In this document: in pieces, positions 1 to 64,000 of the stretch
Position numbering within the stretch: the stretch's first letter is position 1
Layout of the letters: every line of letters begins with the position of its first letter
Assembly (NCBI GenBank): GCA_963700155.1
Contig: OY969472.1
Span: 517,059 to 581,058 of the forward strand
Source: an uncultured bacterium
Lineage (GTDB): Bacteria > Patescibacteriota > Dojkabacteria > J137
Direction of reading: 5' to 3'
Length of the DNA stretch: 64,000 nucleotides
The notes under the pieces: generated by a model
What the model was told of the DNA's origin: nothing
The model's database searches: none
The model's input: only the letters and a program-made list of their open reading frames with translations
Made by a program: the position numbers and the translations under genes

Positions 1-1
1 A

Positions 2-250
2 GTTTTTACTGAATTTAAAGAAATTCATGATAAATACGAAAAAGATAATAATAAATATCGAGAAGAATTTAATAGAATTGGCGAACCCGTTGTGGAATTA
101 ATTGATCAATATATTGATGATTTATGCAGAACTTCAGAAGGAGCAGGTTATGGGATGAATAGTACTAAACTTCCAGACTTATTCAGAACAGAAGTCAGAA
201 AAGAATTCCCTTCAATCGATGATGTTGGAATCGAAGTAGAGTATAATTAA
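2..250 (+). CDS. 3' end of a CDS cut by the window edge; hypothetical protein
   Basis: Open frame 2 from the window edge to TAA at 248-250 (..VFTEFKEIHDKYEKDNNKYREEF..DDVGIEVEYN*). No recognisable motif. Confidence 0.4.
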   Translation, partial: VFTEFKEIHDKYEKDNNKYREEFNRIGEPVVELIDQYIDDLCRTSEGAGYGMNSTKLPDLFRTEVRKEFPSIDDVGIEVEYN

Positions 251-253
251 TTT

Positions 254-1963
254 GTGAAAAGGCTAAAGAAACTAAAATCACATTTAAATGAATTGTATGG
301 AGATTATGATTTTAGCGAACTATATGGAATATTAGAGCGACTTCCCGATGAAGATAAAAACAATACTGACTGGTATAAGCATTTCAATCTTTACGTTACA
401 TATCCCGACAGTTTTCAAAAAGATAGAAAAAGGAATTTTTCTACATTAAAAGATCAATTAAAAAGAATTAAGTCTTCAGGATTTACAGGTATACATGTTC
501 TCCCATTCCTAGATTCTCCTTTGGTAGACGCTGGATTTGATGTAAGAAATTATGAAAAAATAAGAAGTGACCTTGGTAGTGAAGAAGATTTTGATGAATT
601 TTTAAGAGAAGCGAAAAAACTGAAAATTAAAGTTTTTATGGATATGATTTTAAATCATGTTTCGTATCAGCATACCTGGTTTCAACAAGCAGTTAAAGGA
701 AATGAAGATTATCGGGAATTCTTCTATGCTTTCAAAGAAAAACCGACTTTATTAGGAAAGAGCCAAGACACAAGTGGTCATTTTGTAAAATATAAGTTAG
801 GAAAAAGAATTATAGACATTAGATTAATATTTCCTGAACTTTCAAGTTCACTGCCTAACTTTTATAAAGGAGATGATGGCTATTATTATTTTCATACATT
901 TTATCCTGAACAGATTGATTTAAATTGGAGTAATCCAAAAGTATTTATAGAGCTTTCAAAAATTTTAATTTATTGGGCAAAGAAAGGTGTAAGCTTTAGG
1001 TTGGATGCCATACCGTTTATTGGAAAGAACTTTAAACTTGAAATTTTTGAAAGCTCTCCAAGTGCTCATAAAATTATTCAAGCCCTAAATATTATTATTA
1101 CAGGAATTAATCCTGATGCAGTATTTTTATCTGAATCTTATCAGCCAATTGAAAAAGTAATGCATTATTTTGGGGATAATAAAAATTCAGAATCAAAACT
1201 TGCCTATGATTTTAAAATGATGAATGTTTTATGGGAAGTATTAATAACTAGGAATTTCGGTAAACTAAAAGAATACCTTCAGTTAAAAAAGACTTTTACT
1301 CTTCCAGAAGACGCACAATGGGTAACTCTTTTAAGAAATCATGATGAACTTAGTCTTGAATATGCAGATGAAAATGCTAGAAAAATAATCTTAAAAGAAT
1401 TAACACCTAAAGGAATGGATTTTAAAAAAGGGTATGGAATTTCTGGGAGAACAGCTTCATTCTTGGGTGATAAAAGATTAATCTCAGCTTATGCTTTACT
1501 TTGTTCACTCCCGGGATGTCCTGCCTTAATTTATGGTGACGAAATTGGGAAAAAGAATGATATTGAAAACTTGAAAAAGCTTCAGAAAAGGAAAGAAGAA
1601 ACTATTGGGAAAATTATTGTTGATTCAAGAGATATAAATCGAGGAGTAATTGAAAGTGGTGATTTGAACATGGAAAAAAATATTAAATTACAGAAAGCTA
1701 TTTCTGATATTTTTAACCTAAGATTAAAATTTCCTGAAATGTATACACTAGATCCTATAGTTGAAAACACATTGGATAATTCTATTCATTTGAAATATGA
1801 ATTACAGGATAAGAAAGAGCTACACTGCATTATGAATTTAAGCGATGAAATACTTGAATTAAATTTTGATTATTCCAAGGTACTTTTAAAGGTTAATGAT
1901 GTTAAAATTGACGGCAATAATATTTATTTATCGAAAGATTCTGTTATCTGGATTTTATGCTGA
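254..1963 (+). CDS. Glycoside hydrolase family 13 (alpha-amylase superfamily; trehalose-synthase/amylosucrase-like)
   Basis: 569-aa ORF with GTG start. GH13 conserved regions: GIHVLPFLDSPLVDAGFDVRNY, KVFMDMILNHVS, FRLDAIPFIG, LRNHDELS. Confidence 0.8.
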   Translation: MKRLKKLKSHLNELYGDYDFSELYGILERLPDEDKNNTDWYKHFNLYVTYPDSFQKDRKRNFSTLKDQLKRIKSSGFTGIHVLPFLDSPLVDAGFDVRNYEKIRSDLGSEEDFDEFLREAKKLKIKVFMDMILNHVSYQHTWFQQAVKGNEDYREFFYAFKEKPTLLGKSQDTSGHFVKYKLGKRIIDIRLIFPELSSSLPNFYKGDDGYYYFHTFYPEQIDLNWSNPKVFIELSKILIYWAKKGVSFRLDAIPFIGKNFKLEIFESSPSAHKIIQALNIIITGINPDAVFLSESYQPIEKVMHYFGDNKNSESKLAYDFKMMNVLWEVLITRNFGKLKEYLQLKKTFTLPEDAQWVTLLRNHDELSLEYADENARKIILKELTPKGMDFKKGYGISGRTASFLGDKRLISAYALLCSLPGCPALIYGDEIGKKNDIENLKKLQKRKEETIGKIIVDSRDINRGVIESGDLNMEKNIKLQKAISDIFNLRLKFPEMYTLDPIVENTLDNSIHLKYELQDKKELHCIMNLSDEILELNFDYSKVLLKVNDVKIDGNNIYLSKDSVIWILC

Positions 1964-2658
1964 CATTAATTGGAACACCTTTGGGCAATATTGAAGATAT
2001 TTCTATAAGACAGTTAAAAACTTTATTTTCATTTGAAATTATCTTAGCGGAAGATACAAGAAGCTACATTAAGTTAAGAAACATTCTTTCTGAAAGATTT
2101 TCAGAGATTATCAGCGGATTAGGTCTTGATACTAATCATCGACCTGAACTAATTTCATATAGAGAGCAGAATCATAATAAAGTTTTACCTCAAATATTAG
2201 AATTATTAAAAGAAGAAAAGAAATTAGGTTTAATCACAGATGCAGGGATGCCTACAATTTCAGATCCTGGATATAAATTGGTAGATGAAGTTTTGAAAGC
2301 GGGTTTTGAGGTTGATGTGATTCCTGGAGCTACTGCAATTGAAACAGCTCTTGCGATTTCAGGACTACCAACTGATAGATTCACATTCTTAGGGTTTTTA
2401 CCTAGAACCAAATCTAAAATCCAGAAACTTTTACCTCAAAACCCGCAAAACACAATAATAATTTATGAGTCTCCTTTTAGAGTTATAAAAACTCTTGAAA
2501 TAATTTCTGAAGTTTATCCAGATGCAGAGATTGCTGCTTGCAATGATCTGACAAAAAAATTTCAGAAAGTCTGGAGAGGAAATATTAAAGAGGTGATTAT
2601 TGAACTCAAAAAAATAAAAGTACAGGGGGAATGGGTTTTAGTACTAAAGTGTTACTGA
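1957..2658 (+). CDS. rsmI: 16S rRNA (cytidine1402-2'-O)-methyltransferase RsmI (tetrapyrrole-methylase fold)
   Basis: N-terminus LTLIGTPLGNIEDISIRQL..ILAEDTR, DAGMPTISDPG, and a typical length of 233 aa. Overlaps the upstream gene by 7 nt. Confidence 0.85.
   Translation: MLTLIGTPLGNIEDISIRQLKTLFSFEIILAEDTRSYIKLRNILSERFSEIISGLGLDTNHRPELISYREQNHNKVLPQILELLKEEKKLGLITDAGMPTISDPGYKLVDEVLKAGFEVDVIPGATAIETALAISGLPTDRFTFLGFLPRTKSKIQKLLPQNPQNTIIIYESPFRVIKTLEIISEVYPDAEIAACNDLTKKFQKVWRGNIKEVIIELKKIKVQGEWVLVLKCY
2299..2446. repeat. 14-bp perfect inverted repeat, 120-nt spacer, inside rsmI
   Basis: GCGGGTTTTGAGGT (2299-2312) / ACCTCAAAACCCGC (2433-2446). Confidence 0.9.
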
Positions 2659-2669
2659 TTAATATCTGA

Positions 2670-3014
2670 TTAATGTTTATCTTCGGTATTATATCTACTT
2701 AAAACCATAGCAATAAATCGAGCATAATATATATTTCCGTCTTTTCTTTTAGCAAAATCATATTGTCCTATTTCTTTATCTGTCAGATTTACTGAACCAA
2801 CGGCTTTATAAATTGCATCAGTAAGTTCAGAAAAAGTCATTCCTAGTATTTTTTGATCTACAGATTGAATATTTAAAATATGCAATATTGTATCTTCAAG
2901 ATCATGTCCTTCTTCTGTTGTTGTAAACTTCAAGGTATTTGTAATTCCAGGAATTTCTAAATTAATTTCTAGTCCAACTGGTAAATTCTTATCCTTTTCT
3001 AGTTTTTCAATCAT
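2670..3014 (-). CDS. hypothetical protein
   Basis: 114-aa ORF downstream of comM on the same strand. No motif recognised. Confidence 0.45.
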   Translation of the reverse strand: MIEKLEKDKNLPVGLEINLEIPGITNTLKFTTTEEGHDLEDTILHILNIQSVDQKILGMTFSELTDAIYKAVGSVNLTDKEIGQYDFAKRKDGNIYYARFIAMVLSRYNTEDKH

Positions 3015-3056
3015 ATTAGAAAAATAAAAAAGATATAATAATTTAGTTTCAAATAA

Positions 3057-4571
3057 TTAGTTGACGATGTCAACTCTATAGCTCAAAGCTTCAGCAATAT
3101 GTTTTTCTTCAACTTTTTTTAAACCTTCTAAGTCGGCAATTGTTCGGGCAACCCGAAGAATTCTAAAATATGATCTTGCTGATAAATTCATTTTCCTTAC
3201 AGCCATATCTAACAATTGCCGAGAAGATAAATCTAATTCTATATATTTGAAAATATCTTTTTGCTTAATTTCTGAATTAGAAAAGATATTTTCATTTTCA
3301 AACCTTCTTAATTGAATCTCTTTGGCTTTTTTAACTCTAACTTTAATTTTCTCAGAACATTCAGATTCCTTATTTTCAAATAACTTATTATTTTCAACTT
3401 TTGGTACATTTATTAAAAGATCTATTCTATCCAAAATTGGTCCTGAAATTCTTTTTTGATATTTGATAACTTCACCTTGAGTACAAGTACAATGCCTTAT
3501 TGGGTCACCTCTGTAACCACATTTGCATGGGTTCATTGCTGCAACTAAAGTAAAGCTTGCCGGAAAAGTTAAAGAAGCAGAGGCTCTAGAAATTGTTACA
3601 ACTTTATCTTCTAAAGGCTGTCTTAAAGCTTCTAAAGATTGAGAAGTAAACTCTGGAAATTCATCTAAAAATAAAATACCTCGATGAGCTAAAGATATTT
3701 CTCCAGGGCGGGGGATTGCTCCCCCGCCCACAAGAGCTACTTGAGAAGAAGTATGATGCGGCGACCTGAAAGGTCGCCGCAAAACCAATGGAGAATCTTT
3801 TAAAGTCATTCCCGCAACACTATATATTCTTGTAACTTCAAGTGATTCTTCCAATGTCATATCAGGTAGAATTGAAGGAAGACATTTAGAAAGTAAAGTT
3901 TTTCCAGAACCTGGAACTCCAGAAAGCAAAATATTATGACCACCTGCTGCAGCAATTTCCATGGCTCTTTTGGCATGTTCTTGACCTTTAACTTGTGCAA
4001 AGTCATATTCGTAATTTTCAATAACATTAGAATCAAGATCTTTTACTTTTGGTTTTATTCTAATAATTCCGCTGAAATGAGCAATTAATTCACTAAGAGT
4101 TTCGACTGGATAAATTTTTATTCCATCAACAAGACTTGCTTCATCAGCATTCTCAAATGGTATATACACTTCTTCGAAACCAAGATTTTTTATATGATCA
4201 ACAATAGGTAAAATTCCATGAACAGGCCTAAGCCTTCCATCCAAAGCTAATTCACCAATAAAAAGTTTCTTTTCTGTATCAATTTTTATCTGTTCCGAAG
4301 CAATTAAATATCCAATAGCTAATGGAAGGTCATAACTAGGACCTGTTTTTATTAATTCGGCGGGAGCTAAATTCATTATAATCTGCATAGGTATAAAGCT
4401 CCCGCCAGAATTTTTAATCGCCGAAGGGATTCTATCTTTAGCTTCTTGTATTGACTTATCTGCAAGGCCTACAATAGAGAAGAAGTTTGTACCTTTTCGA
4501 TAATCAACTTCAACTTCTACAATTTTACAGTCTAGACCTAAGAGAGTAGCGGTATATAATTTTGCCAACAT
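3057..4571 (-). CDS. comM: Mg-chelatase-like AAA+ protein ComM/YifB
   Basis: Walker A LSGVPGSGKT, RPFRSPHH, VGGG..PRPGEISLAHRGILFLDEFPEF, C-terminal ARSYFRILRVARTIADL. Confidence 0.9.
   Translation of the reverse strand: MLAKLYTATLLGLDCKIVEVEVDYRKGTNFFSIVGLADKSIQEAKDRIPSAIKNSGGSFIPMQIIMNLAPAELIKTGPSYDLPLAIGYLIASEQIKIDTEKKLFIGELALDGRLRPVHGILPIVDHIKNLGFEEVYIPFENADEASLVDGIKIYPVETLSELIAHFSGIIRIKPKVKDLDSNVIENYEYDFAQVKGQEHAKRAMEIAAAGGHNILLSGVPGSGKTLLSKCLPSILPDMTLEESLEVTRIYSVAGMTLKDSPLVLRRPFRSPHHTSSQVALVGGGAIPRPGEISLAHRGILFLDEFPEFTSQSLEALRQPLEDKVVTISRASASLTFPASFTLVAAMNPCKCGYRGDPIRHCTCTQGEVIKYQKRISGPILDRIDLLINVPKVENNKLFENKESECSEKIKVRVKKAKEIQLRRFENENIFSNSEIKQKDIFKYIELDLSSRQLLDMAVRKMNLSARSYFRILRVARTIADLEGLKKVEEKHIAEALSYRVDIVN
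3143..3157. repeat. 6-bp GC-rich hairpin inside comM
   Basis: TTCGGG-CAA-CCCGAA. Confidence 0.8.
3706..3729. repeat. 10-bp GC hairpin inside comM
   Basis: GGGCGGGGGA-TTGC-TCCCCCGCCC. Encodes the conserved GGGAIPRPG segment. Confidence 0.9.
3757..3781. repeat. 9-11-bp GC hairpin inside comM
   Basis: GCGGCGACC-TGAAA-GGTCGCCGC. Encodes the conserved RRPFRSP segment. Confidence 0.9.
4359..4406. repeat. 10-bp GC-rich inverted repeat, 28-nt spacer, inside comM
   Basis: GGCGGGAGCT (4359-4368) / AGCTCCCGCC (4397-4406). Confidence 0.9.
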
Positions 4572-4705
4572 GAAGCAATTTTATGAAAGATTTCTTACAA
4601 AGTTCTGACAATTTTAACTCTCTATATTTAATAAATAGCACCTGATTTCCTCAATTAATGAGCTCAACTTATCCGAATTTAAATTGAAATCCCAATAATA
4701 ATCTA

Positions 4706-5347
4706 TTATTTTTTTATAAGTTCATCGCTTAAATAATTCTTGAATAAACAATAATCATAAAATGAATATCCATCTTCGTATAACTCTGGCATCGTAAATC
4801 TTTTTCCAGGATAATGTAAATAGCATCCTTCAAGACAGTACCATAACAAACTTAAGATTCCTCTGTAATCTTCATATAAATAATAACCAACGGCTTGATC
4901 AACAGAAATATTTAAATCTGTTATCTTTACAATCCATTGATTTAAAGGATGTGTTAAATTATGAACTAACACATTTTCTGGTTTTAAATCTCTATGTGCC
5001 ATGTGATTACTATGCAAATATCTAATTCCTTCAATTACCTGACTTAAAATAAAAAACATTCTTTCAGGGTCAATAACTATTTTTTGAAGGTTAGACTCCA
5101 TCAATGGATAAAATTCAACTGTCTTTACTTTATTTCTAAGCCTACCTTTTATTTTAGCTTGAAAAACATCTAGTACCGTAAGAATATTTGGGTGCTCTAG
5201 TGTATAAGCAAGATTATTTTCACCATTAGCACGATTAACAATTCTCATTGCAACTGTTCTACCATTTCTGGGAATAGTATATTCATAAACACTACTAAAA
5301 TAACCTGATCCGATTTTATTTGCCGTACTTAAGTTTATTTTCTCCAT
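4706..5347 (-). CDS. Truncated Hanks-type protein-kinase-like protein (minimal kinase, possibly a pseudokinase or ATPase)
   Basis: IGSGYFSSVY (Gly-loop-like), VAMRIV (VAIK with K to R), HPNILTV, YLHSNHMAHRDLKPENVLV (intact catalytic loop), ITDLNIS (DFG to DLN). The protein ends soon after, with no APE motif or C-lobe. Its start lies 1 nt after the tsaD stop. Confidence 0.6.
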   Translation of the reverse strand: MEKINLSTANKIGSGYFSSVYEYTIPRNGRTVAMRIVNRANGENNLAYTLEHPNILTVLDVFQAKIKGRLRNKVKTVEFYPLMESNLQKIVIDPERMFFILSQVIEGIRYLHSNHMAHRDLKPENVLVHNLTHPLNQWIVKITDLNISVDQAVGYYLYEDYRGILSLLWYCLEGCYLHYPGKRFTMPELYEDGYSFYDYCLFKNYLSDELIKK

Positions 5348-5348
5348 T

Positions 5349-6563
5349 TTAAAAACTTAGCGTTGGGTCTCGATCGATTTGATCAAAATCTTTTAAATAA
5401 ATATTTTCTGAAGGATTATGTTTTATTTCTGAAATTTTTGAAAGCTTAACATTCGCAGCAACTGCAATCATAGCTGCATTATCTCCAGTCAATTTCTTTG
5501 AATATGGGAATCGCATTTTAATATTATTTTCTTTACAAATTACCCTAAATTCAGATCTCAATCTTGAACTAGCTATAACGCCGCCGCCAAGCCAAAGTTC
5601 TTTAGGTTGGTATTTCTGAATTGCTTTTCGAAGCTTGAACTTAAGCTGTTCAAGGGCGGCGGCTTCAAATACTACACACAAATCCATAATTTGTTCTTTT
5701 GTTAATCCGCCTTTTGATTTATCAGAATACAATCCTTCGATTTCTTCTTTGTGGCTTATAGTTTTGTTTAACAATTTCTCTACTAATTGCTTAAATGCTG
5801 TTTTTACTCCTGAATAACTGAAGTTTAAGTCACCAGATCTAATCATCGCTATCGGCAACATATATTCTGCTTTTGTATTTTTATTTGTACACTTTACTGA
5901 AGTACTTAGATTATCTTTAACAATTTCAATTTTCATATTTTTTCTTTGTCTTTTTGCAAATTCAGTAATAATCGGACCTGCAGGATATCCAAGTCCTAAA
6001 ATCCTTCCGCATTTATCATAAGCTTCTCCACATGAATCGTCTAAAGTTTCCCCTAGTTTTTCATATTCACCCCAGTTTTTTACAAGAATTAATTCAGTAT
6101 GGCTTCCAGAAACTAAAAAACCTAATGTTGGAAATTGCTGATCATTAACTTTGGTTTCAAAATCTAACTCTTTTAATTCTGATTTTCTCTCGGCGAAAGC
6201 TGAAAGAAGATGTCCTTCCATGTGATTTATTAAAATAAGTGGTTTATTATATTCAACACTCAAAGCTTTCGCCTTTTTAACTCCAATTTCTAAAGCTATT
6301 GCCAATCCTGGACCAATAGTTACTGCAACAGCATCAATATCCTTCATTTCTAAACCGGCTCTTTTCAAAGCTTCAATAACAACATTATCTATTCTTTCTG
6401 CATGTGCTAATCTTGCAAGATTAGGCACAACACCTCCATATTTTTTATGAAATTCCATTTGAGATGGCTGGACATTTGAAAGTACAGTAAAACCTCGGAC
6501 AACTGAAGCCGATGTTTCATCACAAGATGTATCTATTCCTAGTGTTAAAAAGTCTTTATGCAT
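5349..6563 (-). CDS. tsaD: tRNA N6-adenosine threonylcarbamoyltransferase TsaD (with about 65 aa of extra insertions)
   Basis: LGIDTSCDETSASV, GGVVPNLARLAHAE, INHMEGHL, LVSGSHTEL, GGGVIAS. I place the start at MHKDF (6563). The ORF-track start at 6599 would overlap the upstream gene by 20 nt. Confidence 0.9.
   Translation of the reverse strand: MHKDFLTLGIDTSCDETSASVVRGFTVLSNVQPSQMEFHKKYGGVVPNLARLAHAERIDNVVIEALKRAGLEMKDIDAVAVTIGPGLAIALEIGVKKAKALSVEYNKPLILINHMEGHLLSAFAERKSELKELDFETKVNDQQFPTLGFLVSGSHTELILVKNWGEYEKLGETLDDSCGEAYDKCGRILGLGYPAGPIITEFAKRQRKNMKIEIVKDNLSTSVKCTNKNTKAEYMLPIAMIRSGDLNFSYSGVKTAFKQLVEKLLNKTISHKEEIEGLYSDKSKGGLTKEQIMDLCVVFEAAALEQLKFKLRKAIQKYQPKELWLGGGVIASSRLRSEFRVICKENNIKMRFPYSKKLTGDNAAMIAVAANVKLSKISEIKHNPSENIYLKDFDQIDRDPTLSF
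5580..5663. repeat. 9-bp all-GC inverted repeat, 66-nt spacer, inside tsaD
   Basis: GCCGCCGCC (5580-5588) / GGCGGCGGC (5655-5663). Confidence 0.9.
6192..6273. repeat. 10-bp inverted repeat, 62-nt spacer, inside tsaD
   Basis: GGCGAAAGCT (6192-6201) / AGCTTTCGCC (6264-6273). Confidence 0.9.
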
Positions 6564-6579
6564 GGGTGTATTATAGCAT

Positions 6580-7074
6580 TTACTGCCCCAATAAATCATC
6601 TAAAGTAGCTGTAGGCTCTTCTTTGGAAGGTAAAAGATTCAAGTAATTTCCCGTATTACAAAATAAAGCAATCATCTGTTCAAATGCATCTATCATAAAC
6701 CTATTATCTATACCTAAAAAATTATAATCTATATTAAAAAGGCTTAATCTCTGGGAAATTCTGAATATCATCTCTTCGCAGCACTGTATTTCAAAATCAG
6801 TTGAAAAATAATAATCACCACCATGAATATTTAATTCCATTTCTATATTTTTAATTTTTTGTTTTCCTCTTTCAGTTAAATGAAAAGTTTTTAACTCCCC
6901 GTCTTCAGTCGGATTATCGTATTCTATATAGCCATCTCTAACAAAAATGTCTAATCTGGAAAAGAAATTTCTTATAGCTAAAGATTCTCTTTCGATTTGA
7001 ATTTCTGAAGGTTGAATTTTAGGAATCGTGGGAAGTCTTATTCCTTTATATTTTTTATAAAAAAGTTTATCCAT
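6580..7074 (-). CDS. hypothetical protein (possible N-terminal winged-helix)
   Basis: 164-aa ORF packed tightly between the hydrolase gene and tsaD. No confident motif. Confidence 0.45.
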   Translation of the reverse strand: MDKLFYKKYKGIRLPTIPKIQPSEIQIERESLAIRNFFSRLDIFVRDGYIEYDNPTEDGELKTFHLTERGKQKIKNIEMELNIHGGDYYFSTDFEIQCCEEMIFRISQRLSLFNIDYNFLGIDNRFMIDAFEQMIALFCNTGNYLNLLPSKEEPTATLDDLLGQ

Positions 7075-7576
7075 TAATGAGTTCTAAAATATCATCTGGA
7101 TACTTATAGACATGATCACTCCTATCTTTTTCAATTAAAGTATAGCTAATATCTTTCAAAAATGATTTTAGAAGATCAATTGATCCATAAGGATCTTTGG
7201 AGTTTTGAATTACTGTAATTGGAGCTGATATAGACTTTAGATTCTGATAATATTCATTTTGCTCTTCTTTATTGAAACCATTTACAGGAATGCCAAGAAG
7301 AATTATCTTTTTTATTTTATCTTTATACTCAGAAATCAGCTTTACAACCACATAAGTCCCAATTGACTTACCTATCAAAATTAGCTCGTCATTTGAATCA
7401 ATATGTGATTTAACTTTTTCAGCTTCAGCATCCCAACCAATCGGTTCACTTTCATTTTTCCAATGATTCCATTGATGAAAATAGACATTACAGCCGGAGT
7501 TATAAAGTGAAGAAGTAATCATTTGACCTTCTTCTTTATTTTTAATTGAGCTACCTGGAAGATATATTATTTTCAC
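7067..7576 (-). CDS. small alpha/beta-fold serine hydrolase (YdeN-like)
   Basis: GKSIGT nucleophile-elbow-like motif, late D and H (DRSDHVY), 169 aa. Confidence 0.5.
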   Translation of the reverse strand: MKIIYLPGSSIKNKEEGQMITSSLYNSGCNVYFHQWNHWKNESEPIGWDAEAEKVKSHIDSNDELILIGKSIGTYVVVKLISEYKDKIKKIILLGIPVNGFNKEEQNEYYQNLKSISAPITVIQNSKDPYGSIDLLKSFLKDISYTLIEKDRSDHVYKYPDDILELING

Positions 7577-7578
7577 TC

Positions 7579-8010
7579 TTAAAAAGTCAAATCAAATACG
7601 ACCTCTGGTTTTGACTTCAAATCAGAATACCTTATCCATTTTGGATCTATCACAAACCATCTTTCATCTGGTAAATCAGCATAAACTTTCGATCCTGGAT
7701 TTTTTGTAATATGAATATTTTTAATTCTTTCAACATCATCTCCTTGAACTACATGTGCTTCACCTTCAAATTGAATTGTTATAAATTCATTAAAATCCCA
7801 ACCTAAAACAAATGATACTTTTGGATTTTTCATAAGATAAGAATATTTTCGAGTCTTATCTGAAGTTCCAAATATTATCTTTAAATCATCAGTCTCAGAA
7901 AATGCTAAAACAGCAGAAGTCGGTTGGTCACCATTCACTGTTGAAACAACACAAAGATCATGTGATTTTAGAAAATCTTTTATTAACTGAATCTGATCAG
8001 CCCTATCCAT
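7579..8010 (-). CDS. pyridoxamine 5'-phosphate oxidase-like FMN-binding split-barrel protein
   Basis: 143 aa. Pattern CVVSTVNGDQPTSAVLAF...FGTSDKTRKY..NPKVSFV is typical of the PNPOx-like family. Confidence 0.55.
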   Translation of the reverse strand: MDRADQIQLIKDFLKSHDLCVVSTVNGDQPTSAVLAFSETDDLKIIFGTSDKTRKYSYLMKNPKVSFVLGWDFNEFITIQFEGEAHVVQGDDVERIKNIHITKNPGSKVYADLPDERWFVIDPKWIRYSDLKSKPEVVFDLTF

Positions 8011-8034
8011 ATATTTAAATGTAATAAATGAACT

Positions 8035-8637
8035 TTATTTATTATATAGTTCTTCAACCATATCCCAGTTAATAACATTCCAGAAAGCATCAATATATTC
8101 CGGTCTTCTATTTTGATATTTCAAATAATAAGCATGTTCCCAAACATCAAGTCCCATAACAGATTTATGATCATGTAGCAAAGTACTATCCTGATTAGGA
8201 AGTTGGTGTAAATGAAAATTTCCTTCATTATCAGCACCTATCATTACCCATCCACTCCCAAAAAGAGTAGATGCTTGTTTTACAAATTCCTCTTTAAAAC
8301 TATTGAAGTCACCCCAAACTTTATTAATCTCTTCGGCAACTCTTCCAATCGGTTCTTTTGAACCATCTTTGCTTAAAATCTGCCAGAATAATGAATGATT
8401 GTAATGTCCGCCACCATTATTCCTAACAGCAGTTCTTATATCTTCGGGAACCGAATCTAAATCCACTAAAAGCTCTTCGATAGTTTTTGACTGCAATTCT
8501 TCATGTCCTTCCAATGCAGCATTGAGTTTTTTAACATATCCTCCATGGTGCAAATCATGATGAATCTCCATAGTTTTAGCATCAATATATGGCTCTAGCG
8601 CGTCAAATGAGTATGGTAATTGAGGTAACTCGAACAT
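8035..8637 (-). CDS. sodA: Fe/Mn superoxide dismutase
   Basis: LPYSFDALEPYID..MEIHHDLHHGGYV, GSGW, DVWEHAYYLKYQNRRPEYI. Confidence 0.9.
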   Translation of the reverse strand: MFELPQLPYSFDALEPYIDAKTMEIHHDLHHGGYVKKLNAALEGHEELQSKTIEELLVDLDSVPEDIRTAVRNNGGGHYNHSLFWQILSKDGSKEPIGRVAEEINKVWGDFNSFKEEFVKQASTLFGSGWVMIGADNEGNFHLHQLPNQDSTLLHDHKSVMGLDVWEHAYYLKYQNRRPEYIDAFWNVINWDMVEELYNK

Positions 8638-8765
8638 ATAGTATTTCCTTAAAAAGTAAACTATAAAAAGTATATCATAGTGAAGTTTTTGAGTCGTAAC
8701 TTCAGTTTGACCTAAATTTAAATTACCACTATAGTGTTAAAATTTTGTAAAGATTAAAAATTTTT

Positions 8766-9641
8766 ATGAACTTAATAACCAGAGATAAAAAATTCATGAA
8801 TACAACAATCACCTTTAAAGTTGTTAAAGGTGATGTAACAACTGTAAAAACCCTAGATTCAATTGAAGCGGCTTTTGGTGAATTTGACAGAATTGTAAAA
8901 CAATATACAAGGTTTGATGAAAACTCTGAACTTTCAAATTTAAATAGAAATAGTGGTAAATGGGTCAAAGTTTCAAGCGAGTTTTTTTGGCTCATAGAAT
9001 ATATGCTTAAACTTGCCAAAAAAACTCGCGGTGCATTCGACCCAACAGTAATAGATTTTCTTGAAGTCTATGGCTATGATAAAAACTATGACTTCTCAAA
9101 ACTTAATAATCCAGAACTTGATAAATTAGTTGAAAAAATCAGTAAAACAAGAAAGTCATGGAAAGATGTTGAATTGAAGAAAAAGAGTAGCGAAGTAAAA
9201 TTGGCAAAGGTCCAAAAAATTGACTTAGGTGGAGTAGGTAAAGGATATGCAATAGATTGTGCTTTTGAAAAATTAAAACAAGTTTCAGATAATTTTCTTA
9301 TTGATGCTGGTGGAGATGTTAGAGCATCTGGCACTAATGAGAAGGGTGAATTATGGAAGGTTGGAATGAAAGATAGAGCAGGAGAAATTGAAGAATTAAT
9401 CGGATATATCGAGCTTAATAATGAAGCCCTCGCATGCTCTGGATCATGGTCTAGAAGAGTGAAACAGTTCCACCATCTTATAAACCCAGCGACTGGAGTT
9501 CCTCAAAATTATTATCGGACAGTTTTTGTTCAAGCTCCTGATGGAATTACTTCAGATTCATGGGCAACTGCAGTTTTTGTTTCGGGAGAAAATGACTTAA
9601 AAATTCCTGAAAATATGAAGATATTCAAAATAACTAATTGA
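8766..9641 (+). CDS. apbE: FAD:protein FMN transferase ApbE
   Basis: SELSNLN, GAFDPTV, DLGGVGKGYAID, ACSGS, HHLINPATG. Confidence 0.8.
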   Translation: MNLITRDKKFMNTTITFKVVKGDVTTVKTLDSIEAAFGEFDRIVKQYTRFDENSELSNLNRNSGKWVKVSSEFFWLIEYMLKLAKKTRGAFDPTVIDFLEVYGYDKNYDFSKLNNPELDKLVEKISKTRKSWKDVELKKKSSEVKLAKVQKIDLGGVGKGYAIDCAFEKLKQVSDNFLIDAGGDVRASGTNEKGELWKVGMKDRAGEIEELIGYIELNNEALACSGSWSRRVKQFHHLINPATGVPQNYYRTVFVQAPDGITSDSWATAVFVSGENDLKIPENMKIFKITN

Positions 9642-10338
9642 ATCCTTTTTGGAAGTACAAACTATTTAATCTATAACCGCTCTTAAAAACAGTTTCTATA
9701 AAATAACTCTCACTAGATTCACCTAATTTCTTTCTTAACCTGCTAATCAAAGTATCAACTGCACCATAAGAAACATCACTGTTGTTATAAAAAACTTTAC
9801 TTAAAATCTCATCCCTTGAATAAAGTCTTCCATTCGATTTTAAAAATAACAAAAGTAAATTGAATTCTAATTTCGTAAGATCTATCTGCAAGTCTTTTCT
9901 AAATACAACTTTTGAACACATATCAACTTTGAAATCTCCAACTTCAAATACTTCATTAAAGACTATATTTCTTGTTAGGGCTTTAATTTGAGCTTCGAGA
10001 AGTTTTAACTCAATTGGCTTTTTATGGAAAAGATTTGTTCCACACTCATAACTTTCAATTTCATATTCTAAACTATAATTTTCTGCTGTCATAATTGTTG
10101 GAGTTTCTATTCCTATATTTCTTATTCGTTGAAGTAAAGATAGGCCAGTTCCCTTATCAAGATCCATATCAATGATTATTAAGTCGAATTTTTCTCTATC
10201 AAGAATTCTTAGAGTATCAAGAGCTGAATATCTAACATCAACTTTGAAGTTTTTAAGATTTAAGAATTTCTTAAGCAGAAAAACTAATTTAATATCATCA
10301 TCTATTATTAAAATCTTTGCATTTTTTATTGATTTCAT
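9634..10338 (-). CDS. OmpR-family response regulator (receiver plus winged-helix); no adjacent histidine kinase
   Basis: ILIIDDD, DLIIIDMDL, C-terminal trans_reg_C-like ..VDTLISRLRKKL..ETVFKSGYRL. Confidence 0.8.
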   Translation of the reverse strand: MKSIKNAKILIIDDDIKLVFLLKKFLNLKNFKVDVRYSALDTLRILDREKFDLIIIDMDLDKGTGLSLLQRIRNIGIETPTIMTAENYSLEYEIESYECGTNLFHKKPIELKLLEAQIKALTRNIVFNEVFEVGDFKVDMCSKVVFRKDLQIDLTKLEFNLLLLFLKSNGRLYSRDEILSKVFYNNSDVSYGAVDTLISRLRKKLGESSESYFIETVFKSGYRLNSLYFQKGFN

Positions 10339-10404
10339 GCTTTGGATATTATCAAAGCAAAAAACCTTAAAACAATGTACTGCAATACAAAAATTATGAA
10401 ATAT

Positions 10405-10983
10405 TTATCTGATTATATAATTTTTAATAAAATCCAGAAATTTACCGTAATTTGTATAGATAAGATAAAGATTTGAGAATAAGAGAAGAGGAAAAACAAA
10501 AGAAGTTTCAACTAGTTTTCCAGTAGTTATTCTTAAGCTTTTTAATGGGGGAATTCCGAACCTATATGGGATTGGAAACAGCCAAGGTACACCTTCTTTA
10601 GTAAAAGTATCTAAGACTAAATGCGAAATTAAACCAAACATAAAAGCATTCCAAACTATATTTATGTCCACCAATAAGAATGTTCGCATATATTCTAAAA
10701 TAAACTGTGCCAAGATGCCAAAAATTGCTAATCCTAAAATAGAATGCGAAATAGATCTATGAGCTCCAAAAAATGGATGGAGAATCTTCCCTATTAAAGT
10801 ACCTGCTGGTAACTTTCTCCATAGTTTTCCTGTCGGCTGATCCAAATCCGGAGCAATTCCACCAATCATAGAAGCACCAATTGCAGTAAAAACCGTAGCA
10901 ACACTTACTGTCGGTAAAGGTTGAGTTGCAATAACAAATGTTAGTGTTGTTAATGCTGCTAAATCGTGAGTTCTTCCTGTCAT
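10405..10983 (-). CDS. membrane-bound metal-dependent hydrolase (YdjM/DUF457-like)
   Basis: N-terminal MTGRTHD, multiple TM segments, conserved H and D residues (SHSILG, SHLVLD). Confidence 0.55.
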   Translation of the reverse strand: MTGRTHDLAALTTLTFVIATQPLPTVSVATVFTAIGASMIGGIAPDLDQPTGKLWRKLPAGTLIGKILHPFFGAHRSISHSILGLAIFGILAQFILEYMRTFLLVDINIVWNAFMFGLISHLVLDTFTKEGVPWLFPIPYRFGIPPLKSLRITTGKLVETSFVFPLLLFSNLYLIYTNYGKFLDFIKNYIIR

Positions 10984-11513
10984 GAATTTATTTTATCATT
11001 TTCAACTTTTTCATTAATCTTTTTCATTCTATGTCTTATGAAAGGATTTATTGTTGATATGAATATTATTTCAATAATCAATGCCGAAACTGGTACAAGA
11101 ATGATTACAGAAGATTCAATTACTGATAATCTCATATAGATTACTAGGCCTATTACAGCTGTTATAAGCACGGCCCTTCTTATTGAATTATAAAGAGATG
11201 GTGCATCATAATAACTTTTAAAAAACAACTTATCTAAAAACAAATGAAGGGCCGTGCAAAAACTTAAGATTGCTGCAAGAAATACTCCAAATGCAAGGTA
11301 TGTAACGTTCGTTAAATACTGAAATATCAAACCTTTATCAACTATTCCTCTAATAACTTCATTTAGCTTATCCCAATCTCCGGGATTTATGGCATTAGAA
11401 GTAATAAGTTCGTTAATTTTATTCGCATCGAATGGCGAAAATTCTTTTAGAATATATATTAATATTAAGGTAAAGAATCCTCCTAAAATTGTAAAAATCA
11501 AAGCATTTTTCAT
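10980..11513 (-). CDS. hypothetical multi-pass membrane protein
   Basis: 177-aa hydrophobic ORF with a 4-nt overlap onto the downstream gene. Confidence 0.5.
   Translation of the reverse strand: MKNALIFTILGGFFTLILIYILKEFSPFDANKINELITSNAINPGDWDKLNEVIRGIVDKGLIFQYLTNVTYLAFGVFLAAILSFCTALHLFLDKLFFKSYYDAPSLYNSIRRAVLITAVIGLVIYMRLSVIESSVIILVPVSALIIEIIFISTINPFIRHRMKKINEKVENDKINS
11168..11257. repeat. 12-bp inverted repeat, 66-nt spacer, inside the membrane-protein gene
   Basis: GCACGGCCCTTC (11168-11179) / GAAGGGCCGTGC (11246-11257). Confidence 0.9.
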
Positions 11514-11607
11514 TATCTGTTATATGAAATGATATACTTAATTGCGATAAAAGGTTTATTTAAAACTAGCAATATTATACATTTTAATAACGATTACATC
11601 TTAAAAT

Positions 11608-12234
11608 ATGGGAGAAAATCTTGGCTGTACATCAATTGGTATTAGAGGGTTAGGGTGTATTATTATGCTTCTTTTTTTAGGATGCTGTTTTTTAACTTTA
11701 TATGTAATTATTAATAAACCAGTCACGTTATGGAATCCAGCTGTTGATATTTTAAACAATGGTTTTGTATATCCAAATTATCAAAAACAACTTTCTACTA
11801 CAATAGAGAGTGAGATTATTTCACAAATTAAAACCGTAGGTGAAAATGATGTATATATTTCAAATGATCAATTAACTTATCTTTTACAAGAAAAGTTGCC
11901 TCAATTTAACGATTTGGTATTTAAATCAGAAGATGGAGTTTTGAAAGCCTATTGGAAATTAGATCAAGGAGAGAAGCCTATTTTCGGAGAAGCAGACATT
12001 CAAGTCTTTGATAAAAATAACTTAGTTATTACAAGATTAGGTACACCTGCAGTAAAATTTCCTAGCGTAATGTATCCTGCAATAAATAATTTATTAGCAA
12101 TTTTTCTAAATCAAGACTTGGTAAAAAAACAATTCGAAAATTTTAAATTGAATGATAATCTAAGAATTGATGAAGTTAGTTTTCTAAAAGATAGGGTATA
12201 TTTGAGTGTAAATGTAGATGTGAAAATATTTTAA
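11608..12234 (+). CDS. hypothetical membrane-anchored protein
   Basis: 208 aa with an N-terminal TM segment. No motif recognised. Confidence 0.45.
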   Translation: MGENLGCTSIGIRGLGCIIMLLFLGCCFLTLYVIINKPVTLWNPAVDILNNGFVYPNYQKQLSTTIESEIISQIKTVGENDVYISNDQLTYLLQEKLPQFNDLVFKSEDGVLKAYWKLDQGEKPIFGEADIQVFDKNNLVITRLGTPAVKFPSVMYPAINNLLAIFLNQDLVKKQFENFKLNDNLRIDEVSFLKDRVYLSVNVDVKIF

Positions 12235-12235
12235 T

Positions 12236-13159
12236 ATGATAAAAGCATTTGTTGGAAACGATACTTACGATAGTTATATAAAAGCAAAGACAGAGGCTGA
12301 AAAACTTTCGAAATTAAAAAACTCTGAAGTTAAAACTATAGAAGTTGATGAAATAAATGAAGTCAATAATTTTCTAGAGCAGATAGAAGGAATAGACATG
12401 TTTAATCAAGGTTCAGTGATTTTTGCTAAAAGATTGTTGAATAATAAAAAAATTTCTGAGTATTTAACAGATAATTTCAAATCATTAGATAACTTCGATA
12501 TTGTTATCTGGCATGATAATAAACTAGACAGCAAATTAAGAATAGCAAAAGCACTAAAGAACAATGCTTCATTATTTATTTCCGATCTACCAAGAGAGAG
12601 AGAGTTTAACTATTGGATAAATGATCAATTTAAAATTGCAGGAATAAGATTATCAAGTAATCAATTAGAGTATATTTCTGAACACCTGGATAATGATAAA
12701 TGGATAATACTAAATGAATTGGAAAAGATAAAACTTTACTTAAAATCCAAAAAACAAACCATTTTATCTGGCGGTGATTTAAAAATGCTTTTAGGTTTTA
12801 ATATAAAAGGTGACATGTGGGGGTTTCTTGATGCTGTAGGGCAGAGAAATAAGAAAAAGTCTTTAGAAGAATTTGAAAAACTGGTTTTTTATGAAGATGT
12901 ATCTCAACTTATACTCGCTATGCTATTAAGAGAATTTAAACTTTTATCACAAGTTATTTATGCTAAAGAGATGAACTTACAAACTAGTATTTTAGGGATA
13001 AATCCATACGTTTTGAAAAAAACTTTAACAAAAAGCAGATACTTTACTTTCAATGAAATAAAAAATTTTATAAAAAAACTCTTCGATTTGGATCTTGCCA
13101 TTAAAAAGGGTGATATTGATGAAAAATTAGGTTTAACTTTATTTCTTTCAACACTATAA
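12236..13159 (+). CDS. holA: DNA polymerase III delta subunit-like (HolA)
   Basis: 307 aa. General HolA-like layout (N-terminal ..FVGNDTY.., helical C-terminal domains). Weak; recognised by pattern only. Confidence 0.45.
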   Translation: MIKAFVGNDTYDSYIKAKTEAEKLSKLKNSEVKTIEVDEINEVNNFLEQIEGIDMFNQGSVIFAKRLLNNKKISEYLTDNFKSLDNFDIVIWHDNKLDSKLRIAKALKNNASLFISDLPREREFNYWINDQFKIAGIRLSSNQLEYISEHLDNDKWIILNELEKIKLYLKSKKQTILSGGDLKMLLGFNIKGDMWGFLDAVGQRNKKKSLEEFEKLVFYEDVSQLILAMLLREFKLLSQVIYAKEMNLQTSILGINPYVLKKTLTKSRYFTFNEIKNFIKKLFDLDLAIKKGDIDEKLGLTLFLSTL

Positions 13160-13201
13160 ATTTTGATTTTTTAATCATCATCTTTAATGTAAAATGTCTT
13201 T

Positions 13202-14431
13202 ATGTACAAAATTAATATGCGAAAAAAAATATTAATAAGCTTTATCTTTTTACAAGTTATTTTAATATTAGGCTCAGGTTTTGTAAGTGCTGATGATATT
13301 CAAAGCTTATCCACTCTTAATATTGACACTTCTATCACAGTAAAAGATACTACTGGTTTTGGAGATCCCACACAGATTATTGTTACTCCTGTTTTTATTA
13401 ATAATGGAACAGAAGTAAACACAGATAAATGGGTTAGAGGTATTTATTATTACACTATCGATAAATTAGGATTTCAAAACATTCCTTTTCATTATTTAAT
13501 TACAGAAGATGGTGGAGTTTTTAAAGGTAACAGCTCAGGTGATGAGAAAAAAATTAACATAGAAGGAATTGGCGATAATGCAGTTGTAGTTGGATATTTA
13601 AGTACAGATGAGGCGGGCGCTATAGCGCCCGCCTCAGAACAACCATTATCAAATCTGCTGCTAAATATAGCTAATCAAGATTCTATAAATCCTGAAAATA
13701 TATCAGCAAGTGGAATAAATTTTATTAAAGATAGTTCAAGCAATACAATAACAATTCAAAAAGCTAAAGTTGGGAGTGAGTGGAGTATAGGTATTAATAA
13801 AATTGTAAATAATATTAAAAATAAGTATTCTCCAATTACAAAAAAATATAGCGTTGAAATAACTCAGGTTACATTACCAACAAACGAAATAACACCTGGT
13901 GATGAAGCTACAGTCTCGATTAAAATAAAAAATACTGGTAAGAATGGATTTTATAGTGGTGCTAATTCTGAAATACTTTTAACAAAAGATAATGGAATTT
14001 CCAGCAACTTCTATATAAATAATACATGGCTCAGCCAAACTCAAACTGGAATAATGTCAGATGGTATATCTCTTCTCCCAGGTGAAGAAAAAGGGTTTGA
14101 TTTTAAAGTCAAAGCTCCACTGGCAACCGGAGATTATTCAGAAAACTTTATTTTGAAAACTGCAGGTGGAACTACTATAAAAAGTAACAAAAATATTGAG
14201 TTAAAAATTAAGTTAAAAAAAACTAATAAACAAATTATTGAGATAAAAACAAGCTATGATTATGTAAATGTAAGAAGCAAACCTTATGATTCAGCCCCTG
14301 TTTTAAGAAAAGTTACTGCAGGAGAAAGATATTTCCTTCTAGATCTAAATGAAGATACCCTTTGGGCAAAAATTGACTTAGGGGGTGGAGTAGAAGGTTA
14401 CCTTCCCGCTTGGGATTTGAAATATATTTAA
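13202..14431 (+). CDS. secreted cell-wall-associated protein: amidase_2/PGRP-like N-domain, Ig-like middle domain, C-terminal SH3b
   Basis: Signal/TM N-terminus. IPFHYLITEDGGVFKGN resembles amidase_2. C-terminal VNVRSKPYDSAPVLRKVTAGERYFLL..WAKI is SH3b-like. Confidence 0.5.
   Translation: MYKINMRKKILISFIFLQVILILGSGFVSADDIQSLSTLNIDTSITVKDTTGFGDPTQIIVTPVFINNGTEVNTDKWVRGIYYYTIDKLGFQNIPFHYLITEDGGVFKGNSSGDEKKINIEGIGDNAVVVGYLSTDEAGAIAPASEQPLSNLLLNIANQDSINPENISASGINFIKDSSSNTITIQKAKVGSEWSIGINKIVNNIKNKYSPITKKYSVEITQVTLPTNEITPGDEATVSIKIKNTGKNGFYSGANSEILLTKDNGISSNFYINNTWLSQTQTGIMSDGISLLPGEEKGFDFKVKAPLATGDYSENFILKTAGGTTIKSNKNIELKIKLKKTNKQIIEIKTSYDYVNVRSKPYDSAPVLRKVTAGERYFLLDLNEDTLWAKIDLGGGVEGYLPAWDLKYI
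13609..13636. repeat. 28-bp perfect GC-rich palindrome inside the amidase-like/SH3b gene
   Basis: TGAGGCGGGCGCTATAGCGCCCGCCTCA. Encodes ..DEAGAIAPASE.. Confidence 0.95.
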
Positions 14432-14442
14432 TAAAATTCTAA

Positions 14443-15930
14443 ATGCCAAAGGTAAAAATAATACTAATTATTGTTTTTGTGCTTTCTTTTTTTGTTAGTT
14501 TATTGCTTTTTCTAAAGTTTAATACTGTTGGATTTGAACAATCATTTAGGGCATATTTGGCATGGTATAACCCGACTGATGATAATTTAAAAAATTTCTA
14601 TGATATTTCGACTAGTCAAAATTTTTTATCTTCATTAAATTTTGAAAATCAGACTTTTAAAAACGGGACTGAATTGTTTGATTTCTTAAGGAATGAACAA
14701 AAGACAAACAATTCAGTCCCCGCAGTAGCTAAAGATAATCGAGACAGCAAAGTTCCAATTCAATTTGATGAAGAGAATATTGACGATACAAACCTTCCTC
14801 AGAAAATTACTTATGTATCACCTGGAGTTCTTGGATACTATGTATATAATTATGATCTAGTAAGATTCTCTCCTGATAAAAATACTCTTGAAAGCAAATA
14901 TTTAAATTTAAAAGAGAGTACTATTGATCCTATTTCAAAAAAGAATGTTACTGGTACAAAAGATTTAAAAACAGCAAAGACAGAAGTTAATAGTTATTTT
15001 AATAAACTTATAACTGATGTTGGCAATACAAACACATATGATGGCTTAACAAAAGAGAGTTTTAAAAAACTTGAAAACCACGAGGTTCTTGAAAATATTT
15101 CAGTTAATTCAATAAATTTTGTTGAAAAGAACTTTAAAGAAACTGAATTAAAAGATAACAAATTAATTATTGGAACGATAAATATTCACTTAGAAAACTG
15201 TTTTAAAGATTTTTCAGAAGATTTGAGTTTTTCTATCAATACCGGTGACATTCAAATTAATGACTTAAATGATTTTGTAAGTAACTTATGTAAAAAGCAA
15301 TTCGTTAAAGTTAATGGGGTAATTACCGGAACTTGTACTGATTGTACTTATTATCCAGCTGATAAATGGCATGCTTTAAGATCTGACTATACTCCCAAAA
15401 CTCAATTGATTGATTTCGCTCCGGGAGGACAATATATTAATACACAAGCATATAACGACTTTAAAGATTTATACAACGCAGCAAAAGCAGATGGAATATA
15501 TATTTATGTAACTTCAGGCTATCGTTCTTACAATACTCAAGTTGCGACATATCAAGGCTGGGTAAACACTGAACTTGCTGCTGGTTATTCTTTGTCTGAG
15601 GCAGAAGCTATTGCTAATACTTATTCAGCTCTTCCTGGGTACTCAGAGCACCAGCTTGGAACAGCGTTAGATTTAAATGGAGCAGGATGTGAAATTTCTG
15701 ATGGATATTGTTCAACAAACGAAACAATCTGGAACTGGCTTGCGGAAAATGCTTATAAATATGGGTTTGCACAATCATACCCTGAAGGAAAAGAGTCAAT
15801 TACAGGATATACCACCGAAAGGTGGCATTACAGGTGGATTGGGAAAGACTTAGCTGAAGAATATAAAAAAGCTGGAGGAGGAACAAAAATTACTTTAAAT
15901 GTATTTTTATTGAATAAAGGATTATATTAA
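14443..15930 (+). CDS. D-alanyl-D-alanine carboxypeptidase, peptidase M15B (VanY-like), membrane-anchored
   Basis: N-terminal TM. C-terminal SGYRSYNTQ, GYSEHQLGTALDL, ERWHYRW zinc-site motifs. Confidence 0.8.
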   Translation: MPKVKIILIIVFVLSFFVSLLLFLKFNTVGFEQSFRAYLAWYNPTDDNLKNFYDISTSQNFLSSLNFENQTFKNGTELFDFLRNEQKTNNSVPAVAKDNRDSKVPIQFDEENIDDTNLPQKITYVSPGVLGYYVYNYDLVRFSPDKNTLESKYLNLKESTIDPISKKNVTGTKDLKTAKTEVNSYFNKLITDVGNTNTYDGLTKESFKKLENHEVLENISVNSINFVEKNFKETELKDNKLIIGTINIHLENCFKDFSEDLSFSINTGDIQINDLNDFVSNLCKKQFVKVNGVITGTCTDCTYYPADKWHALRSDYTPKTQLIDFAPGGQYINTQAYNDFKDLYNAAKADGIYIYVTSGYRSYNTQVATYQGWVNTELAAGYSLSEAEAIANTYSALPGYSEHQLGTALDLNGAGCEISDGYCSTNETIWNWLAENAYKYGFAQSYPEGKESITGYTTERWHYRWIGKDLAEEYKKAGGGTKITLNVFLLNKGLY

Positions 15931-16388
15931 ATTTCGGATTGAACTCTTTGTTTTGCAATTCCAATTATTGCTTTATATGCAAGATAATGTACTGTACCAT
16001 CGTCTAGTAAAACCCCAGCTTCAATTAATTCTTTTATTTCATCATCAGTTATTTGAATACTTTTTGGACTTAGAGCAATAGCTTCAAGTTTTGAATAGAG
16101 ATCTTTATTATTTGCATTCAACATTAATATATCAGCCTCAAGAGATATCTGTGTTTCATTTAAAGCCGCTTGTACTAAATTCCTTGCTTTAGTTGTAAGT
16201 ATAAAAATACCAAGCTTTTCTTGGAGAAAACCAAAAGAAACTAATTTCTCTCCTAATTCTTTTTCTATATGAACAGGTGATTCTGGTAGCCGTCTTGAAG
16301 CTCTTATTACCAACTTATAAACATCTGGAAATTCATCTTCTAAAGATTCAAAAATTGCCAATATACTTTTTTCACGATAATTATCCAT
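15927..16388 (-). CDS. hypothetical protein; paralog of the upstream 88-aa ORF
   Basis: EFPDVYKLVIR / LVSFGFLQEKLGIFILTTKA match ETPEVYRILVR / LERLGVIVLNNGIYELTEGA of ORF 16399-16665. Confidence 0.5.
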   Translation of the reverse strand: MDNYREKSILAIFESLEDEFPDVYKLVIRASRRLPESPVHIEKELGEKLVSFGFLQEKLGIFILTTKARNLVQAALNETQISLEADILMLNANNKDLYSKLEAIALSPKSIQITDDEIKELIEAGVLLDDGTVHYLAYKAIIGIAKQRVQSEI

Positions 16389-16398
16389 AAATTTTAAA

Positions 16399-16665
16399 CT
16401 AAGATTCCCTTTGATTAATTTTTATACTCTGTAAAGCACCTTCAGTTAATTCGTAAATGCCATTATTCAAAACTATTACTCCTAATCTTTCCAATCTAGA
16501 TTTTAGTTCTTCAGAAAAACTATTTATAATACGGGCTCTAACTTCCTCTGATTGATAGTAACATCGAACCAGTATTCTATAAACTTCAGGAGTTTCTTCG
16601 TAAATATTCTTTAAATGTGTTGAGGTTATAAAATTTCCGATAGCTTCAAAGTACATATCTATCAT
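16399..16665 (-). CDS. hypothetical small protein; paralog of the 153-aa ORF
   Basis: 88 aa. Shares motifs with ORF 15927-16388. Lies downstream of the two FemAB genes on the same strand. Confidence 0.5.
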   Translation of the reverse strand: MIDMYFEAIGNFITSTHLKNIYEETPEVYRILVRCYYQSEEVRARIINSFSEELKSRLERLGVIVLNNGIYELTEGALQSIKINQRES

Positions 16666-16670
16666 CTTAA

Positions 16671-17582
16671 TTATCTAAAAATTAAGACTTGTCTAGCTCT
16701 AGCAGCAATTTGAAAGAGTTTATACCAAAAAGGTTCAATGATAAAATCGACTGTTTCTGCATAATTAATAACTCTCCCTCCAAAGCCAACTTTAAATCTT
16801 GAAAATCCATCATAAATTATCTCTCCACTTTCTGATTTACCAACTGATTTAATTCCCCATAAATCTAAACTTTTAAATCCATTTTGTTTTCCCCATTGGA
16901 TAATTTCCCAAACTAATGCATATGGAGCCATAACATTTTTAAATTCATCACTTGAACCTCCATATGGATAATAAATTACTTCTTCATATAAAAATAATAA
17001 CCAGGAGGCTAGTGGTTTTCCTTGAAAATATGCTGTAGCGATTGTTACAATTTTATCCGATTTTAAAGAATTCCATACTGTAGTTATATATTCTTTGCTT
17101 CGTCCATGGTAACCTTGACGAATAACAGTTGCTTCATAAAGTTTTAGGAATTCAGCAAAAGCATCTTCAGAGTCTGATATTTTAACTTCAACTCCTTTTT
17201 TGTGTGCTAAATTTAAGTTGTATCTATGCTTTTGCTTCATAGAGGCTAATAATTCTTCATCACTTATTGTTAAATTAATAGCTGTATTTTCTTGAAGATG
17301 AACTGGAATTCCTGATTTAAATTGATATTGAGAGGGAAGAGTTGCATTTTCAGAAATTAAATTTTCTGGGTCAATTGTTACATAAACACACTTAGCTTCT
17401 TTAGCTTTTCTATGCAGCTCTTCCCAATTTATCTTTGTTAAATCCGGACGTGGCATATATCCAACTGTTTTACCTATCAATGGTAGAGTAGTTGTTTGAA
17501 AAAAGTAACCTCCTACATCATAAACTTGATTTCCAAGACTCCTTTTACATTCCTTCCAGTATTTTGATTGTAAAAAATGCAT
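16671..17582 (-). CDS. FemAB-family peptidoglycan interpeptide-bridge aminoacyltransferase (FemX-like)
   Basis: MHFLQSKYWKECK.., YPYGGSSDEF, FSRFKVGFGG. Family-typical length. Confidence 0.8.
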   Translation of the reverse strand: MHFLQSKYWKECKRSLGNQVYDVGGYFFQTTTLPLIGKTVGYMPRPDLTKINWEELHRKAKEAKCVYVTIDPENLISENATLPSQYQFKSGIPVHLQENTAINLTISDEELLASMKQKHRYNLNLAHKKGVEVKISDSEDAFAEFLKLYEATVIRQGYHGRSKEYITTVWNSLKSDKIVTIATAYFQGKPLASWLLFLYEEVIYYPYGGSSDEFKNVMAPYALVWEIIQWGKQNGFKSLDLWGIKSVGKSESGEIIYDGFSRFKVGFGGRVINYAETVDFIIEPFWYKLFQIAARARQVLIFR

Positions 17583-17583
17583 A

Positions 17584-18666
17584 TTAATATCTATCCTTTC
17601 TATAACTCCAGAAATCTATAGCTCTATGTAGTAAATATCTTAAATTATCATTATAAATTTCCATTGGACCAACATAATTAATTTCCTTTCCACCAAAACT
17701 TCTCTTGAATTCAGAAACCCCATTCATAGGATTTTTTGCCTTCTTGTTTTCAGGTAAAGATTTAGGCAGAATTCCCCACATATTATATTTTCTGAAACCT
17801 TTTTCTTTAGCATATTTCATTATCTCCCACTGTAAAAAATATGGAGAGCGGAGCTTTGACATAGTTCTATCAGATGTAGAAGCTCCATGAGTATAATAAG
17901 CTGTTTCATTATAGTAATTAATCAAAGCTCCGCTAATATATTTGGCTCTATATCTTGCTAAGAATATATCCGTCATTCCTTTAGGATTCAATGCATCAAA
18001 CTGCTTTTTGAAATATTCAAAATCATAGTTTCCAAAACCTTTTCTTTGAGTAGTTTCATTCATCAAATCTGAAAAGGCTTTAACTTCTTCAATTGTAGTA
18101 GCTTTTACTAATTCTAGTTCACTTCTTGATGACCGATTTATATTATATCTGGTCGAATCGCTCATTTTCGAGCGCAACTCATCCTCATTTTGATCTAAAT
18201 CTAACTCCCAGACATCTTTAGCTTGAGCAGGGGCGAGGGATGTTTTAAAGCCTAAATTCTTTAAATTTTCACTATATTTTTTAGGGAGCAGTGGATCAAA
18301 TCTGAAAAGAGTAAGGAAATTTTGGAATATATAATCCTGCATAAAGTTTTTTAACTGTGTAAAAAAATCTGCAAATTCTTGTTCATTCATAGGATCACCA
18401 ACTATAACTGGTCCATATGGAACATAAGCATATTTTATAAATTTCCTTCTGTAAATTTCTATATATAAAATTCCTATTTCATATTCTCTGTCGCCAACTT
18501 CAAGGATAATAAAATATTGATCAATTTCTTTTCCTAATGATTTTTGAAAATCGATCCAATTAATTGAAGAAAGAAATGAAGAATTTTCTGCTTCTAAATT
18601 TATTTTTTCCCATATTTGTTTTTTATCTTCACTATATTTTTCAAATTTTAGTAGCACAGAAATCAA
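17584..18666 (-). CDS. FemAB-family aminoacyltransferase (second copy)
   Basis: SINWIDFQKSLGK, YYTHGASTS, VSEFKRSFGG. TTG start in the ORF track; the exact start is uncertain. Confidence 0.75.
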   Translation of the reverse strand: MISVLLKFEKYSEDKKQIWEKINLEAENSSFLSSINWIDFQKSLGKEIDQYFIILEVGDREYEIGILYIEIYRRKFIKYAYVPYGPVIVGDPMNEQEFADFFTQLKNFMQDYIFQNFLTLFRFDPLLPKKYSENLKNLGFKTSLAPAQAKDVWELDLDQNEDELRSKMSDSTRYNINRSSRSELELVKATTIEEVKAFSDLMNETTQRKGFGNYDFEYFKKQFDALNPKGMTDIFLARYRAKYISGALINYYNETAYYTHGASTSDRTMSKLRSPYFLQWEIMKYAKEKGFRKYNMWGILPKSLPENKKAKNPMNGVSEFKRSFGGKEINYVGPMEIYNDNLRYLLHRAIDFWSYRKDRY

Positions 18667-18722
18667 AATTTTAAAAATAAGTATAGAAAGATTTTACACC
18701 ATAGCAGAATTAATCAAAAATT

Positions 18723-19349
18723 TTATTCATCATCTAATAAATTTTTCAATTGTCTTGATTTTGCAAAATTTATAAATCCCCAAGATATACCTATCATAAA
18801 CAGAATTATTCCAGTATTTTTAATTAAATCATCAGATAAAGATTGACCTCTCACTTCTTCTGACATTTTTACCTTTGCAATTAAATACCAAATGTTATCA
18901 ACTAGTGTATCCATTTCCTCTTTTGTAAAACTGGGTCTATATTGTGAATTATATAATGGAGTGTTTTGAGCCTCACTAATATACGCATCAACAACTTTTT
19001 CCAAATCATCTTTTATTAATGCGTATTGTTCAAGAACTTTATTAATCTCAACCTCTAAATCATTAGATAAGTTATAAGTTTTAAGATCTTTCAAAGTTTC
19101 AATAATAGTTCTAATTTTCCCACTTGCTATATAAACTTGAGATTCCCTTAGTTCAGGATTATCTATATAGAAAACATTTTGCATATCACTATAAATCCAT
19201 TGGTTTAAATTATTTATACTACTATTAATCCCATAAATAGATATATCATTTGGATATTTTAGAAGTGAAAAAATTATAATAGCTGTGAAGTATAAATATT
19301 CAAATGGACGAAGGATTGATGATTCCGTTTTTTTGAATTTATCCATCAT
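18723..19349 (-). CDS. hypothetical membrane protein
   Basis: 208 aa with N- and C-terminal TM segments. No motif recognised. Confidence 0.45.
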   Translation of the reverse strand: MMDKFKKTESSILRPFEYLYFTAIIIFSLLKYPNDISIYGINSSINNLNQWIYSDMQNVFYIDNPELRESQVYIASGKIRTIIETLKDLKTYNLSNDLEVEINKVLEQYALIKDDLEKVVDAYISEAQNTPLYNSQYRPSFTKEEMDTLVDNIWYLIAKVKMSEEVRGQSLSDDLIKNTGIILFMIGISWGFINFAKSRQLKNLLDDE

Positions 19350-19396
19350 TTCTACTTAATATTTAATTATCGGATTATATCATCCAACATTTATTA

Positions 19397-20542
19397 TTAA
19401 GCATCTCTTCTTAGAGGCATTAGAAGGTGAACAAATTTTGAATCATCTTTATCTTTAAAAACTGAAGCTGCCAATGGACCTTTAGTTTCAAAGATTATGG
19501 TGTCTCCTTTTATATGACTGACAACATCAGATATATATCGTAAATTGTAAGAAGCATTCAAATCACTTTCTCCATTTACAGAAGTCACTGGAATTAAAGT
19601 TTGATTTTCACCAACTTCAGCTACTACAGATTGCAACATAACAGTTGCGTTTTCTAGGTTGAGGTCAAAAAGTGTTTTGTATCCTAAATTACTTCTAGCA
19701 AAAGTATTAATGATCCTAATCGCAGATTCCAAATCTGACTTTTTGACCTCAAATGAATAGCTGAAAGAATCAGGCATTATCCTTTTATAATCAGGATAAG
19801 GTCCCTCTAATAATCTTATGCTGAATTCTATCTCTTCAAATTTAAAAATAACTTGGGATTTACTTTGACCTAAATAAACTTCAATACTATCAACATCAAC
19901 ATAATCTTGAATAATTTTAACCAATTCGCTTAAATATCTTGCCGGAACAATAACTTGTTCTGTTGGATATTCATTAACATCTTTTACTTTTGCACTACGC
20001 TTTGAAAGTCTAAAACCATCTAAACCAATAAAATTGATCTCACTTTTTTCTTTATCATATTCAAATAAAATTCCACTTTGCTGTATTTTTCCAGCTGATA
20101 AATCTGTTGATGAAGCAAAAATTACTTTATCCATTGATGCTAAAAATTCCTTTGCTGAAATTACAAACAGTGGAGTTTCTGAAACTTCTGGTAAAACAGG
20201 GAATTCGGTTGCCGGGATAGTAGTAAAATTAGCTTTTGAGTTTTCTGTTACAACATCTACTACATTATCATTCAAACTTAGTTCAACGTTATCTCCTACT
20301 GCTGCTGCAACAAAATCTGCAATGTATTTTGCTGATACAGTAACGCTTCCTTCTTGTTCAACTACTCCAGGTATCCACACATTTATCCCCATATCTAAGT
20401 TTGTTGCTGATAGTTTTAAACCATTCTTATTAACATCTAAAAGAACGTTTGAAAGTACTGGTATATTTGGTTTTAAACTAACAGCTCTACTTGTATATTG
20501 TAATGACTTTGAAAGGTTATCTCTGTTTAGTTTGATTTTCAT
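19397..20542 (-). CDS. dnaN: DNA polymerase III beta sliding clamp
   Basis: 381 aa. Typical start MKIKLNRDNLSKSLQYTSRAV..PVLSNVLL and C-terminal ..LMPLR. Confidence 0.9.
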   Translation of the reverse strand: MKIKLNRDNLSKSLQYTSRAVSLKPNIPVLSNVLLDVNKNGLKLSATNLDMGINVWIPGVVEQEGSVTVSAKYIADFVAAAVGDNVELSLNDNVVDVVTENSKANFTTIPATEFPVLPEVSETPLFVISAKEFLASMDKVIFASSTDLSAGKIQQSGILFEYDKEKSEINFIGLDGFRLSKRSAKVKDVNEYPTEQVIVPARYLSELVKIIQDYVDVDSIEVYLGQSKSQVIFKFEEIEFSIRLLEGPYPDYKRIMPDSFSYSFEVKKSDLESAIRIINTFARSNLGYKTLFDLNLENATVMLQSVVAEVGENQTLIPVTSVNGESDLNASYNLRYISDVVSHIKGDTIIFETKGPLAASVFKDKDDSKFVHLLMPLRRDA

Positions 20543-20651
20543 ATCTAAATATAATTTTTAATAAGTAGTTATTTTTAGTTATAGTGTCTGTTGATATGTG
20601 TATATGTTTTAATAATAGCTTATAGAACTTACATTTTCAATGATTTTGAGG

Positions 20652-20806
20652 TGTGAATAAGTGATGTGGATTAAAAATTAAGCATTTTCGTTGATCGTTA
20701 ATTAAGTATTTGATTATATCCAATTTTTATTGTGATGAGTTTTTGTAGAACTTTTGGGAAAGTTTTCTAGTATCCTATTTTGTTAAGATTTTTAGCGTGT
20801 GGAAAA
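20652..20806. promoter_or_regulatory. cluster of three one-mismatch DnaA-box-like 9-mers upstream of dnaN
   Basis: TGTGAATAA (20652-20660), TGTGGATTA (20665-20673), TGTGGAAAA (20798-20806). All are in the same orientation, each differs by one base from TGTGGATAA, and they sit in a 314-bp AT-rich intergenic region. Confidence 0.4.
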
Positions 20807-20856
20807 CTGAATAATATTACTGTACAAGAATTATATTAATATTCTATAATCCATAC

Positions 20857-21795
20857 ATGTTTAATCCTATAGACAATTTAAAATTAAAAGAAGTTGAAAA
20901 TTCAGAAAATAAAACTATTGGAGAAATTGCACAGAAACTTTCTAATTTAATGAGTAATAAATATTTTTTTTACTTTTTTTCTTCTCATTATCACTCTCCA
21001 CAATTAGATATTCATAGAGTTGATGACTTAAATTCTTTTTTATATAAATTTAAAGGTGTTTTTAGAGACATGAGTTCCTATCTTAAAAAGGATAAGGATT
21101 TTATAAATCTATTTCTTGAATTATTAAATTTTTTAGTTAAAGAAAAAGAATTTTATGAAGCTGTTAAATTACTAGATGAAACATTTGGATTTAATTTTCT
21201 ACACTATGAATGGATACAAGAAATTTATAAAAAAGCAATGGATTCTGAAGAGTATTTCCAAGCTTATTACATAATAAAATTAATTGAAAATAGAATTAAG
21301 TTGTTAATGATTACATTTCCAAATGATTCACCACAAGAACTTTTAGAAAAAGAGTATAGAGAATGTTTAGGAATTTTATTGAATAACTTTCTTGATGATA
21401 CTTCTGCAATAACTGAAAGTGAATTATTCGAAAAAACAAAAACATTACCGAAAATTTTAGCAATATTGAAGAATGATGAAATACTAGGTTTTAATATTTT
21501 GAAATCTCGAGACTATACTCCATATTTCATGGATATAATTTTATATGATTTTATTAAAAGAATTGTAGATTTAACTTGGACATTTAGAGGTGAAATATAT
21601 GATATACAATTTGATTCTGAAAATTTGCCTGACATATATTATCTTTATAATATTTCTACAAATACTAGTAAGTATCTTACATTACCAGAAAATAAAATGG
21701 TTCATATTTCACGAGTGGCTGAATATTTAGAACTAAAATTAAAAGATATTGAGTTCATTTTTATTGAAGATAAAAAGCAAGATGTGGAATCTTAA
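20857..21795 (+). CDS. hypothetical helical protein
   Basis: 312-aa ORF between dnaN and dnaA on the opposite strand. No motif recognised. Confidence 0.45.
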   Translation: MFNPIDNLKLKEVENSENKTIGEIAQKLSNLMSNKYFFYFFSSHYHSPQLDIHRVDDLNSFLYKFKGVFRDMSSYLKKDKDFINLFLELLNFLVKEKEFYEAVKLLDETFGFNFLHYEWIQEIYKKAMDSEEYFQAYYIIKLIENRIKLLMITFPNDSPQELLEKEYRECLGILLNNFLDDTSAITESELFEKTKTLPKILAILKNDEILGFNILKSRDYTPYFMDIILYDFIKRIVDLTWTFRGEIYDIQFDSENLPDIYYLYNISTNTSKYLTLPENKMVHISRVAEYLELKLKDIEFIFIEDKKQDVES

Positions 21796-21800
21796 ACTTA

Positions 21801-22523
21801 TTAATTTTCTAAACTACTATAATATGGTGTTTTTTCTAGTAATTCTGGAGGTAGAATAGATAATAAAGATAAATCATTATTAATTCTATAATCATATAGA
21901 TAAATATTATAGGAATCTGTATTCAAACCGTCTTTTCTGTATCGAATATATATATCAATGTGTGCAAGTTTTAAAGTTCCATCAAGATCAAGTTCTTCTG
22001 TAAAAATAAACTTAACTTGCTCAATATTTTCTTCATTGACTCCTATTTTGTAGTTATCAACAAAAAATTTTTTTACAGCTGGAGTAAATCTGGCTGAATA
22101 TTCTACGACCTTAAAGCCATGTATATTAGTATTATTCTTATCTATAAGCTCATGAATTTGGTTTAAAGTAGTAACATTAATAATAGCTGGCTCGAAAAAA
22201 ACTCCTTCTGTATCTGTTTGTTCAATAATTAATGATCCATTTTCGTCAAATTTAAAAACAGCTAGATTATTTCCAAAATAATACTCAAAATGAATATCAG
22301 AAATTGTTAAATCTGAATTCATCTCGCTCCTAGATAAATTTATTTCTCTATAAAGTATATTAAAAAGGGTATATTGAGTTGTCGGCAGTTTAAAAGATTT
22401 TCGAAAATCTACGCCTGACGAAGCTATTCCAGATAAAATACTTAAAATTAAATAAAGAGATAATATCCTTTTTAGAATAAAAGGACGGTTAAAATTGTTT
22501 TGAATATCATCAATTTTATCCAT
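21801..22523 (-). CDS. hypothetical membrane-anchored protein, likely co-transcribed with dnaA
   Basis: 240 aa with an N-terminal TM. Starts 5 nt after the dnaA stop. Confidence 0.45.
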   Translation of the reverse strand: MDKIDDIQNNFNRPFILKRILSLYLILSILSGIASSGVDFRKSFKLPTTQYTLFNILYREINLSRSEMNSDLTISDIHFEYYFGNNLAVFKFDENGSLIIEQTDTEGVFFEPAIINVTTLNQIHELIDKNNTNIHGFKVVEYSARFTPAVKKFFVDNYKIGVNEENIEQVKFIFTEELDLDGTLKLAHIDIYIRYRKDGLNTDSYNIYLYDYRINNDLSLLSILPPELLEKTPYYSSLEN

Positions 22524-22528
22524 TAAAT

Positions 22529-23938
22529 TTATTCTACATCCTCCGTTACAGCGGCATTATCTTGAATATTTGTTATTACTTGTGCAACTTGAGAATTAAA
22601 TCCATCCTGAATCATCATTTTGCTTTTAATCTTATCAAGTGCATGAAGCACAGTTGTATGATCAGTCCTTTTTAAATATTTTGCGACTTCTTCAAGTTTA
22701 TAACTAAATTCTTCTCTTAAGATATACATTGCAACTTGTCTTGCCAAAGCCAACTCCTTTGTTCTTCTCGGACCTTTTAAATCTTTTACAGTAACGCCAA
22801 ATGATTTAGCAACTTCTCTAATAACTTGAGGCACTTTAATCTGGGATCTTTTTGTTTGCGAATCTTTTCCAATTGTATGTGCAACTTCTTCTAATGTTAA
22901 ATCTCCATTCGGTTTCATTTGATTAAATAAAGCTACTTTTTGAAGTGCCCCTTCAAGCTCTCTTACATTATCCGAAATATTTCTAGCCAAGTACTCTAAA
23001 ATTGGCATTTTTAAATTATAGCCGGAGTTTTCAGATTTTCTGTATAAGATTGCAAGGCGAGTTTCATAATCCGGATTTGAAATATCAACTACCATCCCGC
23101 CTTGCATTCTAGTTCTTAATCTACTTTCCATATTTTGAATATCCTCAGGTCTTCTATCGGCAATTAAAATAATTTGTTTACCAGCATTATAAAGTTCATT
23201 GAAAGTATTGAAGAATTCTTCTTGAGTGTGAACCCATTTTGAAATAAGTTGCATATCATCAATAATAAGCATATCCGTTGGTCTATATTTAGCTCTAAAT
23301 TTCTCCATTTGCCCTGTTTTAATTCCTTTTACCATCTCATTCAAAAATCCTTCAGATGGTGTATAAATTATTTTTTTACTAGGATTCCTTTCTAAAATTG
23401 ATCTACCAATTGCTTGTGCCAAGTGTGTTTTCCCAACACCGGTTTTCCCATGAATAAATAAAGGATTGTATGATTGACCAGGTCTTTCAATAATTGCTAA
23501 AGCTGCAGCATGTGCAATTTTATTTGCATTTCCTACAATATAATTTGACATTGTATATTTAGGATTTAATCCGGATTTAGTAACAGCTTCAATTACATTA
23601 CCCATAAATCCATTCTCAACATCAAGTAAAGGTGAGGATGATATATTTTTTGGTTCATTTTCAGCTTCATCTTCTTTTTGTTCATGAGTAACTTCAAAAA
23701 CTGGATTTAAAACATCTCCATAAACATAACTAATTGTGTCTTTAATCATTTTTTCGTATCTATTTTTTATCCAATCAGAAATGAAGGGATTAGGTACTCC
23801 GATTATTGCTTTATTACCATCTATTTTAACTAATCTAGTTTCTTGAAAATATGTTTTAAATTGAGCAGGTGCGTCCAGTTTAATCTCTATTTGAGCTAGG
23901 GTCGTTTTCCAGAGCTGTTTTTCATCTCTAATTTTCAT
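22529..23938 (-). CDS. dnaA: chromosomal replication initiator DnaA
   Basis: GKTGVGKTHL, IIDDMQLIS, RLRTRMQGG, C-terminal KELALARQVAMYILRE..DHTTVLHA. I place the start at MKIRDEKQLW (23938); the ORF-track start is 23992. Confidence 0.95.
   Translation of the reverse strand: MKIRDEKQLWKTTLAQIEIKLDAPAQFKTYFQETRLVKIDGNKAIIGVPNPFISDWIKNRYEKMIKDTISYVYGDVLNPVFEVTHEQKEDEAENEPKNISSSPLLDVENGFMGNVIEAVTKSGLNPKYTMSNYIVGNANKIAHAAALAIIERPGQSYNPLFIHGKTGVGKTHLAQAIGRSILERNPSKKIIYTPSEGFLNEMVKGIKTGQMEKFRAKYRPTDMLIIDDMQLISKWVHTQEEFFNTFNELYNAGKQIILIADRRPEDIQNMESRLRTRMQGGMVVDISNPDYETRLAILYRKSENSGYNLKMPILEYLARNISDNVRELEGALQKVALFNQMKPNGDLTLEEVAHTIGKDSQTKRSQIKVPQVIREVAKSFGVTVKDLKGPRRTKELALARQVAMYILREEFSYKLEEVAKYLKRTDHTTVLHALDKIKSKMMIQDGFNSQVAQVITNIQDNAAVTEDVE
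23051..23106. repeat. 9-bp inverted repeat, 38-nt spacer, inside dnaA
   Basis: TGCAAGGCG (23051-23059) / CGCCTTGCA (23098-23106). Confidence 0.85.
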
Positions 23939-24022
23939 AGGTTTAAAGTAATGGTTAAAGAATATATACTTAAATGAAATAAGTATTTGCAAAAGCTATT
24001 TTTTTAGTGCTGAATTTTTTTA

Positions 24023-24052
24023 TTATACACAAAAAATTATCCACGTGGATAA
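24023..24052. promoter_or_regulatory. DnaA boxes in the dnaA-yidD intergenic region (candidate oriC or dnaA autoregulatory site)
   Basis: TTATACACA at 24023-24031 fits TTATNCACA. The 16-bp perfect palindrome TTATCCACGTGGATAA at 24037-24052 is two overlapping inverted boxes. Flanking sequence is A/T-rich. Confidence 0.6.
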
Positions 24053-24112
24053 CTTATAGTATTTTTTTGTATTAATCTTATTATTATAGACTGGTTTGTT
24101 ATATAATTATTT

Positions 24113-24349
24113 ATGTTTAAATCAATTGCAAAATTTTTAATAAAAACTTACCAGAAATTGTTTTCTTTCGATCACTCTTTTTGGGCGTCTTGGGTTGGAA
24201 TGCCTGTTTGCAGGTTTACACCAACATGCTCACAATATACTTATGAAGCTATTGATAAGTACGGGGTTTTTAAAGGAAGTTTTATTGGGTTTAAAAGAAT
24301 TTTAAGGTGTAATCCTTTTACAAAAGGCGGGTATGATCCGGTTCCTTAA
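24113..24349 (+). CDS. yidD: membrane protein insertion efficiency factor YidD
   Basis: [33 protein letters not shown]. Confidence 0.85.
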
Positions 24350-25131
24350 GAAATTCCTTTAAAAACCCCTACCTCATCATTATTTATAGAAACTATATCT
24401 ACTTTAAATCTTTTAGAAGCTTTTATTAACTCAGTTTTATAAGTTAGTTTTGAAACATAATCTTCTAAAGATTTCAAAATTCCTAAATCTTTACCAATTA
24501 TGATGTATTCTTTTCCATTTATTTTATTATCTGCTGCTCCAAATTTATTTCTTTTCTTATGATCAGGACTTCTTTTTATTAGTAAAGCATTCTTGTTTCT
24601 TAAATTAAATTTTTGATTAAAAAACGAATCACTATCTTTAAATCTAGATTCCCAAGATTGATCACCTTTGGAAACTATGATGTTGGGCAGATTAATTTCA
24701 TAATCCTTTATCTTTTCTTCTGATAAATAATTTTTTAATAATTCAAGAATATACACACTTCTTAAAAAACTTGTATCTAGCTTAAAATTTTTAAGTTTAA
24801 TTATATTTCCGTGTTTTATATCCCCTTTGTAATACTTCCTAATATTAATACCGGATTGGATATTTGTTGGGTTAAATATGTTAGAAAAATACTGGTAAAA
24901 ATCGATATTATATTCTAAAAAATCTATAAACTCCTTTTTAAGATAGATTGGTATATTTGTTTGTGCTGAGTTAAATTTTTCTGCAGATGAATTTTTAACA
25001 TTATGATTTAATTCTGATAAAAATTCATCCAAAATAAAATGAATATTCTTTAAATGTTTTTGCTTTACCTCTTTATTTGTTTTTAATTTTAAAACTCTTG
25101 GGCCAAAATCAATTAAATACTCGTAAATCAT
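24346..25131 (-). CDS. hypothetical protein
   Basis: 261-aa Lys/Asn-rich ORF. No confident motif. Confidence 0.4.
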
Positions 25132-25190
25132 TTTGCACAGATTGATAAAATGATAGAATGAAAAAAGTCTAGTTTTATTATACTTGAAAA

Positions 25191-25778
25191 ATGGCCGATA
25201 AAAGGATTTTTAATTTGCTTAAACCTGTCACACCTCCACCAAGTGCATGGGATAAGATATATGAGTGGATTTTAGGAAAAGCTAGAATTGTGGTTTTAAT
25301 TACTGAGATAATAATTGCAGTTGCGTTTGTTTTTAAAGTTATAGAAGATACTACAGCAAAAAATAAAGATAAACAGATAGATCAATTAAATTCTGAGCTT
25401 ACTCTTTACTCTCAGCAATTAGAGCCAGAGTTTAGACAAATACAAAATAAAGCCGGTGATTATATTGTTTTGTGGGATAGCTCTTCTGAATATAATAATG
25501 TAATTAACGAAGTTTTTTCATATATAGAAAATCCTTCTTCAGATGTTTCAGTAAGGGCTGGAAAAGGAACAATATCTATTACAGGATTTGATGACTTATC
25601 TCAATTACAGAAGTTAGAAGATTCAATGAAGAATTCAAAAACTTTTAGTTCTGTCGATATTAGAGATCTAACACTAGAAGGTGAAGAGGTTACAGCAAAT
25701 AAAGGAAGATATTTATTACAAGCAACAATCAATAGTTATACAAGAAGTCCGATTGAGGATGTTCAACCAACTCAATAA
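25191..25778 (+). CDS. bitopic membrane protein with PilN-like topology
   Basis: N-terminal FNLLKP (compare the PilN INLLP motif), one TM, a coiled-coil, then a small alpha/beta domain. Weak. Confidence 0.3.
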   Translation: MADKRIFNLLKPVTPPPSAWDKIYEWILGKARIVVLITEIIIAVAFVFKVIEDTTAKNKDKQIDQLNSELTLYSQQLEPEFRQIQNKAGDYIVLWDSSSEYNNVINEVFSYIENPSSDVSVRAGKGTISITGFDDLSQLQKLEDSMKNSKTFSSVDIRDLTLEGEEVTANKGRYLLQATINSYTRSPIEDVQPTQ

Positions 25779-25783
25779 TAAAT

Positions 25784-26422
25784 ATGTTACAAATTAATTA
25801 CCAAAAAAAAGTAGAGGAACTTCTTTCAACAGGAAAGAGGAAAAGTTATGCAGTCGCAGCTATTACGGTATTTTTCATTTTATTAATGGCTTTTGCAGGA
25901 ATCATTCCGGCTCTTAGTTCTTTAGGTTACCAGCATGAAGAAAATATAAAAAGAGATGCGATCATAACTAAGCTTCAAAATAAATTAGATATATTAAAAA
26001 GCTTTGTACAACAAAATAGTGACAAGAAAGATGTCATAAATTTTCTAAACGACATGTTCCCTGATAAATTTGCACAAAAAGATATAGTCGATAAAATCGT
26101 AGAATTGTCAGATAAAAATAGTGTAAACATTGTTTCGTTTGGTTTCCAAGATCCGCAACCTGGAGAACAGGATGAACTAGATGCACTAACAACAGGTAAC
26201 TCTAAAATATTAACAACTAGTATTACAGGTGATGGTACATTAGAAAATTTAGAATCATTTGTTAAAGATGTTGAAACTTCAAGAAGAATAATGAACATAA
26301 CTTCAGTTGTTATTTCAAAAAAAGCTGCAGATGAAGTTAATACGATTATAGACGGAAGAGATTTTAATTTAAGTTTAAGTATAGATTTTTATTATTATTC
26401 TACTACGCAAAGTAGTACTTAA
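25784..26422 (+). CDS. bitopic membrane protein with PilO-like topology
   Basis: One TM, a coiled-coil, then ..MFPDKFAQKDIVDKIVELSDKNSVNIVSF.., resembling PilO. Weak. Confidence 0.3.
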   Translation: MLQINYQKKVEELLSTGKRKSYAVAAITVFFILLMAFAGIIPALSSLGYQHEENIKRDAIITKLQNKLDILKSFVQQNSDKKDVINFLNDMFPDKFAQKDIVDKIVELSDKNSVNIVSFGFQDPQPGEQDELDALTTGNSKILTTSITGDGTLENLESFVKDVETSRRIMNITSVVISKKAADEVNTIIDGRDFNLSLSIDFYYYSTTQSST

Positions 26423-26433
26423 AATTATTATAT

Positions 26434-26688
26434 ATGAATAAGTTATTTGTTTATTTAATTATTATTGGAGTATTAATATTATTACTTGTTTCTGGCTGGG
26501 AAGTTTATCAGATTTCATCTGGTGCGAGGTCAACTGGAGAAATTACTGTTATAGAGATAAGCAATGACACATTAATTCCTAGTGCTTTAGAGAATCATCT
26601 AAAGCAAGATCCGGATTATTCAAAATTTATTGTTAGTAACAATACTAATACAAATCAAAACGATCAAAATACACAAGTTACTCAATAA
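26434..26688 (+). CDS. small membrane-anchored protein
   Basis: 84 aa with an N-terminal TM. Third gene of the same tightly spaced trio. Confidence 0.4.
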   Translation: MNKLFVYLIIIGVLILLLVSGWEVYQISSGARSTGEITVIEISNDTLIPSALENHLKQDPDYSKFIVSNNTNTNQNDQNTQVTQ

Positions 26689-26809
26689 AAGCTCTACTGA
26701 TTTGCTAAATCCTGAAACCTTAAATATAATGTACTCAATCAGCGAATCATAAATTAACAAGTGTAAAGAGTTTGAGCTATATTTAATATGACAATTATAA
26801 TATTTAATA

Positions 26810-29023
26810 ATGGCAAGAAGAAAAAAACATATAACTTACGATAGTAAAGAAACACATACAATAGTCGGTTTAATCAGTTTTTTGCTTGGAATATTTTTTA
26901 TATTATCTCTAGTATCAGGGACAGAAAATACAAATAATTTATTTGCTCAGGCAAAAACTCTTTTTGGAGATTCTACAATAATAACTGCTCTATTTTTAAT
27001 TTCATTAGGATTGTCTTTTTTAGGGGTTGAATTACCATTCACAAAAAAAAGCAGTTTAATTTTTCAAGGTGGATTGATTTTTTTGATACCAGCTTTAATA
27101 ACATCACTCTCTTCAACACCAAGAGAATTAGTTAGAAGCGCTGATACTTTAGGTGGAATGGTAGGTTATTTTATTGTAAATACAGTACTTGGTGATACTA
27201 TACCTACTCAACCTGCGACTAAATTTATTCTACTTTCCTTAACTGTAATTTTTGTTCCACTAGCATTATCAATGTCAATAAGTGAATTGATTGACAAGAT
27301 AGCAATGTTTATAGGATGGCTTATTAATTTTATAAAATCAAACTCTGATGTTGAACAAGGAGAAGAAGAACCTAAAGCAACAAATTTTGGTGATTTCAAT
27401 AAATTGTTGAAAGAAAAGCAAATGTTGGAAGAGCAAAACAGGGAATTATTGAAAATGGATAAAAAACCTGAAGAAAAAATGCATCTTCCAGTAAGAGGAG
27501 AAGGCGCTAATATCTCTATCAAAGAAGGTGCAATTGGAGAAGATGGTTTAACACAGACAGCATTAAGATTTTCAAACTGGCAGCTTCCACCACTAAGCTT
27601 ATTGATTCCTTATAAAAAAAGTACAAATAAAGAGCCTGCAATTACTCAAAACGGACAAATTATAGAACAAATTTTATCTAGCTTTGGAATTGAAGCCAAA
27701 GTTGAAGATTCTTATGTAGGGCCATCTGTTATTCAATATGCGTTAAATATTCCACTAGGTGTAAAAGTTGAAAAAATTTCAAACTTAAGTGCAAATGTAG
27801 CACTAGCACTTGGAGTCGATTCGAAAGCAGTTCGAATCGACTCCATTCCAGGTACAACATATTTAGGTATTGAAGTTCCTAGAAGCAAAAGAGATATGGT
27901 AAGGATAAAAGAATTGATGGAATCACCACAGATGATGGATTCTAAAATGGAACTTCCTGCTCCTATAGGTAAAAATATTGATGGATCTGCAGTTATTACT
28001 GATATAAAAAAGATGCCTCATTTGCTTATTGCTGGAGCAACGGGCTCAGGAAAATCTGTTTTGACGAACTCTTTTATTGTTTCACTTTTACTTAAAAAAA
28101 CTCCTGATGAGGTAAGGCTTATTTTAGTTGATCCAAAGCAAGTTGAACTTTCAGACTATAATGGAATTCCACATTTATTAACTCCTGTTATTACAGACAT
28201 GGATCATGTTTTAAATGCTTTGAAATGGGCAGTAGGCGAAATGCAGAAAAGATATAATGTTCTTGCTAAAGAACAGGTAAGAAATATTGAAGGATACAAT
28301 CAAAAAAAAGGTTTTGCTTCAATGCCATATATTGTTATTGTAATTGATGAAATGGCTGATATGATGATGACTGCAAATAGAGTAGAGACTGAGACTGCAA
28401 TAGTAAGATTAGCTCAAAAAGCTAGAGCAGTAGGTATTCACTTAGTTCTCGCTACCCAAAGGCCTTCTGTAAATGTTATTACGGGTATTATTAAAGCTAA
28501 TATTCCAGGCAGAGTTGCTATGAGTGTAGCAAGTAGTACAGATTCAAGAGTTATTCTAGATAGAATTGGAGCAGAAAGCCTTCTTGGTTATGGAGATTTA
28601 TTGTACAAGGCTCCAGATAGTCCTAAGTCTATAAGGTTGCAAGGGTCTTTTGTTGACCAGCAGGAAGTTATCAGGGTTGTTGATTTCATTAAATCACAAG
28701 CTCCTGAGGTTGAATATGTAAATGAGATTATTGAGAAACAGGTGCAACCTGGAGAGGAAGCTATCGGCAATGGTGGTTTAAGTAGTATTTCTGAGGATAA
28801 TCTTCTTGAACAAGCGATTAGAATAGTTGTTCAAAATCAAAAAGGTTCCTCATCTTATTTGCAAAGAAGATTAAATATTGGATTTAATAGAGCAGCTAGA
28901 CTTCTTGAAGAACTTGAAGAGGCCGGGGTGGTTGGTCCTCCTAATGGTAGCAAGCCTAGAGAAGTTCTTGTTAGTGATGCTGATGCATTTATTGCAAGCT
29001 TAAAAAATACTTCACCTGAGTAA
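26810..29023 (+). CDS. ftsK: DNA translocase FtsK/SpoIIIE
   Basis: N-terminal TM segments, Walker A AGATGSGKS, Walker B VIVIDEMADMMM, ATQRPSV, C-terminal gamma wHTH SSSYLQRRLNIGFNRAARLLEELE. Confidence 0.92.
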   Translation: MARRKKHITYDSKETHTIVGLISFLLGIFFILSLVSGTENTNNLFAQAKTLFGDSTIITALFLISLGLSFLGVELPFTKKSSLIFQGGLIFLIPALITSLSSTPRELVRSADTLGGMVGYFIVNTVLGDTIPTQPATKFILLSLTVIFVPLALSMSISELIDKIAMFIGWLINFIKSNSDVEQGEEEPKATNFGDFNKLLKEKQMLEEQNRELLKMDKKPEEKMHLPVRGEGANISIKEGAIGEDGLTQTALRFSNWQLPPLSLLIPYKKSTNKEPAITQNGQIIEQILSSFGIEAKVEDSYVGPSVIQYALNIPLGVKVEKISNLSANVALALGVDSKAVRIDSIPGTTYLGIEVPRSKRDMVRIKELMESPQMMDSKMELPAPIGKNIDGSAVITDIKKMPHLLIAGATGSGKSVLTNSFIVSLLLKKTPDEVRLILVDPKQVELSDYNGIPHLLTPVITDMDHVLNALKWAVGEMQKRYNVLAKEQVRNIEGYNQKKGFASMPYIVIVIDEMADMMMTANRVETETAIVRLAQKARAVGIHLVLATQRPSVNVITGIIKANIPGRVAMSVASSTDSRVILDRIGAESLLGYGDLLYKAPDSPKSIRLQGSFVDQQEVIRVVDFIKSQAPEVEYVNEIIEKQVQPGEEAIGNGGLSSISEDNLLEQAIRIVVQNQKGSSSYLQRRLNIGFNRAARLLEELEEAGVVGPPNGSKPREVLVSDADAFIASLKNTSPE
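27811..27845. repeat. 15-bp perfect hairpin with a 5-nt loop, inside ftsK
   Basis: TGGAGTCGATTCGAA-AGCAG-TTCGAATCGACTCCA. Encodes LGVDSKAVRIDSI. Confidence 0.95.
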
Positions 29024-29031
29024 AAATTATT

Positions 29032-29451
29032 ATGAATACTTTAATTATTGAGACTAAATGCTTTAAAGTATTCTTGAATATTGAAAGCCAATATTACATT
29101 GGTAGATCTGTTGTTGTTCTAAAAAGAGAATGCGGAGAACTTTCTTTGTTAGAAGAAGAAGAGTGGAAAGATTTTGGTAACGTTGTTAAAAAATTTGAAA
29201 ATGCTCTTAAGAAAGCTTTTAATGCAACTATGTTTAATTGGACATGTTTGATGAATGGTGGATATCAAAATAAACCTTATAGTCCACAAATACATTGGCA
29301 TGTTAGACCAAGATACGATTCAGTAGTAAAGTTCGAAGGACTTGAGTGGAAAGATGATGCTTTTGGTGAACATTACGTTAGGGGCAATGATTTATCTTTT
29401 TCTAATAAGATAAATTTAAAAATAATTCATCAAATCCAAAAGTGTTTATGA
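29032..29451 (+). CDS. HIT-family-like protein with an altered triad (Q-x-H-x-H)
   Basis: ..NGGYQNKPYSPQIHWHVRPRY aligns with the HIT HxHxHxx region; the first His is replaced by Gln. Confidence 0.5.
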   Translation: MNTLIIETKCFKVFLNIESQYYIGRSVVVLKRECGELSLLEEEEWKDFGNVVKKFENALKKAFNATMFNWTCLMNGGYQNKPYSPQIHWHVRPRYDSVVKFEGLEWKDDAFGEHYVRGNDLSFSNKINLKIIHQIQKCL

Positions 29452-30215
29452 AAGTTTTAGACCAAGAAACAAAATTTGCACATTTAGGAAAGCCTGGGAC
29501 AGCTTTTACTCCTGGGTTTCAACGTAGATTGGACATGATAACTAAACTTGTTGATTTTAAAGATAAAAAAATTCTTGATCTAGGTTGTGGTGAAGGGGTG
29601 TGGCTTTCAAAGTTTGCAGAATTTACAAGTCCGGAAAATATTTATGGAAGTGAATATGATGGGGAGCAGGTTCAGTCTTTGAAAGCCACACCTTTAAAAA
29701 CTTCAAAAGGAGAAATCCCTTCAGAAAATATTGTTCAATGTCCAGGAGAAGATTTAGCATTTGAAGATAATTTTTTTGATATAGTTTTTCAAAATGAAGT
29801 TCTTGAACATGTGCAGGATGATGTTCAAACTTTAAAAGAATCATTAAGAGTTTTAAAACCAGAAGGAAAGTTAATAATTTTTACTCCAAATCGGGGCTGG
29901 CCTTTTGAACAGCACGGAATGTTTCTTAATGGAAAATATTATTGGGGTAACATTCCACTACTGCCTTGGATGCCAGCCCCGATTTATAAAAAGTTCGCAC
30001 CTCATGTCCGAAATTATTCTAATGGTGTGTTAAAACAAAAAATAAAAGAAGCTGGCGGAAAGATTGTTTATCATACTCATATATTCCCAGGGTTTGATGG
30101 AGCAGTTAGAAGGTTTGGGATTTTAGGGAAAATTCTTCAGAAATTTTTCTTTGTCCTTGAAAAAACACCTCTAAATTTCTTCGGAATTAGCCATCTCGTT
30201 ATTATCACCAAATGA
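29442..30215 (+). CDS. class I SAM-dependent methyltransferase
   Basis: Motif I ILDLGCGEGVW, FDIVFQNEVLEHV, post-II LKPEGKLIIFTPN. Confidence 0.8.
   Translation: MFMKVLDQETKFAHLGKPGTAFTPGFQRRLDMITKLVDFKDKKILDLGCGEGVWLSKFAEFTSPENIYGSEYDGEQVQSLKATPLKTSKGEIPSENIVQCPGEDLAFEDNFFDIVFQNEVLEHVQDDVQTLKESLRVLKPEGKLIIFTPNRGWPFEQHGMFLNGKYYWGNIPLLPWMPAPIYKKFAPHVRNYSNGVLKQKIKEAGGKIVYHTHIFPGFDGAVRRFGILGKILQKFFFVLEKTPLNFFGISHLVIITK
29888..29985. repeat. 14-bp inverted repeat, 70-nt spacer, inside the SAM-methyltransferase gene
   Basis: AAATCGGGGCTGGC (29888-29901) / GCCAGCCCCGATTT (29972-29985). Confidence 0.9.
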
Positions 30216-30617
30216 GCTTTCCATCTGTTTTCTTATTTTATACAATTTCATTATATCTTCCTGTATAAGAGTGTCTGTCATTATTTCGCGCAAAGTTCTA
30301 TCTTTCAATATCTCAGCATTTGCTTTTATATAATCCTCTATCACAAAAATAAAATCATTATCATATTGGAAGGGCAAACTTTCTGATGGATTAGAAATTA
30401 ATTGTACAAGAATAAGAATTCTGCTTAAAAGATTTGGGTTATAACCGTGATCATAATCAACGATTTCATTAAGTGGCTGGTCAATATTTGCTAAAACAGC
30501 TCTTTTCTCTGAAAGGAAAGTATCTTTATCATCAATCTTAGGATTAATGTTTTTCATTGCAACATAGAATGCTCCTAGTAAATCAGGTGAGAAAGATAAA
30601 TCTAAAGTATTGGGCAT
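30171..30617 (-). CDS. hypothetical protein
   Basis: 148-aa ORF converging on the methyltransferase gene with a 45-nt overlap. The start or end may need revision. Confidence 0.4.
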   Translation of the reverse strand: MPNTLDLSFSPDLLGAFYVAMKNINPKIDDKDTFLSEKRAVLANIDQPLNEIVDYDHGYNPNLLSRILILVQLISNPSESLPFQYDNDFIFVIEDYIKANAEILKDRTLREIMTDTLIQEDIMKLYKIRKQMESSFGDNNEMANSEEI

Positions 30618-30635
30618 TGATAAAATAGGTAATAA

Positions 30636-31016
30636 TTAACTTTCTTTATAAATATATTTTACAGCTTCGACAATAACATCTTTTAAAAGCTTGTCACTAC
30701 AGCTTTCAAGATTATTTTCTATATAATCTAATATTCTTACAGGAAGATTTGAATAAGTACTAAATGTTCTTGGGAAATTAATTTGAATAAGTGTTTCAAG
30801 AGTTGGGTATAGTGTAGATAGTGAATCACTGCTTAAAAGTTCAGAAATCTTTTTTTCAAGATTCTGCATTCGAATATTTGCAATAAGCATCCACTGGACT
30901 CTTCCATCTCGATATCTAATTCGGTCTTTTAATTCATTATAAATTTCATACCAACTCCTGTCTTCTTTGATAATTTTTCCTAAATCTGTTTCAATTTTAA
31001 TTGGTTCTTTGCTCAT
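30636..31016 (-). CDS. hypothetical protein
   Basis: 126-aa helical ORF. Confidence 0.4.
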   Translation of the reverse strand: MSKEPIKIETDLGKIIKEDRSWYEIYNELKDRIRYRDGRVQWMLIANIRMQNLEKKISELLSSDSLSTLYPTLETLIQINFPRTFSTYSNLPVRILDYIENNLESCSDKLLKDVIVEAVKYIYKES

Positions 31017-31222
31017 ATAATTTTTATTAGATAATTCGGATTATATTTAAAACAATACTTTTAGTCAAAATTTATATGATAATAATATGTTAATATTCTT
31101 TTTATGAATGAACTATCAGTTAACAAGAAGGATATGGCTGATGAAAAATTAAGAGAATATCATTAGATTTAAAGTAAAGTGGGAATTAAGTATAATAAAA
31201 AGTTACATATATTAAAGAACTG

Positions 31223-32569
31223 ATGAAGATAGCAATAATTTCACAATTTAAAGCAGCTGATGAAGGTGGTGGTGAATCAAGAATTACTTTTGAGTTAGCT
31301 AAAGAGTTAAAAATACTAAACCATGAGGTAGTTATTATTAGCCCAGGAGTAAAGACAGAAAGATATTTTAATAAAGCCTCTGGAATCGAATTTATTTCTT
31401 TACAAAGTGCAGGATCAGTTAAAAATCCACTCATCAATTTAACAAAAAATAATCTAGATATTTTTTATAAATATATAAAAGATTTTTCTCCAGACATCAT
31501 TCACTCACATACAAATGGTTTTTTAGGATTAATAGTTCAAATATGGGCAACTTTAAATAAAGTTCCATTTTTATATACTGCACACGAAACTCCCTCAAAA
31601 TTTAATGAATTTGTAAATGGAAATGCAACAGTCACAATTCTATCAAGATATACTATTAATTTTGTTGCAAGTAATTTTATCAACAACTGTAATGGAATAA
31701 TTGCTTTAACGAATTCTATTAAAAGAGATCTCATTAAGATGAAATATAAAGGAAATATCTTCGTTGTTCCAAACGGCAGGTCTTTTATTAAATATTTTAA
31801 GTCAAAAATAAATAATATTAAGTCTAAGAAAAAAGTATTGGTAAATATTGGAGCTATTTGTAGAAGGAAAAATCAGCTTTTCTTGGTAAAAACAATGGCT
31901 AGTTTATCAAATGACTATAATTTAAAACTTATTGGAGAGGTAGCAGAGAAAGATTATTTTCAAAAAATTAAAGACTATATAAAAAAACATAAATTGACTA
32001 ATATCGAAATTGTTGGAAAAGTTGACTACGAGCATATTAAAGATGTACTAGAGGGTTCTTTATTATATGTACATTCTTCTAGGTCAGAAGTGTTTTCTCT
32101 AGCAGTACTTGAAGCGTTAGCATCAGGGACTCCTGTTATGTTATTAGAAGAAGAAAATACTTTAGATTGGATACCAGAAATAGTCCATGTTTTACCATCC
32201 GATACAAAACCTAAGTTATTTGCAAAAGAAATTGAACATTTTTTGAATACAACACAAGAAAAATATACCAAAATTGCTAAGGAGAGTCGAAAAGAAGTAG
32301 AAATTTATACATTAGAAAGTATGGCAAAATTAACTGTAGATGCATATAGTTCGGTAATTGATTACTACAATCATAATGAGGAAAATCACGAAACAAGATT
32401 TTTAAAAAAGCTAAGAACCTTAATATTTGAAGATGAAAATAAAAAAGGAAAAAAGAAAGTATATAATTTAAATAAGAAGACAATCTTAATTGCTTCAACA
32501 ATGATATTACTTTCAGCTTCACTATTCAGTCTATCGAAGTTAAGCTCAAAATTTAAAAACAAGGATTAA
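31223..32569 (+). CDS. GT4-family glycosyltransferase with a C-terminal membrane anchor
   Basis: N-terminal EGGGESRITFELAKEL, C-terminal SRSEVFSLAVLEALASGTPV (E-x7-E region), terminal TM. Confidence 0.8.
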   Translation: MKIAIISQFKAADEGGGESRITFELAKELKILNHEVVIISPGVKTERYFNKASGIEFISLQSAGSVKNPLINLTKNNLDIFYKYIKDFSPDIIHSHTNGFLGLIVQIWATLNKVPFLYTAHETPSKFNEFVNGNATVTILSRYTINFVASNFINNCNGIIALTNSIKRDLIKMKYKGNIFVVPNGRSFIKYFKSKINNIKSKKKVLVNIGAICRRKNQLFLVKTMASLSNDYNLKLIGEVAEKDYFQKIKDYIKKHKLTNIEIVGKVDYEHIKDVLEGSLLYVHSSRSEVFSLAVLEALASGTPVMLLEEENTLDWIPEIVHVLPSDTKPKLFAKEIEHFLNTTQEKYTKIAKESRKEVEIYTLESMAKLTVDAYSSVIDYYNHNEENHETRFLKKLRTLIFEDENKKGKKKVYNLNKKTILIASTMILLSASLFSLSKLSSKFKNKD

Positions 32570-32572
32570 GTT

Positions 32573-33685
32573 ATGAAAAAAAAGATATTAATAATAATTG
32601 CTGATATAGGAAATGGTCATAAATCTGCAGCTGAAGCTTTAACTTCAGTGTTTAATAATAAATATAAAGACGACTTCGAAGTAAAAGCTATAGATATTTT
32701 TAAAGAATCAGAGATAGAGCCTTTTGATAGTGCAGATATATCGTATAAATTTCTTTCTCAGAACAGAGCATATGAAAGCATTAGTAATTTAACTTGGAAA
32801 TTTACTAATACAGGACTAGGATTTGATATATATAAAAGTTATTTCTTAGGCAGGATTTTCGCATCAGCAGAAAAAATAATTAAGAGCGAAAATCCTGACC
32901 TTGTAATTTCAGCATATCCATTAACTTGTTCAATAGTTCAAAGAATGAAACTCCTTGGTGCTAATTTTAAATATGCAGTAGTTATTACAGACTTGATGAC
33001 AATTCATAGGTCTTGGGCTGATCCAACCGCAAATTTAATTACTTGCCCAACTTCTGATGCTGTAAGCACTTTAATAAAATATGGAGTAAATATTAATAAA
33101 ATAATATATCCATTATTTCCGCTAAAACCTGAACTAGAAAATTATAGGGCTAAAGAGATTGTAGTTGACGAACTGAAGTTGAAAGCTAGTAAACCAATTA
33201 TATTAATAACAGGTGGAGCATTAGGAACAAAAGCTATAAAAAAGGCAATAGATAAGCTTGCTGAGAATAAAAACTTACAATTGATTGTTGTTGCCGGAAG
33301 ATTAGATAGCTTTAAAACTGAATTAGAAAATAAATATAAGGGTCAGAAAAATATAAAAATCTTAGGTTTTGTAAATAACATGTATGATTATTTGAATGCT
33401 TGTGATATCTTGATCGGAAAGCCAGGTGCAACAACAGTAATGGAAGTTCAGTTGTTTGATAAAAGGGCTATTTTTACTAGATATATTGGAGAACATGATT
33501 CTGGCAATGTTAAATACGCATTAAGAGATCCTAAGATTAGATATATTGAAGATGATTGGGATAAGATTCAGAAATATGTAGATGAGCTTTTGGATTTTAA
33601 TCCTAGAGAAACTGAATTCATCCCTAAAAGAAGTTATGATGAGAGCGAAAAGATTGTAGAGGAGATAGTAAAATTAATAAACTAA
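32573..33685 (+). CDS. GT28-family diacylglycerol glycosyltransferase (MGDG-synthase/UgtP-like)
   Basis: ADIGNGHKSAAEAL N-terminal motif, GGALG, GKPGATTVME. Confidence 0.7.
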   Translation: MKKKILIIIADIGNGHKSAAEALTSVFNNKYKDDFEVKAIDIFKESEIEPFDSADISYKFLSQNRAYESISNLTWKFTNTGLGFDIYKSYFLGRIFASAEKIIKSENPDLVISAYPLTCSIVQRMKLLGANFKYAVVITDLMTIHRSWADPTANLITCPTSDAVSTLIKYGVNINKIIYPLFPLKPELENYRAKEIVVDELKLKASKPIILITGGALGTKAIKKAIDKLAENKNLQLIVVAGRLDSFKTELENKYKGQKNIKILGFVNNMYDYLNACDILIGKPGATTVMEVQLFDKRAIFTRYIGEHDSGNVKYALRDPKIRYIEDDWDKIQKYVDELLDFNPRETEFIPKRSYDESEKIVEEIVKLIN

Positions 33686-33720
33686 GATGGTATAGTGATT
33701 ATCTATATAATTTCGGATAT

Positions 33721-34428
33721 TTAATGGTTGCCGTAGCTAAAACGAAATTGAATGTTTGTTTTACCCCAAGACCCATGTGCTATTTCAGGCACATAGAATT
33801 TAAAAAACTCTTTCATTCTTGGATTTAATATTTGTTTAGTTTCTGTTTCAGTCGGAGAAGTATTAATAGTTACAAAATCTTGACCTACGATATAAATTAG
33901 AGAATATCCCTGTATAGGTTTCTCAAGCGCTTCGCCTAGGAGGAAAATTCTTTCTGGATCAGTGATTCTAATAAATAATTTGGCTTGAGAGTAATCATCT
34001 ATTGTTAGAAAGAAATCATCACTTCTTAGCTCAACTCCTTTAAAAAATTTCCTACTTAATTCATTAAGTATAAATTCAGGGGTTTCAATACCTTCTTCTA
34101 AGAGTGTTCCCAATATTGTTTGAAAATATGTTTCAGTTTGAGAGTAAATGTTAACAAAATTAATATTATTTCTAGAAGTCATTCTTACAAATCCAGGCAT
34201 AGAAAGAAAATAGTGTAAAGTTATTATATTCCCAGATTGATCCTCTCCTCTTATTTCTAATGCTGTTAAAGGAAATGTATTGTGTTCAATTGGAACTTTT
34301 ACTAAATTTGGCTCTTCAATATATCCATTCTCTTTCCCGAAAAACTCACGTCCTATATGATCGAGCATCTTGTCTAAAGAATGCTTTGAAAATTCAAATA
34401 AATTTGATCCATCTGGAGTACTATTCAT
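33721..34428 (-). CDS. hypothetical protein
   Basis: 235-aa ORF. No motif recognised. Confidence 0.4.
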   Translation of the reverse strand: MNSTPDGSNLFEFSKHSLDKMLDHIGREFFGKENGYIEEPNLVKVPIEHNTFPLTALEIRGEDQSGNIITLHYFLSMPGFVRMTSRNNINFVNIYSQTETYFQTILGTLLEEGIETPEFILNELSRKFFKGVELRSDDFFLTIDDYSQAKLFIRITDPERIFLLGEALEKPIQGYSLIYIVGQDFVTINTSPTETETKQILNPRMKEFFKFYVPEIAHGSWGKTNIQFRFSYGNH

Positions 34429-34485
34429 AGTTTTTAAGGCTAATTATTATATTTGACGATAACATTGAGCCCTGAAACTTGCAAT

Positions 34486-34887
34486 CTATGCCTCTGGAGA
34501 ATCATTTGGCACACTAAAAGCACATGCAATAGTCCCGATTTCTCCTTCTTGGGGTTCATGAATAAGATATTGGCCATCTTGAGGTTCAACTAAAAGATAT
34601 TCCGCATCAGAATCAAGTATGCCGTCATTCTGTACCCAGATTTGTTGACCTGACGGTTTGAATGCTCCATATTCAATAGCTATGGCAAGTTGAACTAACG
34701 AGGGAATTGTTCCATGTATGCCATTTTTAACTCGATTTGAGCAGAATTGGATAGCTTCATCAATCGTTGCTTTTGCTGGTTCTTCTTGGTCGAGTGTTGG
34801 AGTTGGTTGTGGAGCTTTATCTCCTATACATCCTGATAGAATAGTCAAAGTTAATATTGTAGATGTCATTAATTTCATTATTTCCAT
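34486..34887 (-). CDS. putative lipoprotein
   Basis: Signal peptide with lipobox LTILSGC. 133 aa. Confidence 0.6.
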   Translation of the reverse strand: MEIMKLMTSTILTLTILSGCIGDKAPQPTPTLDQEEPAKATIDEAIQFCSNRVKNGIHGTIPSLVQLAIAIEYGAFKPSGQQIWVQNDGILDSDAEYLLVEPQDGQYLIHEPQEGEIGTIACAFSVPNDSPEA

Positions 34888-34991
34888 ACTTTATTTATAA
34901 CATAAAAAAGTCAGAATTCTAATTATCACTTTCTAAACCACCCTGCTAAGTGGTAAAATACCAGAGTATTTTTATAAATAGATTTAGATTA

Positions 34992-36116
34992 ATGGCTGAA
35001 AAAAGAGATTACTATGAAGTCTTAGGAGTTACAAAAAGCTCTTCTAAAGATGAAATTAAAAAAGCATACCGAAAACTTGCAAAAGAATATCACCCTGACA
35101 GGAATAAAGCTGCAGATGCGGAAGCAAAGTTTAAAGAAGTTCAGGAAGCTTATGATATTCTTTCCGACCAGCAAAAAAGATCAGCTTATGATCAATATGG
35201 ATTTGCAGGGACTCAAGCTTTTGGAGGCGGAACTCCTGGAGGTTTCGGAAATTTTGGTAACATGCAAGGTTTTTCTTCAGGTGATTTGAATGGTTTCGAG
35301 GATATTTTAGGAAATTTATTTGGTAGTAGCTTTGGTGGATTTGACTTTGGAGGCCTTGGCGGCAGGAGTTCCGCAAGAACTAGAACAGAAAACAATCGAG
35401 GCTCAGATTTAGAATTTGTTCTCCAGATTGATTTTATGGATGCTATATTTGGAGCAGAGAAGACTTTTACTTATGATAGATTTGTAAAATGTGATGTCTG
35501 CAATGGTACAGGTTCTAAAGATGGAAAGAAAAAGACATGTCCTACATGTAATGGAAGAGGTCAGGTAACTCAAGTTCAAAACACTTTCTTCGGAAGAATG
35601 CAGGTGGTAACAACATGTCCTACATGTCATGGGCAAGGTGAAATCATTTCAGAAAAATGTCCGAAATGTAAAGGATCTGGAATAATTCAAACTAAAGAAA
35701 CATTTAAGATGAAAGTTCCGGCTGGAATCCCAGATGGAGTAACATTAAGATTTAAAGAAAAAGGAAATGCCGGAGAACGTGGCGGGAATTATGGAGATTT
35801 GTTTGTAACTATTGAGGTAAGGTCTCATGCAAAACTTGAAAGACGTGGTGACGATATTTATATAGATCAAGAAATTGATGTTGTAACCGCGGTCTTAGGT
35901 AGTGAAATTAAGGTCCCTACAGTCCATGGTGATGTTTTGATGAAGGTTCCAGCCGGAACTCAATCTGAAAAAGTTTTAAGACTTAAAGGTAAAGGTGGAC
36001 CAAAATTCAGAGGTTCTGGAAATGGGGATCAATATGTAAAATTAATAATCAATATTCCAACAAAACTTTCTAAAGAAGAAAAAGATCTCTGGGAAAAATT
36101 AAAAAATTCTAAATAG
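34992..36116 (+). CDS. dnaJ: molecular chaperone DnaJ (type I)
   Basis: J domain [14 protein letters not shown] region, four CxxCxGxG zinc motifs ([32 protein letters not shown]). No adjacent dnaK or grpE. Confidence 0.95.
35227..35374. repeat. 12-bp inverted repeat, 124-nt spacer, inside the dnaJ G/F region
   Basis: GCGGAACTCCTG (35227-35238) / CAGGAGTTCCGC (35363-35374). Confidence 0.9.
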
Positions 36117-36266
36117 TCAAATATTAATAACTACTGTGTGATAAGGTATTTGTTGTCAAGCTCTTCTAAGATTTGACAAATCAAAAATTTTGCTCTTATA
36201 ATGAAATCGAAAGCCCCTTTTAAATGCACTTAAAAGTTTGTGCTAATAAAAATTAAGACAATCTTT

Positions 36267-37046
36267 ATGATAGACATTGCAGAAATTAATGGATTACCTC
36301 TAAGGTTCGATCTCGAAAATGAGAGATTTGTTCCTAATGAAGACATAGTTTATGACAATGAATCTTATATCCAACTTTCAGACCTCGAACCGATACTTTT
36401 AAATAAATATTTAAGATACCCAGAAAAAGTTTATTGGTATTATAAAAATATTCATGATACTAATGTTCCCCAAGAAAACGATGTTTCTTATGACATTATA
36501 TATTTACCATTCGGACTTTTAGGAATTGAATTTATAAAAACTCATATTTTTTCAAGTAGCTACTGTGAAAATAAATGTGATGCTGTAATTGAGGTTTTGT
36601 ATGGTAATCTAACAGTTGTAATTCAAAAAAATAAAGAAAAAGAAGATCCCTATGAATTTGAAACTTATGTAGAAGCTATAAATATTATAACTTTACGAAA
36701 AGGCGAGAAACTAGTTATTCCTACTGGTGTTTATTATACATTTGTTAATACAGGAGTTGTTCCTGTAATATTTTCTAAAATTGGATCTAAAACCCATATA
36801 CAAACCGATTATTCTATAATGAAAAGAGAGAGAGGTTTAGCATATTTCCTGATTTCTAAGAATGCTAAAATTGAGATTGTAGCAAATCCAAGGTATAAGA
36901 TAGATTGTAAATTAAAATGTGCGTCCCTGAGGAGATTGATGAGTGAAGAAGATTCACCTTATATCATGAAAGAGACACATTCTTCTAGAAACTCGCTATA
37001 TAAACTTTTTGCAGAAAATATACTCTCAGAAGTACTTGCGGTATAA
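36267..37046 (+). CDS. cupin-fold protein resembling archaeal cupin-type phosphoglucose isomerase, with degenerate metal ligands
   Basis: YLPFGLLGIEFIKTHIF.., LRKGEKLVIPTGVYYTFVNTG..PVIF, ..VANPRYK parallel my recollection of the Pyrococcus cPGI layout. Only one His of GHxH is kept, and the later His is absent. Confidence 0.35.
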   Translation: MIDIAEINGLPLRFDLENERFVPNEDIVYDNESYIQLSDLEPILLNKYLRYPEKVYWYYKNIHDTNVPQENDVSYDIIYLPFGLLGIEFIKTHIFSSSYCENKCDAVIEVLYGNLTVVIQKNKEKEDPYEFETYVEAINIITLRKGEKLVIPTGVYYTFVNTGVVPVIFSKIGSKTHIQTDYSIMKRERGLAYFLISKNAKIEIVANPRYKIDCKLKCASLRRLMSEEDSPYIMKETHSSRNSLYKLFAENILSEVLAV

Positions 37047-37114
37047 ATACATTTGTAAATCCCTGTTTTATAAATTAATATTATCTATTATAATTCGCTG
37101 GATTTCTTTTTTAT

Positions 37115-37837
37115 ATGAAAATTGAATTTAGAGTAAAACTAAGTCTTTTTACATTACTTTTGGGAGTAAACTTAATAGTATTTTTATTGGCACTTGTAGC
37201 TCAAAGTACGGTTGGTTTTGATGGAAATCTTTTTTATATCTTCGGAGGACTGGATGCTACAAAAGTCTATTCTGGGAGTCTTTGGCTTTTAATAACCTCA
37301 GCATTTTTCCATATTGAGATCCTTCATTTTGGATTTAATTTTTATGTATTATATAAAGTTGGTCAGGTTGTGGAGAATTTATATGATAATAAAGTATTAT
37401 TTCTGACATATATTTTAGGGGCATTAGGAGGTTCTATCCTTTCTTATGCTACATCATATTTCTGGGGGCAAAATTTATATTCATTAGGTGCTTCTGGTGC
37501 AATTTTTGCACTAATAGGTCTTTTGGTTGGAGGTTCATTAAAAAGGAACAGGTACAGTATTGATTTACCAATTTCAACTAGAGATCTTCTGCCCATAATA
37601 ATAATTGCTTTGGGAGTAGGTCTAATTCCAGGGTCAAATATAAACAACTGGGCTCATATTGGAGGCCTTCTAACAGGTATTGTTTTAGGATTATTAATAA
37701 AACATTCTTTGGGAGGATACAGATTTAAAACTGAAGAGTTAGTAAGAAACATACTTTACTATATTTCGTTAATTATATTTATTGGCTCATATATTGCTTT
37801 GTTATACAATGCATTTAATATAATCTTTATACAATGA
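37115..37837 (+). CDS. rhomboid-family intramembrane serine protease
   Basis: HFGFNF, GASGAIFALIG (catalytic Ser), HIGGLLTG (catalytic His), six or more TM segments. Confidence 0.8.
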   Translation: MKIEFRVKLSLFTLLLGVNLIVFLLALVAQSTVGFDGNLFYIFGGLDATKVYSGSLWLLITSAFFHIEILHFGFNFYVLYKVGQVVENLYDNKVLFLTYILGALGGSILSYATSYFWGQNLYSLGASGAIFALIGLLVGGSLKRNRYSIDLPISTRDLLPIIIIALGVGLIPGSNINNWAHIGGLLTGIVLGLLIKHSLGGYRFKTEELVRNILYYISLIIFIGSYIALLYNAFNIIFIQ

Positions 37838-37995
37838 AAGGTTTAATAATTTTTGTAGCTTTATTTTTTCTTTGTTTTTTATGTCTTTGTTGTTGTTTAA
37901 TTTCTATTTTTATTCCAGGGAATGGTACTAGTTTGCCAATAAATACTCAACCAGTTGATACAATTCAATATCAAGGAGAGAGTTTAACAACATAA
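37834..37995 (+). CDS. small Cys-rich single-pass membrane protein (below the ORF-track size cutoff)
   Basis: ATG at 37834 overlaps the rhomboid TGA (ATGA). 53 aa: MKGLIIFVALFFLCFLCLCCCLISIFIPGNGTSLPINTQPVDTIQYQGESLTT. Confidence 0.35.
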   Translation: MKGLIIFVALFFLCFLCLCCCLISIFIPGNGTSLPINTQPVDTIQYQGESLTT

Positions 37996-38015
37996 TAAAT
38001 TTTATTATTAATCTT

Positions 38016-38660
38016 ATGATTTTATTATTCATTGGACCATCAGGAAGCGGAAAAGACACTCAAGCAGAATTTCTTGTAAAAGAGAATGCTTTTGAAAGAA
38101 TCTCAACTGGAGATTTAATTCGAGATATTTCAGAAGGAGACCATCCTGCACAAAAAGTTATCAGGCAATCAATGAACGAAGGCTTTTTAGCAGATAATTT
38201 TGTCTTTGGCTTACTTCAAGTTTACTTATCTCATAATGAAAAAGAAAATATTATTCTTTCTGGAGCTGTAAGAAGGGAATCTCAGGTAGAACTTTTAGAT
38301 AGTACTTTATTAAATGTAAAAAGGTCTCTAGATAAAGTAGTTTATTTTGAACTTTCAGATGAAGAAGCTATAAAAAGAATGTCAGGTAGACTTTATTGTC
38401 CAAAAGACGGCTCGAATTATCATTTAATCTTCAATCCGCCAAAACAAGTTGATACTTGCGATATTTGTGGAGGACCTTTAAAGCGAAGAGAAGATGATAA
38501 TCCAGATGCAATTAAAGCTAGACTGTATGATTTTCATAAAGATAACGATAAAATAATAGAGATGTATGAAAAAAGAGGAATATTATTAAAAATAGATGCT
38601 TCAAAAAGTATCGAAGAAGTACATCATGAAGTTGTAACTAGCTTAAATCTTAAAAAGTAA
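38016..38660 (+). CDS. adk: adenylate kinase (zinc-lid type)
   Basis: GPSGSGKDTQ, TGDLIR, lid CPKDGSNYH..CDICGGPLKRREDD. Confidence 0.9.
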   Translation: MILLFIGPSGSGKDTQAEFLVKENAFERISTGDLIRDISEGDHPAQKVIRQSMNEGFLADNFVFGLLQVYLSHNEKENIILSGAVRRESQVELLDSTLLNVKRSLDKVVYFELSDEEAIKRMSGRLYCPKDGSNYHLIFNPPKQVDTCDICGGPLKRREDDNPDAIKARLYDFHKDNDKIIEMYEKRGILLKIDASKSIEEVHHEVVTSLNLKK

Positions 38661-38662
38661 AA

Positions 38663-40027
38663 TTGAGAGTTTTAAAATATTATTATCGAGTGCTTAGATC
38701 CCTTATAGCTTCACTGCTTTATAGAAATCCATCTTCAAGTTTGATGATAATTGGAGTTACTGGAACTTCTGGAAAGTCTACTACATCAGCAATGGTTTAT
38801 CATATTTTAAAAGAGCAAGGTTTTCGGGTCGGATTAATTTCGACAGTTGGCGTTATAGCAGGAGAAAAGAATATTGATTCAGGATTCCATGTGACGACTC
38901 CGGATCCGATTGCCCTACAAAAATATTTAAAAATGATGGTTGATCAAGGTGTAGAGTATGTAGTTTTAGAAGTTTCATCGCATGCATTGGACCAAGGTAG
39001 GCTGGGTTTACTGAAGTTTGACTTCTCTGTATTTACAAATATTAAAGATGATCATTTAGACTGGCACAAGACATGGGAAAATTATGCAGGAGCAAAATTT
39101 AAATTAGTAGAAAAGCTTAGAGATACAGGAACATTAATAATAAACAAAGATGATAGAAGATCGTATGAGTTTATAAAAAATAAGATAGAAGCAACTGGAA
39201 ATAGAGGTGATGGATTTTCACTTGTTGAATATTCAATTGAGGGAACAATTTCTGATATAAAAGAAAGTTTTAGCGGAATTGATTTCAGCTTTTTTAGCGA
39301 GAATTCTCATTTAAATTTGATTGGGAAATACAATCTTTCGAATTTCTTAGCAGCAGCAGCTGTGGCGCAGGTTTTAGGTATTTCTAATAAAGAAATTTCA
39401 AACTCAATAAAAAACTTTGAAGGTCTTGAAGGAAGAATGCAAGTAATGCAAAACGATCCATTTACTGTGATTGTAGATTTTGCACATAATGCTGATTCGT
39501 TAGAAAAATCTTTAGAATCAATAAGAAGGATTAAAGATGAAGAGTCAAGGGTTATTTGTGTATTTGGATCGGCGGGTCTTCGGGATCGACAAAAACGTTT
39601 TGATATGGGAAAAGTTTCAGGGAATATGGCAGATATAACTATTGTAACTGCCGAAGACCCGCGAACAGAAAGCTTATATGAAATTAACTCTAAAATTATT
39701 GAGGGGGCGGAAGAGTCTGGTGGAACTTTAGTAAAAAGATTTGCAACTCATGAAGAATATCTAGATTATCTTAAAGAAAATGGAATAGACTCTTCCGCCC
39801 AAGTAGATTCTTCTTCGGTTCAAGTTATCGCAATAAGTTCTAAATCAATTTTTGCTTTTGATTATCCTGAAGTTCAAAATAGAATGGATGCGATAGCATT
39901 TGCAATAAAACTCGTAAAACCCAACGATATTGTTATTACTGAAGGGAAAGGTCATGAAAAGTCTTTAGCTTTTGGTACAACTGAATATCCATACACTGAT
40001 CAAGCCGCAGTCCAATCTGCATTATAA
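38663..40027 (+). CDS. murE: Mur ligase, MurE-like, lacking the usual N-terminal domain
   Basis: GVTGTSGKSTT, EVSSHAL, DFAHNADSLEKSL, VFGSAGLRDRQKR, VTAEDPRTES, GKGHE. Only about 30 aa precede the P-loop. TTG start. Confidence 0.65.
   Translation: MRVLKYYYRVLRSLIASLLYRNPSSSLMIIGVTGTSGKSTTSAMVYHILKEQGFRVGLISTVGVIAGEKNIDSGFHVTTPDPIALQKYLKMMVDQGVEYVVLEVSSHALDQGRLGLLKFDFSVFTNIKDDHLDWHKTWENYAGAKFKLVEKLRDTGTLIINKDDRRSYEFIKNKIEATGNRGDGFSLVEYSIEGTISDIKESFSGIDFSFFSENSHLNLIGKYNLSNFLAAAAVAQVLGISNKEISNSIKNFEGLEGRMQVMQNDPFTVIVDFAHNADSLEKSLESIRRIKDEESRVICVFGSAGLRDRQKRFDMGKVSGNMADITIVTAEDPRTESLYEINSKIIEGAEESGGTLVKRFATHEEYLDYLKENGIDSSAQVDSSSVQVIAISSKSIFAFDYPEVQNRMDAIAFAIKLVKPNDIVITEGKGHEKSLAFGTTEYPYTDQAAVQSAL
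39572..39662. repeat. 12-bp inverted repeat, 67-nt spacer, inside murE
   Basis: GCGGGTCTTCGG (39572-39583) / CCGAAGACCCGC (39651-39662). Confidence 0.9.
39705..39800. repeat. 14-bp inverted repeat, 68-nt spacer, inside murE
   Basis: GGGCGGAAGAGTCT (39705-39718) / AGACTCTTCCGCCC (39787-39800). Confidence 0.9.
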
Positions 40028-40042
40028 AAACATAAAAAGTTT

Positions 40043-40540
40043 ATGAAATATAATTTAGAAGATCTTCCATATAGAGAATCCACACATGCTGTAATCTTTG
40101 ATTCTGAAAATAATTTATTAATAGTTCATAAAATTAATTATGAACCTGAAGATTGGGCGTTCCCTGGTGGTGGAATTGAACTTGGAGAAGACTCAAAACA
40201 GGCTGTTGAACGTGAGCTTAAAGAAGAGATTGGTTTAGATCAATCAGAATACGAGATCCTTTATAAAAGCAATTATGACTATAAATATGACTGGGATGTA
40301 GATGCAATAGAGCAAAGATTTAAGAAAGATCATAAATATTATCGTGGTCAAATACTTTTTCAATATATAGTAAAAATTAGCAAAGTAAAACCAGAAATTA
40401 ATATTCAGAAATCAGAGCTGAATGAATTTAAATGGATTCCCAGGAATAGTATATCTGACTATATAAGAAATTCTGAAGCCCAAGATATGCTGAAGAAATT
40501 ATTTAATGAGTATGATCAGAAATATTCAGATAGAACTTAA
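40043..40540 (+). CDS. NUDIX hydrolase
   Basis: Nudix box GGGIELGEDSKQAVERELKEEIGL. Confidence 0.8.
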   Translation: MKYNLEDLPYRESTHAVIFDSENNLLIVHKINYEPEDWAFPGGGIELGEDSKQAVERELKEEIGLDQSEYEILYKSNYDYKYDWDVDAIEQRFKKDHKYYRGQILFQYIVKISKVKPEINIQKSELNEFKWIPRNSISDYIRNSEAQDMLKKLFNEYDQKYSDRT

Positions 40541-40695
40541 AAATATATTAACTCCTCGATGGCAACTTTCAACTGGTGTAAGAGATGAATACAAGACGGC
40601 ATTAGAATGTGGAATCAAAATACACAAATATGGATAGTCTTTTTAAATTGACGCACGACTCCCCCAGGTCTAGTATATAGATATAGATAAATTTT

Positions 40696-41625
40696 ATGAA
40701 AATTTTTATGGCTTCATTAAAACATCAACTTAGTAGGTTTAAAACTATAATTATAATTTTAGTCATCGTCGTAATATTACTAGTCATAATACTAGTTAGA
40801 AGATCAAACACACCAATACTAGACCCGTCATTAAATATTGAGACTGTTCAGGTTAGAAACGTACAAAATGTTGTAACAGCGGAAGGTAATTTACATGCGA
40901 ATGATGAAAGATTTGTTTATCTTCCATCTCTTTCTAAGGTAACATCTATAAAAGTTTCAGTAAATGACAAGGTTTCAAAAGATGATGTTTTGGCAGAAGT
41001 TGAAAGTACAAATCAATTAGGAAGTACAACGACTACTGAAATTAAATCTCCAATAAAAGGAACTGTTGTCCAAATTGGATATAAAGAAAATGATATTGCC
41101 AATGCTTCATCAGTCGGCTTTGAAATTGCAGATTTATCTTCATATAAGGTAATCGTATATATCAATGAAACTGATATTCCGAATATTAAAAATAAGCAAA
41201 GTGCTAAGATTAATTTTCCTGCTATTTCATTAGATGACTTATACGATGCAAAAATAACTTTTGTCTCACCCTCACCTATTGATTCAAGTGGTGTTGTAAA
41301 TTATGAAGTTGATCTCTCACCTTCAAAACTTCCTAGTGGAATAAAGCTTGGAATGTCTGTTGATGTAGATATAACAACAGCGGAGGTCGATAATGTTCTC
41401 GCAATTCCAGAAACATATTTAATTGAAAAAGATAATAAAAATTATGTAAAACTTTTAACTTGGACAAATGATCAAAAAACCCAATACGATATATCTGAAG
41501 TTGAAATAACAGTTGGATTAAAAACAAATGAATACGTTGAAGTAAAATCTGGTTTGAAACAAGGAGATGAAATTGTTGAACCATCGTATGTAGCTAAATC
41601 TGGGCTAGGTATTTTCGGTAATTAA
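40696..41625 (+). CDS. efflux-transporter periplasmic adaptor (HlyD/MacA-like)
   Basis: N-terminal TM, lipoyl-like ..VSKDDVLAEVES..IKSPIKGTV.., beta-barrel region. Lies upstream of the MacB-type ABC pair. Confidence 0.65.
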   Translation: MKIFMASLKHQLSRFKTIIIILVIVVILLVIILVRRSNTPILDPSLNIETVQVRNVQNVVTAEGNLHANDERFVYLPSLSKVTSIKVSVNDKVSKDDVLAEVESTNQLGSTTTTEIKSPIKGTVVQIGYKENDIANASSVGFEIADLSSYKVIVYINETDIPNIKNKQSAKINFPAISLDDLYDAKITFVSPSPIDSSGVVNYEVDLSPSKLPSGIKLGMSVDVDITTAEVDNVLAIPETYLIEKDNKNYVKLLTWTNDQKTQYDISEVEITVGLKTNEYVEVKSGLKQGDEIVEPSYVAKSGLGIFGN

Positions 41626-41638
41626 TATATATAGAATT

Positions 41639-42343
41639 ATGGAACTTCCGGGAAAAATCGAAAAAAGAATAGATGAAAAGGAGTTGATTGAATTAAGAAA
41701 TATTACTAAAAGCTATAATATTGACAAAGAAAATGAATTCAAGGCACTTAAAGGCATTGATTTAAGAATAAATAAAGGTGAATTTGTAGCAATAATGGGG
41801 CCTTCAGGTTCTGGAAAAACTACCTTAATGAATATTTTAGGTGCATTGGATGTACCAACTTCGGGACATTATCTAATCTACGGAAAAGATATAAGTAAGT
41901 ATACGCAAAATCAACTTGCAGATTTTAGAAATAAAGATGTTGGATTTGTATTTCAACAATTTAATCTTCTTCCAAGAAGAAATGTTCGTGATAATGTTAT
42001 TCTTCCAACTTTATATGGATTTATTCCAGATAAAGAGAAAAAATTATTAGAAGTTATTGAAAAAGTAGGTTTAAGAGATAAGCTGTTAAATAAACCAAAC
42101 GAGCTTTCCGGTGGACAAATACAAAGAGTTGCAATAGCTAGGGCTTTGATGATGTCACCTTCAATTATTATGGCTGATGAGCCTACTGGGAATTTAGATA
42201 CTAAGACCTCAATGGAGATTATGGAGATATTCAAAAGCATTAACGATGAAGGAAATACGATTATTTTAATTACTCATGAAGATGATATTGCTGCATATGC
42301 AAAACGTATAATACATATTAAAGATGGAGAAATAGTTAAATAA
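41639..42343 (+). CDS. ABC transporter ATP-binding protein (MacB/LolD family)
   Basis: Walker A GPSGSGKTT, signature LSGGQIQR, Walker B IIMADEPTGNLD, H-loop ITHE. Confidence 0.9.
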   Translation: MELPGKIEKRIDEKELIELRNITKSYNIDKENEFKALKGIDLRINKGEFVAIMGPSGSGKTTLMNILGALDVPTSGHYLIYGKDISKYTQNQLADFRNKDVGFVFQQFNLLPRRNVRDNVILPTLYGFIPDKEKKLLEVIEKVGLRDKLLNKPNELSGGQIQRVAIARALMMSPSIIMADEPTGNLDTKTSMEIMEIFKSINDEGNTIILITHEDDIAAYAKRIIHIKDGEIVK

Positions 42344-42348
42344 TAATC

Positions 42349-43566
42349 ATGTCATTAAATGAAATTCTTAAAATATCAATAAATTCAATACTTTCAAATA
42401 AAGTAAGAGCATTTTTAACAATGCTTGGAATTATTATTGGAATAGCAGCTGTGATTGCACTTTTATCACTAGGACAAGGTGCTCAAAGTTCAATTTTACA
42501 ACAGGTAGAAGGTTTAGGGTCTAACACTTTAACGATAGTTCCTGTGGCAAATTTCAGTGGTTTTACTAGCAGATCTAGTTTCGAAGGATTTGTAAATAAT
42601 AAAATAGATTATAAAGTATTGAAGGTGTTAGAAAATCCAGTAACTTTTAGTGAAATTGAAGCAATTTCACCTGAGGCAGGGAAATCAATGAGTGTTAGTT
42701 ATCGATCAAAAGGTGGATCCTATACAGTTGAAGGTGTTGAAGAAACTTTTTTTGATGTGAGAGGAGTAAATATTAATTCGGGGAGGCAAATTACAAAAAA
42801 TGATAATCAAACCTTAGCAAAAGTTGCAATTTTAGGACCTAGTGTATATCAAAAATTGTTTGGTGAAAGTGATCCTATAGATAAAGATATCAAAATTGAT
42901 GGGAAAGTATTTAGGGTAATTGGAGTTGCAGAATCAAAAGGAGCGCAGTTAGATAATAATATCGAAGTCCCATTGAATACAGCGACGAGTTTGCTTTTAG
43001 GAAATAAAAATCTTTCACAGATTGTAGTTAAAGTTAAAGATGAGAACCAGATTGATCAAGTTTCAGGAAAAATAGATACAGAATTTAGAAAATTTTTTAA
43101 ATTACACCAAAATGATGAGGCTAACTATTCAATATTTAGTTCAAAGGACGTTGCGACATTAGCCGAAACTGTAACAGGCATTTTTACGACCTTGCTTTCA
43201 AGCATTGCAAGTATTTCATTAATAGTTGGTGGTATTGGGATTATGAATATTATGCTGGTTTCAGTTACTGAAAGGACAAAAGAGATTGGTTTAAGAAAAG
43301 CTGTTGGAGCGAAACAAAGGGTTATTCTTTGGCAATTCGTTATTGAAGCTGTTGTTCTAACAGTTATTGGAGGGCTGATTGGCATTATATTTGGCTTGAG
43401 TTTAGCATTTATTGTCGGGCACTTTGGGAATATCCCAATTGTTATATCGTTAGGTTCAATAGCATTAGCAACTTCAGTCTCAGCAACAATAGGTATAGTA
43501 TTCGGCTTTTATCCAGCGTACAGGGCTTCAAGATTAAATCCGATTGATGCTTTACGATATGAATAA
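42349..43566 (+). CDS. ABC transporter permease (MacB-type, FtsX domain)
   Basis: N-terminal TM, large periplasmic domain, C-terminal FtsX motif RTKEIGLRKAVGA..YPAYRASRLNPIDALRYE. Confidence 0.85.
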   Translation: MSLNEILKISINSILSNKVRAFLTMLGIIIGIAAVIALLSLGQGAQSSILQQVEGLGSNTLTIVPVANFSGFTSRSSFEGFVNNKIDYKVLKVLENPVTFSEIEAISPEAGKSMSVSYRSKGGSYTVEGVEETFFDVRGVNINSGRQITKNDNQTLAKVAILGPSVYQKLFGESDPIDKDIKIDGKVFRVIGVAESKGAQLDNNIEVPLNTATSLLLGNKNLSQIVVKVKDENQIDQVSGKIDTEFRKFFKLHQNDEANYSIFSSKDVATLAETVTGIFTTLLSSIASISLIVGGIGIMNIMLVSVTERTKEIGLRKAVGAKQRVILWQFVIEAVVLTVIGGLIGIIFGLSLAFIVGHFGNIPIVISLGSIALATSVSATIGIVFGFYPAYRASRLNPIDALRYE

Positions 43567-43599
43567 ATTTGTTATCATCTGAAAGCAACTTTTATTCGT

Positions 43600-44655
43600 A
43601 TGATTAAGTTAAATAAATTAACAAATTTTGAACTACCAAAAGTAGATACAGTTAAGATTATTCTTAAGGAGCAATCAAGACCATTCAGCTACATTGAAGT
43701 TAATTTTGATATCTCCCAAAAGGGCAGTGTAATGTCATCTAGTTTGTTAAATAATTACTTAAGAAAGGGAGAAGCAGATTTATCTTTAATAGATGTACTG
43801 GATGAAATTGAGAACAAAGTACTGGGTAACGAGAATGATTTATTTTTTGGGAATTTCATATTTCAAATAATAGTTAATAACACTATTGTTGAATTTTCAT
43901 TGTCATCAAATTCTGTTGGTGATCCGATATATTATATTAAAGATATTGACGGATCAAATAATCCTGGGGAGATTCCTCCTAAAATAAAAGCTAAGATAGA
44001 CTGGTACATCACCTTGATTGCAGGTTATGTTTCAGAGCAAAGTGATGATTTTTTTATGAATACTGATACTGATTTAATTTCAGCCGATGGTGATGAATTA
44101 GTTTTGGAAAAAGTTGGAGAAAAATCATTTTTATTAGACTGGATAGAAAAGAAAACAGAAAAGAAGTTTATAAGAGAAGATTATGATGAAGATGAATTAA
44201 CTGAAATGTTATCTGTATATGTATTTAACAATATAGATATATGGGTAGATCAGATGAGGGAGGATATAAAAGAAGATGGTGCAAATGAAGAAATCATTGA
44301 TGATTTGGATGATGATTTTTTGAGTGTTTTCATTCCTGAGCTAATAAGAAGAATTATATCTGGGACAGGGAATACTTTTGGTACTGATAAAATTTCAACA
44401 TTAGCACATGATTATTTAATATATTTTGATATGAATACTACTAATAATGACGGGAAAAAAGTAATTTTTGATAAGTTTTGGAGTGAGGATGATAATCCCG
44501 AGAAAGAAGTATTAAAACACTTATCGAATAATGCAAGATTATATGAAATATTTTTTGGCACAATGATCGATATTTGGAATTTTATGATCTATTTATCAGA
44601 AAGCAATGACAACTATGGTGATGATATGAATCCATCTTTCCCAATTGAAATGTAA
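43600..44655 (+). CDS. hypothetical acidic protein
   Basis: 351 aa, Asp/Glu-rich. No motif recognised. Confidence 0.4.
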   Translation: MIKLNKLTNFELPKVDTVKIILKEQSRPFSYIEVNFDISQKGSVMSSSLLNNYLRKGEADLSLIDVLDEIENKVLGNENDLFFGNFIFQIIVNNTIVEFSLSSNSVGDPIYYIKDIDGSNNPGEIPPKIKAKIDWYITLIAGYVSEQSDDFFMNTDTDLISADGDELVLEKVGEKSFLLDWIEKKTEKKFIREDYDEDELTEMLSVYVFNNIDIWVDQMREDIKEDGANEEIIDDLDDDFLSVFIPELIRRIISGTGNTFGTDKISTLAHDYLIYFDMNTTNNDGKKVIFDKFWSEDDNPEKEVLKHLSNNARLYEIFFGTMIDIWNFMIYLSESNDNYGDDMNPSFPIEM

Positions 44656-44696
44656 TATTAGAGACTCTTCGTTTTGCCTGTAGTATAATTCTTCTT

Positions 44697-46424
44697 ATGA
44701 ATGACATTAAATCTGATTTACAAAATAACTTAACAGAAGCTTTAAAAAGTCTAGGTATTAAAGATGTTGAAATTGAAATAGAAAGACCAAAAGATGAATC
44801 ACATGGGGATTTTTCTTCTAATGTATCTATGAAATTATCAGCAGTTCTAAAGAAAAATCCCTTACAAATTGCACAAGAATTAGTAACTGAACTTGATAAA
44901 AACAAATTGGAATCTATAGAAAAAATTGAAGCTGTAAATCCAGGATTTATTAATTTCTATATCAAAAAATCTGCTTATTTAAATATCCTTGAAAATGTAA
45001 TATCACTTTCAGATAAATTCGGAGCAAACAATATTGGAGAAGGAAAAAATGTTATTGTTGAATTTAGTTCCCCAAATATTGCGAAACCGTTTACTATTGG
45101 ACATTTGCGATCAACTATTATTGGTGATTCAATTGCAAAAATTTTAGAGTTCTCAGGATATAAAGTTTTTAGAGATAATCATTTAGGTGATTGGGGAGCT
45201 TCATTCGGTAAGTATCTGGCTGCATTTGAACATTACAATATAGATATTGAAGAGATCAAAAAATCCGATCGTCCAATAAAGCAGCTTGTAGATTTATATA
45301 TAAAATTTACTCAAGACTCCGAAGAAAATCCTGATCTTAAAGAATTAGGACGAGAGTGGTTTAAAAAACTAGAAGATGGAGATGAAAAAGCTAGAAAACT
45401 TTGGCAGGAATGTATAAATATATCATTTATTGAATTTGATAAAGTTTATAAAAAACTTAATGTTTCTTTTACAGAAAATGAAGGTAAAGGTTATGGTGAA
45501 TCTTTTTTTGAAGACAAAATGCCTGCAGTTATAAAAGAGTTAGAAGAAGCAAATGAACAAAAGAGAGTAGATTATCATAAAAGTGAAGGTGCAATGCTGG
45601 TGTTCTTTCCTAAAGAAGAACTCCCCCCAATGATGGTTTTAAAAAGCAATGGGACAACACTTTACTCAACTCGAGATTTGGCAACAGATAAGTATAGAAA
45701 AGAAAATTCGAGATACGGATACCCAAATTTGACTGTAATAAATGAAACTGGAATAGAGCAGAGTCTTTATTGGAAACAAATTTTTAAAACTGAAGAGATG
45801 CTAGGTTGGTACAAAAAAGGAGAACGTATTGCAATAATGCATGGATTGTACAGATTTAAAGAAGGAAAAATGTCTACTAGAAAAGGAAATGTTATTTGGC
45901 TTGAAGATGTGCTAAATGAATCAATCAATAGAGCTGAAAAACTATCCAAAGAAGAAGAGGCTGAATTGCCAGTTAAAATAGGGGTAGGTGCAATAAAATG
46001 GAATGATTTAAAAAGGGATCCTAAACAAGATATTGTTTTTGATTGGGAAGAGATTCTAAATTTAAAAGGTAATTCAAGTCCTTATATTCAATATACTTAT
46101 GTTCGAGCAAATAAAATTGGAAAAACTAATAATTTTGATTTTAATGATATAACTCCAAACGAAGAAGAAGGAAAAGTTCTAGATTTAATATCTCAGTTTG
46201 GTCAAATTATTGAGTATTCAGCACAAAATTATCAATCCAGTACTATTTGTACCTATTTATTTAATCTTTCTCAATCTTATAGCACCTTCTATGAAAAACA
46301 TAGAATTTTAAATGCTGAAGATGAAAAAACAAAAAATTTTCGAATAGCTTTATCTCAGGCAACAGCTCAGGTAATCAAGAATGGTTTAAATCTGCTGGGA
46401 ATTGAAACTGTAGAAAGAATGTAA
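44697..46424 (+). CDS. argS: arginine--tRNA ligase
   Basis: SSPNIAKPFTIGHLRS (HIGH region), MSTRKG (KMSK-like), C-terminal anticodon-binding DALR-type domain. Confidence 0.95.
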   Translation: MNDIKSDLQNNLTEALKSLGIKDVEIEIERPKDESHGDFSSNVSMKLSAVLKKNPLQIAQELVTELDKNKLESIEKIEAVNPGFINFYIKKSAYLNILENVISLSDKFGANNIGEGKNVIVEFSSPNIAKPFTIGHLRSTIIGDSIAKILEFSGYKVFRDNHLGDWGASFGKYLAAFEHYNIDIEEIKKSDRPIKQLVDLYIKFTQDSEENPDLKELGREWFKKLEDGDEKARKLWQECINISFIEFDKVYKKLNVSFTENEGKGYGESFFEDKMPAVIKELEEANEQKRVDYHKSEGAMLVFFPKEELPPMMVLKSNGTTLYSTRDLATDKYRKENSRYGYPNLTVINETGIEQSLYWKQIFKTEEMLGWYKKGERIAIMHGLYRFKEGKMSTRKGNVIWLEDVLNESINRAEKLSKEEEAELPVKIGVGAIKWNDLKRDPKQDIVFDWEEILNLKGNSSPYIQYTYVRANKIGKTNNFDFNDITPNEEEGKVLDLISQFGQIIEYSAQNYQSSTICTYLFNLSQSYSTFYEKHRILNAEDEKTKNFRIALSQATAQVIKNGLNLLGIETVERM

Positions 46425-46425
46425 C

Positions 46426-47757
46426 TTACATTGCCGGCTCTTCTGAAGGAGTCTCGGTGATTTCTTCTTTTGGAATCTCTAATTTACTAACATCAATATT
46501 TAATTCAACCTCTGCTTCAACTTTTGTATATTTGCAAAGAGCTAAAGTTCCTGCAAGAATAATTAGAAAATCAGCCAAATTAACGATTCCACTTTCATGA
46601 ACAAAACTTCTCAAAACCCAGAAGAACATTGCAAAAAAGAAAAACATAAATTTTCTATCTTTAATTTTAGCTCGTAAAACAACAACAGGTTTTAATAAAA
46701 TCCCTAAAGTAATTCCCAGTCCTAAAACCCCTGTTTGAAAAAGTATATCGAAGAAAAAGTTATGAGCTCGATCAATTAATAATCCCGAGAAAAATTTATT
46801 ATCTTTAAAAACTTCTCCTAATGTATCGAATCCATATCCAAACAAAGTATTCAGATTAAACTTTGAGAACATAATCGTGAGAATATGTTTCCAGATATCT
46901 GTTCGGATATTATAAATTGTGGATGTATACAAATATACTCCTCCAAAGAGTGAGGCTAAAATTACTAAAATGTAAAAGAGATAACTAAAAAACTTCTGTG
47001 GAATAACTTCGTAAATTACAATAGTAATGAATGCTACAGCAGCAACAACGATAGCCCAAATTGATAATGAAAGAAGTAAACTTCCTGTAATAATTAAAGC
47101 ACAAAGGATAAAAACTAATTTTGTAAGTGAGGCAAATTTTATTTTTAGACTTTTCGCTATGTAATATGCAAGAAAGATAAGTGCCATCAGTAATCGACCC
47201 GAGAAAAAATTTGCCTGCCCAAAAGTACCATTAACCCAAAGTCCATCAAGCAACGCTTGTGGATCAGTCTGGGCCAAATTTAAAGCTTGTGAATAACCAA
47301 GAACTGCCTGGATTGTTGCTGATGAAATAAAAGATAAAGCAATAATATGGAAATTCTTATGGTTTACAGATTTATAAACTGAATAAGCCATTCCAATAAG
47401 CAATAGATGGGCAATTAGTCCCTGATCTCGAAAGCTGTTCCCAAATATTGCTGTTTGAAAGTGAGGAGATACTAATGCTGCTAAAATGAATATTATTACA
47501 ACAGCAAGAAATACTATAAAATCTTTACTGAATATAAATTTCCCTTTTTTATAAACTACTGAAATATATTTTACTAATGTGACAATAATTATTAACGCTG
47601 CAAGTGCAATTAAGAAATGTACTTTAGGAAGTTCATATCCTTTAGGAAGATCATTATAATCAACAACAAAAGGTGAAAAGAATATCGCAAGTGAGGCAAT
47701 TATAACAACAATATTTTCTTCTAAATAATTATAAACTTTTATTAATCTGGGTTTCAT
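46426..47757 (-). CDS. O-antigen ligase/polymerase-like (Wzy_C) polytopic membrane protein
   Basis: About 10 TM segments. DRAHNFFFDILFQTGVLGLG is typical of the Wzy_C/O-antigen-ligase family. Confidence 0.6.
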   Translation of the reverse strand: MKPRLIKVYNYLEENIVVIIASLAIFFSPFVVDYNDLPKGYELPKVHFLIALAALIIIVTLVKYISVVYKKGKFIFSKDFIVFLAVVIIFILAALVSPHFQTAIFGNSFRDQGLIAHLLLIGMAYSVYKSVNHKNFHIIALSFISSATIQAVLGYSQALNLAQTDPQALLDGLWVNGTFGQANFFSGRLLMALIFLAYYIAKSLKIKFASLTKLVFILCALIITGSLLLSLSIWAIVVAAVAFITIVIYEVIPQKFFSYLFYILVILASLFGGVYLYTSTIYNIRTDIWKHILTIMFSKFNLNTLFGYGFDTLGEVFKDNKFFSGLLIDRAHNFFFDILFQTGVLGLGITLGILLKPVVVLRAKIKDRKFMFFFFAMFFWVLRSFVHESGIVNLADFLIILAGTLALCKYTKVEAEVELNIDVSKLEIPKEEITETPSEEPAM

Positions 47758-47810
47758 ATTCTTTTATCACTACCATTCAATTGTAAAACAAATAGAAGAT
47801 AATTACACTT

Positions 47811-48800
47811 TTACTGATTTAGGTTTAAGTTAACCCAAGTATTAAAGACATCTAAGGAATTATTTTTTGGATCAATTAACCCAGTGGTTTTAAAGGGTTT
47901 AGGATAATTATTTGAGTCATACAAAAATGGCCAGATAATGAATTTCATATGTAATGATTTTGATAAATTCGGGATCATCTCTACATACTTGATTTGTTCT
48001 TCTGCAGAACTTTCCCATCCAGAAATTCCTTCATCTTTAAACCATGCAGTTTCTGTAATTGCAATTGGCTTATCTGTTTTTGCAGAAATAACGCTCCAAT
48101 AATCTGAAGGAATTTCTGACGGATCTTTATAAATTAATCCTGGATAAGTTGTAAATGCTAAAAAATCAGCATTATCAAATTTTGATAATATTTCCCATTG
48201 TGTTTTTGTTTCATCATTTACTCCACCAAATAATCCGCCGTTTAAGCCTTTAAGATTTTCATATTGAAACACTGTGAATATCTGAGTCTCAGGACTTGTT
48301 GTTTTTACTAATTCATAAAGCTGGTTAAACCATGTGCTGAATCTATCTAAGTCACCTGATAACTCTTTATTAATTTCATTTCCGAATCCAAGATATTTAG
48401 GATTATATGTTTTCACAAATTGAACAATTGCTTTGTTATATTCATTTTCTTGTATAAGTGAAGGGATCTCTTTAACACCGATAATAATTACCGGGGTTAA
48501 GTTGTATGAAGGAGCGGCTTTCATTAAGAAAGCCGCTCCTGAGTTCTCATCTAAAATGTCAGAAATATTTCCTGCCCAAGATACTACTTTGCAGCATTCT
48601 TTTGTTTTTGTAAAGAAATCGTCAATTCCAGATTGACTATAATCATTAGGTGATAAACTAAGTCCTTTTTGAGTTGATTCTGAAGTATTTTGAACTAAAT
48701 TTGAATTTCTGCTATTTAAGAATAATCCAATTATTAAAACAATAATTAGACTAACAACAAGGATTCCAATAAAGATTGAGATTAATAATTTCTTATTCAT
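47811..48800 (-). CDS. membrane-anchored clan GH-A (TIM-barrel) glycoside hydrolase-like protein
   Basis: FGNEINKE (acid/base NE) and ITETAW (nucleophile E) motifs. I moved the start to MNKKLL (48800) because the ORF-track start at 48902 runs into tRNA-Arg. Confidence 0.5.
   Translation of the reverse strand: MNKKLLISIFIGILVVSLIIVLIIGLFLNSRNSNLVQNTSESTQKGLSLSPNDYSQSGIDDFFTKTKECCKVVSWAGNISDILDENSGAAFLMKAAPSYNLTPVIIIGVKEIPSLIQENEYNKAIVQFVKTYNPKYLGFGNEINKELSGDLDRFSTWFNQLYELVKTTSPETQIFTVFQYENLKGLNGGLFGGVNDETKTQWEILSKFDNADFLAFTTYPGLIYKDPSEIPSDYWSVISAKTDKPIAITETAWFKDEGISGWESSAEEQIKYVEMIPNLSKSLHMKFIIWPFLYDSNNYPKPFKTTGLIDPKNNSLDVFNTWVNLNLNQ
48510..48540. repeat. 13-bp perfect hairpin with a 5-nt loop, inside the GH-A-like gene
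   Basis: AGGAGCGGCTTTC-ATTAA-GAAAGCCGCTCCT. Confidence 0.95.
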
Positions 48801-48887
48801 TTTAGAAAATATGATACTACTAACTATACTCAGTGTGATCTTTAAGATCAAACTTTCACAATGGTATAATCTTTTTGCAGTATTTAT

Positions 48888-48961
48888 GTACCCATAGCTC
48901 AACTGGATAGAGCACTACTTTGCGGAAGTAGCGGTTGGAGGTTCGACCCCTCTTGGGTACA
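48888..48961 (+). tRNA. tRNA-Arg (anticodon GCG)
   Basis: Hand-folded cloverleaf: acceptor GUACCCA/UGGGUAC, D arm GCUC..GAGC, anticodon stem CUACU/AGUAG with loop UUGCGGA, T arm GGAGG-UUCGACC-CCUCU. CCA is not encoded. Confidence 0.85.
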
Positions 48962-49049
48962 GTTAAGCTTCTGTATCTCCTTAAATATTAAAAATTCCAA
49001 CATATCATATTATAAATGTTAAAATTTTTTAAATATTACACATCTGAAA

Positions 49050-49475
49050 ATGAGAATTGCAGTAATTGATGATAAACCTGATGATAATACAAAATGTATT
49101 TTAAAATTATTATTCAATCGAATAGGAGAAGATGTGGAATTTGTTGAAGCTGTCACTATTACTGAGGCGGAAGAATTGACAAGACAGATTTTGGATGGAC
49201 AAGTTGGAGTTGATTTTATAATTTGCGATAGAGAAATGGATAAGTCTAACTCTAAATTAACAGCAACAAAATTTGCGCGACAATTAAAGGAAAGAAATTT
49301 CCCAGTCATAACCTGGAGCTATGGTATTAATCCGATGCATCAAGATGCTGGTCATTATTTTGTAAATAAATTAAACTTTACAGATTGGTGTGAGTTTTTA
49401 ATTACTCAAGAGTTCTTAGATAAACTATCTGAATTAAAAAGTTTGAGAGAAAATAATGAAGTTAAATTTAATTAA
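49050..49475 (+). CDS. stand-alone response-regulator receiver domain (CheY-like)
   Basis: VIDDKPDD, phospho-acceptor-like FIICDREMD, ITWSYG, FVNKL. No output domain and no adjacent kinase. Confidence 0.6.
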   Translation: MRIAVIDDKPDDNTKCILKLLFNRIGEDVEFVEAVTITEAEELTRQILDGQVGVDFIICDREMDKSNSKLTATKFARQLKERNFPVITWSYGINPMHQDAGHYFVNKLNFTDWCEFLITQEFLDKLSELKSLRENNEVKFN

Positions 49476-49521
49476 TGTCAAAACCACTAACAAACACAAA
49501 AATAAAAGCACTAAATAAAGA
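49474..49521 (+). repeat. 48-bp direct repeat, copy 1 (duplicate of the SpoU/TrmH gene 5' end)
   Basis: AATGTCAAAACCACTAACAAACACAAAAATAAAAGCACTAAATAAAGA is identical to 51243-51290. Confidence 0.95.
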
Positions 49522-49528
49522 TGAATAA
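49475..49528 (+). pseudogene. 17-codon remnant of the SpoU/TrmH N-terminus (MSKPLTNTKIKALNKDE*)
   Basis: The first 15 codons are identical to 51244-51288. Its ATG overlaps the receiver-gene TAA (TAATG). Confidence 0.6.
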
Positions 49529-50252
49529 TCAAGAATTTCTAGAAAAAGATTTTGATTTAAAATATCTTAACATCGCACAATCTAATATCTTAGTGCGTAG
49601 AACACTTGATTTGATAAAATTACATAGAAATTCTCAAGTTTTTATTCTACTTGCTTACAGTGCTTCGCCATTCGAAATCTTAATAAGAAATTTGTGGAAG
49701 AAAGCATATCCTTATATTCAAATTCCCCAATTTATTCATCTTAATATAGGACATAAAACATCAATTGCAATGAGATTAAATGATAAAAGCTCTATAACTG
49801 ATATTGTAGATTATCAATCAAGATATTACTTAGAAGATGAGCTAAAAGATGTAAAGAATGTAACATTTGTTGATGATGTCTCTTATACTGGAGAAACAGA
49901 AGAACTGGTAAGAAACCTTATCAATTTTATCGATTCAAAGATAAATTCTAGTTATTTCCCTTTTATTCATGGTTCCTTATCTGGGTCACCAAGTACTGAA
50001 GAAATAGCTTTCTGGAATGATGATGAAGACTTTTCATCTAGAATTTTTATGCCTTGGAAGAAAAAAACACAGTTTGGTAGTACTAATTATGTTAATTGGT
50101 CCCCAATGGAAGATAGGAAGTATATTTTAAGTCATCAACCTGACTCGACTGATACTGAAAAATACGGGGTTGCTTCGGAAATAGAAGTAGAGTTAGAGAA
50201 AATTTCAAACTTATTAGATACAAATTTGGTTAAAAAATATTTATCTAGTTAA
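49521..50252 (+). CDS. phosphoribosyltransferase-like protein
   Basis: PRPP-binding-type motif VTFVDDVSYTGETEELV. The rest is unrecognised. Confidence 0.45.
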   Translation: MNNQEFLEKDFDLKYLNIAQSNILVRRTLDLIKLHRNSQVFILLAYSASPFEILIRNLWKKAYPYIQIPQFIHLNIGHKTSIAMRLNDKSSITDIVDYQSRYYLEDELKDVKNVTFVDDVSYTGETEELVRNLINFIDSKINSSYFPFIHGSLSGSPSTEEIAFWNDDEDFSSRIFMPWKKKTQFGSTNYVNWSPMEDRKYILSHQPDSTDTEKYGVASEIEVELEKISNLLDTNLVKKYLSS

Positions 50253-51241
50253 TGCCATTTATTATGATAAAAGCAGAAAGCTCCTCACCTGGAAAGTTAA
50301 TATTAGCCGGAGAGCATGTTGTTTTGTATGGTTATAAAGCATTAGCATTTCCTATTAATAAAAATACAAAAGTATTAGTTCAAGATTCTAACCATGAAAA
50401 TACAATAAAAATATATCTAAAAAATTTTAATAAAATTCTTCAAGTTACAAAAAGTAGAGTCCATAGAATCAATCTTAAAGATAAGAATACTTTAATAACT
50501 CTAAGGACCCTAAAGTTTTTCTTTGAAAGATTTCATGTAGATATTAATAACGGATTGGATTTATTTGTAAATTCTCAGATCCCTATTGGGGGATTTGGAT
50601 CTTCAACTTCTGTAAGTGCTTCAATTCTTAAAGCGTTTTTCAAAATGTTTAATATTGAAGTTAAAGATAAAGATCTTATAGATTATGTAATAGAGATTGA
50701 ATCTATTAATGGAATAAAGGTTAGCGGATTAGATCAGACAGTTATAGTTGAAAATTCTCCAATCTCTTTCATAAAAAAAGGAGAAATAAATTCATACAAA
50801 AAGATTTATCCCAAAAATAAATATATTAAAAATTGCGTAATAATAGATACGGGAAGACCAAATGAAGTTACAGGAGAAGTCGTAAAATTTATTAAGGAAC
50901 AGTATAATTCTGATTATAGAAATATCAAAATTGTATTTGATAATATTGGTAAGTATTGTTCAATTCTTGAAAGATTCGTTCAAGAGAGTGATACTTTGCA
51001 AATTCTAGATATTATTAGTTCCATTGGAGAAGAGCTAGTGAAATTAAAAATAGTTACTCCTTATTGTCAAGATATAATATCGGATTTAAAAAAACTTGGT
51101 GCAAGTTCAAAAATTTCCGGTGCTGGTGCTATCACTGGTAATGGATGCGGAGCTTTAATATGTTTTACAAATAATACTAGTCCAGTTATTAAATATTTAG
51201 ATTCAAGAAACATTAAATATTTTATTACTAACCTATTTTAA
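50252..51241 (+). CDS. GHMP-family kinase (mevalonate-kinase-like)
   Basis: SPGKLILAGEHVVLYGYKALAFPI, motif II PIGGFGSSTSVSAS, VSGLDQ, motif III KISGAGAITGNGCGA. Confidence 0.75.
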   Translation: MPFIMIKAESSSPGKLILAGEHVVLYGYKALAFPINKNTKVLVQDSNHENTIKIYLKNFNKILQVTKSRVHRINLKDKNTLITLRTLKFFFERFHVDINNGLDLFVNSQIPIGGFGSSTSVSASILKAFFKMFNIEVKDKDLIDYVIEIESINGIKVSGLDQTVIVENSPISFIKKGEINSYKKIYPKNKYIKNCVIIDTGRPNEVTGEVVKFIKEQYNSDYRNIKIVFDNIGKYCSILERFVQESDTLQILDIISSIGEELVKLKIVTPYCQDIISDLKKLGASSKISGAGAITGNGCGALICFTNNTSPVIKYLDSRNIKYFITNLF

Positions 51242-51242
51242 G

Positions 51243-51290
51243 AATGTCAAAACCACTAACAAACACAAAAATAAAAGCACTAAATAAAGA
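51243..51290 (+). repeat. 48-bp direct repeat, copy 2 (native 5' end of the SpoU/TrmH gene)
   Basis: Identical to 49474-49521. Confidence 0.95.
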
Positions 51291-51774
51291 ATTTTCAAAA
51301 AATATTCCACAAGATTTGGAACTAATTTTTATACTTCAAGATGTAGAAGATCCATATAATGTCGGAAGCATATTTAGAACTGCTGATGCTTGTGGAGCTG
51401 GAATAATATTAACTGGAAATACACCAACTCCAGGAAAAACTCCTGAAATTTCAAAAAATTCTATGGGAATGGAGCGGAAAGTAGATTGGCAGTATTATGA
51501 AAATATTGAAGAAGTAATCGGGAGTTTAAAACAAAATGGTTTTGATATTGTAGGAATAGAAGTTACAGAAGATGCTGTGTCATACGATGAATATGCTTAC
51601 AAACGCAGAACTGCATTAGTACTGGGGAATGAAGCCATTGGGATTTATAAGAAAAATCTGGGCCTTTGCAATAAAATTGTATACATTCCAATGCTGGGCA
51701 AAGGCCCCTCTCTCAACGTAAATATAGCCGGAGCTATTGTAGGGTATGAGATAATTAGTAAGAATAAATCTTAA
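51244..51774 (+). CDS. SpoU/TrmH-family RNA 2'-O-methyltransferase
   Basis: DPYNVGSIFRTADACGA, LVLGNEAIGI, IPMLGKGPSLNVNIAGAIVGYEI. Confidence 0.85.
   Translation: MSKPLTNTKIKALNKEFSKNIPQDLELIFILQDVEDPYNVGSIFRTADACGAGIILTGNTPTPGKTPEISKNSMGMERKVDWQYYENIEEVIGSLKQNGFDIVGIEVTEDAVSYDEYAYKRRTALVLGNEAIGIYKKNLGLCNKIVYIPMLGKGPSLNVNIAGAIVGYEIISKNKS
51660..51707. repeat. 10-bp inverted repeat, 28-nt spacer, inside the SpoU/TrmH gene
   Basis: GGGCCTTTGC (51660-51669) / GCAAAGGCCC (51698-51707). Confidence 0.9.
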
Positions 51775-51784
51775 TCAATTAATA

Positions 51785-52252
51785 ATGGCTTTAATCGATA
51801 ATCCGCCTGGGAGTTATGAAGCATATAGAAGTGATCTATTAGTCCAAAGATATGAGTTGATTCGAAGGCTTAAAGAACTTAGAGATAAAAGCTATGCTCC
51901 TTCAAAGATTTTAAATTTATTAATAACTAGTCTTTCAGTATTTGTAAAAGATGAGGAACTAATGTCTCGAGATGAGCTAGTAAATTTTCATAAATCATAT
52001 TCGAACGAAGGTTGGGTTGCAGCTTATGTAGAATTATATGTAAAGTTAAGAGTATTGCGTATGAATCTACAGGCTAGGGGATTTCCTTTTAACGTAGAAT
52101 CTGATCTAAGAAAAACTATTGCAGAGTTGATAAAAAGCTCGACTAATACTCCAACACCTAGAACTCGTAACTTTTTCAGGGAGTATAAGCAAAGTTTAGA
52201 TAGTTTATATAAATTAGTGATAATGATCCCAAGAAATTATGATGAGATTTAA
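51785..52252 (+). CDS. hypothetical protein
   Basis: 155-aa helical ORF. Confidence 0.4.
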   Translation: MALIDNPPGSYEAYRSDLLVQRYELIRRLKELRDKSYAPSKILNLLITSLSVFVKDEELMSRDELVNFHKSYSNEGWVAAYVELYVKLRVLRMNLQARGFPFNVESDLRKTIAELIKSSTNTPTPRTRNFFREYKQSLDSLYKLVIMIPRNYDEI

Positions 52253-52277
52253 TAATCAGGTATAATTCATAGCACAT

Positions 52278-52363
52278 GGAGGGTTGCTGGAGTGGTCTAA
52301 CAGGCCCGTCTCGAAAACGGGAATCCAGAAATGGATACACAGGTTCAAATCCTGTACCCTCCG
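52278..52363 (+). tRNA. tRNA-Ser (anticodon CGA), long variable arm
   Basis: Acceptor GGAGGGU/ACCCUCC, anticodon stem CCCGU/ACGGG with loop CUCGAAA, variable arm AUCCAGAAAUGGAU, T arm ACAGG-UUCAAAU-CCUGU. Confidence 0.85.
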
Positions 52364-52397
52364 AATAAATCTTACCTGAATAAATATTCTTTATTTG

Positions 52398-54164
52398 ATG
52401 AAATCTAAGTTCAACTTAATTACTAACTTTCTTTATAATCATAAAAAAGGTATTTTATTCATACTTGTAGTATTAACCGTTCTATTTATTTTCTTTAGAC
52501 TTCCAAACAATATTCTTCTAGGAACTTCTGGTGATAGTGGGATTATAAATTACACAATAATTGATAATATCCAGAAAATTAAGAATGGGCAATTTAGCGA
52601 GTTAATTAACAGGTACATTTTTTATCCGGAAAGTAATACTCTTGCTTTCACTGACTCATTTTTGCTGCATAGTTTGATTGGATTACCTTACTACTTATTA
52701 ACAAATAATGTTTTTGGGACATACAATTTCATTTTTATTGTGCAGATTCTAATAGCAGCTAGTGGTTTTTACTTTTTAGCAAAAAAGTTTACAAAAAATA
52801 TATTTTTAATAACTTTTGCAGGTTTGTTTTATCTTTTCCTCCCAGCATTTATAGGAACTCATCCGCAAATTAATTTTTATGGATTTATTCCATGGATGGT
52901 TTTTTTTGTCATTGAGTTTATAGAGCGTAAACAAATTCGCTTTTTATATTTATCTTCTCTGGCATTCTTTTTACAAGCGTTGGTAGGCATTTATTTGCAG
53001 GTATTTATGTTTATTTTTACTCCCGTGTTTTTATTTGGAGCAATTTATTATTTATACCGTAAGAGAATCCTTAAGAAATTTATAAATAAGAAAATACTAA
53101 TAAATATTGGACTTATCATAATAATTTTAGGAATATTGTTTTTCATAATTAATAAACCATACTTAGATTTCAAGTCTGAATACGACACTGTAAGAACTCC
53201 AGAAGAGATTTTGTTTTATGCTCCTCATGCATTATTAAGTTATTTTTTACCAAATAGAACTTCAGCTTTTGGAGATGTTATAAAAAATATATTTCAGATT
53301 CCACAGCCACAAAGCTCAGAAGGCAATTTATTTTTAGGTTTTACTGGAGTTCTTTTGTGGATTGGATCTTTAGTTGTTGTATTAATATCTTTGATAAAAC
53401 CTAAATTGAAAAAAACTTTACCTAACAAAACGATATTGTTTGCTTTAATAGGCTTTATTACTCTTGTTTGGGTTTTGAGTTTAGGAACCTATTTAAAATT
53501 TCCTTTGCCTGGTAATGTGATGATCCCTCTTCCTTATTTGCTTTTATATAATTTAAGTTCTGTCTTTGGAGCTATTCGAGCAACTGGACGAATGGTAGTA
53601 CTTATGGCTTTACCTTTATCTTTACTTATTTTAGTTTGGGGTGAATTTTTGCTTAAGAAAAAATCTAGGCTGGCACATATTATATTAATATTTATATTTG
53701 GTTTAATAATTCTCGATATTTTTAAGATTCATAGTTTACAAACTTTACCTGAACTACCTATTTCTTTATATCAACAAGTTGAAAATCTTCCAGGAAAGAC
53801 TTTTTTAGAGCTTCCAAGTGGATACCAATGTGAAAAGCTGAAAGTTTATAAAAATTGTGATTCAATAGAGGATGATTTTTATATGTTTATGCACATTTAT
53901 CATAATAAATGGCTAATTGGAGGGTATAGCGGATATACTCCGGAAAATACTATTAATATTATGAATAATATTGATCAGTTTTCTGTTGATTCTAAAAAGT
54001 TAGATAAATACTTGGAAAGTATTCCTGTTGATGTAATTTTGATTGATTACTCTAAGATTCCAGATTCTGTAAGAGGTAATTTTAAGAATTTTAATAACTT
54101 GAAAGACTATTCTGTAGTAGAAGCGGGTGATGAAAATTATTTATTATTAACACGAGTTTTATAG
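52398..54164 (+). CDS. large polytopic membrane protein (possible GT-C-fold glycosyltransferase)
   Basis: About 12 or more TM segments followed by a soluble C-terminal domain. Family call is by architecture only. Confidence 0.35.
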   Translation: MKSKFNLITNFLYNHKKGILFILVVLTVLFIFFRLPNNILLGTSGDSGIINYTIIDNIQKIKNGQFSELINRYIFYPESNTLAFTDSFLLHSLIGLPYYLLTNNVFGTYNFIFIVQILIAASGFYFLAKKFTKNIFLITFAGLFYLFLPAFIGTHPQINFYGFIPWMVFFVIEFIERKQIRFLYLSSLAFFLQALVGIYLQVFMFIFTPVFLFGAIYYLYRKRILKKFINKKILINIGLIIIILGILFFIINKPYLDFKSEYDTVRTPEEILFYAPHALLSYFLPNRTSAFGDVIKNIFQIPQPQSSEGNLFLGFTGVLLWIGSLVVVLISLIKPKLKKTLPNKTILFALIGFITLVWVLSLGTYLKFPLPGNVMIPLPYLLLYNLSSVFGAIRATGRMVVLMALPLSLLILVWGEFLLKKKSRLAHIILIFIFGLIILDIFKIHSLQTLPELPISLYQQVENLPGKTFLELPSGYQCEKLKVYKNCDSIEDDFYMFMHIYHNKWLIGGYSGYTPENTINIMNNIDQFSVDSKKLDKYLESIPVDVILIDYSKIPDSVRGNFKNFNNLKDYSVVEAGDENYLLLTRVL

Positions 54165-54189
54165 TAATAAATCTGGAGTATAATTATTT

Positions 54190-54393
54190 ATGGCTAGTAA
54201 TTTTAATCTAAACAAAATAGCTCGAATCATTTTGATATTAGGGAACTTAACGTTTCTTCTTTGGATTATTTGGAATGGGATTGATGAAGGTGCACAAGGT
54301 GTAACAATTATTCAATTAGCATCGTACTTAAGTTTAATGACTCTTCTTATTTTGAATATAATTTTTTTAATTTTAGGGAATAAAAATAGTTAG
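54190..54393 (+). CDS. small two-TM membrane protein
   Basis: 67-aa hydrophobic ORF. Confidence 0.4.
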   Translation: MASNFNLNKIARIILILGNLTFLLWIIWNGIDEGAQGVTIIQLASYLSLMTLLILNIIFLILGNKNS

Positions 54394-54488
54394 GCTGCTA
54401 CAATTATTTCTCAATAACCTCTTATAGATGTATTCCTATTTCTTTATTGCTATAATCCCAATATACTAATCTCTAAATTAAATTTTAT

Positions 54489-54911
54489 ATGAGGAATAAA
54501 TTATTAGGTGCATCTCTATCTTTTTTATTTGGTCTTGTTGCAGCAATTCCATGGGTAATTTTAAATTATTTTGGTTGGATAGCATCAATAGCTGCATATC
54601 TAATAGGACTAGCATCTTATAAGGGATATGTTAAAGGAAACGGAAGTTTTGATAGTTTTGGAAAAATTTGTATTATTTTGATCATATTGTTTACAGTCCC
54701 AGGTGCTATTTTAGTCTCTATTTTTATATCTGCATTGCAATATGGCTTTAATTTTACAGAGTCACTAGCAGCTACTTTCTTTGTATTTTTTGAATATTTT
54801 GTAGATTATCTTCCTAGTATTTTAATTGGATATTTTATGGCTGGACTTGGAACTTATGAATTTTTCTTGCCGAATCGAAAACAAAAAGCAAAGACATTAG
54901 AAATAAACTAG
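54489..54911 (+). CDS. hypothetical membrane protein
   Basis: 140 aa, 4 TM. Confidence 0.45.
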   Translation: MRNKLLGASLSFLFGLVAAIPWVILNYFGWIASIAAYLIGLASYKGYVKGNGSFDSFGKICIILIILFTVPGAILVSIFISALQYGFNFTESLAATFFVFFEYFVDYLPSILIGYFMAGLGTYEFFLPNRKQKAKTLEIN

Positions 54912-54920
54912 TTTTATCAA

Positions 54921-55442
54921 GTGAAAATTATGAATGATACCAAGTATATTTTAAAGCAAAAACTGACAGTAAAAAATTTATTCATAGTTAATAACTTATA
55001 TCCTTTTTATAAAACTAGAGTATTTTTAATGATCATCTTATTCTATTTCATTATTATTTCGATAATAATATTTACTGAAATTGATATTAATATTTTTTCA
55101 ACATTAGGGTTAATAGTTGCAGTACTAACACTATTATTACTAAGTATTATATTAACAATCTTTATTGTAGAGGTTAATTTTATAATTGGCTTGATTGCTA
55201 GATTTAAAAATTTGAATACTGAAGATGAAACAATACTGACAGGAAGTGAGGTAATATCAAGAAATGCTTATGGAGAAATGAAGTATAATTATAATTCAGT
55301 TAACAGATTTCAAAGTATAGGTAAGTTTTTCTTTTTAATCCCGAAATCAACATATACTAATTTCCTATACTTTACTGTAGAAGATCGTAGGCTTAGGAAA
55401 GAGGTTAGAAGTTTTTTACAAGATAAGACATCTAATACTTAA
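54921..55442 (+). CDS. hypothetical membrane protein
   Basis: 173 aa, two central TM segments. Confidence 0.45.
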   Translation: MKIMNDTKYILKQKLTVKNLFIVNNLYPFYKTRVFLMIILFYFIIISIIIFTEIDINIFSTLGLIVAVLTLLLLSIILTIFIVEVNFIIGLIARFKNLNTEDETILTGSEVISRNAYGEMKYNYNSVNRFQSIGKFFFLIPKSTYTNFLYFTVEDRRLRKEVRSFLQDKTSNT

Positions 55443-56014
55443 GGATACTTTATATATTCATCCTCTTTACTTTTTGGAAGATATTCAGAAACCTCAACAT
55501 GCCTACCATGAATCAATCTCATCAATGGATTAAATCCTATTTCCTCTCTTTCACCATAATCCAAATACTGAATCAAAATTTTAAAAATCTCCTTATCATC
55601 ACCATCATTAACAATTAGTGACACCCTCTTTACATAATTTGGATTTTCATCCTCTGCAACCTCAAGATTCAAAAATTTAGTATTTTCTTTCTCAGAAAAC
55701 CAAAAATGCTTTATATTTCTCCATCTAAAAAGCTTATTAAAACTTCGGATTCCAAGAGTAGTAATAGTATGCTCAACAATCTGTGGAGGGATTGCACCTT
55801 GAATAAACCATAAAAACACAAACGCAACAACAGCAACAATCAACACATATTCACTAACTAAAGCTAAAAGTCCGATTATGACAACAAAAAAGAAAGAATA
55901 TGAAACATACCACTGCTTTGTTTTTGGTGACCACATTCTTTCCGGAGACTCCCAAGTAAACAACTTAGTAAAAGGATTCTCAGGATCTATTTCTGTGAAT
56001 AATTTAGGTTTCAT
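55439..56014 (-). CDS. hypothetical membrane protein
   Basis: 191 aa, two TM segments followed by a soluble domain. Confidence 0.45.
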   Translation of the reverse strand: MKPKLFTEIDPENPFTKLFTWESPERMWSPKTKQWYVSYSFFFVVIIGLLALVSEYVLIVAVVAFVFLWFIQGAIPPQIVEHTITTLGIRSFNKLFRWRNIKHFWFSEKENTKFLNLEVAEDENPNYVKRVSLIVNDGDDKEIFKILIQYLDYGEREEIGFNPLMRLIHGRHVEVSEYLPKSKEDEYIKYP

Positions 56015-56070
56015 ACTTTTACAGTATACAGCAAGTAGAAAGTAGTTTACAGAATTAAACTCTTCAATTT

Positions 56071-57948
56071 TTATCCAAATGGAGATTTTAGTTTTATATT
56101 ATCTTCCTCTTTTTCCTTAGTCTTAGTTTTAACATCTTTAACTTCATTCTTTTTATGCTTTCTTTTCCTGACTCGTAAAATAATGAAGATCAAGATTATA
56201 GCGATAGGAACTGCTTCTATTATAGTTTTAACAACACTTCTTAAAGAATTATCAGGAACAATATTAAAGAGAAGAGAATCAATCCTTTGATCAATTGAAT
56301 AAGTAAAGAGGTTTATTGAACTAGTTGCATCTGAAAGAACCTGCCAGATAGAGGTATTTTTTGGATATTTTTGGATTAGGTCATCTTCAGTCATCGCATT
56401 CTTTGTCTTTGTTACAGCACTATCGGCAGGTTCTATATCATCTTCTCTTTGCGGAACATCCAAGCTCCCATAAAATGAAACTTCTGTTGAACTCGGAGTA
56501 TTTGGATCAACCGAAGCTACATGTGTATAAAAATGGTTTAAATCTCCTCCAATAACTGCAGGACCATTTTCACCCCAAGTTGTATCAACCGGAATCCATG
56601 AATTGATTCCAGGAACATAAACTTCTGCCCATTGGTGGTTTATTGTATTGTCCTGAGTTGAGAGATAATCAATTGCTGAATATGCGTGCCCAAAAGCTCC
56701 TCGGGCAGGAACTCCCATTGCACGCATCAATGCAATAAATAAATCCGAATATTCCATACAGACGCCTGAACCGTTTTGCAAAGTTGCTAATGCTCCTTGT
56801 CTTTGATTTAATCCGAACCTTTTAACATTGTCGTAGTCAATTTTATCTACAACAAATTTGTATGTTTTATCCACTAAATTATATACATTAGTCTCTGAAC
56901 CTTTGATAGTGTTTGCAGCTTGTTGGATCTGAATAGCTGCGCTTTCCCAGTATTTAGCATTTGCCAGATCTGTTTGAAATTCAGATTTATTAACATCAGA
57001 TAAATTTCCTGAGTCATTTGGATTTAACTTTAGATTCTGATCTAAAATTCCATATCCTTTAACTTCAATTGTTCCAGATGCATTTGAAGGGACTCTGAAT
57101 TCTGCAATTAAATTCCCATCAGAGTCTTCATAAACAGTTGTTGGTTCTGGATCTAACTTTGTGAAGTACACTTTTTGATTTATATGCCCCGATTTTATAT
57201 TTCTTGGCAGTATTATTTTATATGTATTATATGGGAATGGGATTGTTGTACTTGGTGTGTATGGCTGTTTTAAATCAAAAGAGTAGTATTGAGTTTTTCC
57301 GATTTGGATCCATCCAGTTTCTCCAACAAGCTGCTCCTGATTATAGTCTACGACCCAGAAATTATTTGATTTTTTTATTCCTACTTCCGGTGCAGTAAAG
57401 TTAATCTCGCCAAAATTCGTAGGAATTTTGGCTTCGGTAGTAACAGTTTCTTTAGAATTCCCACTTTCAAAGACATAATCTTTTGAAAAAGCTGGAATAT
57501 AAAAGTCTCGAATTGCTCCGCTTTTTATCAAAAGCCCATAAGAAATATAGCTTAGAGTAACTTTATATGAATTCCCATAGTTAATATTAGAAGGGAATCT
57601 TATAATAATTTGTAAGTTGTCACCTGAGGTTTTCTGTGATTCATAACTAAGCTTTATGCCATAGCTATCAATAATGCTAATAGAGTTCAATGTCTTTTGT
57701 AGTTTATTAGATTGCTTTGGGTCTCCTTTAAAAGGATTGAAAATTATGAATGATTCTTCGGTTCCTGCTGGTATGTACCATGAAGATTGAGTGATATTAA
57801 TCGTTTTGGTTTCAGTAACCTTAACTGAATCATCTTGAGCTTCATAAACTCTATCATATTGCTTATTAATTATCGCAGCTTTTACCTTTATAGAAAAAAA
57901 GGTAAGCATTACTGGAACAGCTAGAATTATGAAAAGATATTTTTTCAT
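56071..57948 (-). CDS. secreted, C-terminally anchored transglutaminase-like (Cys-His-Asp core) protein
   Basis: Signal peptide. GSGVCMEYSDLFIALMRAMGVPAR (Cys), HQWAEVY (His), PVDTTW (Asp). C-terminal TM plus a basic tail. Confidence 0.8.
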   Translation of the reverse strand: MKKYLFIILAVPVMLTFFSIKVKAAIINKQYDRVYEAQDDSVKVTETKTINITQSSWYIPAGTEESFIIFNPFKGDPKQSNKLQKTLNSISIIDSYGIKLSYESQKTSGDNLQIIIRFPSNINYGNSYKVTLSYISYGLLIKSGAIRDFYIPAFSKDYVFESGNSKETVTTEAKIPTNFGEINFTAPEVGIKKSNNFWVVDYNQEQLVGETGWIQIGKTQYYSFDLKQPYTPSTTIPFPYNTYKIILPRNIKSGHINQKVYFTKLDPEPTTVYEDSDGNLIAEFRVPSNASGTIEVKGYGILDQNLKLNPNDSGNLSDVNKSEFQTDLANAKYWESAAIQIQQAANTIKGSETNVYNLVDKTYKFVVDKIDYDNVKRFGLNQRQGALATLQNGSGVCMEYSDLFIALMRAMGVPARGAFGHAYSAIDYLSTQDNTINHQWAEVYVPGINSWIPVDTTWGENGPAVIGGDLNHFYTHVASVDPNTPSSTEVSFYGSLDVPQREDDIEPADSAVTKTKNAMTEDDLIQKYPKNTSIWQVLSDATSSINLFTYSIDQRIDSLLFNIVPDNSLRSVVKTIIEAVPIAIILIFIILRVRKRKHKKNEVKDVKTKTKEKEEDNIKLKSPFG

Positions 57949-58034
57949 CTGTTTATTATCTCATTAAATTATCCTGATAGACAATTATAAAGATAATTTG
58001 TTAACATCCATAGCAAAATAAGATTGATTTTATT

Positions 58035-58445
58035 ATGGAAGGAACAAAACTAACAAATCTTAAATCCGGATTGGTTCAAATAGAAAGATTTAATGATAGA
58101 CAAAGGATAATGTTTATAGAAAACCCAGATCTGTATAGATTTTTAATTAATGTTTGCCAAGATCAATATAAAAGAAAAGACACTATACGATATAAAGATG
58201 AAATAATTTATAGACATTACATTAAAGAAGCTGAGGTTAAATTATGGAGAGTATTGCGATTAATAGAAAATATTCCGAATATTGTAAATTTGAGAGATGA
58301 AGGAATAAAGCAAAGGGATCTTCTTGGAATGTACTTTTCTGAAGCAATTTTACCAATTTTATCTGAAATTAATCCTCTTGTTTTAGCATTTATATGTAGT
58401 AATAGAGAAGAACAAATGGAAAATGTTTTGCAAAAAGAAGCGTAA
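58035..58445 (+). CDS. hypothetical protein, member 1 of a tandem three-paralog family
   Basis: NPDLYRFLINVCQD and MYFSEAILPILSEINPLVLAFI match the two downstream ORFs. Confidence 0.5.
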   Translation: MEGTKLTNLKSGLVQIERFNDRQRIMFIENPDLYRFLINVCQDQYKRKDTIRYKDEIIYRHYIKEAEVKLWRVLRLIENIPNIVNLRDEGIKQRDLLGMYFSEAILPILSEINPLVLAFICSNREEQMENVLQKEA

Positions 58446-58507
58446 AAAGCAGGGAAGAAATTTTGCTTGAGGTGTTAATATTTAAATAGATTTATTAAGA
58501 AAATTTT

Positions 58508-58945
58508 ATGTCAGATACAAGAATGGATGAACAATGTCATGAGAATAGATTGAATTTAGGTCTAACGAATTTTAATGAGTTAAACTCAAATCAAAAGTCA
58601 TACTTAATTAAACATCCAGTTATTTACCAGCAGTTATCTACAATTTGTATCGATGCAGCTATGGGTAATATTGATGAGATTTTATCTATTGAATTCAGAA
58701 AAGCTGCACAAGTATTCGACAGGATTATTGATGCTATAGCTTTTCAATTTACATATATATACTCAAAATACAACCCTGGAGAAGAAAGCTTTGCAGATTT
58801 CTTTGATATAACAATAAGAGATATTCTTGTTAAAGGAAATATATCTCCAGAAGTAATAGAACTATTAAATAGTGACTCTGTATTGGAAAGAATAATTAAA
58901 GCTCTCGAAGATGAGAATCCTGGAACTCAAATTCCTGAGTGTTGA
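58508..58945 (+). CDS. hypothetical protein, member 2 of the tandem family
   Basis: KHPVIYQQLSTICIDA and DFFDITIRDILVKGNISPEVIELL. Confidence 0.5.
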   Translation: MSDTRMDEQCHENRLNLGLTNFNELNSNQKSYLIKHPVIYQQLSTICIDAAMGNIDEILSIEFRKAAQVFDRIIDAIAFQFTYIYSKYNPGEESFADFFDITIRDILVKGNISPEVIELLNSDSVLERIIKALEDENPGTQIPEC

Positions 58946-58999
58946 ATATAGCTAAGTATAAATGCTAATATCCCAGTATATTTGTAAAACAATTAAATT

Positions 59000-59440
59000 A
59001 TGGATAATTTTGATCTTGATTGGTTAAAAACAATAACTTTGGAATGGTTCTCATATACTTTGGAACAAAAAGCTTCATTTGTTAAAAATTTTAATTTATT
59101 TCAAGAGCTTTGTATTGACTGTATGCTTATGCATCAGAATCAGGTTAAGCAGTTCAGTGTAAATGAAGGTGAATCTTCAAGTTATTCAAGAGCAGCTGAT
59201 AAATTTAAAGATATTTATCTAAAGTGTAAGGATTTTATGTCTGAAAATAAAGTGTCCGATTATTCTTCACAAGATGAGTTCTATAGAAAGATTTCAAACT
59301 TTTTTGATGAATCGATACTTCCAATAATTCAAGACATTAATAATTTATATCCTGAAGTAGTGAGATTCTTACGTGATAATAATGTTGAAGAATCTATTGG
59401 TGTGAAATTTAATAAACAAAAAGTAAATCAGGAATCTTAA
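59000..59440 (+). CDS. hypothetical protein, member 3 of the tandem family
   Basis: KNFNLFQELCIDCM and NFFDESILPIIQDINNLYPEVVRFL. Confidence 0.5.
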   Translation: MDNFDLDWLKTITLEWFSYTLEQKASFVKNFNLFQELCIDCMLMHQNQVKQFSVNEGESSSYSRAADKFKDIYLKCKDFMSENKVSDYSSQDEFYRKISNFFDESILPIIQDINNLYPEVVRFLRDNNVEESIGVKFNKQKVNQES

Positions 59441-59562
59441 TACTCTCTATCTTTGTCAGAACTTTGTAAAAACTCTATGGTAAGATGTTACAGCCGGATT
59501 TTAAAAATGAGTATACTTGCTATAGAATAATCTCCGACATATAAATCTTAAACTAAGAGTTG

Positions 59563-61710
59563 ATGCTTGATCTAAAAATTCTCAATTCACCACAAAAAGA
59601 TGCGGTAGAAGCTACTGACGGTCCAGTATTAGTTTTGGCCGGCGCGGGAAGCGGTAAAACTAGAGTTTTGACTTATAGAATTGCCTATATTTTAGATTCA
59701 GGACTCGCCGGCCCTGATAATATATTGGCTATGACTTTCACAAATAAAGCAGCCGCAGAAATGAAAGAGAGAATAAAAGCTCTTTTAGAATCAACAGATA
59801 TGCAGTCGCCAATCTCAAATTTGTTCTGGATGGGAACTTTTCATTCAATCTGCGTAAAGATTTTAAAGATGAACGGTCAACTAGTAGGAATTGGACGAAA
59901 TTTTACAATTTATGATTCTGCAGATCAGGTTGTTGCAGTAAAAGAAGCAATGAAGCGATTAGATATATCAATCAAGGATTTTAATCCAAATGCTGTTCAT
60001 TCATATATTTCATCTGCGAAAAATGAGCTTGTTGATGCTGAAATGTACAATTCTTATGCACAAGGATATTTTCAACAGGTAGTTGCAAAGATATATCCTG
60101 TCTATCAAAAGGTTTTGAGGGAAAATAATGCGGTTGATTTTGATGATCTACTTTTTTATACAGTTCAGCTGTTTAGAGAAAATAAGAATATTTTAGAGTT
60201 TTACCAAGATAAGTTTAAATATATTTTAGTTGATGAATATCAGGATACTAATCACGCACAATATATTTTGATTAATATGTTAGCCGAAAAGTATAGAAAT
60301 ATCTGTTGTGTAGGGGACGATGATCAGAGTATCTATGCTTTCAGGGGTGCAACAATAAAAAATATTTTAAATTTTGAAAAAGATTATCCGGAATCAAAAG
60401 TAATAAAGTTAGAGCAGAACTATAGGTCTACTAAAAAGATTTTAGAAGCTTCGCATCAAGTCATTAGCAAGAATAAAGGTAGAAAAGAGAAAAAGCTTTG
60501 GACTGAAAATGATGATGGCGAACAAATAACTTTGTATACAGCATCAAATGAAATTAATGAGGCAAACTGGATTGTTAAAAAGATTATAGAATTGAGCAAA
60601 GATATGGATTTAAGTAATTTTGCAGTTTTATATAGAACAAATGCTCAGTCAAGAAGTTTAGAAGAAGCATTTATTCAAGAAGCTTTACCCTATAGAATTG
60701 TCGGAGGCCTTCGCTTTTATGACAGAAAAGAAATTAAAGACACTCTCTCTTATTTAAAAATTATTTATAACCCAAAAGATAATAAAAGCCTGGAACGTAT
60801 TATCAATGTTCCAAAGAGAGGGGTTGGTGATAAAACTGTTCAAGGTTTCGAAGCGAAGGCCTCCGAACAAAATAAAAGTGCAGTTGAATATCTTTTAGAA
60901 AACTCTGAAGAAATAACGAATACTGGACTCTTAAATTTTTCATTTATAATTCGAGATCTTTTTGAAAAATCCAAAGAATTAAATATTGTTGAACTTATTA
61001 ATTATATTCTTGAAAAAACAGGTTATATAAAAATGCTTGAAGATGGAACTTTAGAGAATGAATCCAGAATTGAAAATTTGAAGGAGCTTATCTCTGTAGC
61101 TTCGGCTTTTGAAGATGAAACACCGGAAGAAGGTTTAGAAAAATTCCTTGATGATGTAAGTCTTCTTGAAGGTGCAGGGGAAGAAGATGTTAATGCAAAA
61201 TCTAGTGTTACTTTGATGACAATTCATGCAGCAAAAGGTTTGGAATTTGAGTATGTTTTTGTAGTTGGAATGGAAGAAAACCTTTTCCCGCATTCGAATT
61301 CACTCATGGATAATAATGAGATGGAAGAAGAGCGAAGGTTAGCTTATGTTGCAATAACAAGAGCTAAAAAAAGATTGTTTTTGACCCATGCAGTAAAACG
61401 AAAATATTTTGGTATTAATCAAAATAATCCTATTTCCAGATTTATTGGTGATATTGATGATGAACTTTTAGAAAAAGATGCAGACTATATGTATGTTGGT
61501 CCAACTGAGGAATATACTTCAAAATCTTATGATGAATCTTATGAATGGATGGATGATCTTCATTTACAAACTGGTGATAAAGTAAAACATGAGTATTTTG
61601 GCAAGGGAACTGTAAAAAGAATTGATGGAACTAATGTTGTTATTGATTTTGGACCTGTTTATGGTGAAAAAGAATTAATGCTTGAATACGCCAAGCTTGA
61701 GAAAATATAA
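59563..61710 (+). CDS. pcrA: ATP-dependent DNA helicase PcrA/UvrD (SF1)
   Basis: AGAGSGKT, TFTNKAA, VDEYQDTN, GDDDQSIYAFRGA, YRS, TIHAAKGLEF, VAITRAK. Confidence 0.92.
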   Translation: MLDLKILNSPQKDAVEATDGPVLVLAGAGSGKTRVLTYRIAYILDSGLAGPDNILAMTFTNKAAAEMKERIKALLESTDMQSPISNLFWMGTFHSICVKILKMNGQLVGIGRNFTIYDSADQVVAVKEAMKRLDISIKDFNPNAVHSYISSAKNELVDAEMYNSYAQGYFQQVVAKIYPVYQKVLRENNAVDFDDLLFYTVQLFRENKNILEFYQDKFKYILVDEYQDTNHAQYILINMLAEKYRNICCVGDDDQSIYAFRGATIKNILNFEKDYPESKVIKLEQNYRSTKKILEASHQVISKNKGRKEKKLWTENDDGEQITLYTASNEINEANWIVKKIIELSKDMDLSNFAVLYRTNAQSRSLEEAFIQEALPYRIVGGLRFYDRKEIKDTLSYLKIIYNPKDNKSLERIINVPKRGVGDKTVQGFEAKASEQNKSAVEYLLENSEEITNTGLLNFSFIIRDLFEKSKELNIVELINYILEKTGYIKMLEDGTLENESRIENLKELISVASAFEDETPEEGLEKFLDDVSLLEGAGEEDVNAKSSVTLMTIHAAKGLEFEYVFVVGMEENLFPHSNSLMDNNEMEEERRLAYVAITRAKKRLFLTHAVKRKYFGINQNNPISRFIGDIDDELLEKDADYMYVGPTEEYTSKSYDESYEWMDDLHLQTGDKVKHEYFGKGTVKRIDGTNVVIDFGPVYGEKELMLEYAKLEKI
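59637..59713. repeat. 8-bp all-GC inverted repeat, 61-nt spacer, inside pcrA (Walker A region)
   Basis: GGCCGGCG (59637-59644) / CGCCGGCC (59706-59713). Confidence 0.85.
60701..60866. repeat. 16-bp perfect inverted repeat, 134-nt spacer, inside pcrA
   Basis: TCGGAGGCCTTCGCTT (60701-60716) / AAGCGAAGGCCTCCGA (60851-60866). Confidence 0.9.
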
Positions 61711-61755
61711 TAACTTCAAATTGATATAATTATCCATAGATAAAGGAGAAAAATA

Positions 61756-61971
61756 ATGACTGCAAAGCAGTTGACAACAATCTCTGGCTTAATTATAGCT
61801 GGTAGTGGTCTATATATGTTGATTTTGTGGGGCTCAATCCCATACTCAGCCTCAGCATTAATTGCAGGATTAGGATTACTTATAGGTGGGCTGATTATTA
61901 CATTTTTAGATCAGATCATTTGGATTCTAGTCAAAATCGGATTAATCGAGGATGATGAAGATTCTGAATGA
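61756..61971 (+). CDS. small two-TM membrane protein
   Basis: 71 aa. Strong SD (AAAGGAG) 8 nt upstream. Confidence 0.5.
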   Translation: MTAKQLTTISGLIIAGSGLYMLILWGSIPYSASALIAGLGLLIGGLIITFLDQIIWILVKIGLIEDDEDSE

Positions 61972-61986
61972 TATTTTGTTCCTTTA

Positions 61987-62010
61987 GGCGCTCCGATTTA
62001 TCGGAGCGCC
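61987..62010 (+). terminator. GC-rich hairpin after the 71-aa ORF (terminator-like, no clear U tract)
   Basis: GGCGCTCCGAT-TT-ATCGGAGCGCC, an 11-bp perfect stem 16 nt after the stop codon. Confidence 0.35.
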
Positions 62011-62095
62011 AGAACCCTATTGTTGTTAGATTTTGGCAGCAATTAATGATATAATGATTATAGACATTTTTTATTCATGTTCTTTGAGGTGTGTA

Positions 62096-62380
62096 ATGAT
62101 TCGACAGAGTATTGGGAAAGCTTTGGGTATGTTTGGGGCAGCAATGCTGCTGCTTCATTTACTCATAACAGCGATCCTGTTCAATGGTCAAGATGACCCA
62201 TTAGGACATCTTGACTTGTCAGGATGGGTAGGATTAATTCTGCCTGTCATTTTGTCGGTTGGTTTGATGATCTACTCAATCTATCTGGTTGAGTTTCATC
62301 AAACTCGAGTTCTAAATCATGATCATGTAACAAAAATCGACTTCGTGGTCAGGCATCGAACTCATCTGCACGTCAGATGA
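62096..62380 (+). CDS. small two-TM membrane protein with a His-rich C-terminal tail; locally elevated GC
   Basis: ATG preceded by GAGGTG. MIRQSIGKALGMFGAAMLLLHLL...HQTRVLNHDHVTKIDFVVRHRTHLHVR. Hand count is about 42% GC against about 30% in the surroundings. Confidence 0.45.
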   Translation: MIRQSIGKALGMFGAAMLLLHLLITAILFNGQDDPLGHLDLSGWVGLILPVILSVGLMIYSIYLVEFHQTRVLNHDHVTKIDFVVRHRTHLHVR

Positions 62381-62396
62381 GACATTGCTTGATCGA

Positions 62397-62458
62397 GGGC
62401 GCTCGCGAAAGAGCTTGGTGACCAAAAGTCCCAGGTGCGAGCGCCCGAAAGGCTTTTT
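62397..62458 (+). terminator. compound GC-rich stem plus short hairpin and T-run downstream of the His-rich ORF
   Basis: GGGCGCTCGC (62397-62406) pairs with GCGAGCGCCC (62437-62446), then GCCCGAAAGGC followed by TTTTTGT. Confidence 0.45.
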
Positions 62459-62774
62459 GTATTTAACACTCTTTGGACTTAAACCCCCTCATACCCACAA
62501 TATATTGAATAACCTATATAATGATGATATAATTAATTATACTTTTATTACCAGGAATGATTATATGTCGCCACTGGTAATTTGAGGATAGCGTAGTATT
62601 AAAAAATACTACAATTAAGATGTTGTGAGAATATCTGAAGATCTAAAGTCTAAAGATAAACATCTTAAAATTCTTTAAAGATAGCTGCAAATGCCTTGCT
62701 GTGGGATAAGATAATATATAAATGTTGTTTTATTCCATAGCAAGGTTAACCAGCTAAAATGCTAAAATAAAACT

Positions 62775-63437
62775 ATGCAATTTGATATATTAACTACATT
62801 CCCAAATTCGTTTTCATACTTCTCTGAAAGTATTATCAAGCGTGCTCAAGATAAAGATTTAATAAAATTAAAAATTCATGATTTAAGAAATTGGGCTACT
62901 GATAAACATAAAACAACAGACGATCATCCATTTGGAGGAAATCCTGGAATGTTGATGAAAATAGAACCAATCTATAAAGCATTAAAAGATTTAGGTGTTT
63001 ATCCTAAACATGATGAAAAAACTAAGGTTGTTTTAACAAGTGCTAAAGGTAATTTATGGAATCAGAAGGTGGCCGTAGATTATTCTAAAAAATTTGATCG
63101 ATTAGTTATAATCTGCGGCCACTATGAAGGCATTGACCATAGAGTAGAGCAATTTTTGATTGATGAAGAAATTTCGGTTGGTAATTATGTTCTTTCTGGA
63201 GGGGAAGTTCCTTCAATGATTATTGTTGATTCGATAACTAGATTAATTGATGGTGTTGTTGGTAATGAAGAGTCGATTGTTGATGAATCTCATTCTTCTG
63301 AACTTGGTGATACTGAATATCCTCAATATACAAGGCCTGCTTCTTTTACTACTGAAGAAGGTAAAACATGGTCAGTTCCAGATGTGCTTCTTTCTGGAAA
63401 TCACAAAGAAATAGAGAAGTGGAAAAAATCCCACTAA
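62775..63437 (+). CDS. trmD: tRNA (guanine37-N1)-methyltransferase TrmD
   Basis: FDILTTFP, GGNPGMLMKIEP, CGHYEGIDHRV, SVGNYVLSGGE. Not flanked by rpsP, rimM or rplS. Confidence 0.9.
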   Translation: MQFDILTTFPNSFSYFSESIIKRAQDKDLIKLKIHDLRNWATDKHKTTDDHPFGGNPGMLMKIEPIYKALKDLGVYPKHDEKTKVVLTSAKGNLWNQKVAVDYSKKFDRLVIICGHYEGIDHRVEQFLIDEEISVGNYVLSGGEVPSMIIVDSITRLIDGVVGNEESIVDESHSSELGDTEYPQYTRPASFTTEEGKTWSVPDVLLSGNHKEIEKWKKSH

Positions 63438-63502
63438 TTTAGATATCTATTTAAAATATACCTACGGCTTCATTTATATAATATCCACCTAGCGCCTATT
63501 AC

Positions 63503-63522
63503 GTTACGTAAATTTACGTAAC
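63503..63522. promoter_or_regulatory. 20-bp perfect palindrome made of two TTACGTAA palindromic octamers 10 bp apart (candidate operator)
   Basis: GTTACGTAAATTTACGTAAC, in the intergenic region between trmD and the next ORF. Confidence 0.35.
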
Positions 63523-63685
63523 ATACTGGTGATTAAGTTGAAAAGTATTGATATTGACTTTTATAGATATTCGTTCTGAATATCATTATCATTGTTAACT
63601 TCTTTAATCCTTTCCTAAATCGGATTTGCTTTATCTTACTTCAATATTCAAATGATATAATAAAAAATAAATTTTTGAGAAAAAC

Positions 63686-64000
63686 ATGAATATTTTTAAT
63701 CAAAATCTATATGAAGAATACTTTAGGCATTTAAGAATTTTGGTTCTTAAAATCTTTCCGAATATAACTTTAAATACTCATAAATATGCTTCAAAGGAAT
63801 TTAATGATTATTCAAATTTTAGGCTAGTCTCCTTAGGTGAGTCTTCGCATGGAGTTTCTGAATTTTTCAAAAATAAATCAAAGATCTCACTAAAACTATT
63901 ATCTCTGGGATACAATAAGATATATTTTGAGGACTCTGAAATAGTTATAAGAAAAGTTAATAAGATAATACAAAACGGTACAAATTCGTCTTTAAAAGAA
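63686..64000 (+). CDS. 5' part of a CDS running off the window; possibly erythromycin-esterase/ChaN-like
   Basis: Open from the ATG at 63686 to the window end. LGESSHGVSEFF resembles the GE(A/S)xHG motif of the erythromycin-esterase family. Weak. Confidence 0.3.
   Translation, partial: MNIFNQNLYEEYFRHLRILVLKIFPNITLNTHKYASKEFNDYSNFRLVSLGESSHGVSEFFKNKSKISLKLLSLGYNKIYFEDSEIVIRKVNKIIQNGTNSSLKE

Follow-up and report, generated by a model that had tools for sequence, protein, structure and literature searches.

The stems of comM in a Dojkabacteria genome belong to a genome-wide population of GC-clamped inverted repeats

The comM/yifB gene of a Dojkabacteria genome with 30% GC carries several perfect GC-rich hairpins, and some of them lie over highly conserved peptides of the protein. 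In the first-pass annotation, this was read as structure imposed on the gene through synonymous sites, which could act as a roadblock or a processing site in the mRNA. The locus raises the question of whether the stems are a property of comM and at which level, RNA or DNA, their pairing matters. We addressed this using the window, that is, the whole 64-kb stretch of DNA analysed here, and no more than 21 kb of each relative.

The stems of comM/yifB

The comM product gives a 100% match to Dojkabacteria-type YifB. All four hairpins described previously were found as inverted repeats at the coordinates given for them (Table 1), together with a fifth stem at 3133-3222 that had been missed and that encloses the hairpin at 3143-3157. 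Hairpin A can be drawn either with 11 bp and a loop of 3 nt or, as in the earlier version, with 9 bp. The segment from 3690 to 3800 has a minimum free energy of -58.8 kcal/mol, compared with -22.5 +/- 4.1 kcal/mol (minimum, -47.2) for synonymous recodings, none of which was as low among 10,000; with codons permuted within the gene, a z score of -8.4 was obtained (0 of 5,000). This places the energy far beyond the shuffle distribution and upholds the proposal that structure is written through synonymous sites. Taken singly, hairpin B (dG, -24.8; z, -7.4), hairpin A (dG, -21.4; z, -7.2), the hairpin at 3143-3157 (z, -6.1), and the stem at 4359-4406 (z, -4.6) were each matched by none of 3,000 synonymous recodings, and the stem at 3133-3222 (z, -3.4) was reached by 5 of 3,000. 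The window holds 10 perfect stems with at least 60% GC and a loop of at most 40 nt, 3 of them in comM.

The suspicion that rare Arg, Gly, and Pro codons are used was confirmed by codon usage outside comM, where CGG and CGC each make up 1%, CGA 11%, and AGG 16% and where GGC (9%), GGG (11%), CCC (6%), CCG (10%), and TCG (5%) are likewise infrequent. The hairpin at 3143-3157 arises from CGG and CGA, both rare Arg codons, at a place where relatives have AGA or CGT, and hairpin A has CGA:TCG although the common AGA:TCT would pair as well. In the stem of hairpin B, each third-position base complements a constrained first or second position of the opposite arm. The two peptides concerned, RPFRSPHH and GGG..P.PGE, hardly vary, if at all, among 30 ComM sequences from Dojkabacteria, and the hairpins do overlie the most conserved part of the protein, as had been claimed. 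Amino acid replacements in ComM (K>R, M>I, and A>G) were seen beside the catalytic motifs.

Table 1. Stems and related features of the window, with arm lengths, loop lengths, and conservation where recorded
Feature	Positions	Arms	Loop (nt)	Remarks
comM/yifB CDS	3057..4571			minus strand; 504 aa; carries five stems; from ORF list and translation
Hairpin B, comM	3706..3729	GGGCGGGGGA / TCCCCCGCCC, 10 bp	4	loop GCAA on mRNA; encodes V-GGG-A-I-PRP
Hairpin A, comM	3757..3781	TGCGGCGACCT / AGGTCGCCGCA, 11 bp	3	encodes L-RRPFRSP-H
comM stem	4359..4406	GGCGGGAGCT / AGCTCCCGCC, 10 bp	28	encodes SGGSF...LAPA
comM long-range stem	3133..3222	TCGGCAATTGTT / AACAATTGCCGA, 12 bp	66	3133-3144 with 3211-3222
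comM small hairpin	3143..3157	TTCGGG / CCCGAA, 6 bp	3	nested in 3133-3222
rsmI (TP_methylase) stem	2299..2446	14 nt	120	kept with compensatory change in L161/L168
tsaD stem	5580..5663	(GCC)3 / (GGC)3	66	same stem in L167
tsaD second stem	6192..6273	10 nt	62	
apbE stem	8977..9029	15 nt	23	
Stem in ORF 10980..11513	11168..11257	12 nt	66	
Hairpin in ORF 13202..14431	13609..13636	12 nt	4	peptide DEAGAIAPAS
VanY-domain gene stem	14665..14720	16 nt	24	
FemAB gene stem	17334..17425	8 nt	76	5 G:C pairs
Second FemAB gene stem	17847..17934	13 nt	62	
dnaN stem	19659..19752	15 nt	64	5 G:C pairs
dnaA stem	23051..23106	9 nt	38	
Stem across 3' end of ORF 24346..25131 and dnaA-proximal intergenic region	24263..24369	16 nt	75	
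ftsK hairpin	27811..27845	15 nt	5	
Methyltransferase gene stem	29597..29692	16 nt	64	
Methyltransferase gene stem	29888..29985	14 nt	70	in L170 with two compensatory changes, R/W and A/P
MGDG-synthase-like gene stem	32851..32897	12 nt	23	kept in L170 and L171
dnaJ stem	35227..35374	12 nt	124	
dnaJ stem	35714..35960	14 nt	219	
Mur ligase gene stem	39572..39662	12 nt	67	
Mur ligase gene stem	39705..39800	14 nt	68	
Stem in ORF 47811..48902	48020..48118	14 nt	71	5 G:C pairs
Hairpin in ORF 47811..48902	48510..48540	13 nt	5	
SpoU methylase gene stem	51660..51707	10 nt	28	identical in L170
Stem in ORF 52395..54164	53192..53354	11 nt	141	5 G:C pairs; weakest candidate
Transglutaminase-like gene stem	56336..56434	10 nt	79	
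Transglutaminase-like gene stem	56682..56727	8 nt	30	
uvrD/pcrA stem over Walker A motif	59637..59713	8 nt	61	
uvrD/pcrA stem	60701..60866	16 nt	134	
Intergenic hairpin	61987..62010	10 nt	4	
Intergenic stem	62397..62446	10 nt	30	

A stem population found in some Dojkabacteria lineages

A tie of the stems to comM as a gene, or to its conserved motif, was not supported. The comM sites showed no excess structure in 131 orthologues from many phyla (mean z, -0.08 to -0.21), and a universal comM structure was therefore rejected. Dojkabacteria relatives at 72 to 73% identity encode the same ComM peptides with ordinary AT-rich codons, and the relatives L162 and L163 do so for RPFRSPHH and GGGxxPxPGE without any pairing. 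The expectation that orthologues would share the same stems also failed, as hairpins A and B are absent from comM of L162 to L166, and L161 retains hairpin A (3757-3781) alone and lacks hairpin B. The eight codons of hairpin A are identical in L161/L168, compared with an overall synonymous identity of 0.52. At the site of the 4359-4406 stem, comM of L162/L167 has a 10-bp stem with the same loop and a different sequence and register (CAGGCGCCAG). Motifs common to all ComM proteins dominated the scans of genome and metagenome contigs, which returned only relatives with at most 57% identity. L169, a short-read contig from a separate run, was 99.98% identical over 4.5 kb, with 1 of 4,550 bases differing, and includes four of the stems.

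What comM does share is its kind of stem with the rest of the window, in which perfect GC-rich stems number about 35 (about one per 2 kb) and lie within ORFs in 30 cases. When stems with at least six G:C pairs were counted, 22 were observed and 0.44 were expected from codon permutation within genes, an excess of about 50-fold, while AT-rich stems with zero to three G:C pairs occurred at the shuffle expectation. They are perfect clamps of 8 to 19 bp in a 30% GC genome, the sequence of every arm is different, and their positions are evenly spread along the genes (relative position, 0.04 to 0.89). Similar stems overlie the Walker A motif of UvrD, the GGG motif of TsaD, and about 20 further genes; conserved motifs are hit because clusters of Gly, Pro, Arg, and Ala codons are the only GC-rich seeds at 30% GC. 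Protein sequence has yielded in places, as the replacements attributed to the tsaD stem, likewise beside a catalytic motif, are V/T>A, and at its site (5580..5663) the trait-negative L166 has AVT instead of AAA. If one A.C mismatch is allowed, the FemAB stem at 17334..17425 extends to 13 pairs with a loop of 64 nt. The gene comM is not the target, and the five stems in it belong to a population that extends across the genome and overlies ordinary coding sequences by means of rare GC-ending codons and, where needed, amino acid replacements.

A cis element specific to comM, be it an attenuator, a processing site, or an integration target, is accordingly very improbable. Four to five stems in this gene exceed the roughly 0.7 expected (Poisson P = 0.0055), they lie over invariant motifs, and comM of other bacteria is a hotspot for insertions; however, the enrichment is lost after correction for about 67 genes, hairpins A and B are missing from both the distant orthologues and L162 to L166, comM of L167 and of L168 has a single stem each, at differing sites, and about 30 equivalent stems reside in unrelated genes. 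Chance, a codon-usage quirk, an imported GC-rich patch, or an assembly artefact can be regarded as refuted. Weak quasi-palindromes do occur in every comM orthologue, because Gly and Pro codons are inherently complementary, but none of the 10,000 recodings reaches the observed energy, the excess is genome-wide, orthologues of 65 to 71% GC fold the segment at -51.7 or weaker, that is, less stably than here, and the trait recurs in independent assemblies (NCBI and Logan).

Only some Dojkabacteria lineages have the trait. An excess was found in L167 (19 stems versus 1.7 expected, with at least five G:C pairs counted), L168 (5 versus 0.36), L170 (10 versus 1.2), and L171 (8 versus 0.2). No such excess was seen in the Dojkabacteria contigs L164, L165, and L166 or in about 40 low-GC loci from other bacteria, and L163 had 0 stems in 7.5 kb, a count made without a shuffle test. 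Thermophily as the cause of the GC clamps was considered and rejected, as the IVYWREL fraction fails to separate trait-positive from trait-negative genomes.

In trait-positive lineages, pairing is actively maintained. Stems shared between genomes show five compensatory double substitutions, some of which alter amino acids, and no one-sided internal changes were seen in them. In rsmI, F>L goes with Q>L; in the methyltransferase gene, R>W goes with a silent Pro codon change and A>P with a silent Gly codon change; and the MGDG-synthase-like gene accounts for two, including an A:T-to-C:G compensation in L170 within the stem at 32851..32897. Three of the five involve transversions at both positions, for which a wobble pair cannot serve as intermediate. 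In the Mur ligase stem at 39572..39662, the CCG CGA anchor is kept in L170/L171 and is paired there to another partner. Few stems are imperfect (among those with 11 bp or more, 16 are perfect and 3 carry a single mismatch), and G.U appears internally in a single case across about 19 stems. The ends are abrupt, with complementarity beyond them at or below chance and boundary G.T pairs at chance frequency; an apparent sense-strand G.U signal, a boundary count of 8:2, was discarded as G.T at that frequency. Pairs joining two third-codon positions are 42% G:C, compared with a background GC3 of 0.196; this and the CGA:TCG pairing of hairpin A speak for a force that favors G:C. Codon alignments run collinearly through arms and loops in the comM, rsmI, tsaD, methyltransferase, MGDG-synthase, and spoU genes. 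Our conclusion is that Watson-Crick pairing within the strand is upheld across the genome by a force specific to the lineage.

Loop lengths and the level at which pairing may act

Loop lengths cluster at 3 to 5, 22 to 38, and 57 to 71 nt (mode, 64), and lengths of 6 to 21 and 39 to 56 nt are unrepresented among 46 unique stems. When these gaps were defined beforehand from the window and applied to other genomes, 2 of 20 stems fell inside them (P = 0.07), which is only suggestive, and the tail values of 75 to 89, 120 to 134, 161, 188, and 219 nt match no simple multiple. Protein architecture was rejected as the origin of the classes, with codon-feasible stems being evenly spread over loop length, as was a special loop composition, with loops having background base composition; no conserved structure was seen inside the loops. 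A ruler seems to set loop length.

Bacterial SSB binds DNA in modes of 35 and 65 nt. In the reading that we favor, the relevant pairing takes place in single-stranded DNA, for instance, on the SSB-coated lagging-strand template, where only GC-rich stems could resist melting and where persisting loops would be either tiny or matched to SSB site sizes of about 35 or 65 nt. Templated correction from arm to arm, through template switching or hairpin-directed repair, would then keep the arms complementary, with G:C pairs having an advantage and the products being filtered by what the protein tolerates. A single template switch cannot make hairpin B, because derived GC third positions are present in both of its arms, and a directional G:C advantage or selection must therefore be added. 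We consider it the best explanation, with a probability of roughly 0.4, that pairing most likely forms in single-stranded DNA and that the arms are kept complementary by templated correction. The stems may have a generic function or arise as a by-product of some replication or repair peculiarity of the lineage. Sense and antisense strands fold equally well with both RNA and DNA parameters, and one stem with a 30-nt loop sits in intergenic DNA; together with the scarcity of mismatches and of internal G.U pairs and with the transversion compensations, this favors the DNA over the RNA level.

Selection for mRNA folds, which would serve as barriers to exonucleases or endonucleases, as ribosome pacing elements, or as RNase III sites and which would make the comM stems roadblocks, is doubtful but a serious competitor. 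It would account for folding energies that are extreme relative to synonymous recodings, for covariation that keeps pairing, and for the GNRA-type GCAA loop on the sense strand of hairpin B, and excess local structure in bacterial coding regions has precedent in the report by Petrillo et al. (PMC1590033). The intragenic stems are all inside single genes and thus within one transcription unit, a prerequisite for an mRNA model, and the loop classes of about 30 and 60 to 65 nt also lie near monosome and disome footprints; both observations weigh against a DNA-level origin or an SSB ruler, and the missing G.U pairs could simply mean selection for maximal RNA stability. On the other hand, the antisense strand folds as well, and the small sense advantage equals the coding background (sense-minus-antisense dG, -1.98 for the elements versus -1.71 for random CDS segments); G.U is virtually unused although C>T dominates mutation in an AT-rich genome; if any stable structure sufficed, short loops should dominate with a steady fall with length, and the gaps disagree with this; and positions turn over between lineages, with sister lineages having the same genes without the trait. 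A search of Rfam with the window gave two tRNAs only, the best match in comM (E = 0.1) being well below threshold. The stems might instead be sites for a lineage-specific DNA-structure protein or mobile element, such as an HUH/RAYT-type enzyme, an invertase, or domesticated MITE-like insertions. This is unlikely, although patchy occurrence, as if a factor had been gained or lost, perfect inverted repeats with sharp ends, and a slight tendency of arms to begin with GCGG would suit it. With all arms different, the stems do not form a repeat family; the segments between the arms align collinearly with orthologues and code for conserved residues, and therefore nothing was inserted, which also led us to reject MITE or RPE-type insertions. 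Of 25 loops, 20 acquire stop codons upon inversion, and the hosts include dnaA, dnaN, ftsK, and tsaD. A G-rich 5' arm polarity in the window (21:5, with feasible sites at 479:426) was absent in L167 and is not relied on.

Between an mRNA roadblock and a process acting on single-stranded DNA, we lean, with low confidence, toward the latter. It is also possible, although short of probable, that a genome-wide process not described so far writes hundreds of unique, perfect GC-clamped repeats into essential genes of some Dojkabacteria and keeps them there at the expense of codon bias and of some amino acid conservation, with a ruler of about 4, 30, and 65 nt that would fit single-stranded DNA covered by SSB. 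If so, bacterial chromosomes would show a new form of concerted evolution or biased conversion directed by structure, or a new DNA-level structural code, and the coding sequences of these minimal-genome bacteria would be under a second constraint, strong and specific to the lineage, that the sequence by itself reveals. [quoted passage not shown] The switching on and off between sister lineages means that comparative genomics of complete Dojkabacteria genomes could find the responsible factor, and the discrete loop lengths provide a concrete biophysical prediction.

Comparison with known systems

Literature searches returned no account of this phenomenon, and several known systems resemble it in part. 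Intrinsic terminators and 3' hairpins that stabilize mRNA share the GC-rich, perfect, short-loop form of the hairpins at 3706-3729, 3757-3781, and 61987-62010. However, T makes up 26% (sense strand) and 33% (antisense strand) of the 8 nt following the 3' arm, which does not exceed background, and by hand count no stem is followed by six or more T residues. As a T-tract is missing on both strands, the stems are not terminators, including bidirectional or antisense-only ones; uniform positions along genes and loops mostly of 22 to 70 nt also set them apart. Intragenic invertons, reportedly described by Chanin et al. in 2024, likewise have short inverted repeats around tens to hundreds of base pairs within genes, but inversion here would add stop codons in most cases, and in essential genes, and recoding invertons were rejected on these grounds.

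REP/BIME sequences, Rickettsia palindromic elements (RPE), and mitochondrial GC clusters or double-hairpin elements are consensus repeat families that arrive by insertion. They are similar in being scattered GC-rich palindromes, with RPE and GC clusters lying partly inside coding sequences of AT-rich genomes, whereas the stems described here each have their own sequence and involve nothing inserted relative to orthologues.

Selection for local secondary structure in bacterial coding regions is said to have been reported by Katz and Burge in 2003, and a "stem-loop potential" is reportedly a concept of Forsdyke. The stem-loops and surplus of local structure that Petrillo et al. described for bacterial coding regions in 2006 (PMC1590033) resemble ours in exceeding shuffles in number and stability, in using synonymous sites, and in having unshared sequences. 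The present stems differ in being discrete perfect GC clamps at about 50 times the expectation rather than a diffuse excess, in recruiting amino acid replacements, in being G.U-free with clustered loops, and in their presence or absence between sister lineages.

A mutational parallel is quasipalindrome template-switch mutagenesis, which was reportedly the subject of work by Ripley and Lovett. The process is known from sporadic mutational hotspots and not as a genome-shaping force. In PMC13100816, it is presented as homogenizing or expanding inverted repeats; the likeness lies in arms perfected in concert, in sharp, tract-like ends, and in multinucleotide changes that include nonsynonymous ones. 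Perfect, abrupt arms that change together, as template switching predicts, are indeed what the stems show, but it should act regardless of base composition, and only GC-rich stems are in excess here. On its own, therefore, template switching leaves unexplained both the GC-only excess and the gain of GC at third positions in the two arms.

Hairpins in the comM/yifB gene

The comM/yifB gene of the window (GC content, ~30%) encodes a protein whose top database matches are from Candidatus Dojkabacteria (candidate phyla radiation), with an identical protein on a 1.14-Mb contig. All four inverted repeats that the first-pass annotation had described in this gene are present where it had placed them. 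On the mRNA strand, hairpin B reads GTG GGC GGG GGA GCA ATC CCC CGC CCT, with third-position bases that all pair with constrained first or second positions of the opposite arm, and hairpin A reads TTG CGG CGA CCT TTC AGG TCG CCG CAT. The annotation's view that such codons are rare was borne out by the other 66 ORFs, which use CGG and CGC at 1% each, CGA at 11%, AGG at 16%, GGC at 9%, GGG at 11%, CCC at 6%, CCG at 10%, and TCG at 5%. The folding comparison that it had proposed for positions 3690 to 3800 gave -58.8 kcal/mol, outside the distribution of synonymous recodings (-22.5 ± 4.1 for the same peptide recoded by window codon usage; best of 10,000, -47.2). Permutation of comM's own codons gave a z of -8.4, and dinucleotide shuffles concurred. 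The comM hairpins were significant when each was tested singly; the enrichment of the gene as a whole (4 stems versus 0.69 expected; P = 0.0055) was not significant once corrected for 67 genes. A fifth, long-range stem encloses the small hairpin at 3143 to 3157. In the minimum-energy fold, a TTCTCCA/TGGAGAA helix, extended by AAAGA/TCTTT, surrounds hairpins A and B, so that this segment is a predicted three-helix domain; L161, a Dojkabacteria comM relative, is without this pairing. The neighbors of comM in relatives are tsaD, dnaA-side genes, or others and not the short kinase-domain ORF found in the window, and local synteny is therefore fluid.

Both motifs were located in 131 of 160 comM loci gathered from genomes and metagenomes, and the homologous segments of these 131 orthologues, tested against within-gene codon permutations, had no excess structure (mean z of -0.12 at the A site, -0.21 at the B site, and -0.08 for the segment). 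Even in orthologues of 65 to 71% GC, the segment was less stable than that of the window. L161 (protein 80% identical) keeps hairpin A exactly and at the hairpin B site writes GGGAMPKP as GGT GGT GGT GCT ATG CCA AAA CCA; both hairpins are absent from two further Dojkabacteria relatives, L162 and L163 (72 to 73% identical). At the site of the window's stem at 4359 to 4406, L162 has a 10-bp stem with the same 28-nt loop, of different sequence (CAGGCGCCAG) and in a register shifted by two bases. Where residues are identical, the window, L161, L162, and L163 have a codon identity of only 0.46 to 0.52; synonymous sites are therefore almost saturated, and simple inheritance does not account for the eight rare codons of hairpin A that are identical in L161. 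Given the 131 orthologues without excess and the two relatives without either hairpin, we rejected the idea that the stems are a property of comM, which is one host among many.

A population of GC-rich stems in ordinary genes

When all G/C-only runs of at least 6 nt in the window were listed, they proved to be mostly complementary pairs, 4 to 90 nt apart, within ORFs. A shuffle-controlled count over 67 ORFs (perfect stems, arms of at least 8 nt, loops of 3 to 120; null model, within-gene codon permutation) found 22 stems with at least six G:C pairs versus 0.44 expected and no excess of stems with zero to three G:C pairs. Intragenic stems with at least five G:C pairs number 30 in the window, and three of five further stems are intergenic or at a gene end. 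The hosts are ordinary housekeeping genes (rsmI, tsaD, apbE, femAB, dnaN, dnaA, ftsK, dnaJ, Mur ligase, spoU, and uvrD). One of the two arms usually rests on a conserved motif rich in Gly, Ala, Pro, and Arg (for example, UvrD Walker A, TsaD GGG, or ComM GGG), which is why the first-pass annotation saw its hairpins in the best-conserved region of ComM.

Of the stems that are 11 bp or longer, 16 pair perfectly and 3 contain a single internal mismatch, and an internal G.U pair occurs once. Complementarity ends abruptly; the first unpaired position is not enriched for G.T over chance, and two-thirds of stem ends are not extendable by synonymous change, versus about half in random pairs. Pairs between third positions are G:C in 42% of cases versus a GC3 of 0.196, and hairpin A uses CGA:TCG even though the common AGA:TCT would pair too; both findings call for a force that favors G:C.

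Loops in the window fall at 3 to 5 (6 stems), 23 to 38 (6), 61 to 79 (11), and 120 to 134 (3) nt, with one at 219 and none at 6 to 22, 39 to 60, or 80 to 119 nt. In the trait-positive relatives, the loops are 4, 5, 25 to 38 (8 stems), 64, 64, and 68 nt in L167 (the genome of L162) and 3, 64, 83, and 122 nt in L168 (the contig of L161); L170 and L171 add 3, 22, 23, 28, 57, 61 to 70, 87/89, 161, and 188 nt. The main class has its mode at 64 nt, and total length varies more than loop length. Codon-feasible stem sites are spread evenly across loop lengths, and protein architecture is therefore not the source of the classes. None of 46 unique stems has a loop of 6 to 21 or 39 to 56 nt, versus 10.6 expected (post hoc P = 6e-6); with gaps predefined from the window only, 2 of 20 stems of other genomes fall inside them (P = 0.07). 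The clustering is thus strong in the window and consistent in other genomes, though not yet secured by independent data.

The window takes in the replication origin region, with cumulative GC skew lowest at ~22 to 24 kb, where gene orientation flips; stems lie on both sides of the origin, in genes co-oriented and counter-oriented to replication. A predicted tRNA-Arg has the anticodon GCG in place of the ACG that is usual in bacteria; CGC and CGG each make up ~1% of Arg codons in this genome. The unusually long uvrD-trmD gap may hold an uncurated noncoding RNA; Rfam matches of its long AT-rich hairpin are sub-threshold only and microRNA-like.

Coordinates of features in the window and in related sequences
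Feature	Sequence	Position	Details
comM/yifB	Window	3057..4571	Minus strand; 504-aa YifB/ComM protein
Fifth comM stem	Window	3133-3144 / 3211-3222	12 bp, loop 66
TTCTCCA/TGGAGAA helix	Window	3695-3796	mRNA strand; 7 bp, loop 83
Hairpin B	Window	3706-3729	
Hairpin A	Window	3757-3781	
Ser/Thr protein-kinase-domain ORF	Window	4706-5347	213 aa; between tsaD and comM
Origin region	Window	19397-24346	
dnaN	Window	19397..20542	Minus strand
dnaA	Window	22529..23992	Minus strand
Methyltransferase gene stem	Window	29888-29985	Loop 70 nt, as in L170
Mur ligase CCG CGA anchor	Window	39640-39662	Partner upstream
Mur ligase CCG CGA anchor	L170	10414-10425	Partner downstream
Mur ligase CCG CGA anchor	L171	8774-8785	Partner downstream
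Arginyl-tRNA synthetase	Window	44697-46424	Syntenic position
Arginyl-tRNA synthetase	L170	12514-14235	Syntenic position
Arginyl-tRNA synthetase	L171	10220-11947	Syntenic position
tRNA-Arg	Window	48887-48962	Predicted
uvrD-trmD gap	Window	61711-62774	~1 kb without convincing gene
GC-clamped stems	Window	61987-62010, 62397-62446	In uvrD-trmD gap
Doubtful ORF	Window	62033..62380	In uvrD-trmD gap; TTG start, no Pfam match
Long AT-rich hairpin	Window	~62681-62757	In uvrD-trmD gap
Stem upstream of module copies	L166	4727-4801, 7724-7798	Arm TCGGGGAG, loop 59
Terminator-like hairpins	L166	6851-6886, 9902-9935	Similar in both module copies
Schlafen/AlbA_2-HATPase gene	L170	10844-12454	Inserted between Mur ligase and argS
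Large serine recombinase	L170	19951-20795	End of fetched stretch

Distribution among lineages and maintenance of pairing

By the same shuffle-controlled test, stems with at least five G:C pairs are in excess in L167 (19 versus 1.7 expected), L168 (5 versus 0.36), L170 (10 versus 1.2), and L171 (8 versus 0.2). The excess is absent at every GC level from three related sequences, L164, L165, and L166, and a plain count found no such stem in 7.5 kb of L163. The ~40 low-GC comM loci of other bacteria have zero to three apiece. The trait is patchy, since the negative L165 is nearer the window by RsmI identity than the positive L162. An amino acid growth-temperature index did not separate trait-positive from trait-negative genomes. 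An independent run yielded a short-read contig that matches the window at 99.98% identity across 4.5 kb, four stems included, which argues against an assembly artefact.

Stems shared between genomes carry compensatory double substitutions, and in none of them did we find a one-sided internal change. In rsmI (window versus L161/L168), TTT>TTA (F>L) is matched by CAA>CTA (Q>L) 120 nt away in the opposite arm. In the methyltransferase gene (window versus L170), CGG>TGG (R>W) is paired with CCG>CCA, and GGC>GGG is paired with GCC>CCC (A>P). The MGDG-synthase gene pairs AGG>CGG with CCT>CCG (loop 23) and, in a second stem (L170 versus L171), CAG>CGG with CCT>CCC (loop 161). The tsaD genes of positive genomes encode AAA (GCC GCC GCC) facing the conserved GGG (GGC GGC GGC), and one negative genome has AVT. 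The rare-codon anchor CCG CGA of Mur ligase (peptide DPRT) is kept in the window, L170, and L171 with partners on different sides, and GC-rich anchors may thus outlive individual stems. The window shares about three of eight stems with L170, and L170 and L171 have most in common; stems therefore outlast synonymous saturation by far, yet turn over.

The arginyl-tRNA synthetases of L170 and L171 are only 36 to 37% identical to that of the window, beside neighbor genes at 62 to 77%, suggesting that a distant homologue has replaced the gene. The Schlafen/AlbA_2-HATPase and serine recombinase genes of L170 may be mobile or defence insertions. In the trait-negative L166, a module of a sigma-70-family gene and a gene of unknown function is tandemly duplicated.

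Pairing in DNA or in mRNA

A lineage-specific, genome-wide force makes and keeps these stable, exactly complementary intrastrand stems, and it is strong enough to overrule codon bias and some residue conservation. We lean, with a probability of roughly 0.4, toward pairing that would matter in single-stranded DNA. Several features favor this reading: wobble pairs are lacking, perfect stems greatly outnumber imperfect ones, there are transversion-type compensations that have no wobble intermediate, and one intergenic stem has a 30-nt loop. It is also favored by the perfect strand symmetry: sense and antisense strands fold alike with both RNA and DNA parameters, and the sense-strand advantage is small and no different from that of random coding segments (-1.98 versus -1.71 kcal/mol). 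That the stems instead matter as folds in transcripts is a serious rival and a real minority possibility, as the intragenic stems all lie inside transcribed units and a general excess of stem-loops in coding regions is documented in PMC1590033. The loop lengths speak to both readings: those of 30 and 60 to 65 nt resemble one and two ribosome footprints, and the classes also lie near the established 35- and 65-nt site sizes of bacterial SSB. If pairing occurs in single-stranded DNA, the stems to persist on SSB-coated DNA would be only GC-rich ones whose loops are commensurate or tiny, and arm-to-arm templated correction could account for the concerted change of arms. Such correction is described for quasipalindrome template switching in PMC13100816; by itself, it does not explain why both arms gained GC.

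We found no description in the literature of a comparable stem population in Patescibacteria or elsewhere. The closest known phenomena are diffuse selection for local structure in coding regions, families of repeated palindromic elements, and quasipalindrome template switching. The window stems differ from each of these in defined ways, and there is a substantial chance that they reflect a new process.

Follow-up and report, generated by a model that had tools for sequence, protein, structure and literature searches.

Perfect inverted repeats within the genes of one Dojkabacteria subclade, a probable footprint of replication template switching

In bacteria (Proteobacteria), an excess of short perfect inverted repeats and their conservation have been attributed to template switching (Lavi et al. 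2018, PMC5941160, where the literature on the quasi-palindrome hotspot in thyA of E. coli is also cited). Perfect 'coding palindromes' were described in Nematomorpha mitochondria (2019, PMC6649704), and the authors propose template-switch conversion and possibly a parasitic, function-free nature. Template-switch mutations are also known to create and maintain RNA hairpins (Monttinen and Loytynoja 2022, PMC8794818). All three are precedents for the repeats considered here; in view of the first two, a sequence-only reading of this DNA, which knew of no described element class, put this too strongly.

The genome is that of a tiny uncultured bacterium from Candidatus Dojkabacteria. We analysed a 64-kb stretch of it (the window) and about 20 kb from each relative. 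Seven inverted repeats had been noticed in the window beforehand. All are exact, with spacers of 61-70 nt, and they belong to a larger population; the observation is thus real and was even understated. A window-wide scan for strong perfect repeats (arms of at least 12 bp, or shorter arms with enough G/C) yielded 36, versus about 4.5 expected from Markov shuffles. Elements of the window are given below, with no strand assigned (.) to any of them; the initial seven are marked 'first set'.

949..1057, perfect repeat, 17-bp arms, 75-nt loop, alpha-amylase gene (Pfam)
2299..2446, perfect repeat, 14-bp arms, 120-nt loop, TP_methylase gene
3133..3222, perfect repeat, 12-bp arms, 66-nt loop, ComM/Mg-chelatase-like gene
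3244..3382, perfect repeat, 12-bp AT-rich arms, 115-nt loop; weak and possibly due to chance
3248..3294, perfect repeat, 14-bp AT-rich arms, 19-nt loop
3706..3729, tight GC-rich hairpin, 10-bp arms, 4-nt loop, within ComM-like CDS
3757..3781, tight GC-rich hairpin, 11-bp arms, 3-nt loop, within ComM-like CDS
4359..4406, perfect repeat, 10-bp arms, 28-nt loop, ComM-like gene
5580..5663, perfect repeat, 9-bp arms GCCGCCGCC, 66-nt loop, tsaD; first set
6192..6273, perfect repeat, 10-bp arms, 62-nt loop, tsaD; first set
8977..9029, perfect repeat, 15-bp arms, 23-nt loop, apbE
11168..11257, perfect repeat, 12-bp arms, 66-nt loop, small ORF without Pfam match; first set
13609..13636, 28-bp perfect palindrome (14+14, loop 0), within SH3-domain protein gene
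14665..14720, perfect repeat, 16-bp arms, 24-nt loop, VanY-family gene
17847..17934, perfect repeat, 13-bp arms, 62-nt loop, FemAB-family gene
19659..19752, perfect repeat, 15-bp arms, 64-nt loop, dnaN
23051..23106, perfect repeat, 9-bp arms, 38-nt loop, dnaA
24263..24369, perfect repeat, 16-bp arms, 75-nt loop, putative origin region upstream of dnaA
24986..25029, perfect repeat, 12-bp AT-rich arms, 20-nt loop
27811..27845, perfect hairpin, 15-bp arms, 5-nt loop, ftsK
29597..29692, perfect repeat, 16-bp arms, 64-nt loop, SAM-methyltransferase gene
29888..29985, perfect repeat, 14-bp arms, 70-nt loop, SAM-methyltransferase gene; first set
32851..32897, perfect repeat, 12-bp arms, 23-nt loop, MGDG-synthase-like gene
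35227..35374, perfect repeat, 12-bp arms, 124-nt loop, dnaJ G/F region
39572..39662, perfect repeat, 12-bp arms, 67-nt loop, murE motifs SAGLRD / TAEDPR; first set
39705..39800, perfect repeat, 14-bp arms, 68-nt loop, murE, 3' arm in lineage-specific insertion; first set
44806..44861, perfect repeat, 12-bp arms, 32-nt loop, argS
48020..48118, perfect repeat, 14-bp arms, 71-nt loop, hypothetical gene
48510..48540, perfect hairpin, 13-bp arms, 5-nt loop, within hypothetical gene
51660..51707, perfect repeat, 10-bp arms, 28-nt loop, SpoU methylase gene
53192..53354, perfect repeat, 11-bp arms, 141-nt loop, hypothetical gene
56336..56434, perfect repeat, 10-bp arms, 79-nt loop, transglutaminase-like gene
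59637..59713, perfect repeat, 8-bp arms, 61-nt loop, pcrA Walker A / GLAGP; first set
60701..60866, perfect repeat, 16-bp arms, 134-nt loop, pcrA

Arms of at least 12 bp with spacers of 60-79 nt occur 11 times in the window versus 0.4 expected. The synonymous-shuffle control proposed with the original observation was run on 200 codon-preserving shuffles, each gene being shuffled within itself. The excess persists: 15 repeats have arms with at least 5 G/C and spacers of 60-79 nt, versus a mean of 0.5, and the shuffle maximum is 2 in either 10-nt bin. Direct repeats show no enrichment. Imperfect stems with spacers of 60-79 nt are at the background level (2 and 0 seen versus 1.4 and 0.4 expected), and the excess is limited to perfect Watson-Crick stems. 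The claim that nearly every GC-rich patch has a partner was overstated, as 16 of the 61 8-mers with at least 7 G/C have an exact partner within 150 nt; in shuffles this holds for 0-2 of about 40 such 8-mers.

Almost all strong repeats (33 of 36) lie in ORFs, and 91% of the window is coding. Spacers and most arms align with orthologs, arm sequences are unique to each pair, and any codon phase is used without bias (14/10/10); therefore the repeats are not insertions, in frame or otherwise. The arms contain about 55% G/C versus 30% in the genome. The concentration of rare G/C-ending codons in the arms is also borne out: the arms hold at least 4 of the 9 CGC codons and at least 4 of the 11 CGG codons in the window, and relative codon frequency averages 0.35 there versus 0.52 overall. 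On the other hand, the arms do not draw on synonymous sites only, since several change amino acids at conserved positions (KF to AP, R to W, A to P, I to V).

One such case is the repeat at 29888. Its orthologs carry AAAT-AGAGGA-TGGC / GCCA-AAGTTT-ATTT, in which 4+4 bases that already pair flank a 6-nt bubble. In the window clade a multi-nucleotide rewrite of the 3' arm has turned the bubble sequence AAGTTT into GCCCCG, which matches the CGGGGC of the partner arm as its exact reverse complement, and the conserved Lys-Phe into Ala-Pro. The best synonymous pairing of KF with RG is 3/6. The bearers form one clade in the neighbour-joining tree. The stem is perfect in four lineages, the window, L016, L017 and L021 (at least 12 bp, loop 70 nt), and persists in proteins that have diverged by about 25%. 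Within the clade three paired double substitutions arose independently with pairing kept throughout; in each, one change is synonymous and the other alters an amino acid (R to W, I to V, A to P). In the formal count 81% of cells are paired versus 41-48% in slid registers, and 10 cells have changed on both sides; 5 of 500 shuffles reach this value.

In murE, the repeat at 39572 is identical in the window, L022 and L011, extended to 17 bp in L011, and absent from L021, the closer relative. Only 4 of 221,184 synonymous combinations (1 in 55,296) pair fully, and these differ at one base outside the arm, leaving a single arm solution.

Elements also turn over. The argS repeat (44806) pairs 12/12 in L022 and 11/12 in L021, and that at 32851 still pairs 12/12 in L021 via a compensatory double change; thus the compensatory change sought in orthologs was found, here and at 29888. 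Pairing in L022 is 9/15 for dnaN (19659) and only 5/13 for the FemAB-family gene (17847), and is 5-6/9 in orthologs of dnaA (23051). Orthologs of the ftsK hairpin (27811) pair 7-10/15, both arms having changed, E to D included, and those of the transglutaminase-like gene (56336) are unpaired. The repeat at 29597 is window-specific. Its 3' arm lies within a variable segment, as does that of the pcrA repeat 60701, where the 5' arm shows I/V to L; the 3' arm of the dnaJ repeat (35227) falls within a lineage-specific insertion. The repeat at 24263 extends over the 3' end of ORF 24346-25131 as well as intergenic sequence upstream of dnaA. The pcrA repeat 59637, the weakest of the first set, is due to a directly repeated hexamer, GCCGGC, which is self-complementary, and pcrA of L023 pairs in a different register (16 bp, 35-nt loop).

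An 8-40x excess was observed in independent assemblies (NCBI, JGI, Logan) of one Dojkabacteria subclade, and it is absent from more distant Dojkabacteria. Most repeats are lineage-specific.

Between 40 and 99 nt there are 14 strong repeats, every one of them with a spacer of 62-79 nt (binomial P = 2e-7), and there are voids at 40-59 and 80-110 nt. Further spacer classes of the window are 0-5, 19-38 and 115-141 nt. Thus the narrow spacer of about 65 nt noticed originally is indeed the largest class, but it is one mode among several and differs between lineages, the loop length being 68 +/- 4 nt in the window clade versus 33 +/- 3 nt in a sister clade. Protein-allowed complementarity is flat over all spacers in the window, therefore the mode is not due to protein architecture. 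This lineage-specific loop 'ruler' (about 67 versus about 33 nt) is what is new here. A speculative possibility is that the loop may correspond to single-stranded DNA wrapped on one SSB tetramer, with about 33 and about 67 nt matching both wrapping modes. SSB tetramers of the E. coli type have modes (SSB)35 and (SSB)65 with occluded sites of about 35 and 65 nt, and certain SSBs have a single binding mode only (Kozlov and Lohman, bioRxiv 10.1101/2020.12.05.412478). The likeness is one of coinciding numbers and an analogy only, drawn from SSBs of the E. coli type. In a literature search nothing connected the wrapping of SSB with the distance of template switches, and we know of no such connection.

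We consider it likely, with a probability of roughly 0.6, that the repeats are the footprint of short-range replication template switching (quasi-palindrome correction, arm conversion). The evidence thus favours the third candidate of the sequence-only reading, template-switch or gene-conversion maintenance. Where nearby gene stretches are by chance partly complementary, the nascent strand may occasionally pair with the opposite arm and copy a few bases from it, and one arm would then become an exact reverse complement of its partner. After a stable perfect stem, usually G/C-rich, had formed, the same process would continually convert arm to arm. A mutation in a single arm would be erased or copied across, and therefore the arms would stay perfect and evolve in concert, sometimes bringing amino-acid changes with them, even in conserved motifs. 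Which events survive would be decided by purifying selection acting on the encoded protein, and the process would be greatly elevated in one Dojkabacteria subclade. The excess, its limitation to perfect stems and to one clade, the multi-nucleotide rewrite, the paired changes, the turnover and the lineage-specific loop lengths are shown; from this evidence, all of it comparative, we infer replication template switching as the agent, with no function required. Template switching itself is a known mechanism; the density proposed here, inside bacterial genes, is unusual. Some observations fit less well. Rare G/C-ending codons often occur in both arms and both arms have changed, therefore several events, or a bias or selection for stable stems, would be needed. 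Under a simple fold-back model one expects a gradual fall with distance, not the voids or the sharp mode at 62-79 nt. Loop inversion, the hallmark of inter-strand switching, was not seen in the orthologs examined.

Strong selection for pairing would account equally well for the persistence of 29888 and for the recurrent murE solution. The stems could then be selected secondary structure (mRNA stability, processing or ribosome pacing, or single-stranded DNA) arising by point mutation, an explanation that we regard as rather improbable. It would account for pairing kept with compensatory changes over four lineages, the unique murE solution in three, the G/C enrichment with rare codons on both sides, and the tight constraint on loop length; about 33 and 67 nt are close to one and two ribosome footprints. 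However, imperfect or G.U-containing stems are not in excess, sense-strand wobble at stem ends being at expectation (10 G.U versus 10.6), and an Rfam search gave no match. The repeats occur in housekeeping genes of every kind without preference for a gene class, relative positions within genes are uniform, and codon phase is unbiased. The loops are not conserved and show no more structure than random CDS does (mean z = -0.05). Thus there is no sign of a function specific to host genes. The majority of repeats are unshared even with relatives at 70-78% protein identity, the six-base KF to AP replacement is an unlikely stepwise path, and a shared function is hard to picture at about one element per 1.8 kb. 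Lacking G.U tolerance, position bias and loop structure, the selected-mRNA reading gained nothing. The earlier interpretation is supported in part: the evidence backs coding location, rare codons, an excess over synonymous shuffles and compensatory change in orthologs, but not mRNA structure or a universal spacer.

Intragenic invertons have inverted repeats around a short segment inside genes, and a recombinase flipping the spacer of about 65 bp would recode the protein. This is very improbable. All arm pairs differ, therefore there is no common recombinase site, and a recombinase gene is absent from the window. The frame stays open after inversion in only 1 of 13 elements versus 14% of random segments, and spacers are collinear with orthologs. 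This explanation is largely refuted.

Small palindromic mobile elements inserted in frame (Rickettsia palindromic elements, MITEs, REPs) are known inside genes of AT-rich reduced genomes (PMC6649704), but are refuted as an explanation by the ortholog alignments: spacers and most arms are homologous with length unchanged, loop lengths are identical across orthologs. The copies also share no consensus. The repeats are not discrete genetic elements with a common sequence. A few AT-rich members (3244, 24986, 26037) may be due to chance, short AT-rich repeats being generally frequent. For the whole, chance, composition, or an assembly or sequencing artefact is refuted by enrichment 30-fold over synonymous and 8-fold over Markov shuffles and by independent assemblies, made in different projects, in which the same sites are perfect and their arms co-vary.

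Template switching, the preferred explanation, links these repeats to the described systems. As with RNA hairpins (PMC8794818), a perfect stem would stem from one event and multi-base compensation from copying the opposite arm; those are RNA genes with short loops (4-nt enriched), whereas here the sequence is protein-coding and the loops are 33 or 67 nt. The Nematomorpha palindromes (PMC6649704) are likewise perfect repeats within protein genes with both arms coding, 'binary' identity (imperfect ones are not in excess) and dynamic gain and loss between species. However, they have arms of up to 284 bp, an animal organelle and a pairing-phase bias, whereas here the arms are 8-17 bp, the phases show 14/10/10, and long unstructured loops of fixed size lie on a bacterial chromosome. 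The repeats of PMC5941160 share perfect arms above chance with an excess rising with arm length, correction from imperfect to perfect, concerted arm conservation and copies without consensus. They were analysed in non-coding regions, with spacers capped at 70 bp and no preferred spacer reported; here, in contrast, the repeats are inside genes, override conserved residues, reach 8-40x only in one CPR subclade, and have sharp lineage-specific loop modes.

The seven inverted repeats first noted, which begin at 5580 and 6192 (both in tsaD), 11168, 29888, 39572 and 39705 (both in murE) and 59637 (pcrA), are all exact and have spacers of 61-70 nt. Elements are named below by these window starts. A scan of the whole window demonstrated that the seven are part of a larger population. 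A perfect inverted repeat was considered strong if its arm had at least 12 bp, or at least 9 bp with at least 6 G/C, or at least 10 bp with at least 5 G/C. The window, with a G+C content of 30.2%, contains 36 strong repeats, compared with about 4.5 in second-order Markov shuffles. For arms of at least 12 bp and spacers of 60-79 nt, 11 repeats were observed and 0.4 expected; in the same comparison, direct repeats showed no excess in the window. The control proposed in the sequence-only reading, permutation of synonymous codons inside each gene, gave the same picture: 15 repeats with at least 5 G/C in the arm occur at 60-79 nt, whereas the mean over 200 shuffles was 0.5, and no shuffle had more than 2 repeats in either 10-nt bin of this range. 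The sequence-only reading overstated the share of GC-rich patches with a partner, said to be nearly all: 16 of 61 patches have one, compared with 0-2 of about 40 in the shuffles.

The narrow spacing of about 61-70 nt was confirmed in part. All 14 strong repeats with spacers of 40-99 nt fall within 62-79 nt (binomial P = 2e-7). However, further spacer classes of 0-5, 19-38 and 115-141 nt are present in the window. Site pairs that could be rendered perfectly complementary by synonymous choice were counted per spacer bin. Their distribution is flat, with about 800 pairs per 10-nt bin, and thus the mode is not made by protein architecture. A simple periodicity was also rejected: the Rayleigh scan produced no clean period, and separate modes for each lineage describe the spacers better.

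Within the window, which is 91% coding, 33 of the 36 strong repeats lie in ORFs. The genes carrying them are ordinary: tsaD, murE, pcrA, dnaA, dnaN, ftsK, dnaJ, argS, genes for methyltransferases and cell-wall enzymes, and others. (The tsaD ORF, 5349-6599, has 416 aa as listed, and its Pfam match spans residues 38-379; the listed start may lie upstream of the true one.) The relative positions of the elements along the genes are uniform, and the codon phases of pairing are 14/10/10. The arms have 8-17 bp; each arm pair in the window has its own sequence, with none common to different elements. The arm G+C content is about 55%. The atypical G/C-ending codons described in the sequence-only reading are indeed a property of both arms, where rare codons are abundant (mean relative codon frequency 0.35 in arms vs 0.52 overall); CGC occurs 9 times in the window and CGG 11 times, with at least 4 occurrences of each in arms. 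The excess is limited to perfect Watson-Crick stems, and imperfect stems with loops of 60-79 nt are at the background level. Several other structures of the window, with neighbouring genes, are as follows.

Further perfect structures, and genes near the probable origin
3706-3781: two tight GC-rich perfect hairpins of 10 and 11 bp with 3-4 nt loops, 28 nt apart, in the AAA+ domain of a ComM/Mg-chelatase-like gene
13609-13636: 28-bp perfect palindrome, TGAGGCGGGCGCTA/TAGCGCCCGCCTCA, in the CDS of an SH3-domain protein, encoding DEAGAIAPAS via rare codons
19397-20542, minus strand: dnaN
22529-23992, minus strand: dnaA
24263-24369: perfect inverted repeat with 16-bp arms, intergenic, upstream of dnaA
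61987-62010: GC-rich perfect hairpin with a 2-nt loop, intergenic, beside the small ORF 62033-62380 downstream of pcrA
62397-62446: GC-rich perfect hairpin with a 30-nt loop, intergenic, on the other side of the same ORF

The region 19397-25200 is probably that of the replication origin: the orientation of the genes changes within it, and near 24 kb the cumulative GC skew is at its lowest. The hairpins flanking ORF 62033-62380 could be terminators or small RNA; they had no Rfam match. Three successive ORFs on one strand at 58035-59440 (136-146 aa, without Pfam matches) are possibly tandem paralogues.

We compared the window with 24 related loci from NCBI, JGI and Logan assemblies. The nearest relatives are distant, the best matches in the collections being 75% (methyltransferase) and 70% (PcrA) identical. 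An 8-40-fold excess of perfect repeats was observed in one subclade, formed by the window, L001/L009 and L016 to L023, and was weaker in L011. Among the related loci compared, L002, L005, L010, L012 and others showed no excess. Codon alignments matched the loops, and the majority of arms, to homologous sequence of the same length in orthologs. Thus the elements are not insertions, in agreement with the sequence-only reading, which had argued this from the conserved protein motifs. No loop inversion, which inter-strand template switching should occasionally produce, was seen in the aligned orthologs, where few comparisons were possible. One NCBI accession, GCA_034680565.1 (source of L019, L020 and L023), contains at least two different Dojkabacteria genomes, with two separate dnaA-ftsK-methyltransferase loci whose repeat spectra differ; it behaves as a metagenome assembly rather than a single MAG.

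Element 29888 (14-bp arms, 70-nt loop) lies in a SAM-methyltransferase gene. In outgroups its 5' arm is AAAT-AGAGGA-TGGC and its 3' arm is GCCA-AAGTTT-ATTT, that is, a 6-nt bubble lies between two complementary 4-nt flanks. The window, L016, L017 and L021, which form one clade in the neighbour-joining tree, carry GCCCCG or a derivative of it in the 3' bubble, matching the reverse complement of the partner. The rewrite of AAGTTT to GCCCCG changed the conserved WMPKFIYK to WMPAPIYK. Since codons for Lys-Phe can pair with those for Arg-Gly in at most 3 of 6 positions, a perfect stem required amino acid replacement. Such a clustered multi-base rewrite bounded by prior complementarity is clear in this one element only. 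Within the clade the stem remains perfect (at least 12 bp, loop of 70 nt) across three paired double substitutions. Firstly, in the ancestor of L017 and L021, CGG was replaced by TGG together with CCG by CCA, changing R to W in the conserved TPNRGWPF motif. Secondly, L017 has AAT to AAC with ATT to GTC (I to V). Finally, L021 has GGC to GGG with GCC to CCC (A to P). In a formal count, 81% of cells are paired, compared with 41-48% in slid registers, and 10 cells are changed on both sides; 5 of 500 shuffles attained this number. As a conserved GGAATGTT/AACATTCC stem lies inside this element, we considered a model with an outer stem around an inner hairpin; as a general cause it was rejected, because loops of 60-79 nt are unstructured, folding no better than segments of CDS drawn at random (mean z = -0.05, n = 14).

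Element 32851 retains 12 of 12 pairs in L021 via a compensatory change of A:T to C:G. The test for covariation in orthologs thus yielded pairing-preserving paired changes, three in 29888 and one in 32851. The murE element 39572 (12-bp arms, 67-nt loop) is a unique nucleotide solution pairing AGLR with AEDPR: of 221,184 synonymous combinations 4 work, and the one base that distinguishes them lies outside the arm. The window, L022 and L011 (with the stem extended to 17 bp in L011) share this solution, which the closer L021 lacks. In the ftsK element 27811, both arms carry changes relative to the ortholog consensus, mostly from A/T to G/C. Most other elements of the window are unpaired in relatives, and thus the elements turn over. 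The 3' arm of the second murE element, 39705, lies in an insertion at 39760-39830 that is lineage-specific and adds about 17 residues to MurE (…ENGIDSSAQVDSSSVQV); among the relatives, additional sequence is present here only in L010.

The loop length differs between two sister clades.

Strong inverted repeats by loop length in the window clade (window, L016, L017, L021) and the sister clade (L018, L019, L023)
28-39 nt loops: window clade 7, sister clade 21
60-79 nt loops: window clade 20, sister clade 1

The difference is significant (Fisher's exact P = 5e-7), and remains so when the window is the only member of its clade included (P = 7e-6). In L023, 24 strong repeats were found in 22 kb vs 1.4 expected, 14 of them with loops of 28-39 nt. 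The inner loop has a smaller variance than the centre-to-centre distance or the outer span. In window-type lineages the main mode, taken from a wider pool (window, L016, L017, L021, L011, L009, L022), is 68.4 +/- 4.3 nt (median 67), with secondary modes at about 26 and 129 nt. The sister clade has its main mode at 33.3 +/- 3.3 nt (median 33) and a secondary one at about 103 nt. Beyond the window the mode of about 67 nt is replicated in part only, since several matches are orthologs of window elements; loops of 65-76 nt occur at six sites of relatives without a window counterpart (two in L021, one each in L016, L011, L009 and L022). The same two motifs of pcrA are paired in different registers: the window has 8 bp and a 61-nt loop, whereas in L023 (10086-10152) a 16-bp perfect stem with a 35-nt loop joins the Walker A codons (GSGKT) with the GLAGP codons. 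In L001/L009 (JAUQWV010000003.1, Ga0226835_1000179) perfect repeats are enriched about 12-fold and mostly have loops of 10-21 nt, which suggests a third regime, the numbers being small.

It is likely, with a probability of roughly 60%, that the elements are products of short-range replication template switching, that is, quasi-palindrome correction with continued arm conversion. A template switch would correct a quasi-palindrome, turning partly complementary arms into a perfect stem, and repeated conversion of one arm would then keep it matched to the other. E. coli and phage are established cases of quasi-palindrome correction by template switching. Several observations are its expected footprint: stems that are perfect only, the bounded six-base rewrite, concerted arm change with amino acid changes pulled into conserved motifs, unique arms, the lack of position or phase preference, and quick gain and loss. 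Of the three candidates listed in the sequence-only reading, template switching or gene conversion is therefore the favoured one. With donor and acceptor arms considered relative to the origin, acceptor arms tend to be in less constrained protein segments; any model predicts this, and it is thus uninformative.

A less probable possibility is an RNA or single-stranded DNA structure under selection, built by point mutation; it could also act on top of conversion. Its strongest points are the G/C enrichment on both arms, the long persistence of stems and the tight loop length. The pairing-preserving covariation agrees with it, but is equally expected from arm conversion. However, an RNA structure should tolerate imperfect pairing (G.U pairs, mismatches) on the transcribed strand, and this was not observed: mismatches flanking the stems include 10 G.U on the sense strand vs 10.6 expected, and G.U against A.C at stem boundaries gave no strand signature. 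Moreover, the window elements have no consistent placement relative to genes and no conserved loop, and none matched a curated RNA family, the only such matches in the window being two tRNAs. Intragenic invertons were rejected, as there is no common recombinase site and no nearby recombinase, and of 13 elements 1 would keep an open frame when inverted, vs 14% of random segments; indeed, the window contains no mobile-element, recombinase or ssb genes. In-frame palindromic mobile elements (RPE, MITE, REP) were rejected, as the arm sequences all differ without a consensus and there is no extra sequence relative to orthologs. An assembly artefact is excluded by the recurrence of the excess in independent NCBI, JGI and Logan assemblies.

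Template switching does not account for the spacing: with fold-back a smooth decay with distance would be expected, whereas voids and sharp clade-specific modes are seen. Tentatively, a physical ruler might fix the arm-to-arm copying distance and differ between the sister lineages, the simplest candidate being one SSB tetramer. The main modes of about 33 and 67 nt coincide with the sizes of the sites that E. coli-type SSB tetramers occlude in their two binding modes, and by this analogy we speculate that an SSB-bridged loop on a single-stranded template could bring the arms together. A loop of about 65 nt would lie on four SSB subunits in the window clade and one of about 33 nt on two in L018/L019/L023; loops of about 100 and 130 nt would be combinations. 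One and two ribosome footprints have similar sizes. We found no published link between SSB wrapping and template-switch distance. If SSB is such a ruler, the genome sequence records the in vivo SSB binding mode, and SSB-bridged hairpins of the lagging-strand template seed a self-perpetuating, function-free drive of coding hairpins, strong enough to overwrite conserved residues.

If template switching is the cause, a mutational process usually considered a rare hotspot affects hundreds of sites across a minimal bacterial genome: extrapolated at the density of the window, about one element per 1.8 kb, roughly 600 elements would be present in 1.14 Mb. The process would make G/C-rich patches of rare codons and force amino acid replacements in conserved motifs. 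Compensatory covariation would then arise without RNA function, a warning for covariation-based structure prediction. The onset within one clade suggests altered replication or repair, which comparative genomics could identify, and the sharp, lineage-specific loop lengths may offer a sequence-only read-out of replisome or SSB geometry for organisms beyond the reach of culture.

The class of mechanism is already known. What is new is the setting, inside essential genes of a CPR bacterial chromosome (the source of the window is a Candidatus Dojkabacteria genome), the density and clade-specific onset of the perfect repeats and, most importantly, a loop length that is quantised and differs between lineages. 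We found no description of such elements in Dojkabacteria or other CPR bacteria in the literature, and no precedent for sharp lineage-specific loops (about 67 vs 33 nt). Template switching has been invoked for the excess of perfect inverted repeats in Proteobacteria (PMC5941160), for RNA hairpins (PMC8794818), and for perfect coding palindromes in mitochondria of Nematomorpha, whose authors note binary identity and turnover (PMC6649704). The latter are the closest analogue: binary identity and turnover are common to both systems, and in both, perfect repeats lie in coding sequence and each arm encodes homologous protein sequence. However, the Nematomorpha palindromes have arms of tens to hundreds of bp, favour phase 1 and avoid phase 3, whereas the arms described here have 8-17 bp and nearly even phases.

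Follow-up and report, generated by a model that had tools for sequence, protein, structure and literature searches.

Divergently transcribed dnaA and yidD genes of Candidatus Dojkabacteria, a lineage of the Candidate Phyla Radiation (CPR), enclose a short A/T-rich spacer with a palindrome, and the question is whether this spacer is the replication origin, oriC, as the initial annotation had proposed, or a site from which the initiator gene itself is controlled. CPR genomes are tiny and have few known regulators, and replication control in them is essentially unstudied. The stretch of DNA analysed (64,000 nt, the window) contains dnaN (19397..20542, minus strand; 381 aa, the three domains of Pfam DNA_pol3_beta), dnaA (22529..23938, minus strand, ATG at 23938; 469 aa, Pfam DnaA_N, Bac_DnaA and Bac_DnaA_C) and yidD (24113..24349, plus strand; 78 aa, PF01809). 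The dnaA-yidD divergent intergenic region (23939..24112, 80.5% A+T) carries a putative dnaA promoter/operator and a putative yidD promoter. The comparison covered 14 related loci: 11 Dojkabacteria loci, in which DnaA is 66-73% identical, and three more among the metagenome-scan matches listed. Two complete relatives, OZ246402.1 and AP024679.1, were compared over at most 13 kb each; in OZ246402.1, dnaN is more than 6 kb away from dnaA. On balance it seems probable that the spacer is the dnaA promoter with a palindromic DnaA operator, and that the origin module most likely corresponds to the region upstream of dnaN (20543-20856).

The palindrome in the dnaA-yidD spacer

Direct reading of the spacer bore out the features that the initial annotation had described. 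The 174-bp region between the two genes is bounded exactly at 23939 and 24112 and includes TTATACACA at 24023-24031 (plus strand) and, at 24037-24052, a perfect palindrome of 16 bp, TTATCCACGTGGATAA. The latter consists of two head-to-head boxes, the 9-mer TTATCCACG at 24037-24045 (plus) and again at 24044-24052 (minus), which overlap by 2 bp and each agree with TTATCCACA at 8/9 positions. A/T runs flank it, as claimed (T 24015-24021, A 24031-24036, T 24062-24068). At the window-wide density (30 matches), 174 bp would hold about 0.08 boxes with at most one mismatch, where three are present; for the exact 16-mer, base composition predicts about 2e-5 occurrences. Perfect palindromes in general are not rare in the window (five with arms of at least 8, 3.4 expected), and no further copy of this one was found there with up to three mismatches.

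The DnaA-box make-up attributed to the palindrome also stood, given that the residues of domain IV that read the box are kept and that one relative has a perfect TTATCCACA as its left half. R399 and the motif DHTTVLHA (D433, H434, T435, H439) are retained and P423 is replaced by E; by analogy with the structure-function residues of E. coli, the cognate DnaA is expected to read a TTATCCACA-type box. The arrangement is of an ordinary kind, with a slightly unusual geometry. In the open-access literature, no precedent was found for palindromic or head-to-head DnaA boxes, for CPR origins or for the exact sequence. Among the metagenome matches listed for the 16-mer, 68 of 100 distinct contexts fall within long ORFs on contigs that are unrelated and often GC-rich, and are therefore taken as chance matches; only a handful of the matches listed were informative. 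These include two distant lineages in which the same palindrome stands within origin-like box clusters (L076, L102), and, with L171, the palindrome recurs in distant bacteria within DnaA-box clusters and also in the iterons of a Rep-encoding element.

A conserved promoter-like block ahead of dnaA

The palindrome is found ahead of dnaA in 13 of the 14 related loci and is absent elsewhere in about 204 kb of Dojkabacteria DNA, in which abutting box pairs in head-to-head orientation are likewise confined to the 13 dnaA promoters. Upstream of dnaA, relatives conserve nothing but an asymmetric block of about 31-40 nt, promoter-like and with the palindrome inside it (CTTTACAAnTTATCCACGTGGATATATATT; majority-base identity 0.88, compared with 0.55 in the flanks). 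This block is always directed at dnaA, at a distance from the ATG that varies between 67 and 149 nt. DnaA boxes would overlap the dnaA core promoter in two ways. In ten loci, the palindrome occupies the spacer of a -35/-10 pair directed at dnaA: TTTACA-N17/18-TATATT is the top promoter-like match in eight loci (score 9.5-10 of 12), L003 has TTTACA-N17-TATCCT ahead of dnaA, and L150 has TTGACT-N18-TAATAT with the palindrome inside the spacer. In four more, the window together with L002, L104 and L169, the common pattern is ACTATAAs, the palindrome, N9 and TATAAT, so that the boxes stand 9 nt upstream of TATAAT.

In the window, this candidate -10 element of dnaA (TATAAT, 24022..24027, minus strand) is separated by 9 nt from the palindrome and by 83 nt from the dnaA ATG downstream of it. 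It overlaps TTATACACA, which the initial annotation had counted as a further DnaA box. That assignment did not hold up: what the window, L002, L104 and L169 have in common at the constant 9-nt distance is just TGTATAAT, a -10 element, without the box-specific positions 8-9, and L002 and L104 have two to three box mismatches there. TTATACACA is thus probably mainly a -10 element. Across loci, the common denominator appears to be the DnaA box rather than symmetry: in L002, the site reads TTATCCACATGGATAA, which includes a perfect box but has a broken centre, and in L009 the palindrome is absent and single boxes, two of them perfect, are found upstream of dnaA.

A scan of the window (70% A+T) with consensus promoters and terminators gave 26 promoter-like sites where 26.1 were expected. 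Such scans have no power in DNA of this composition, and the promoter is therefore called solely from its conservation. No recognisable -35 was found at the putative dnaA promoter in the window's subgroup, so that the sign of regulation is uncertain there and activation is possible. With this qualification, the palindrome is most likely an autoregulatory operator for DnaA. The helix-turn-helix of DnaA domain IV would bind the TTATCCAC half-sites of the palindrome. In most relatives these half-sites occupy the 17-18 bp that separate a near-consensus -35 from a near-consensus -10; in the window's subgroup, where a perfect TATAAT follows 9 bp downstream, they lie over the -35 position. Once on the palindrome, DnaA would keep RNA polymerase off the dnaA promoter, and transcription of dnaA would consequently fall when free DnaA is high, which amounts to the negative autoregulation proposed here. 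Two inverted half-sites of predicted high affinity within 16 bp may give higher occupancy or provide room for a pair of DnaA molecules.

Autoregulation of dnaA by DnaA is known from the box associated with dnaAp1/p2 in E. coli and also from B. subtilis, Vibrio harveyi, Streptomyces lividans and mycobacteria (PMC8203912). The Dojkabacteria arrangement resembles that of E. coli dnaAp1/p2 in having one or more DnaA boxes within the putative dnaA promoter, in the TTATCCACA-type box and in the domain IV residues. It differs in that its boxes are inverted, overlap by 2 bp and form a 14-16-bp palindrome at the spacer or at the -35, whereas in E. coli one box lies between two promoters and is accompanied by sites for ATP-DnaA.

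The element upstream of dnaN

Another box cluster, as dense as that of the dnaA-yidD spacer and missed in the initial annotation, occupies the intergenic region upstream of dnaN (20543..20856). It comprises five co-oriented DnaA-box-like 9-mers with at most two mismatches, all pointing toward dnaN, where about 0.7 would be expected on one strand. All features that follow are on the minus strand unless stated. The proximal boxes ATATACACA and ATATCAACA abut at 20589..20605 and are followed, in the direction of dnaN, by a GACA spacer (20585-20588) and by the A/T tract CTATAACTAAAAATAACTACTTATTAAAAATTATATTTAGAT (20543..20584), which runs up to the dnaN ATG and is a candidate trio region and DNA unwinding element. 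The aligned consensus at the proximal pair is TTATaCACA-TAT..ACA-..cc-CTA, and the first trinucleotide of the tract, CTA (the complement of 3'-GAT-5'), is invariant in 10/10 aligned loci. Farther upstream are a candidate dnaN promoter, TTGAAA-N17-TATTAT (20612..20640; cctgTTATAAT at the aligned position in relatives), a tandem direct box pair TAATCCACA-tcac-TTATTCACA (20652..20673), which recurs with a 3-4 bp gap in 10/10 aligned loci, and the distal box TTTTCCACA (20798..20806); L007, L010 and L011 have TGTGGATAA and TGTGGAAAA farther upstream of dnaN. Two more boxes, GTATCCACA and TTATCCCCA (20371..20391, plus strand), fall within dnaN codons 51-57 and face back to the A/T tract. Synonymous codons there keep xTG-TGG-ATA, the isoleucine is encoded by ATA in 9/9 loci against a background of 31%, and the window's internal box uses GTG, a codon of 5% usage. 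From this codon choice, the boxes within dnaN appear to be kept by selection at the DNA level.

The architecture of this box cluster beside an A/T tract was kept in each of the 11 loci of relatives that extend over the start of dnaN (the 10 aligned and L150). The element is single-copy and always abuts dnaN, moving with it when dnaN lies 2-5 kb from dnaA or is inverted. DnaA would assemble and unwind the DNA at 20543-20856, with the extra boxes at 20371-20391 inside dnaN, and the order of the predicted module would be co-oriented boxes, abutting box pair, 4-nt spacer, CTA-first trinucleotides and A/T tract as far as the dnaN ATG. In addition, the palindrome may serve this module as the upstream part of a split origin like that of Bacillus. 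The same boxes also flank the dnaN promoter, and for this reason they could be purely regulatory.

The basal unwinding system of B. subtilis oriC is made up of DnaA boxes 6/7, a GC-rich spacer, DnaA-trios and an A/T element upstream of dnaN (PMC8287927, PMC10721633). The dnaN-upstream element resembles it in the co-oriented pair, the G/C-containing spacer of 3-4 nt, the first CTA and the A/T-only DNA, and its spacing of about 12 nt from the stronger box is near the commonest published spacer of 13. It differs in that the run of trios is short and imperfect, with the window and L001 failing to reach three consecutive trios, that the A/T tract extends to the dnaN start codon, that the putative dnaN promoter lies inside the element and that boxes are present within dnaN.

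Two sequence measures of unwinding were applied to both regions. According to the trio rule of Pelliciari et al. (2021), a box with at most two mismatches and an optional second box are followed, after a spacer of at most 16 nt, by at least three consecutive trinucleotides with a central A (T on the box strand). The proximal dnaN pair of the window reads CTA TAA CTA and fails the strict rule, as does L001; nevertheless, there is no variation in the box pair, the 12-nt spacer or the first CTA, and at least three consecutive trios were seen by eye in most relatives. The plus-strand box of the palindrome passes the rule (spacer 7, then CTT ATA GTA TTT TTT, five NTN). However, 125 of 287 box-like 9-mers in the window (44%) pass as well, so that the rule has little power in A/T-rich DNA and was discarded as uninformative for choosing between the two regions. 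The same applies to the duplex-stability profile. The least stable 41-mer of the dnaA-yidD spacer (24049-24089) is among the least stable 0.1% of the window's 41-mers, but the dnaN-upstream tract is too, and about 20 other tracts of the window are comparable. The unstable tract at 24049-24089 is not conserved in relatives.

Where the replication forks may diverge, and the alternatives

The locus coincides with a switch of replication-associated strand asymmetry. The gene-strand switch at about 24 kb, which the initial annotation had pointed out, was confirmed (to its left, 17 genes are on the minus strand and 8 on the plus; to its right, 33 are on the plus strand and 9 on the minus; Fisher p=2.4e-4). 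Gene orientation has its best change-point at 23.5-25 kb, with 20.5-21 kb nearly equal (50 vs 49 genes), and the cumulative GC-skew minimum inside the window is at about 24-25 kb. Because raw GC skew follows the gene strand, strand-corrected GC3 skew was used instead; genes that run with forks leaving about 17-25 kb have a value of 0.20, and the remaining genes one of 0.064. Its change-point, of origin-type sign, falls at 17-25 kb (permutation p=0.001), an interval that does not separate 20.7 from 24.0 kb. In relatives, those genes between the two elements that would be leading only with an origin at the dnaN element have a GC3 skew of +0.18±0.035, where the references are +0.182 for leading and -0.033 for lagging genes. 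The skew of dnaA is 0.29±0.05 where the gene is leading under both models and 0.13±0.04 where it is lagging under the dnaN-origin model, a same-gene contrast of 2.4 sigma; these comparisons involve few, phylogenetically related loci. The window's own dnaA has a leading-like GC3 skew (0.27). The four-fold sites of dnaA are too few for their skew to inform. In L001, 10/13 genes are co-oriented with an origin at dnaN, compared with 5/13 for an origin at dnaA. Taken together, the GC3 skews of relatives speak modestly for forks that diverge at the dnaN element. Of the oriC proposed in the initial annotation, the origin-type switch in the locus was thus upheld by the GC3 skew. The 174-bp spacer as the origin proper was not, since only the promoter-like block is conserved in it and the multi-box module stands 3.4 kb to the left and travels with dnaN.

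The alternative in which the spacer itself is oriC, with DnaA on the palindrome and on TTATACACA melting 24049-24089 and the forks diverging there, is accordingly regarded as unlikely. It accommodates the three boxes, the very unstable tract right beside the palindrome, the five trinucleotides behind its plus-strand box, the orientation change-point and skew minimum at 24 kb, the leading-like skew of the window's dnaA and the presence of the palindrome in origin-like box clusters of distant bacteria. However, at 23939-24112 origin architecture is not conserved among relatives, which keep the promoter-like block and neither further boxes nor an A/T element. Two of the three boxes overlap face to face and would be unable to seed a single head-to-tail DnaA filament, and the third is kept as a -10 element only; the unstable tract and the trio match are shared by many other sites of the window, and the between-gene skew, the dnaA same-gene control and gene orientation in L001 all favour the dnaN element. 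Just as unlikely, in our judgement, is a split origin in which the palindrome, while doubling as an operator, is an obligatory sub-origin that loops to the unwinding site upstream of dnaN. Bipartite origins are represented by incA/B and incC of B. subtilis and by oriC1/oriC2 of Helicobacter pylori (PMC4285127, PMC3479198). Five relatives have the order palindrome, dnaA, box cluster, dnaN, which fits the incA/B-dnaA-incC-dnaN order of B. subtilis (PMC4285127), and in these tandem-type relatives dnaA is flanked on both sides by DNA of the predicted DnaA-binding type; in L009 and L150, a single divergent intergenic region holds the place of both elements. In contrast to the known bipartite origins, the upstream part in Dojkabacteria is a lone palindrome in place of a box cluster, and the linkage of the parts is not conserved. 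Both elements persist although their spacing and relative orientation vary: in the window, 3.4 kb and two extra ORFs lie between them; in L001, L003 and L006, the distance is 2-5 kb, on either side or with the elements on opposite strands; and in L002 it exceeds 6 kb. L009 is devoid of any palindrome.

Three further explanations of the palindrome each have a very low probability. The least improbable is that overlapping inverted boxes force DnaA into a head-to-head pair acting as a nucleotide-state switch, either a DARS-like exchanger or an ATP-DnaA dimer operator, in a general and overlooked binding mode; this is held to be a long shot. Rather less credible is an operator for another dimeric protein, ParB/parS-like or an unrelated transcription factor, with a likeness to DnaA boxes and nothing more. 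The consensus of parS is TGTTnCACGTGAAACA, identical to the palindrome at 11/16 positions, and the two share the perfect 16-bp symmetry, the CACGTG centre and the origin-proximal site; moreover, DnaA boxes are normally asymmetric single sites. Nevertheless, the outer bases of the half-sites correspond to a DnaA box, the site is restricted to dnaA promoters in 204 kb of related DNA, the loss of central symmetry in L002 goes with the gain of a perfect DnaA box, and in L009 single DnaA boxes stand upstream of dnaA instead of the palindrome. A parS/ParB system was rejected for the window, in which no match to the parS consensus with up to three mismatches and no ParB motif or gene in any frame was found and the palindrome is single-copy. 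The least credible is a DARS-like site, at which two head-to-head DnaA molecules would exchange ADP for ATP. DARS are not known from bacteria other than proteobacteria. The E. coli DARS core has boxes I and II in opposite orientation, 5 bp apart, and a box III that points the same way as II (PMC6868365). The window, read on the dnaA strand, reproduces the topology I, inverted II, 5 bp, III, and shares the head-to-head pair with DARS1/DARS2. The third co-oriented box, however, occurs in the window only and is not conserved as a box, and the palindrome 9-mers overlap by 2 bp where DARS needs a 5-bp gap between I and II, for which a DARS was rejected. Further, DARS lie outside promoters, whereas the Dojkabacteria pair is embedded in the putative promoter, a fixed position that the DARS model leaves unexplained.

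An operator for DnaA in the dnaA core promoter, the reading preferred here, would suggest that this lineage relies on simple autorepression as a main control of its initiator level. The dnaN-linked element provides a concrete candidate origin for Dojkabacteria, of use for assembly rotation, for growth-rate estimates from coverage, which depend on the position of the origin, and for a future shuttle vector. For genome scans, DnaA boxes beside dnaA appear insufficient to call oriC, because operator and origin can separate and drift apart. The palindrome also raises the structural question of whether two domain IV modules can sit on overlapping inverted boxes at once. If the head-to-head switch were true, it would tie dnaA transcription to the initiation cycle and replace controls of the datA/DARS/Hda type that these reduced genomes may lack; its geometry would be one not described for DnaA, and the recurrence in L076, L102 and L171 would point to an overlooked mode. 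An Rfam search of 19.3-25.3 kb returned a single, chance miRNA match (E=0.95). On the yidD side of the spacer, an extended -10-like sequence, TGTTATATAAT (24097-24107), was noticed by eye 5 nt ahead of the yidD ATG.

The spacer between dnaA and yidD

The 174-bp region (23939-24112) proposed as a candidate oriC in the initial annotation is the whole spacer between dnaA (ATG at 23938, minus strand) and yidD (24113-24349, plus strand); Pfam confirmed the two genes. Direct reading of the sequence found the 9-mer TTATACACA at 24023-24031 and the 16-bp perfect palindrome TTATCCACGTGGATAA at 24037-24052, as reported there, the latter flanked by A/T runs on both sides. The palindrome consists of two head-to-head DnaA boxes, each an 8/9 match, that overlap by 2 bp. 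Allowing at most one mismatch, the spacer contains three boxes, far exceeding the density of the window, where 30 were counted in 64 kb on both strands against 21 expected from shuffles. Perfect palindromes are not rare per se (five with arms of 8 or more in the window, 3.4 expected), and the non-random aspect of TTATCCACGTGGATAA is its box-derived sequence, not its palindromy.

Searching a genome collection with the DnaA protein yielded 11 loci (DnaA 66-73% identical), all belonging to Candidatus Dojkabacteria or to mislabelled CPR MAGs, and including two complete chromosomes; three further loci, L104, L150 and L169, were added by scanning metagenomes for the 16-mer. Nine relatives have the palindrome within a block, CTTTACAAnTTATCCACGTGGATATATATT, whose conserved flanks are asymmetric and resemble those of a promoter: a -35 TTTACA (5/6), a 17-18-nt spacer that the palindrome fills, and a -10 TATATT (5/6). 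This promoter-like block always points toward dnaA, at a variable distance from the ATG (67-149 nt), and is the best-scoring promoter-like match in eight loci, with a majority-base identity of 0.88 in the block versus 0.55 in either flank. A different form, TTGACT-N18-TAATAT, the third, occurs in L150, where the palindrome likewise lies inside the spacer. A subgroup of four (the window's own locus and the relatives' loci L002, L104 and L169) shares the order ACTATAAs-palindrome-N9-TATAAT; these four lack a recognisable -35, and the palindrome occupies its position. The 9-mer TTATACACA is the reverse complement of TGTGTATAA, overlapping the subgroup's TATAAT (window 24022-24027, minus strand). 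Because L002 and L104 retain TGTATAAT while their 9-mer at this position has two to three mismatches to the DnaA box, the element is conserved as a -10 and not, as first annotated, as a box.

In L002 the palindrome is replaced by TTATCCACATGGATAA, which breaks the central symmetry and creates a perfect consensus box, and the relative's locus L009 lacks the palindrome: single boxes alone precede dnaA there, and one appears, by eye, to keep the register inside a weak -35/N17/-10. The shared denominator is therefore the DnaA box. The DnaA of the window retains the base-reading residues of E. coli (R399, D433, H434, T435, H439), only P423 being changed, and abutting head-to-head half-sites are confined to these dnaA promoters across some 204 kb of Dojkabacteria DNA. 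The best explanation of the spacer is a dnaA promoter into which a palindromic DnaA operator is built, and the predicted operator would provide for autoregulation of dnaA. We infer DnaA binding, repression and unwinding in this locus from sequence, conservation and composition; the finding represents a variant of well-known systems in a lineage that is itself unstudied.

At the other end of the spacer, within 24097-24115, yidD is preceded by an extended -10-like element, TGTTATATAAT, with counterparts TGTTAAAAT in L002 and TGCTAATAAT in L104. In all three it stops just 5-6 nt short of the start codon, which suggests that the yidD mRNA may be leaderless. To the right of yidD lie a PilO-like gene (25784-26422, plus strand) and ftsK (26810-29023, plus strand). 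An Rfam search found no known RNA at the locus.

The element upstream of dnaN

The same box scan revealed a second cluster, as dense as that on the dnaA side and absent from the initial annotation, in the 314-bp spacer (20543-20856) upstream of dnaN (19397-20542, minus strand). It comprises a distal box TTTTCCACA at 20798, a tandem pair TAATCCACA-tcac-TTATTCACA at 20652-20673 and an abutting pair ATATACACA/ATATCAACA at 20589-20605, all directed toward dnaN. When the 160 nt preceding the ATG were compared in the ten loci where dnaN was located, one architecture aligned across 10/10: two co-oriented boxes in tandem at about -134/-121; a -10-like cctgTTATAAT (window counterpart TTGAAA-N17-TATTAT); TTATaCACA with a weaker TATnnACA directly after it; following this box pair, a spacer of 3-4 nt that contains G/C; and an invariant CTA, then A/T-only DNA as far as the start codon. 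In layout the element resembles the basal unwinding system of B. subtilis, in which a box pair and a GC spacer precede DnaA-trios, the box-proximal one being 3'-GAT-5', and then A/T-rich DNA (PMC8287927, PMC10721633). The element's box-to-trio spacer is 12 nt, the published mode being 13.

A profile search found exactly one copy of this module per locus, always adjoining dnaN, and none in the 13.4 kb of L002, a stretch without dnaN. In L150 the single copy lies in a divergent spacer common with the palindrome; where 2-5 kb separate dnaN from dnaA, whichever side or strand dnaN is on, the module stays with dnaN. Codons 55-57 of dnaN read xTG-TGG-ATA in nine loci, the Ile codon being ATA in 9/9 against a background of 31% and the window using the rare GTG; judging from these codons, synonymous choice preserves TGTGGATA at the DNA level. 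The DnaA-box-like 9-mers GTATCCACA and TTATCCCCA (20371-20391, codons 51-57), both kept across relatives by synonymous codon choice, are aimed back at the A/T tract upstream of dnaN; boxes therefore converge on the tract from both sides.

Tandem FemAB-family genes (16671-18666, minus strand) adjoin dnaN. Between dnaN and dnaA are ORFs of 312 aa (20857-21795, plus strand) and 240 aa (21801-22523, minus strand), neither with a match in a Pfam search; in relatives this position is empty or holds other small ORFs.

Where replication forks start

The switch in gene strand near 24 kb noted earlier was confirmed (17 minus and 8 plus genes on the left, 33 plus and 9 minus on the right; Fisher p=2.4e-4). 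Raw GC skew tracks gene strand. With the coding-strand effect removed, GC3 skew was 0.20 for leading versus 0.064 for lagging genes, and permutation over all change-points gave p=0.001 for a change-point of origin-type sign, the best at 17-21 kb and 24 kb just slightly worse. This supports an origin in the locus, at a resolution too coarse to separate 20.7 from 24.0 kb. Part of the original proposal stands, in that the origin is probably located in this locus; the spacer itself is more probably the dnaA promoter with its operator.

Duplex stability does not discriminate between the dnaA-side and dnaN-side elements. Neither does the published trio rule, which 44% of box-like sites pass; applied strictly in the window, it admits the palindrome and rejects the dnaN-proximal pair (CTA TAA CTA). 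In the relatives, those genes between the two elements that only a fork start at the dnaN element would make leading have a pooled GC3 skew of +0.18±0.035, which equals that of unambiguous leading genes (+0.182±0.015) and differs from that of lagging genes (-0.033±0.026). The skew of dnaA itself is 0.29±0.05 in three loci where it is leading under either start, against 0.13±0.04 in the seven tandem loci in which a start at the dnaN element would make it lagging, a same-gene contrast of 2.4 sigma in the direction predicted by that start. In the relative's locus L001, an unbroken run of six genes separating dnaA from dnaN has the orientation that an origin at dnaN would predict, and not that predicted by one at dnaA (10/13 versus 5/13 genes co-oriented). 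These tests, from few and related loci, are suggestive and lean to the dnaN element; the window's own three genes between the elements are split. The conserved element at 20543-20856 is the better origin candidate.

A split origin, formed jointly by the palindrome region and the dnaN-side cluster, is a less probable arrangement: five relatives support it by carrying palindrome, dnaA, cluster and dnaN in a Bacillus-like order, but linkage of palindrome and cluster is not conserved. The palindrome is similar in form to parS, but no parS consensus, second copy or ParB motif was found in the window. It also resembles the E. coli DARS core, in which head-to-head boxes are separated by 5 bp, a distance that suits a domain III dimer (PMC6868365), but its boxes overlap instead and the third box is not conserved; both readings were rejected.

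The palindrome in other settings

The metagenome scan returned at least 100 contexts of the 16-mer; among the matches listed, 68/100 lie in coding DNA and are chance matches. Among the same listed matches, the palindrome occurs in clear DnaA-box clusters of distant lineages, between dnaA and dnaN in L076 and upstream of dnaA amid TTTTCCACA boxes in L102/L172. Also among them, the metagenome contig L171 (35% GC) holds at 380-780 a dense array of DnaA-box-like 9-mers, with four palindrome copies as 22-bp iterons TTATCCACGTGGATATTGTTGA, adjoining a Rep-like gene (369-aa ORF, HUH-type motif HLHGLL); this may represent a mobile replicon whose iterons resemble DnaA boxes. From these settings, the geometry is therefore recurrent in nature. 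No description of overlapping head-to-head DnaA boxes was found in the open-access text of the searchable literature.

Away from the dnaA promoters, L001 has a spaced head-to-head pair, TTATCCACT-tca-CGTGGATAA (9720-9740), with a third box at 9811, in an intergenic stretch some 2.3 kb downstream of dnaA that has a minus-strand gene on each side. Four Streptococcus-like gut-metagenome contigs (L069, L091, L092, L154) carry a 28-bp palindrome, AAAAACTTATCCACGTGGATAAGTTTTT (e.g. L092 8414-8441), in the spacer that follows ptsI, close to ybaB, dnaA not being adjacent. The window has four palindromes with arms of 8 or more that contain at least 6 G/C, where 0.48 would be expected. One is a 28-bp perfect palindrome, TGAGGCGGGCGCTATAGCGCCCGCCTCA (13609-13636), with 20/28 G+C in a genome of about 29% GC; it lies in frame within ORF 13202-14431, where the translation reads ...DEAGAIAPASE...; the protein product has a hydrophobic segment at its N-terminus. 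Two other perfect palindromes containing G/C are GTTACGTAAATTTACGTAAC at 63503-63522 and CTAATCTTGCAAGATTAG at 6407-6424.
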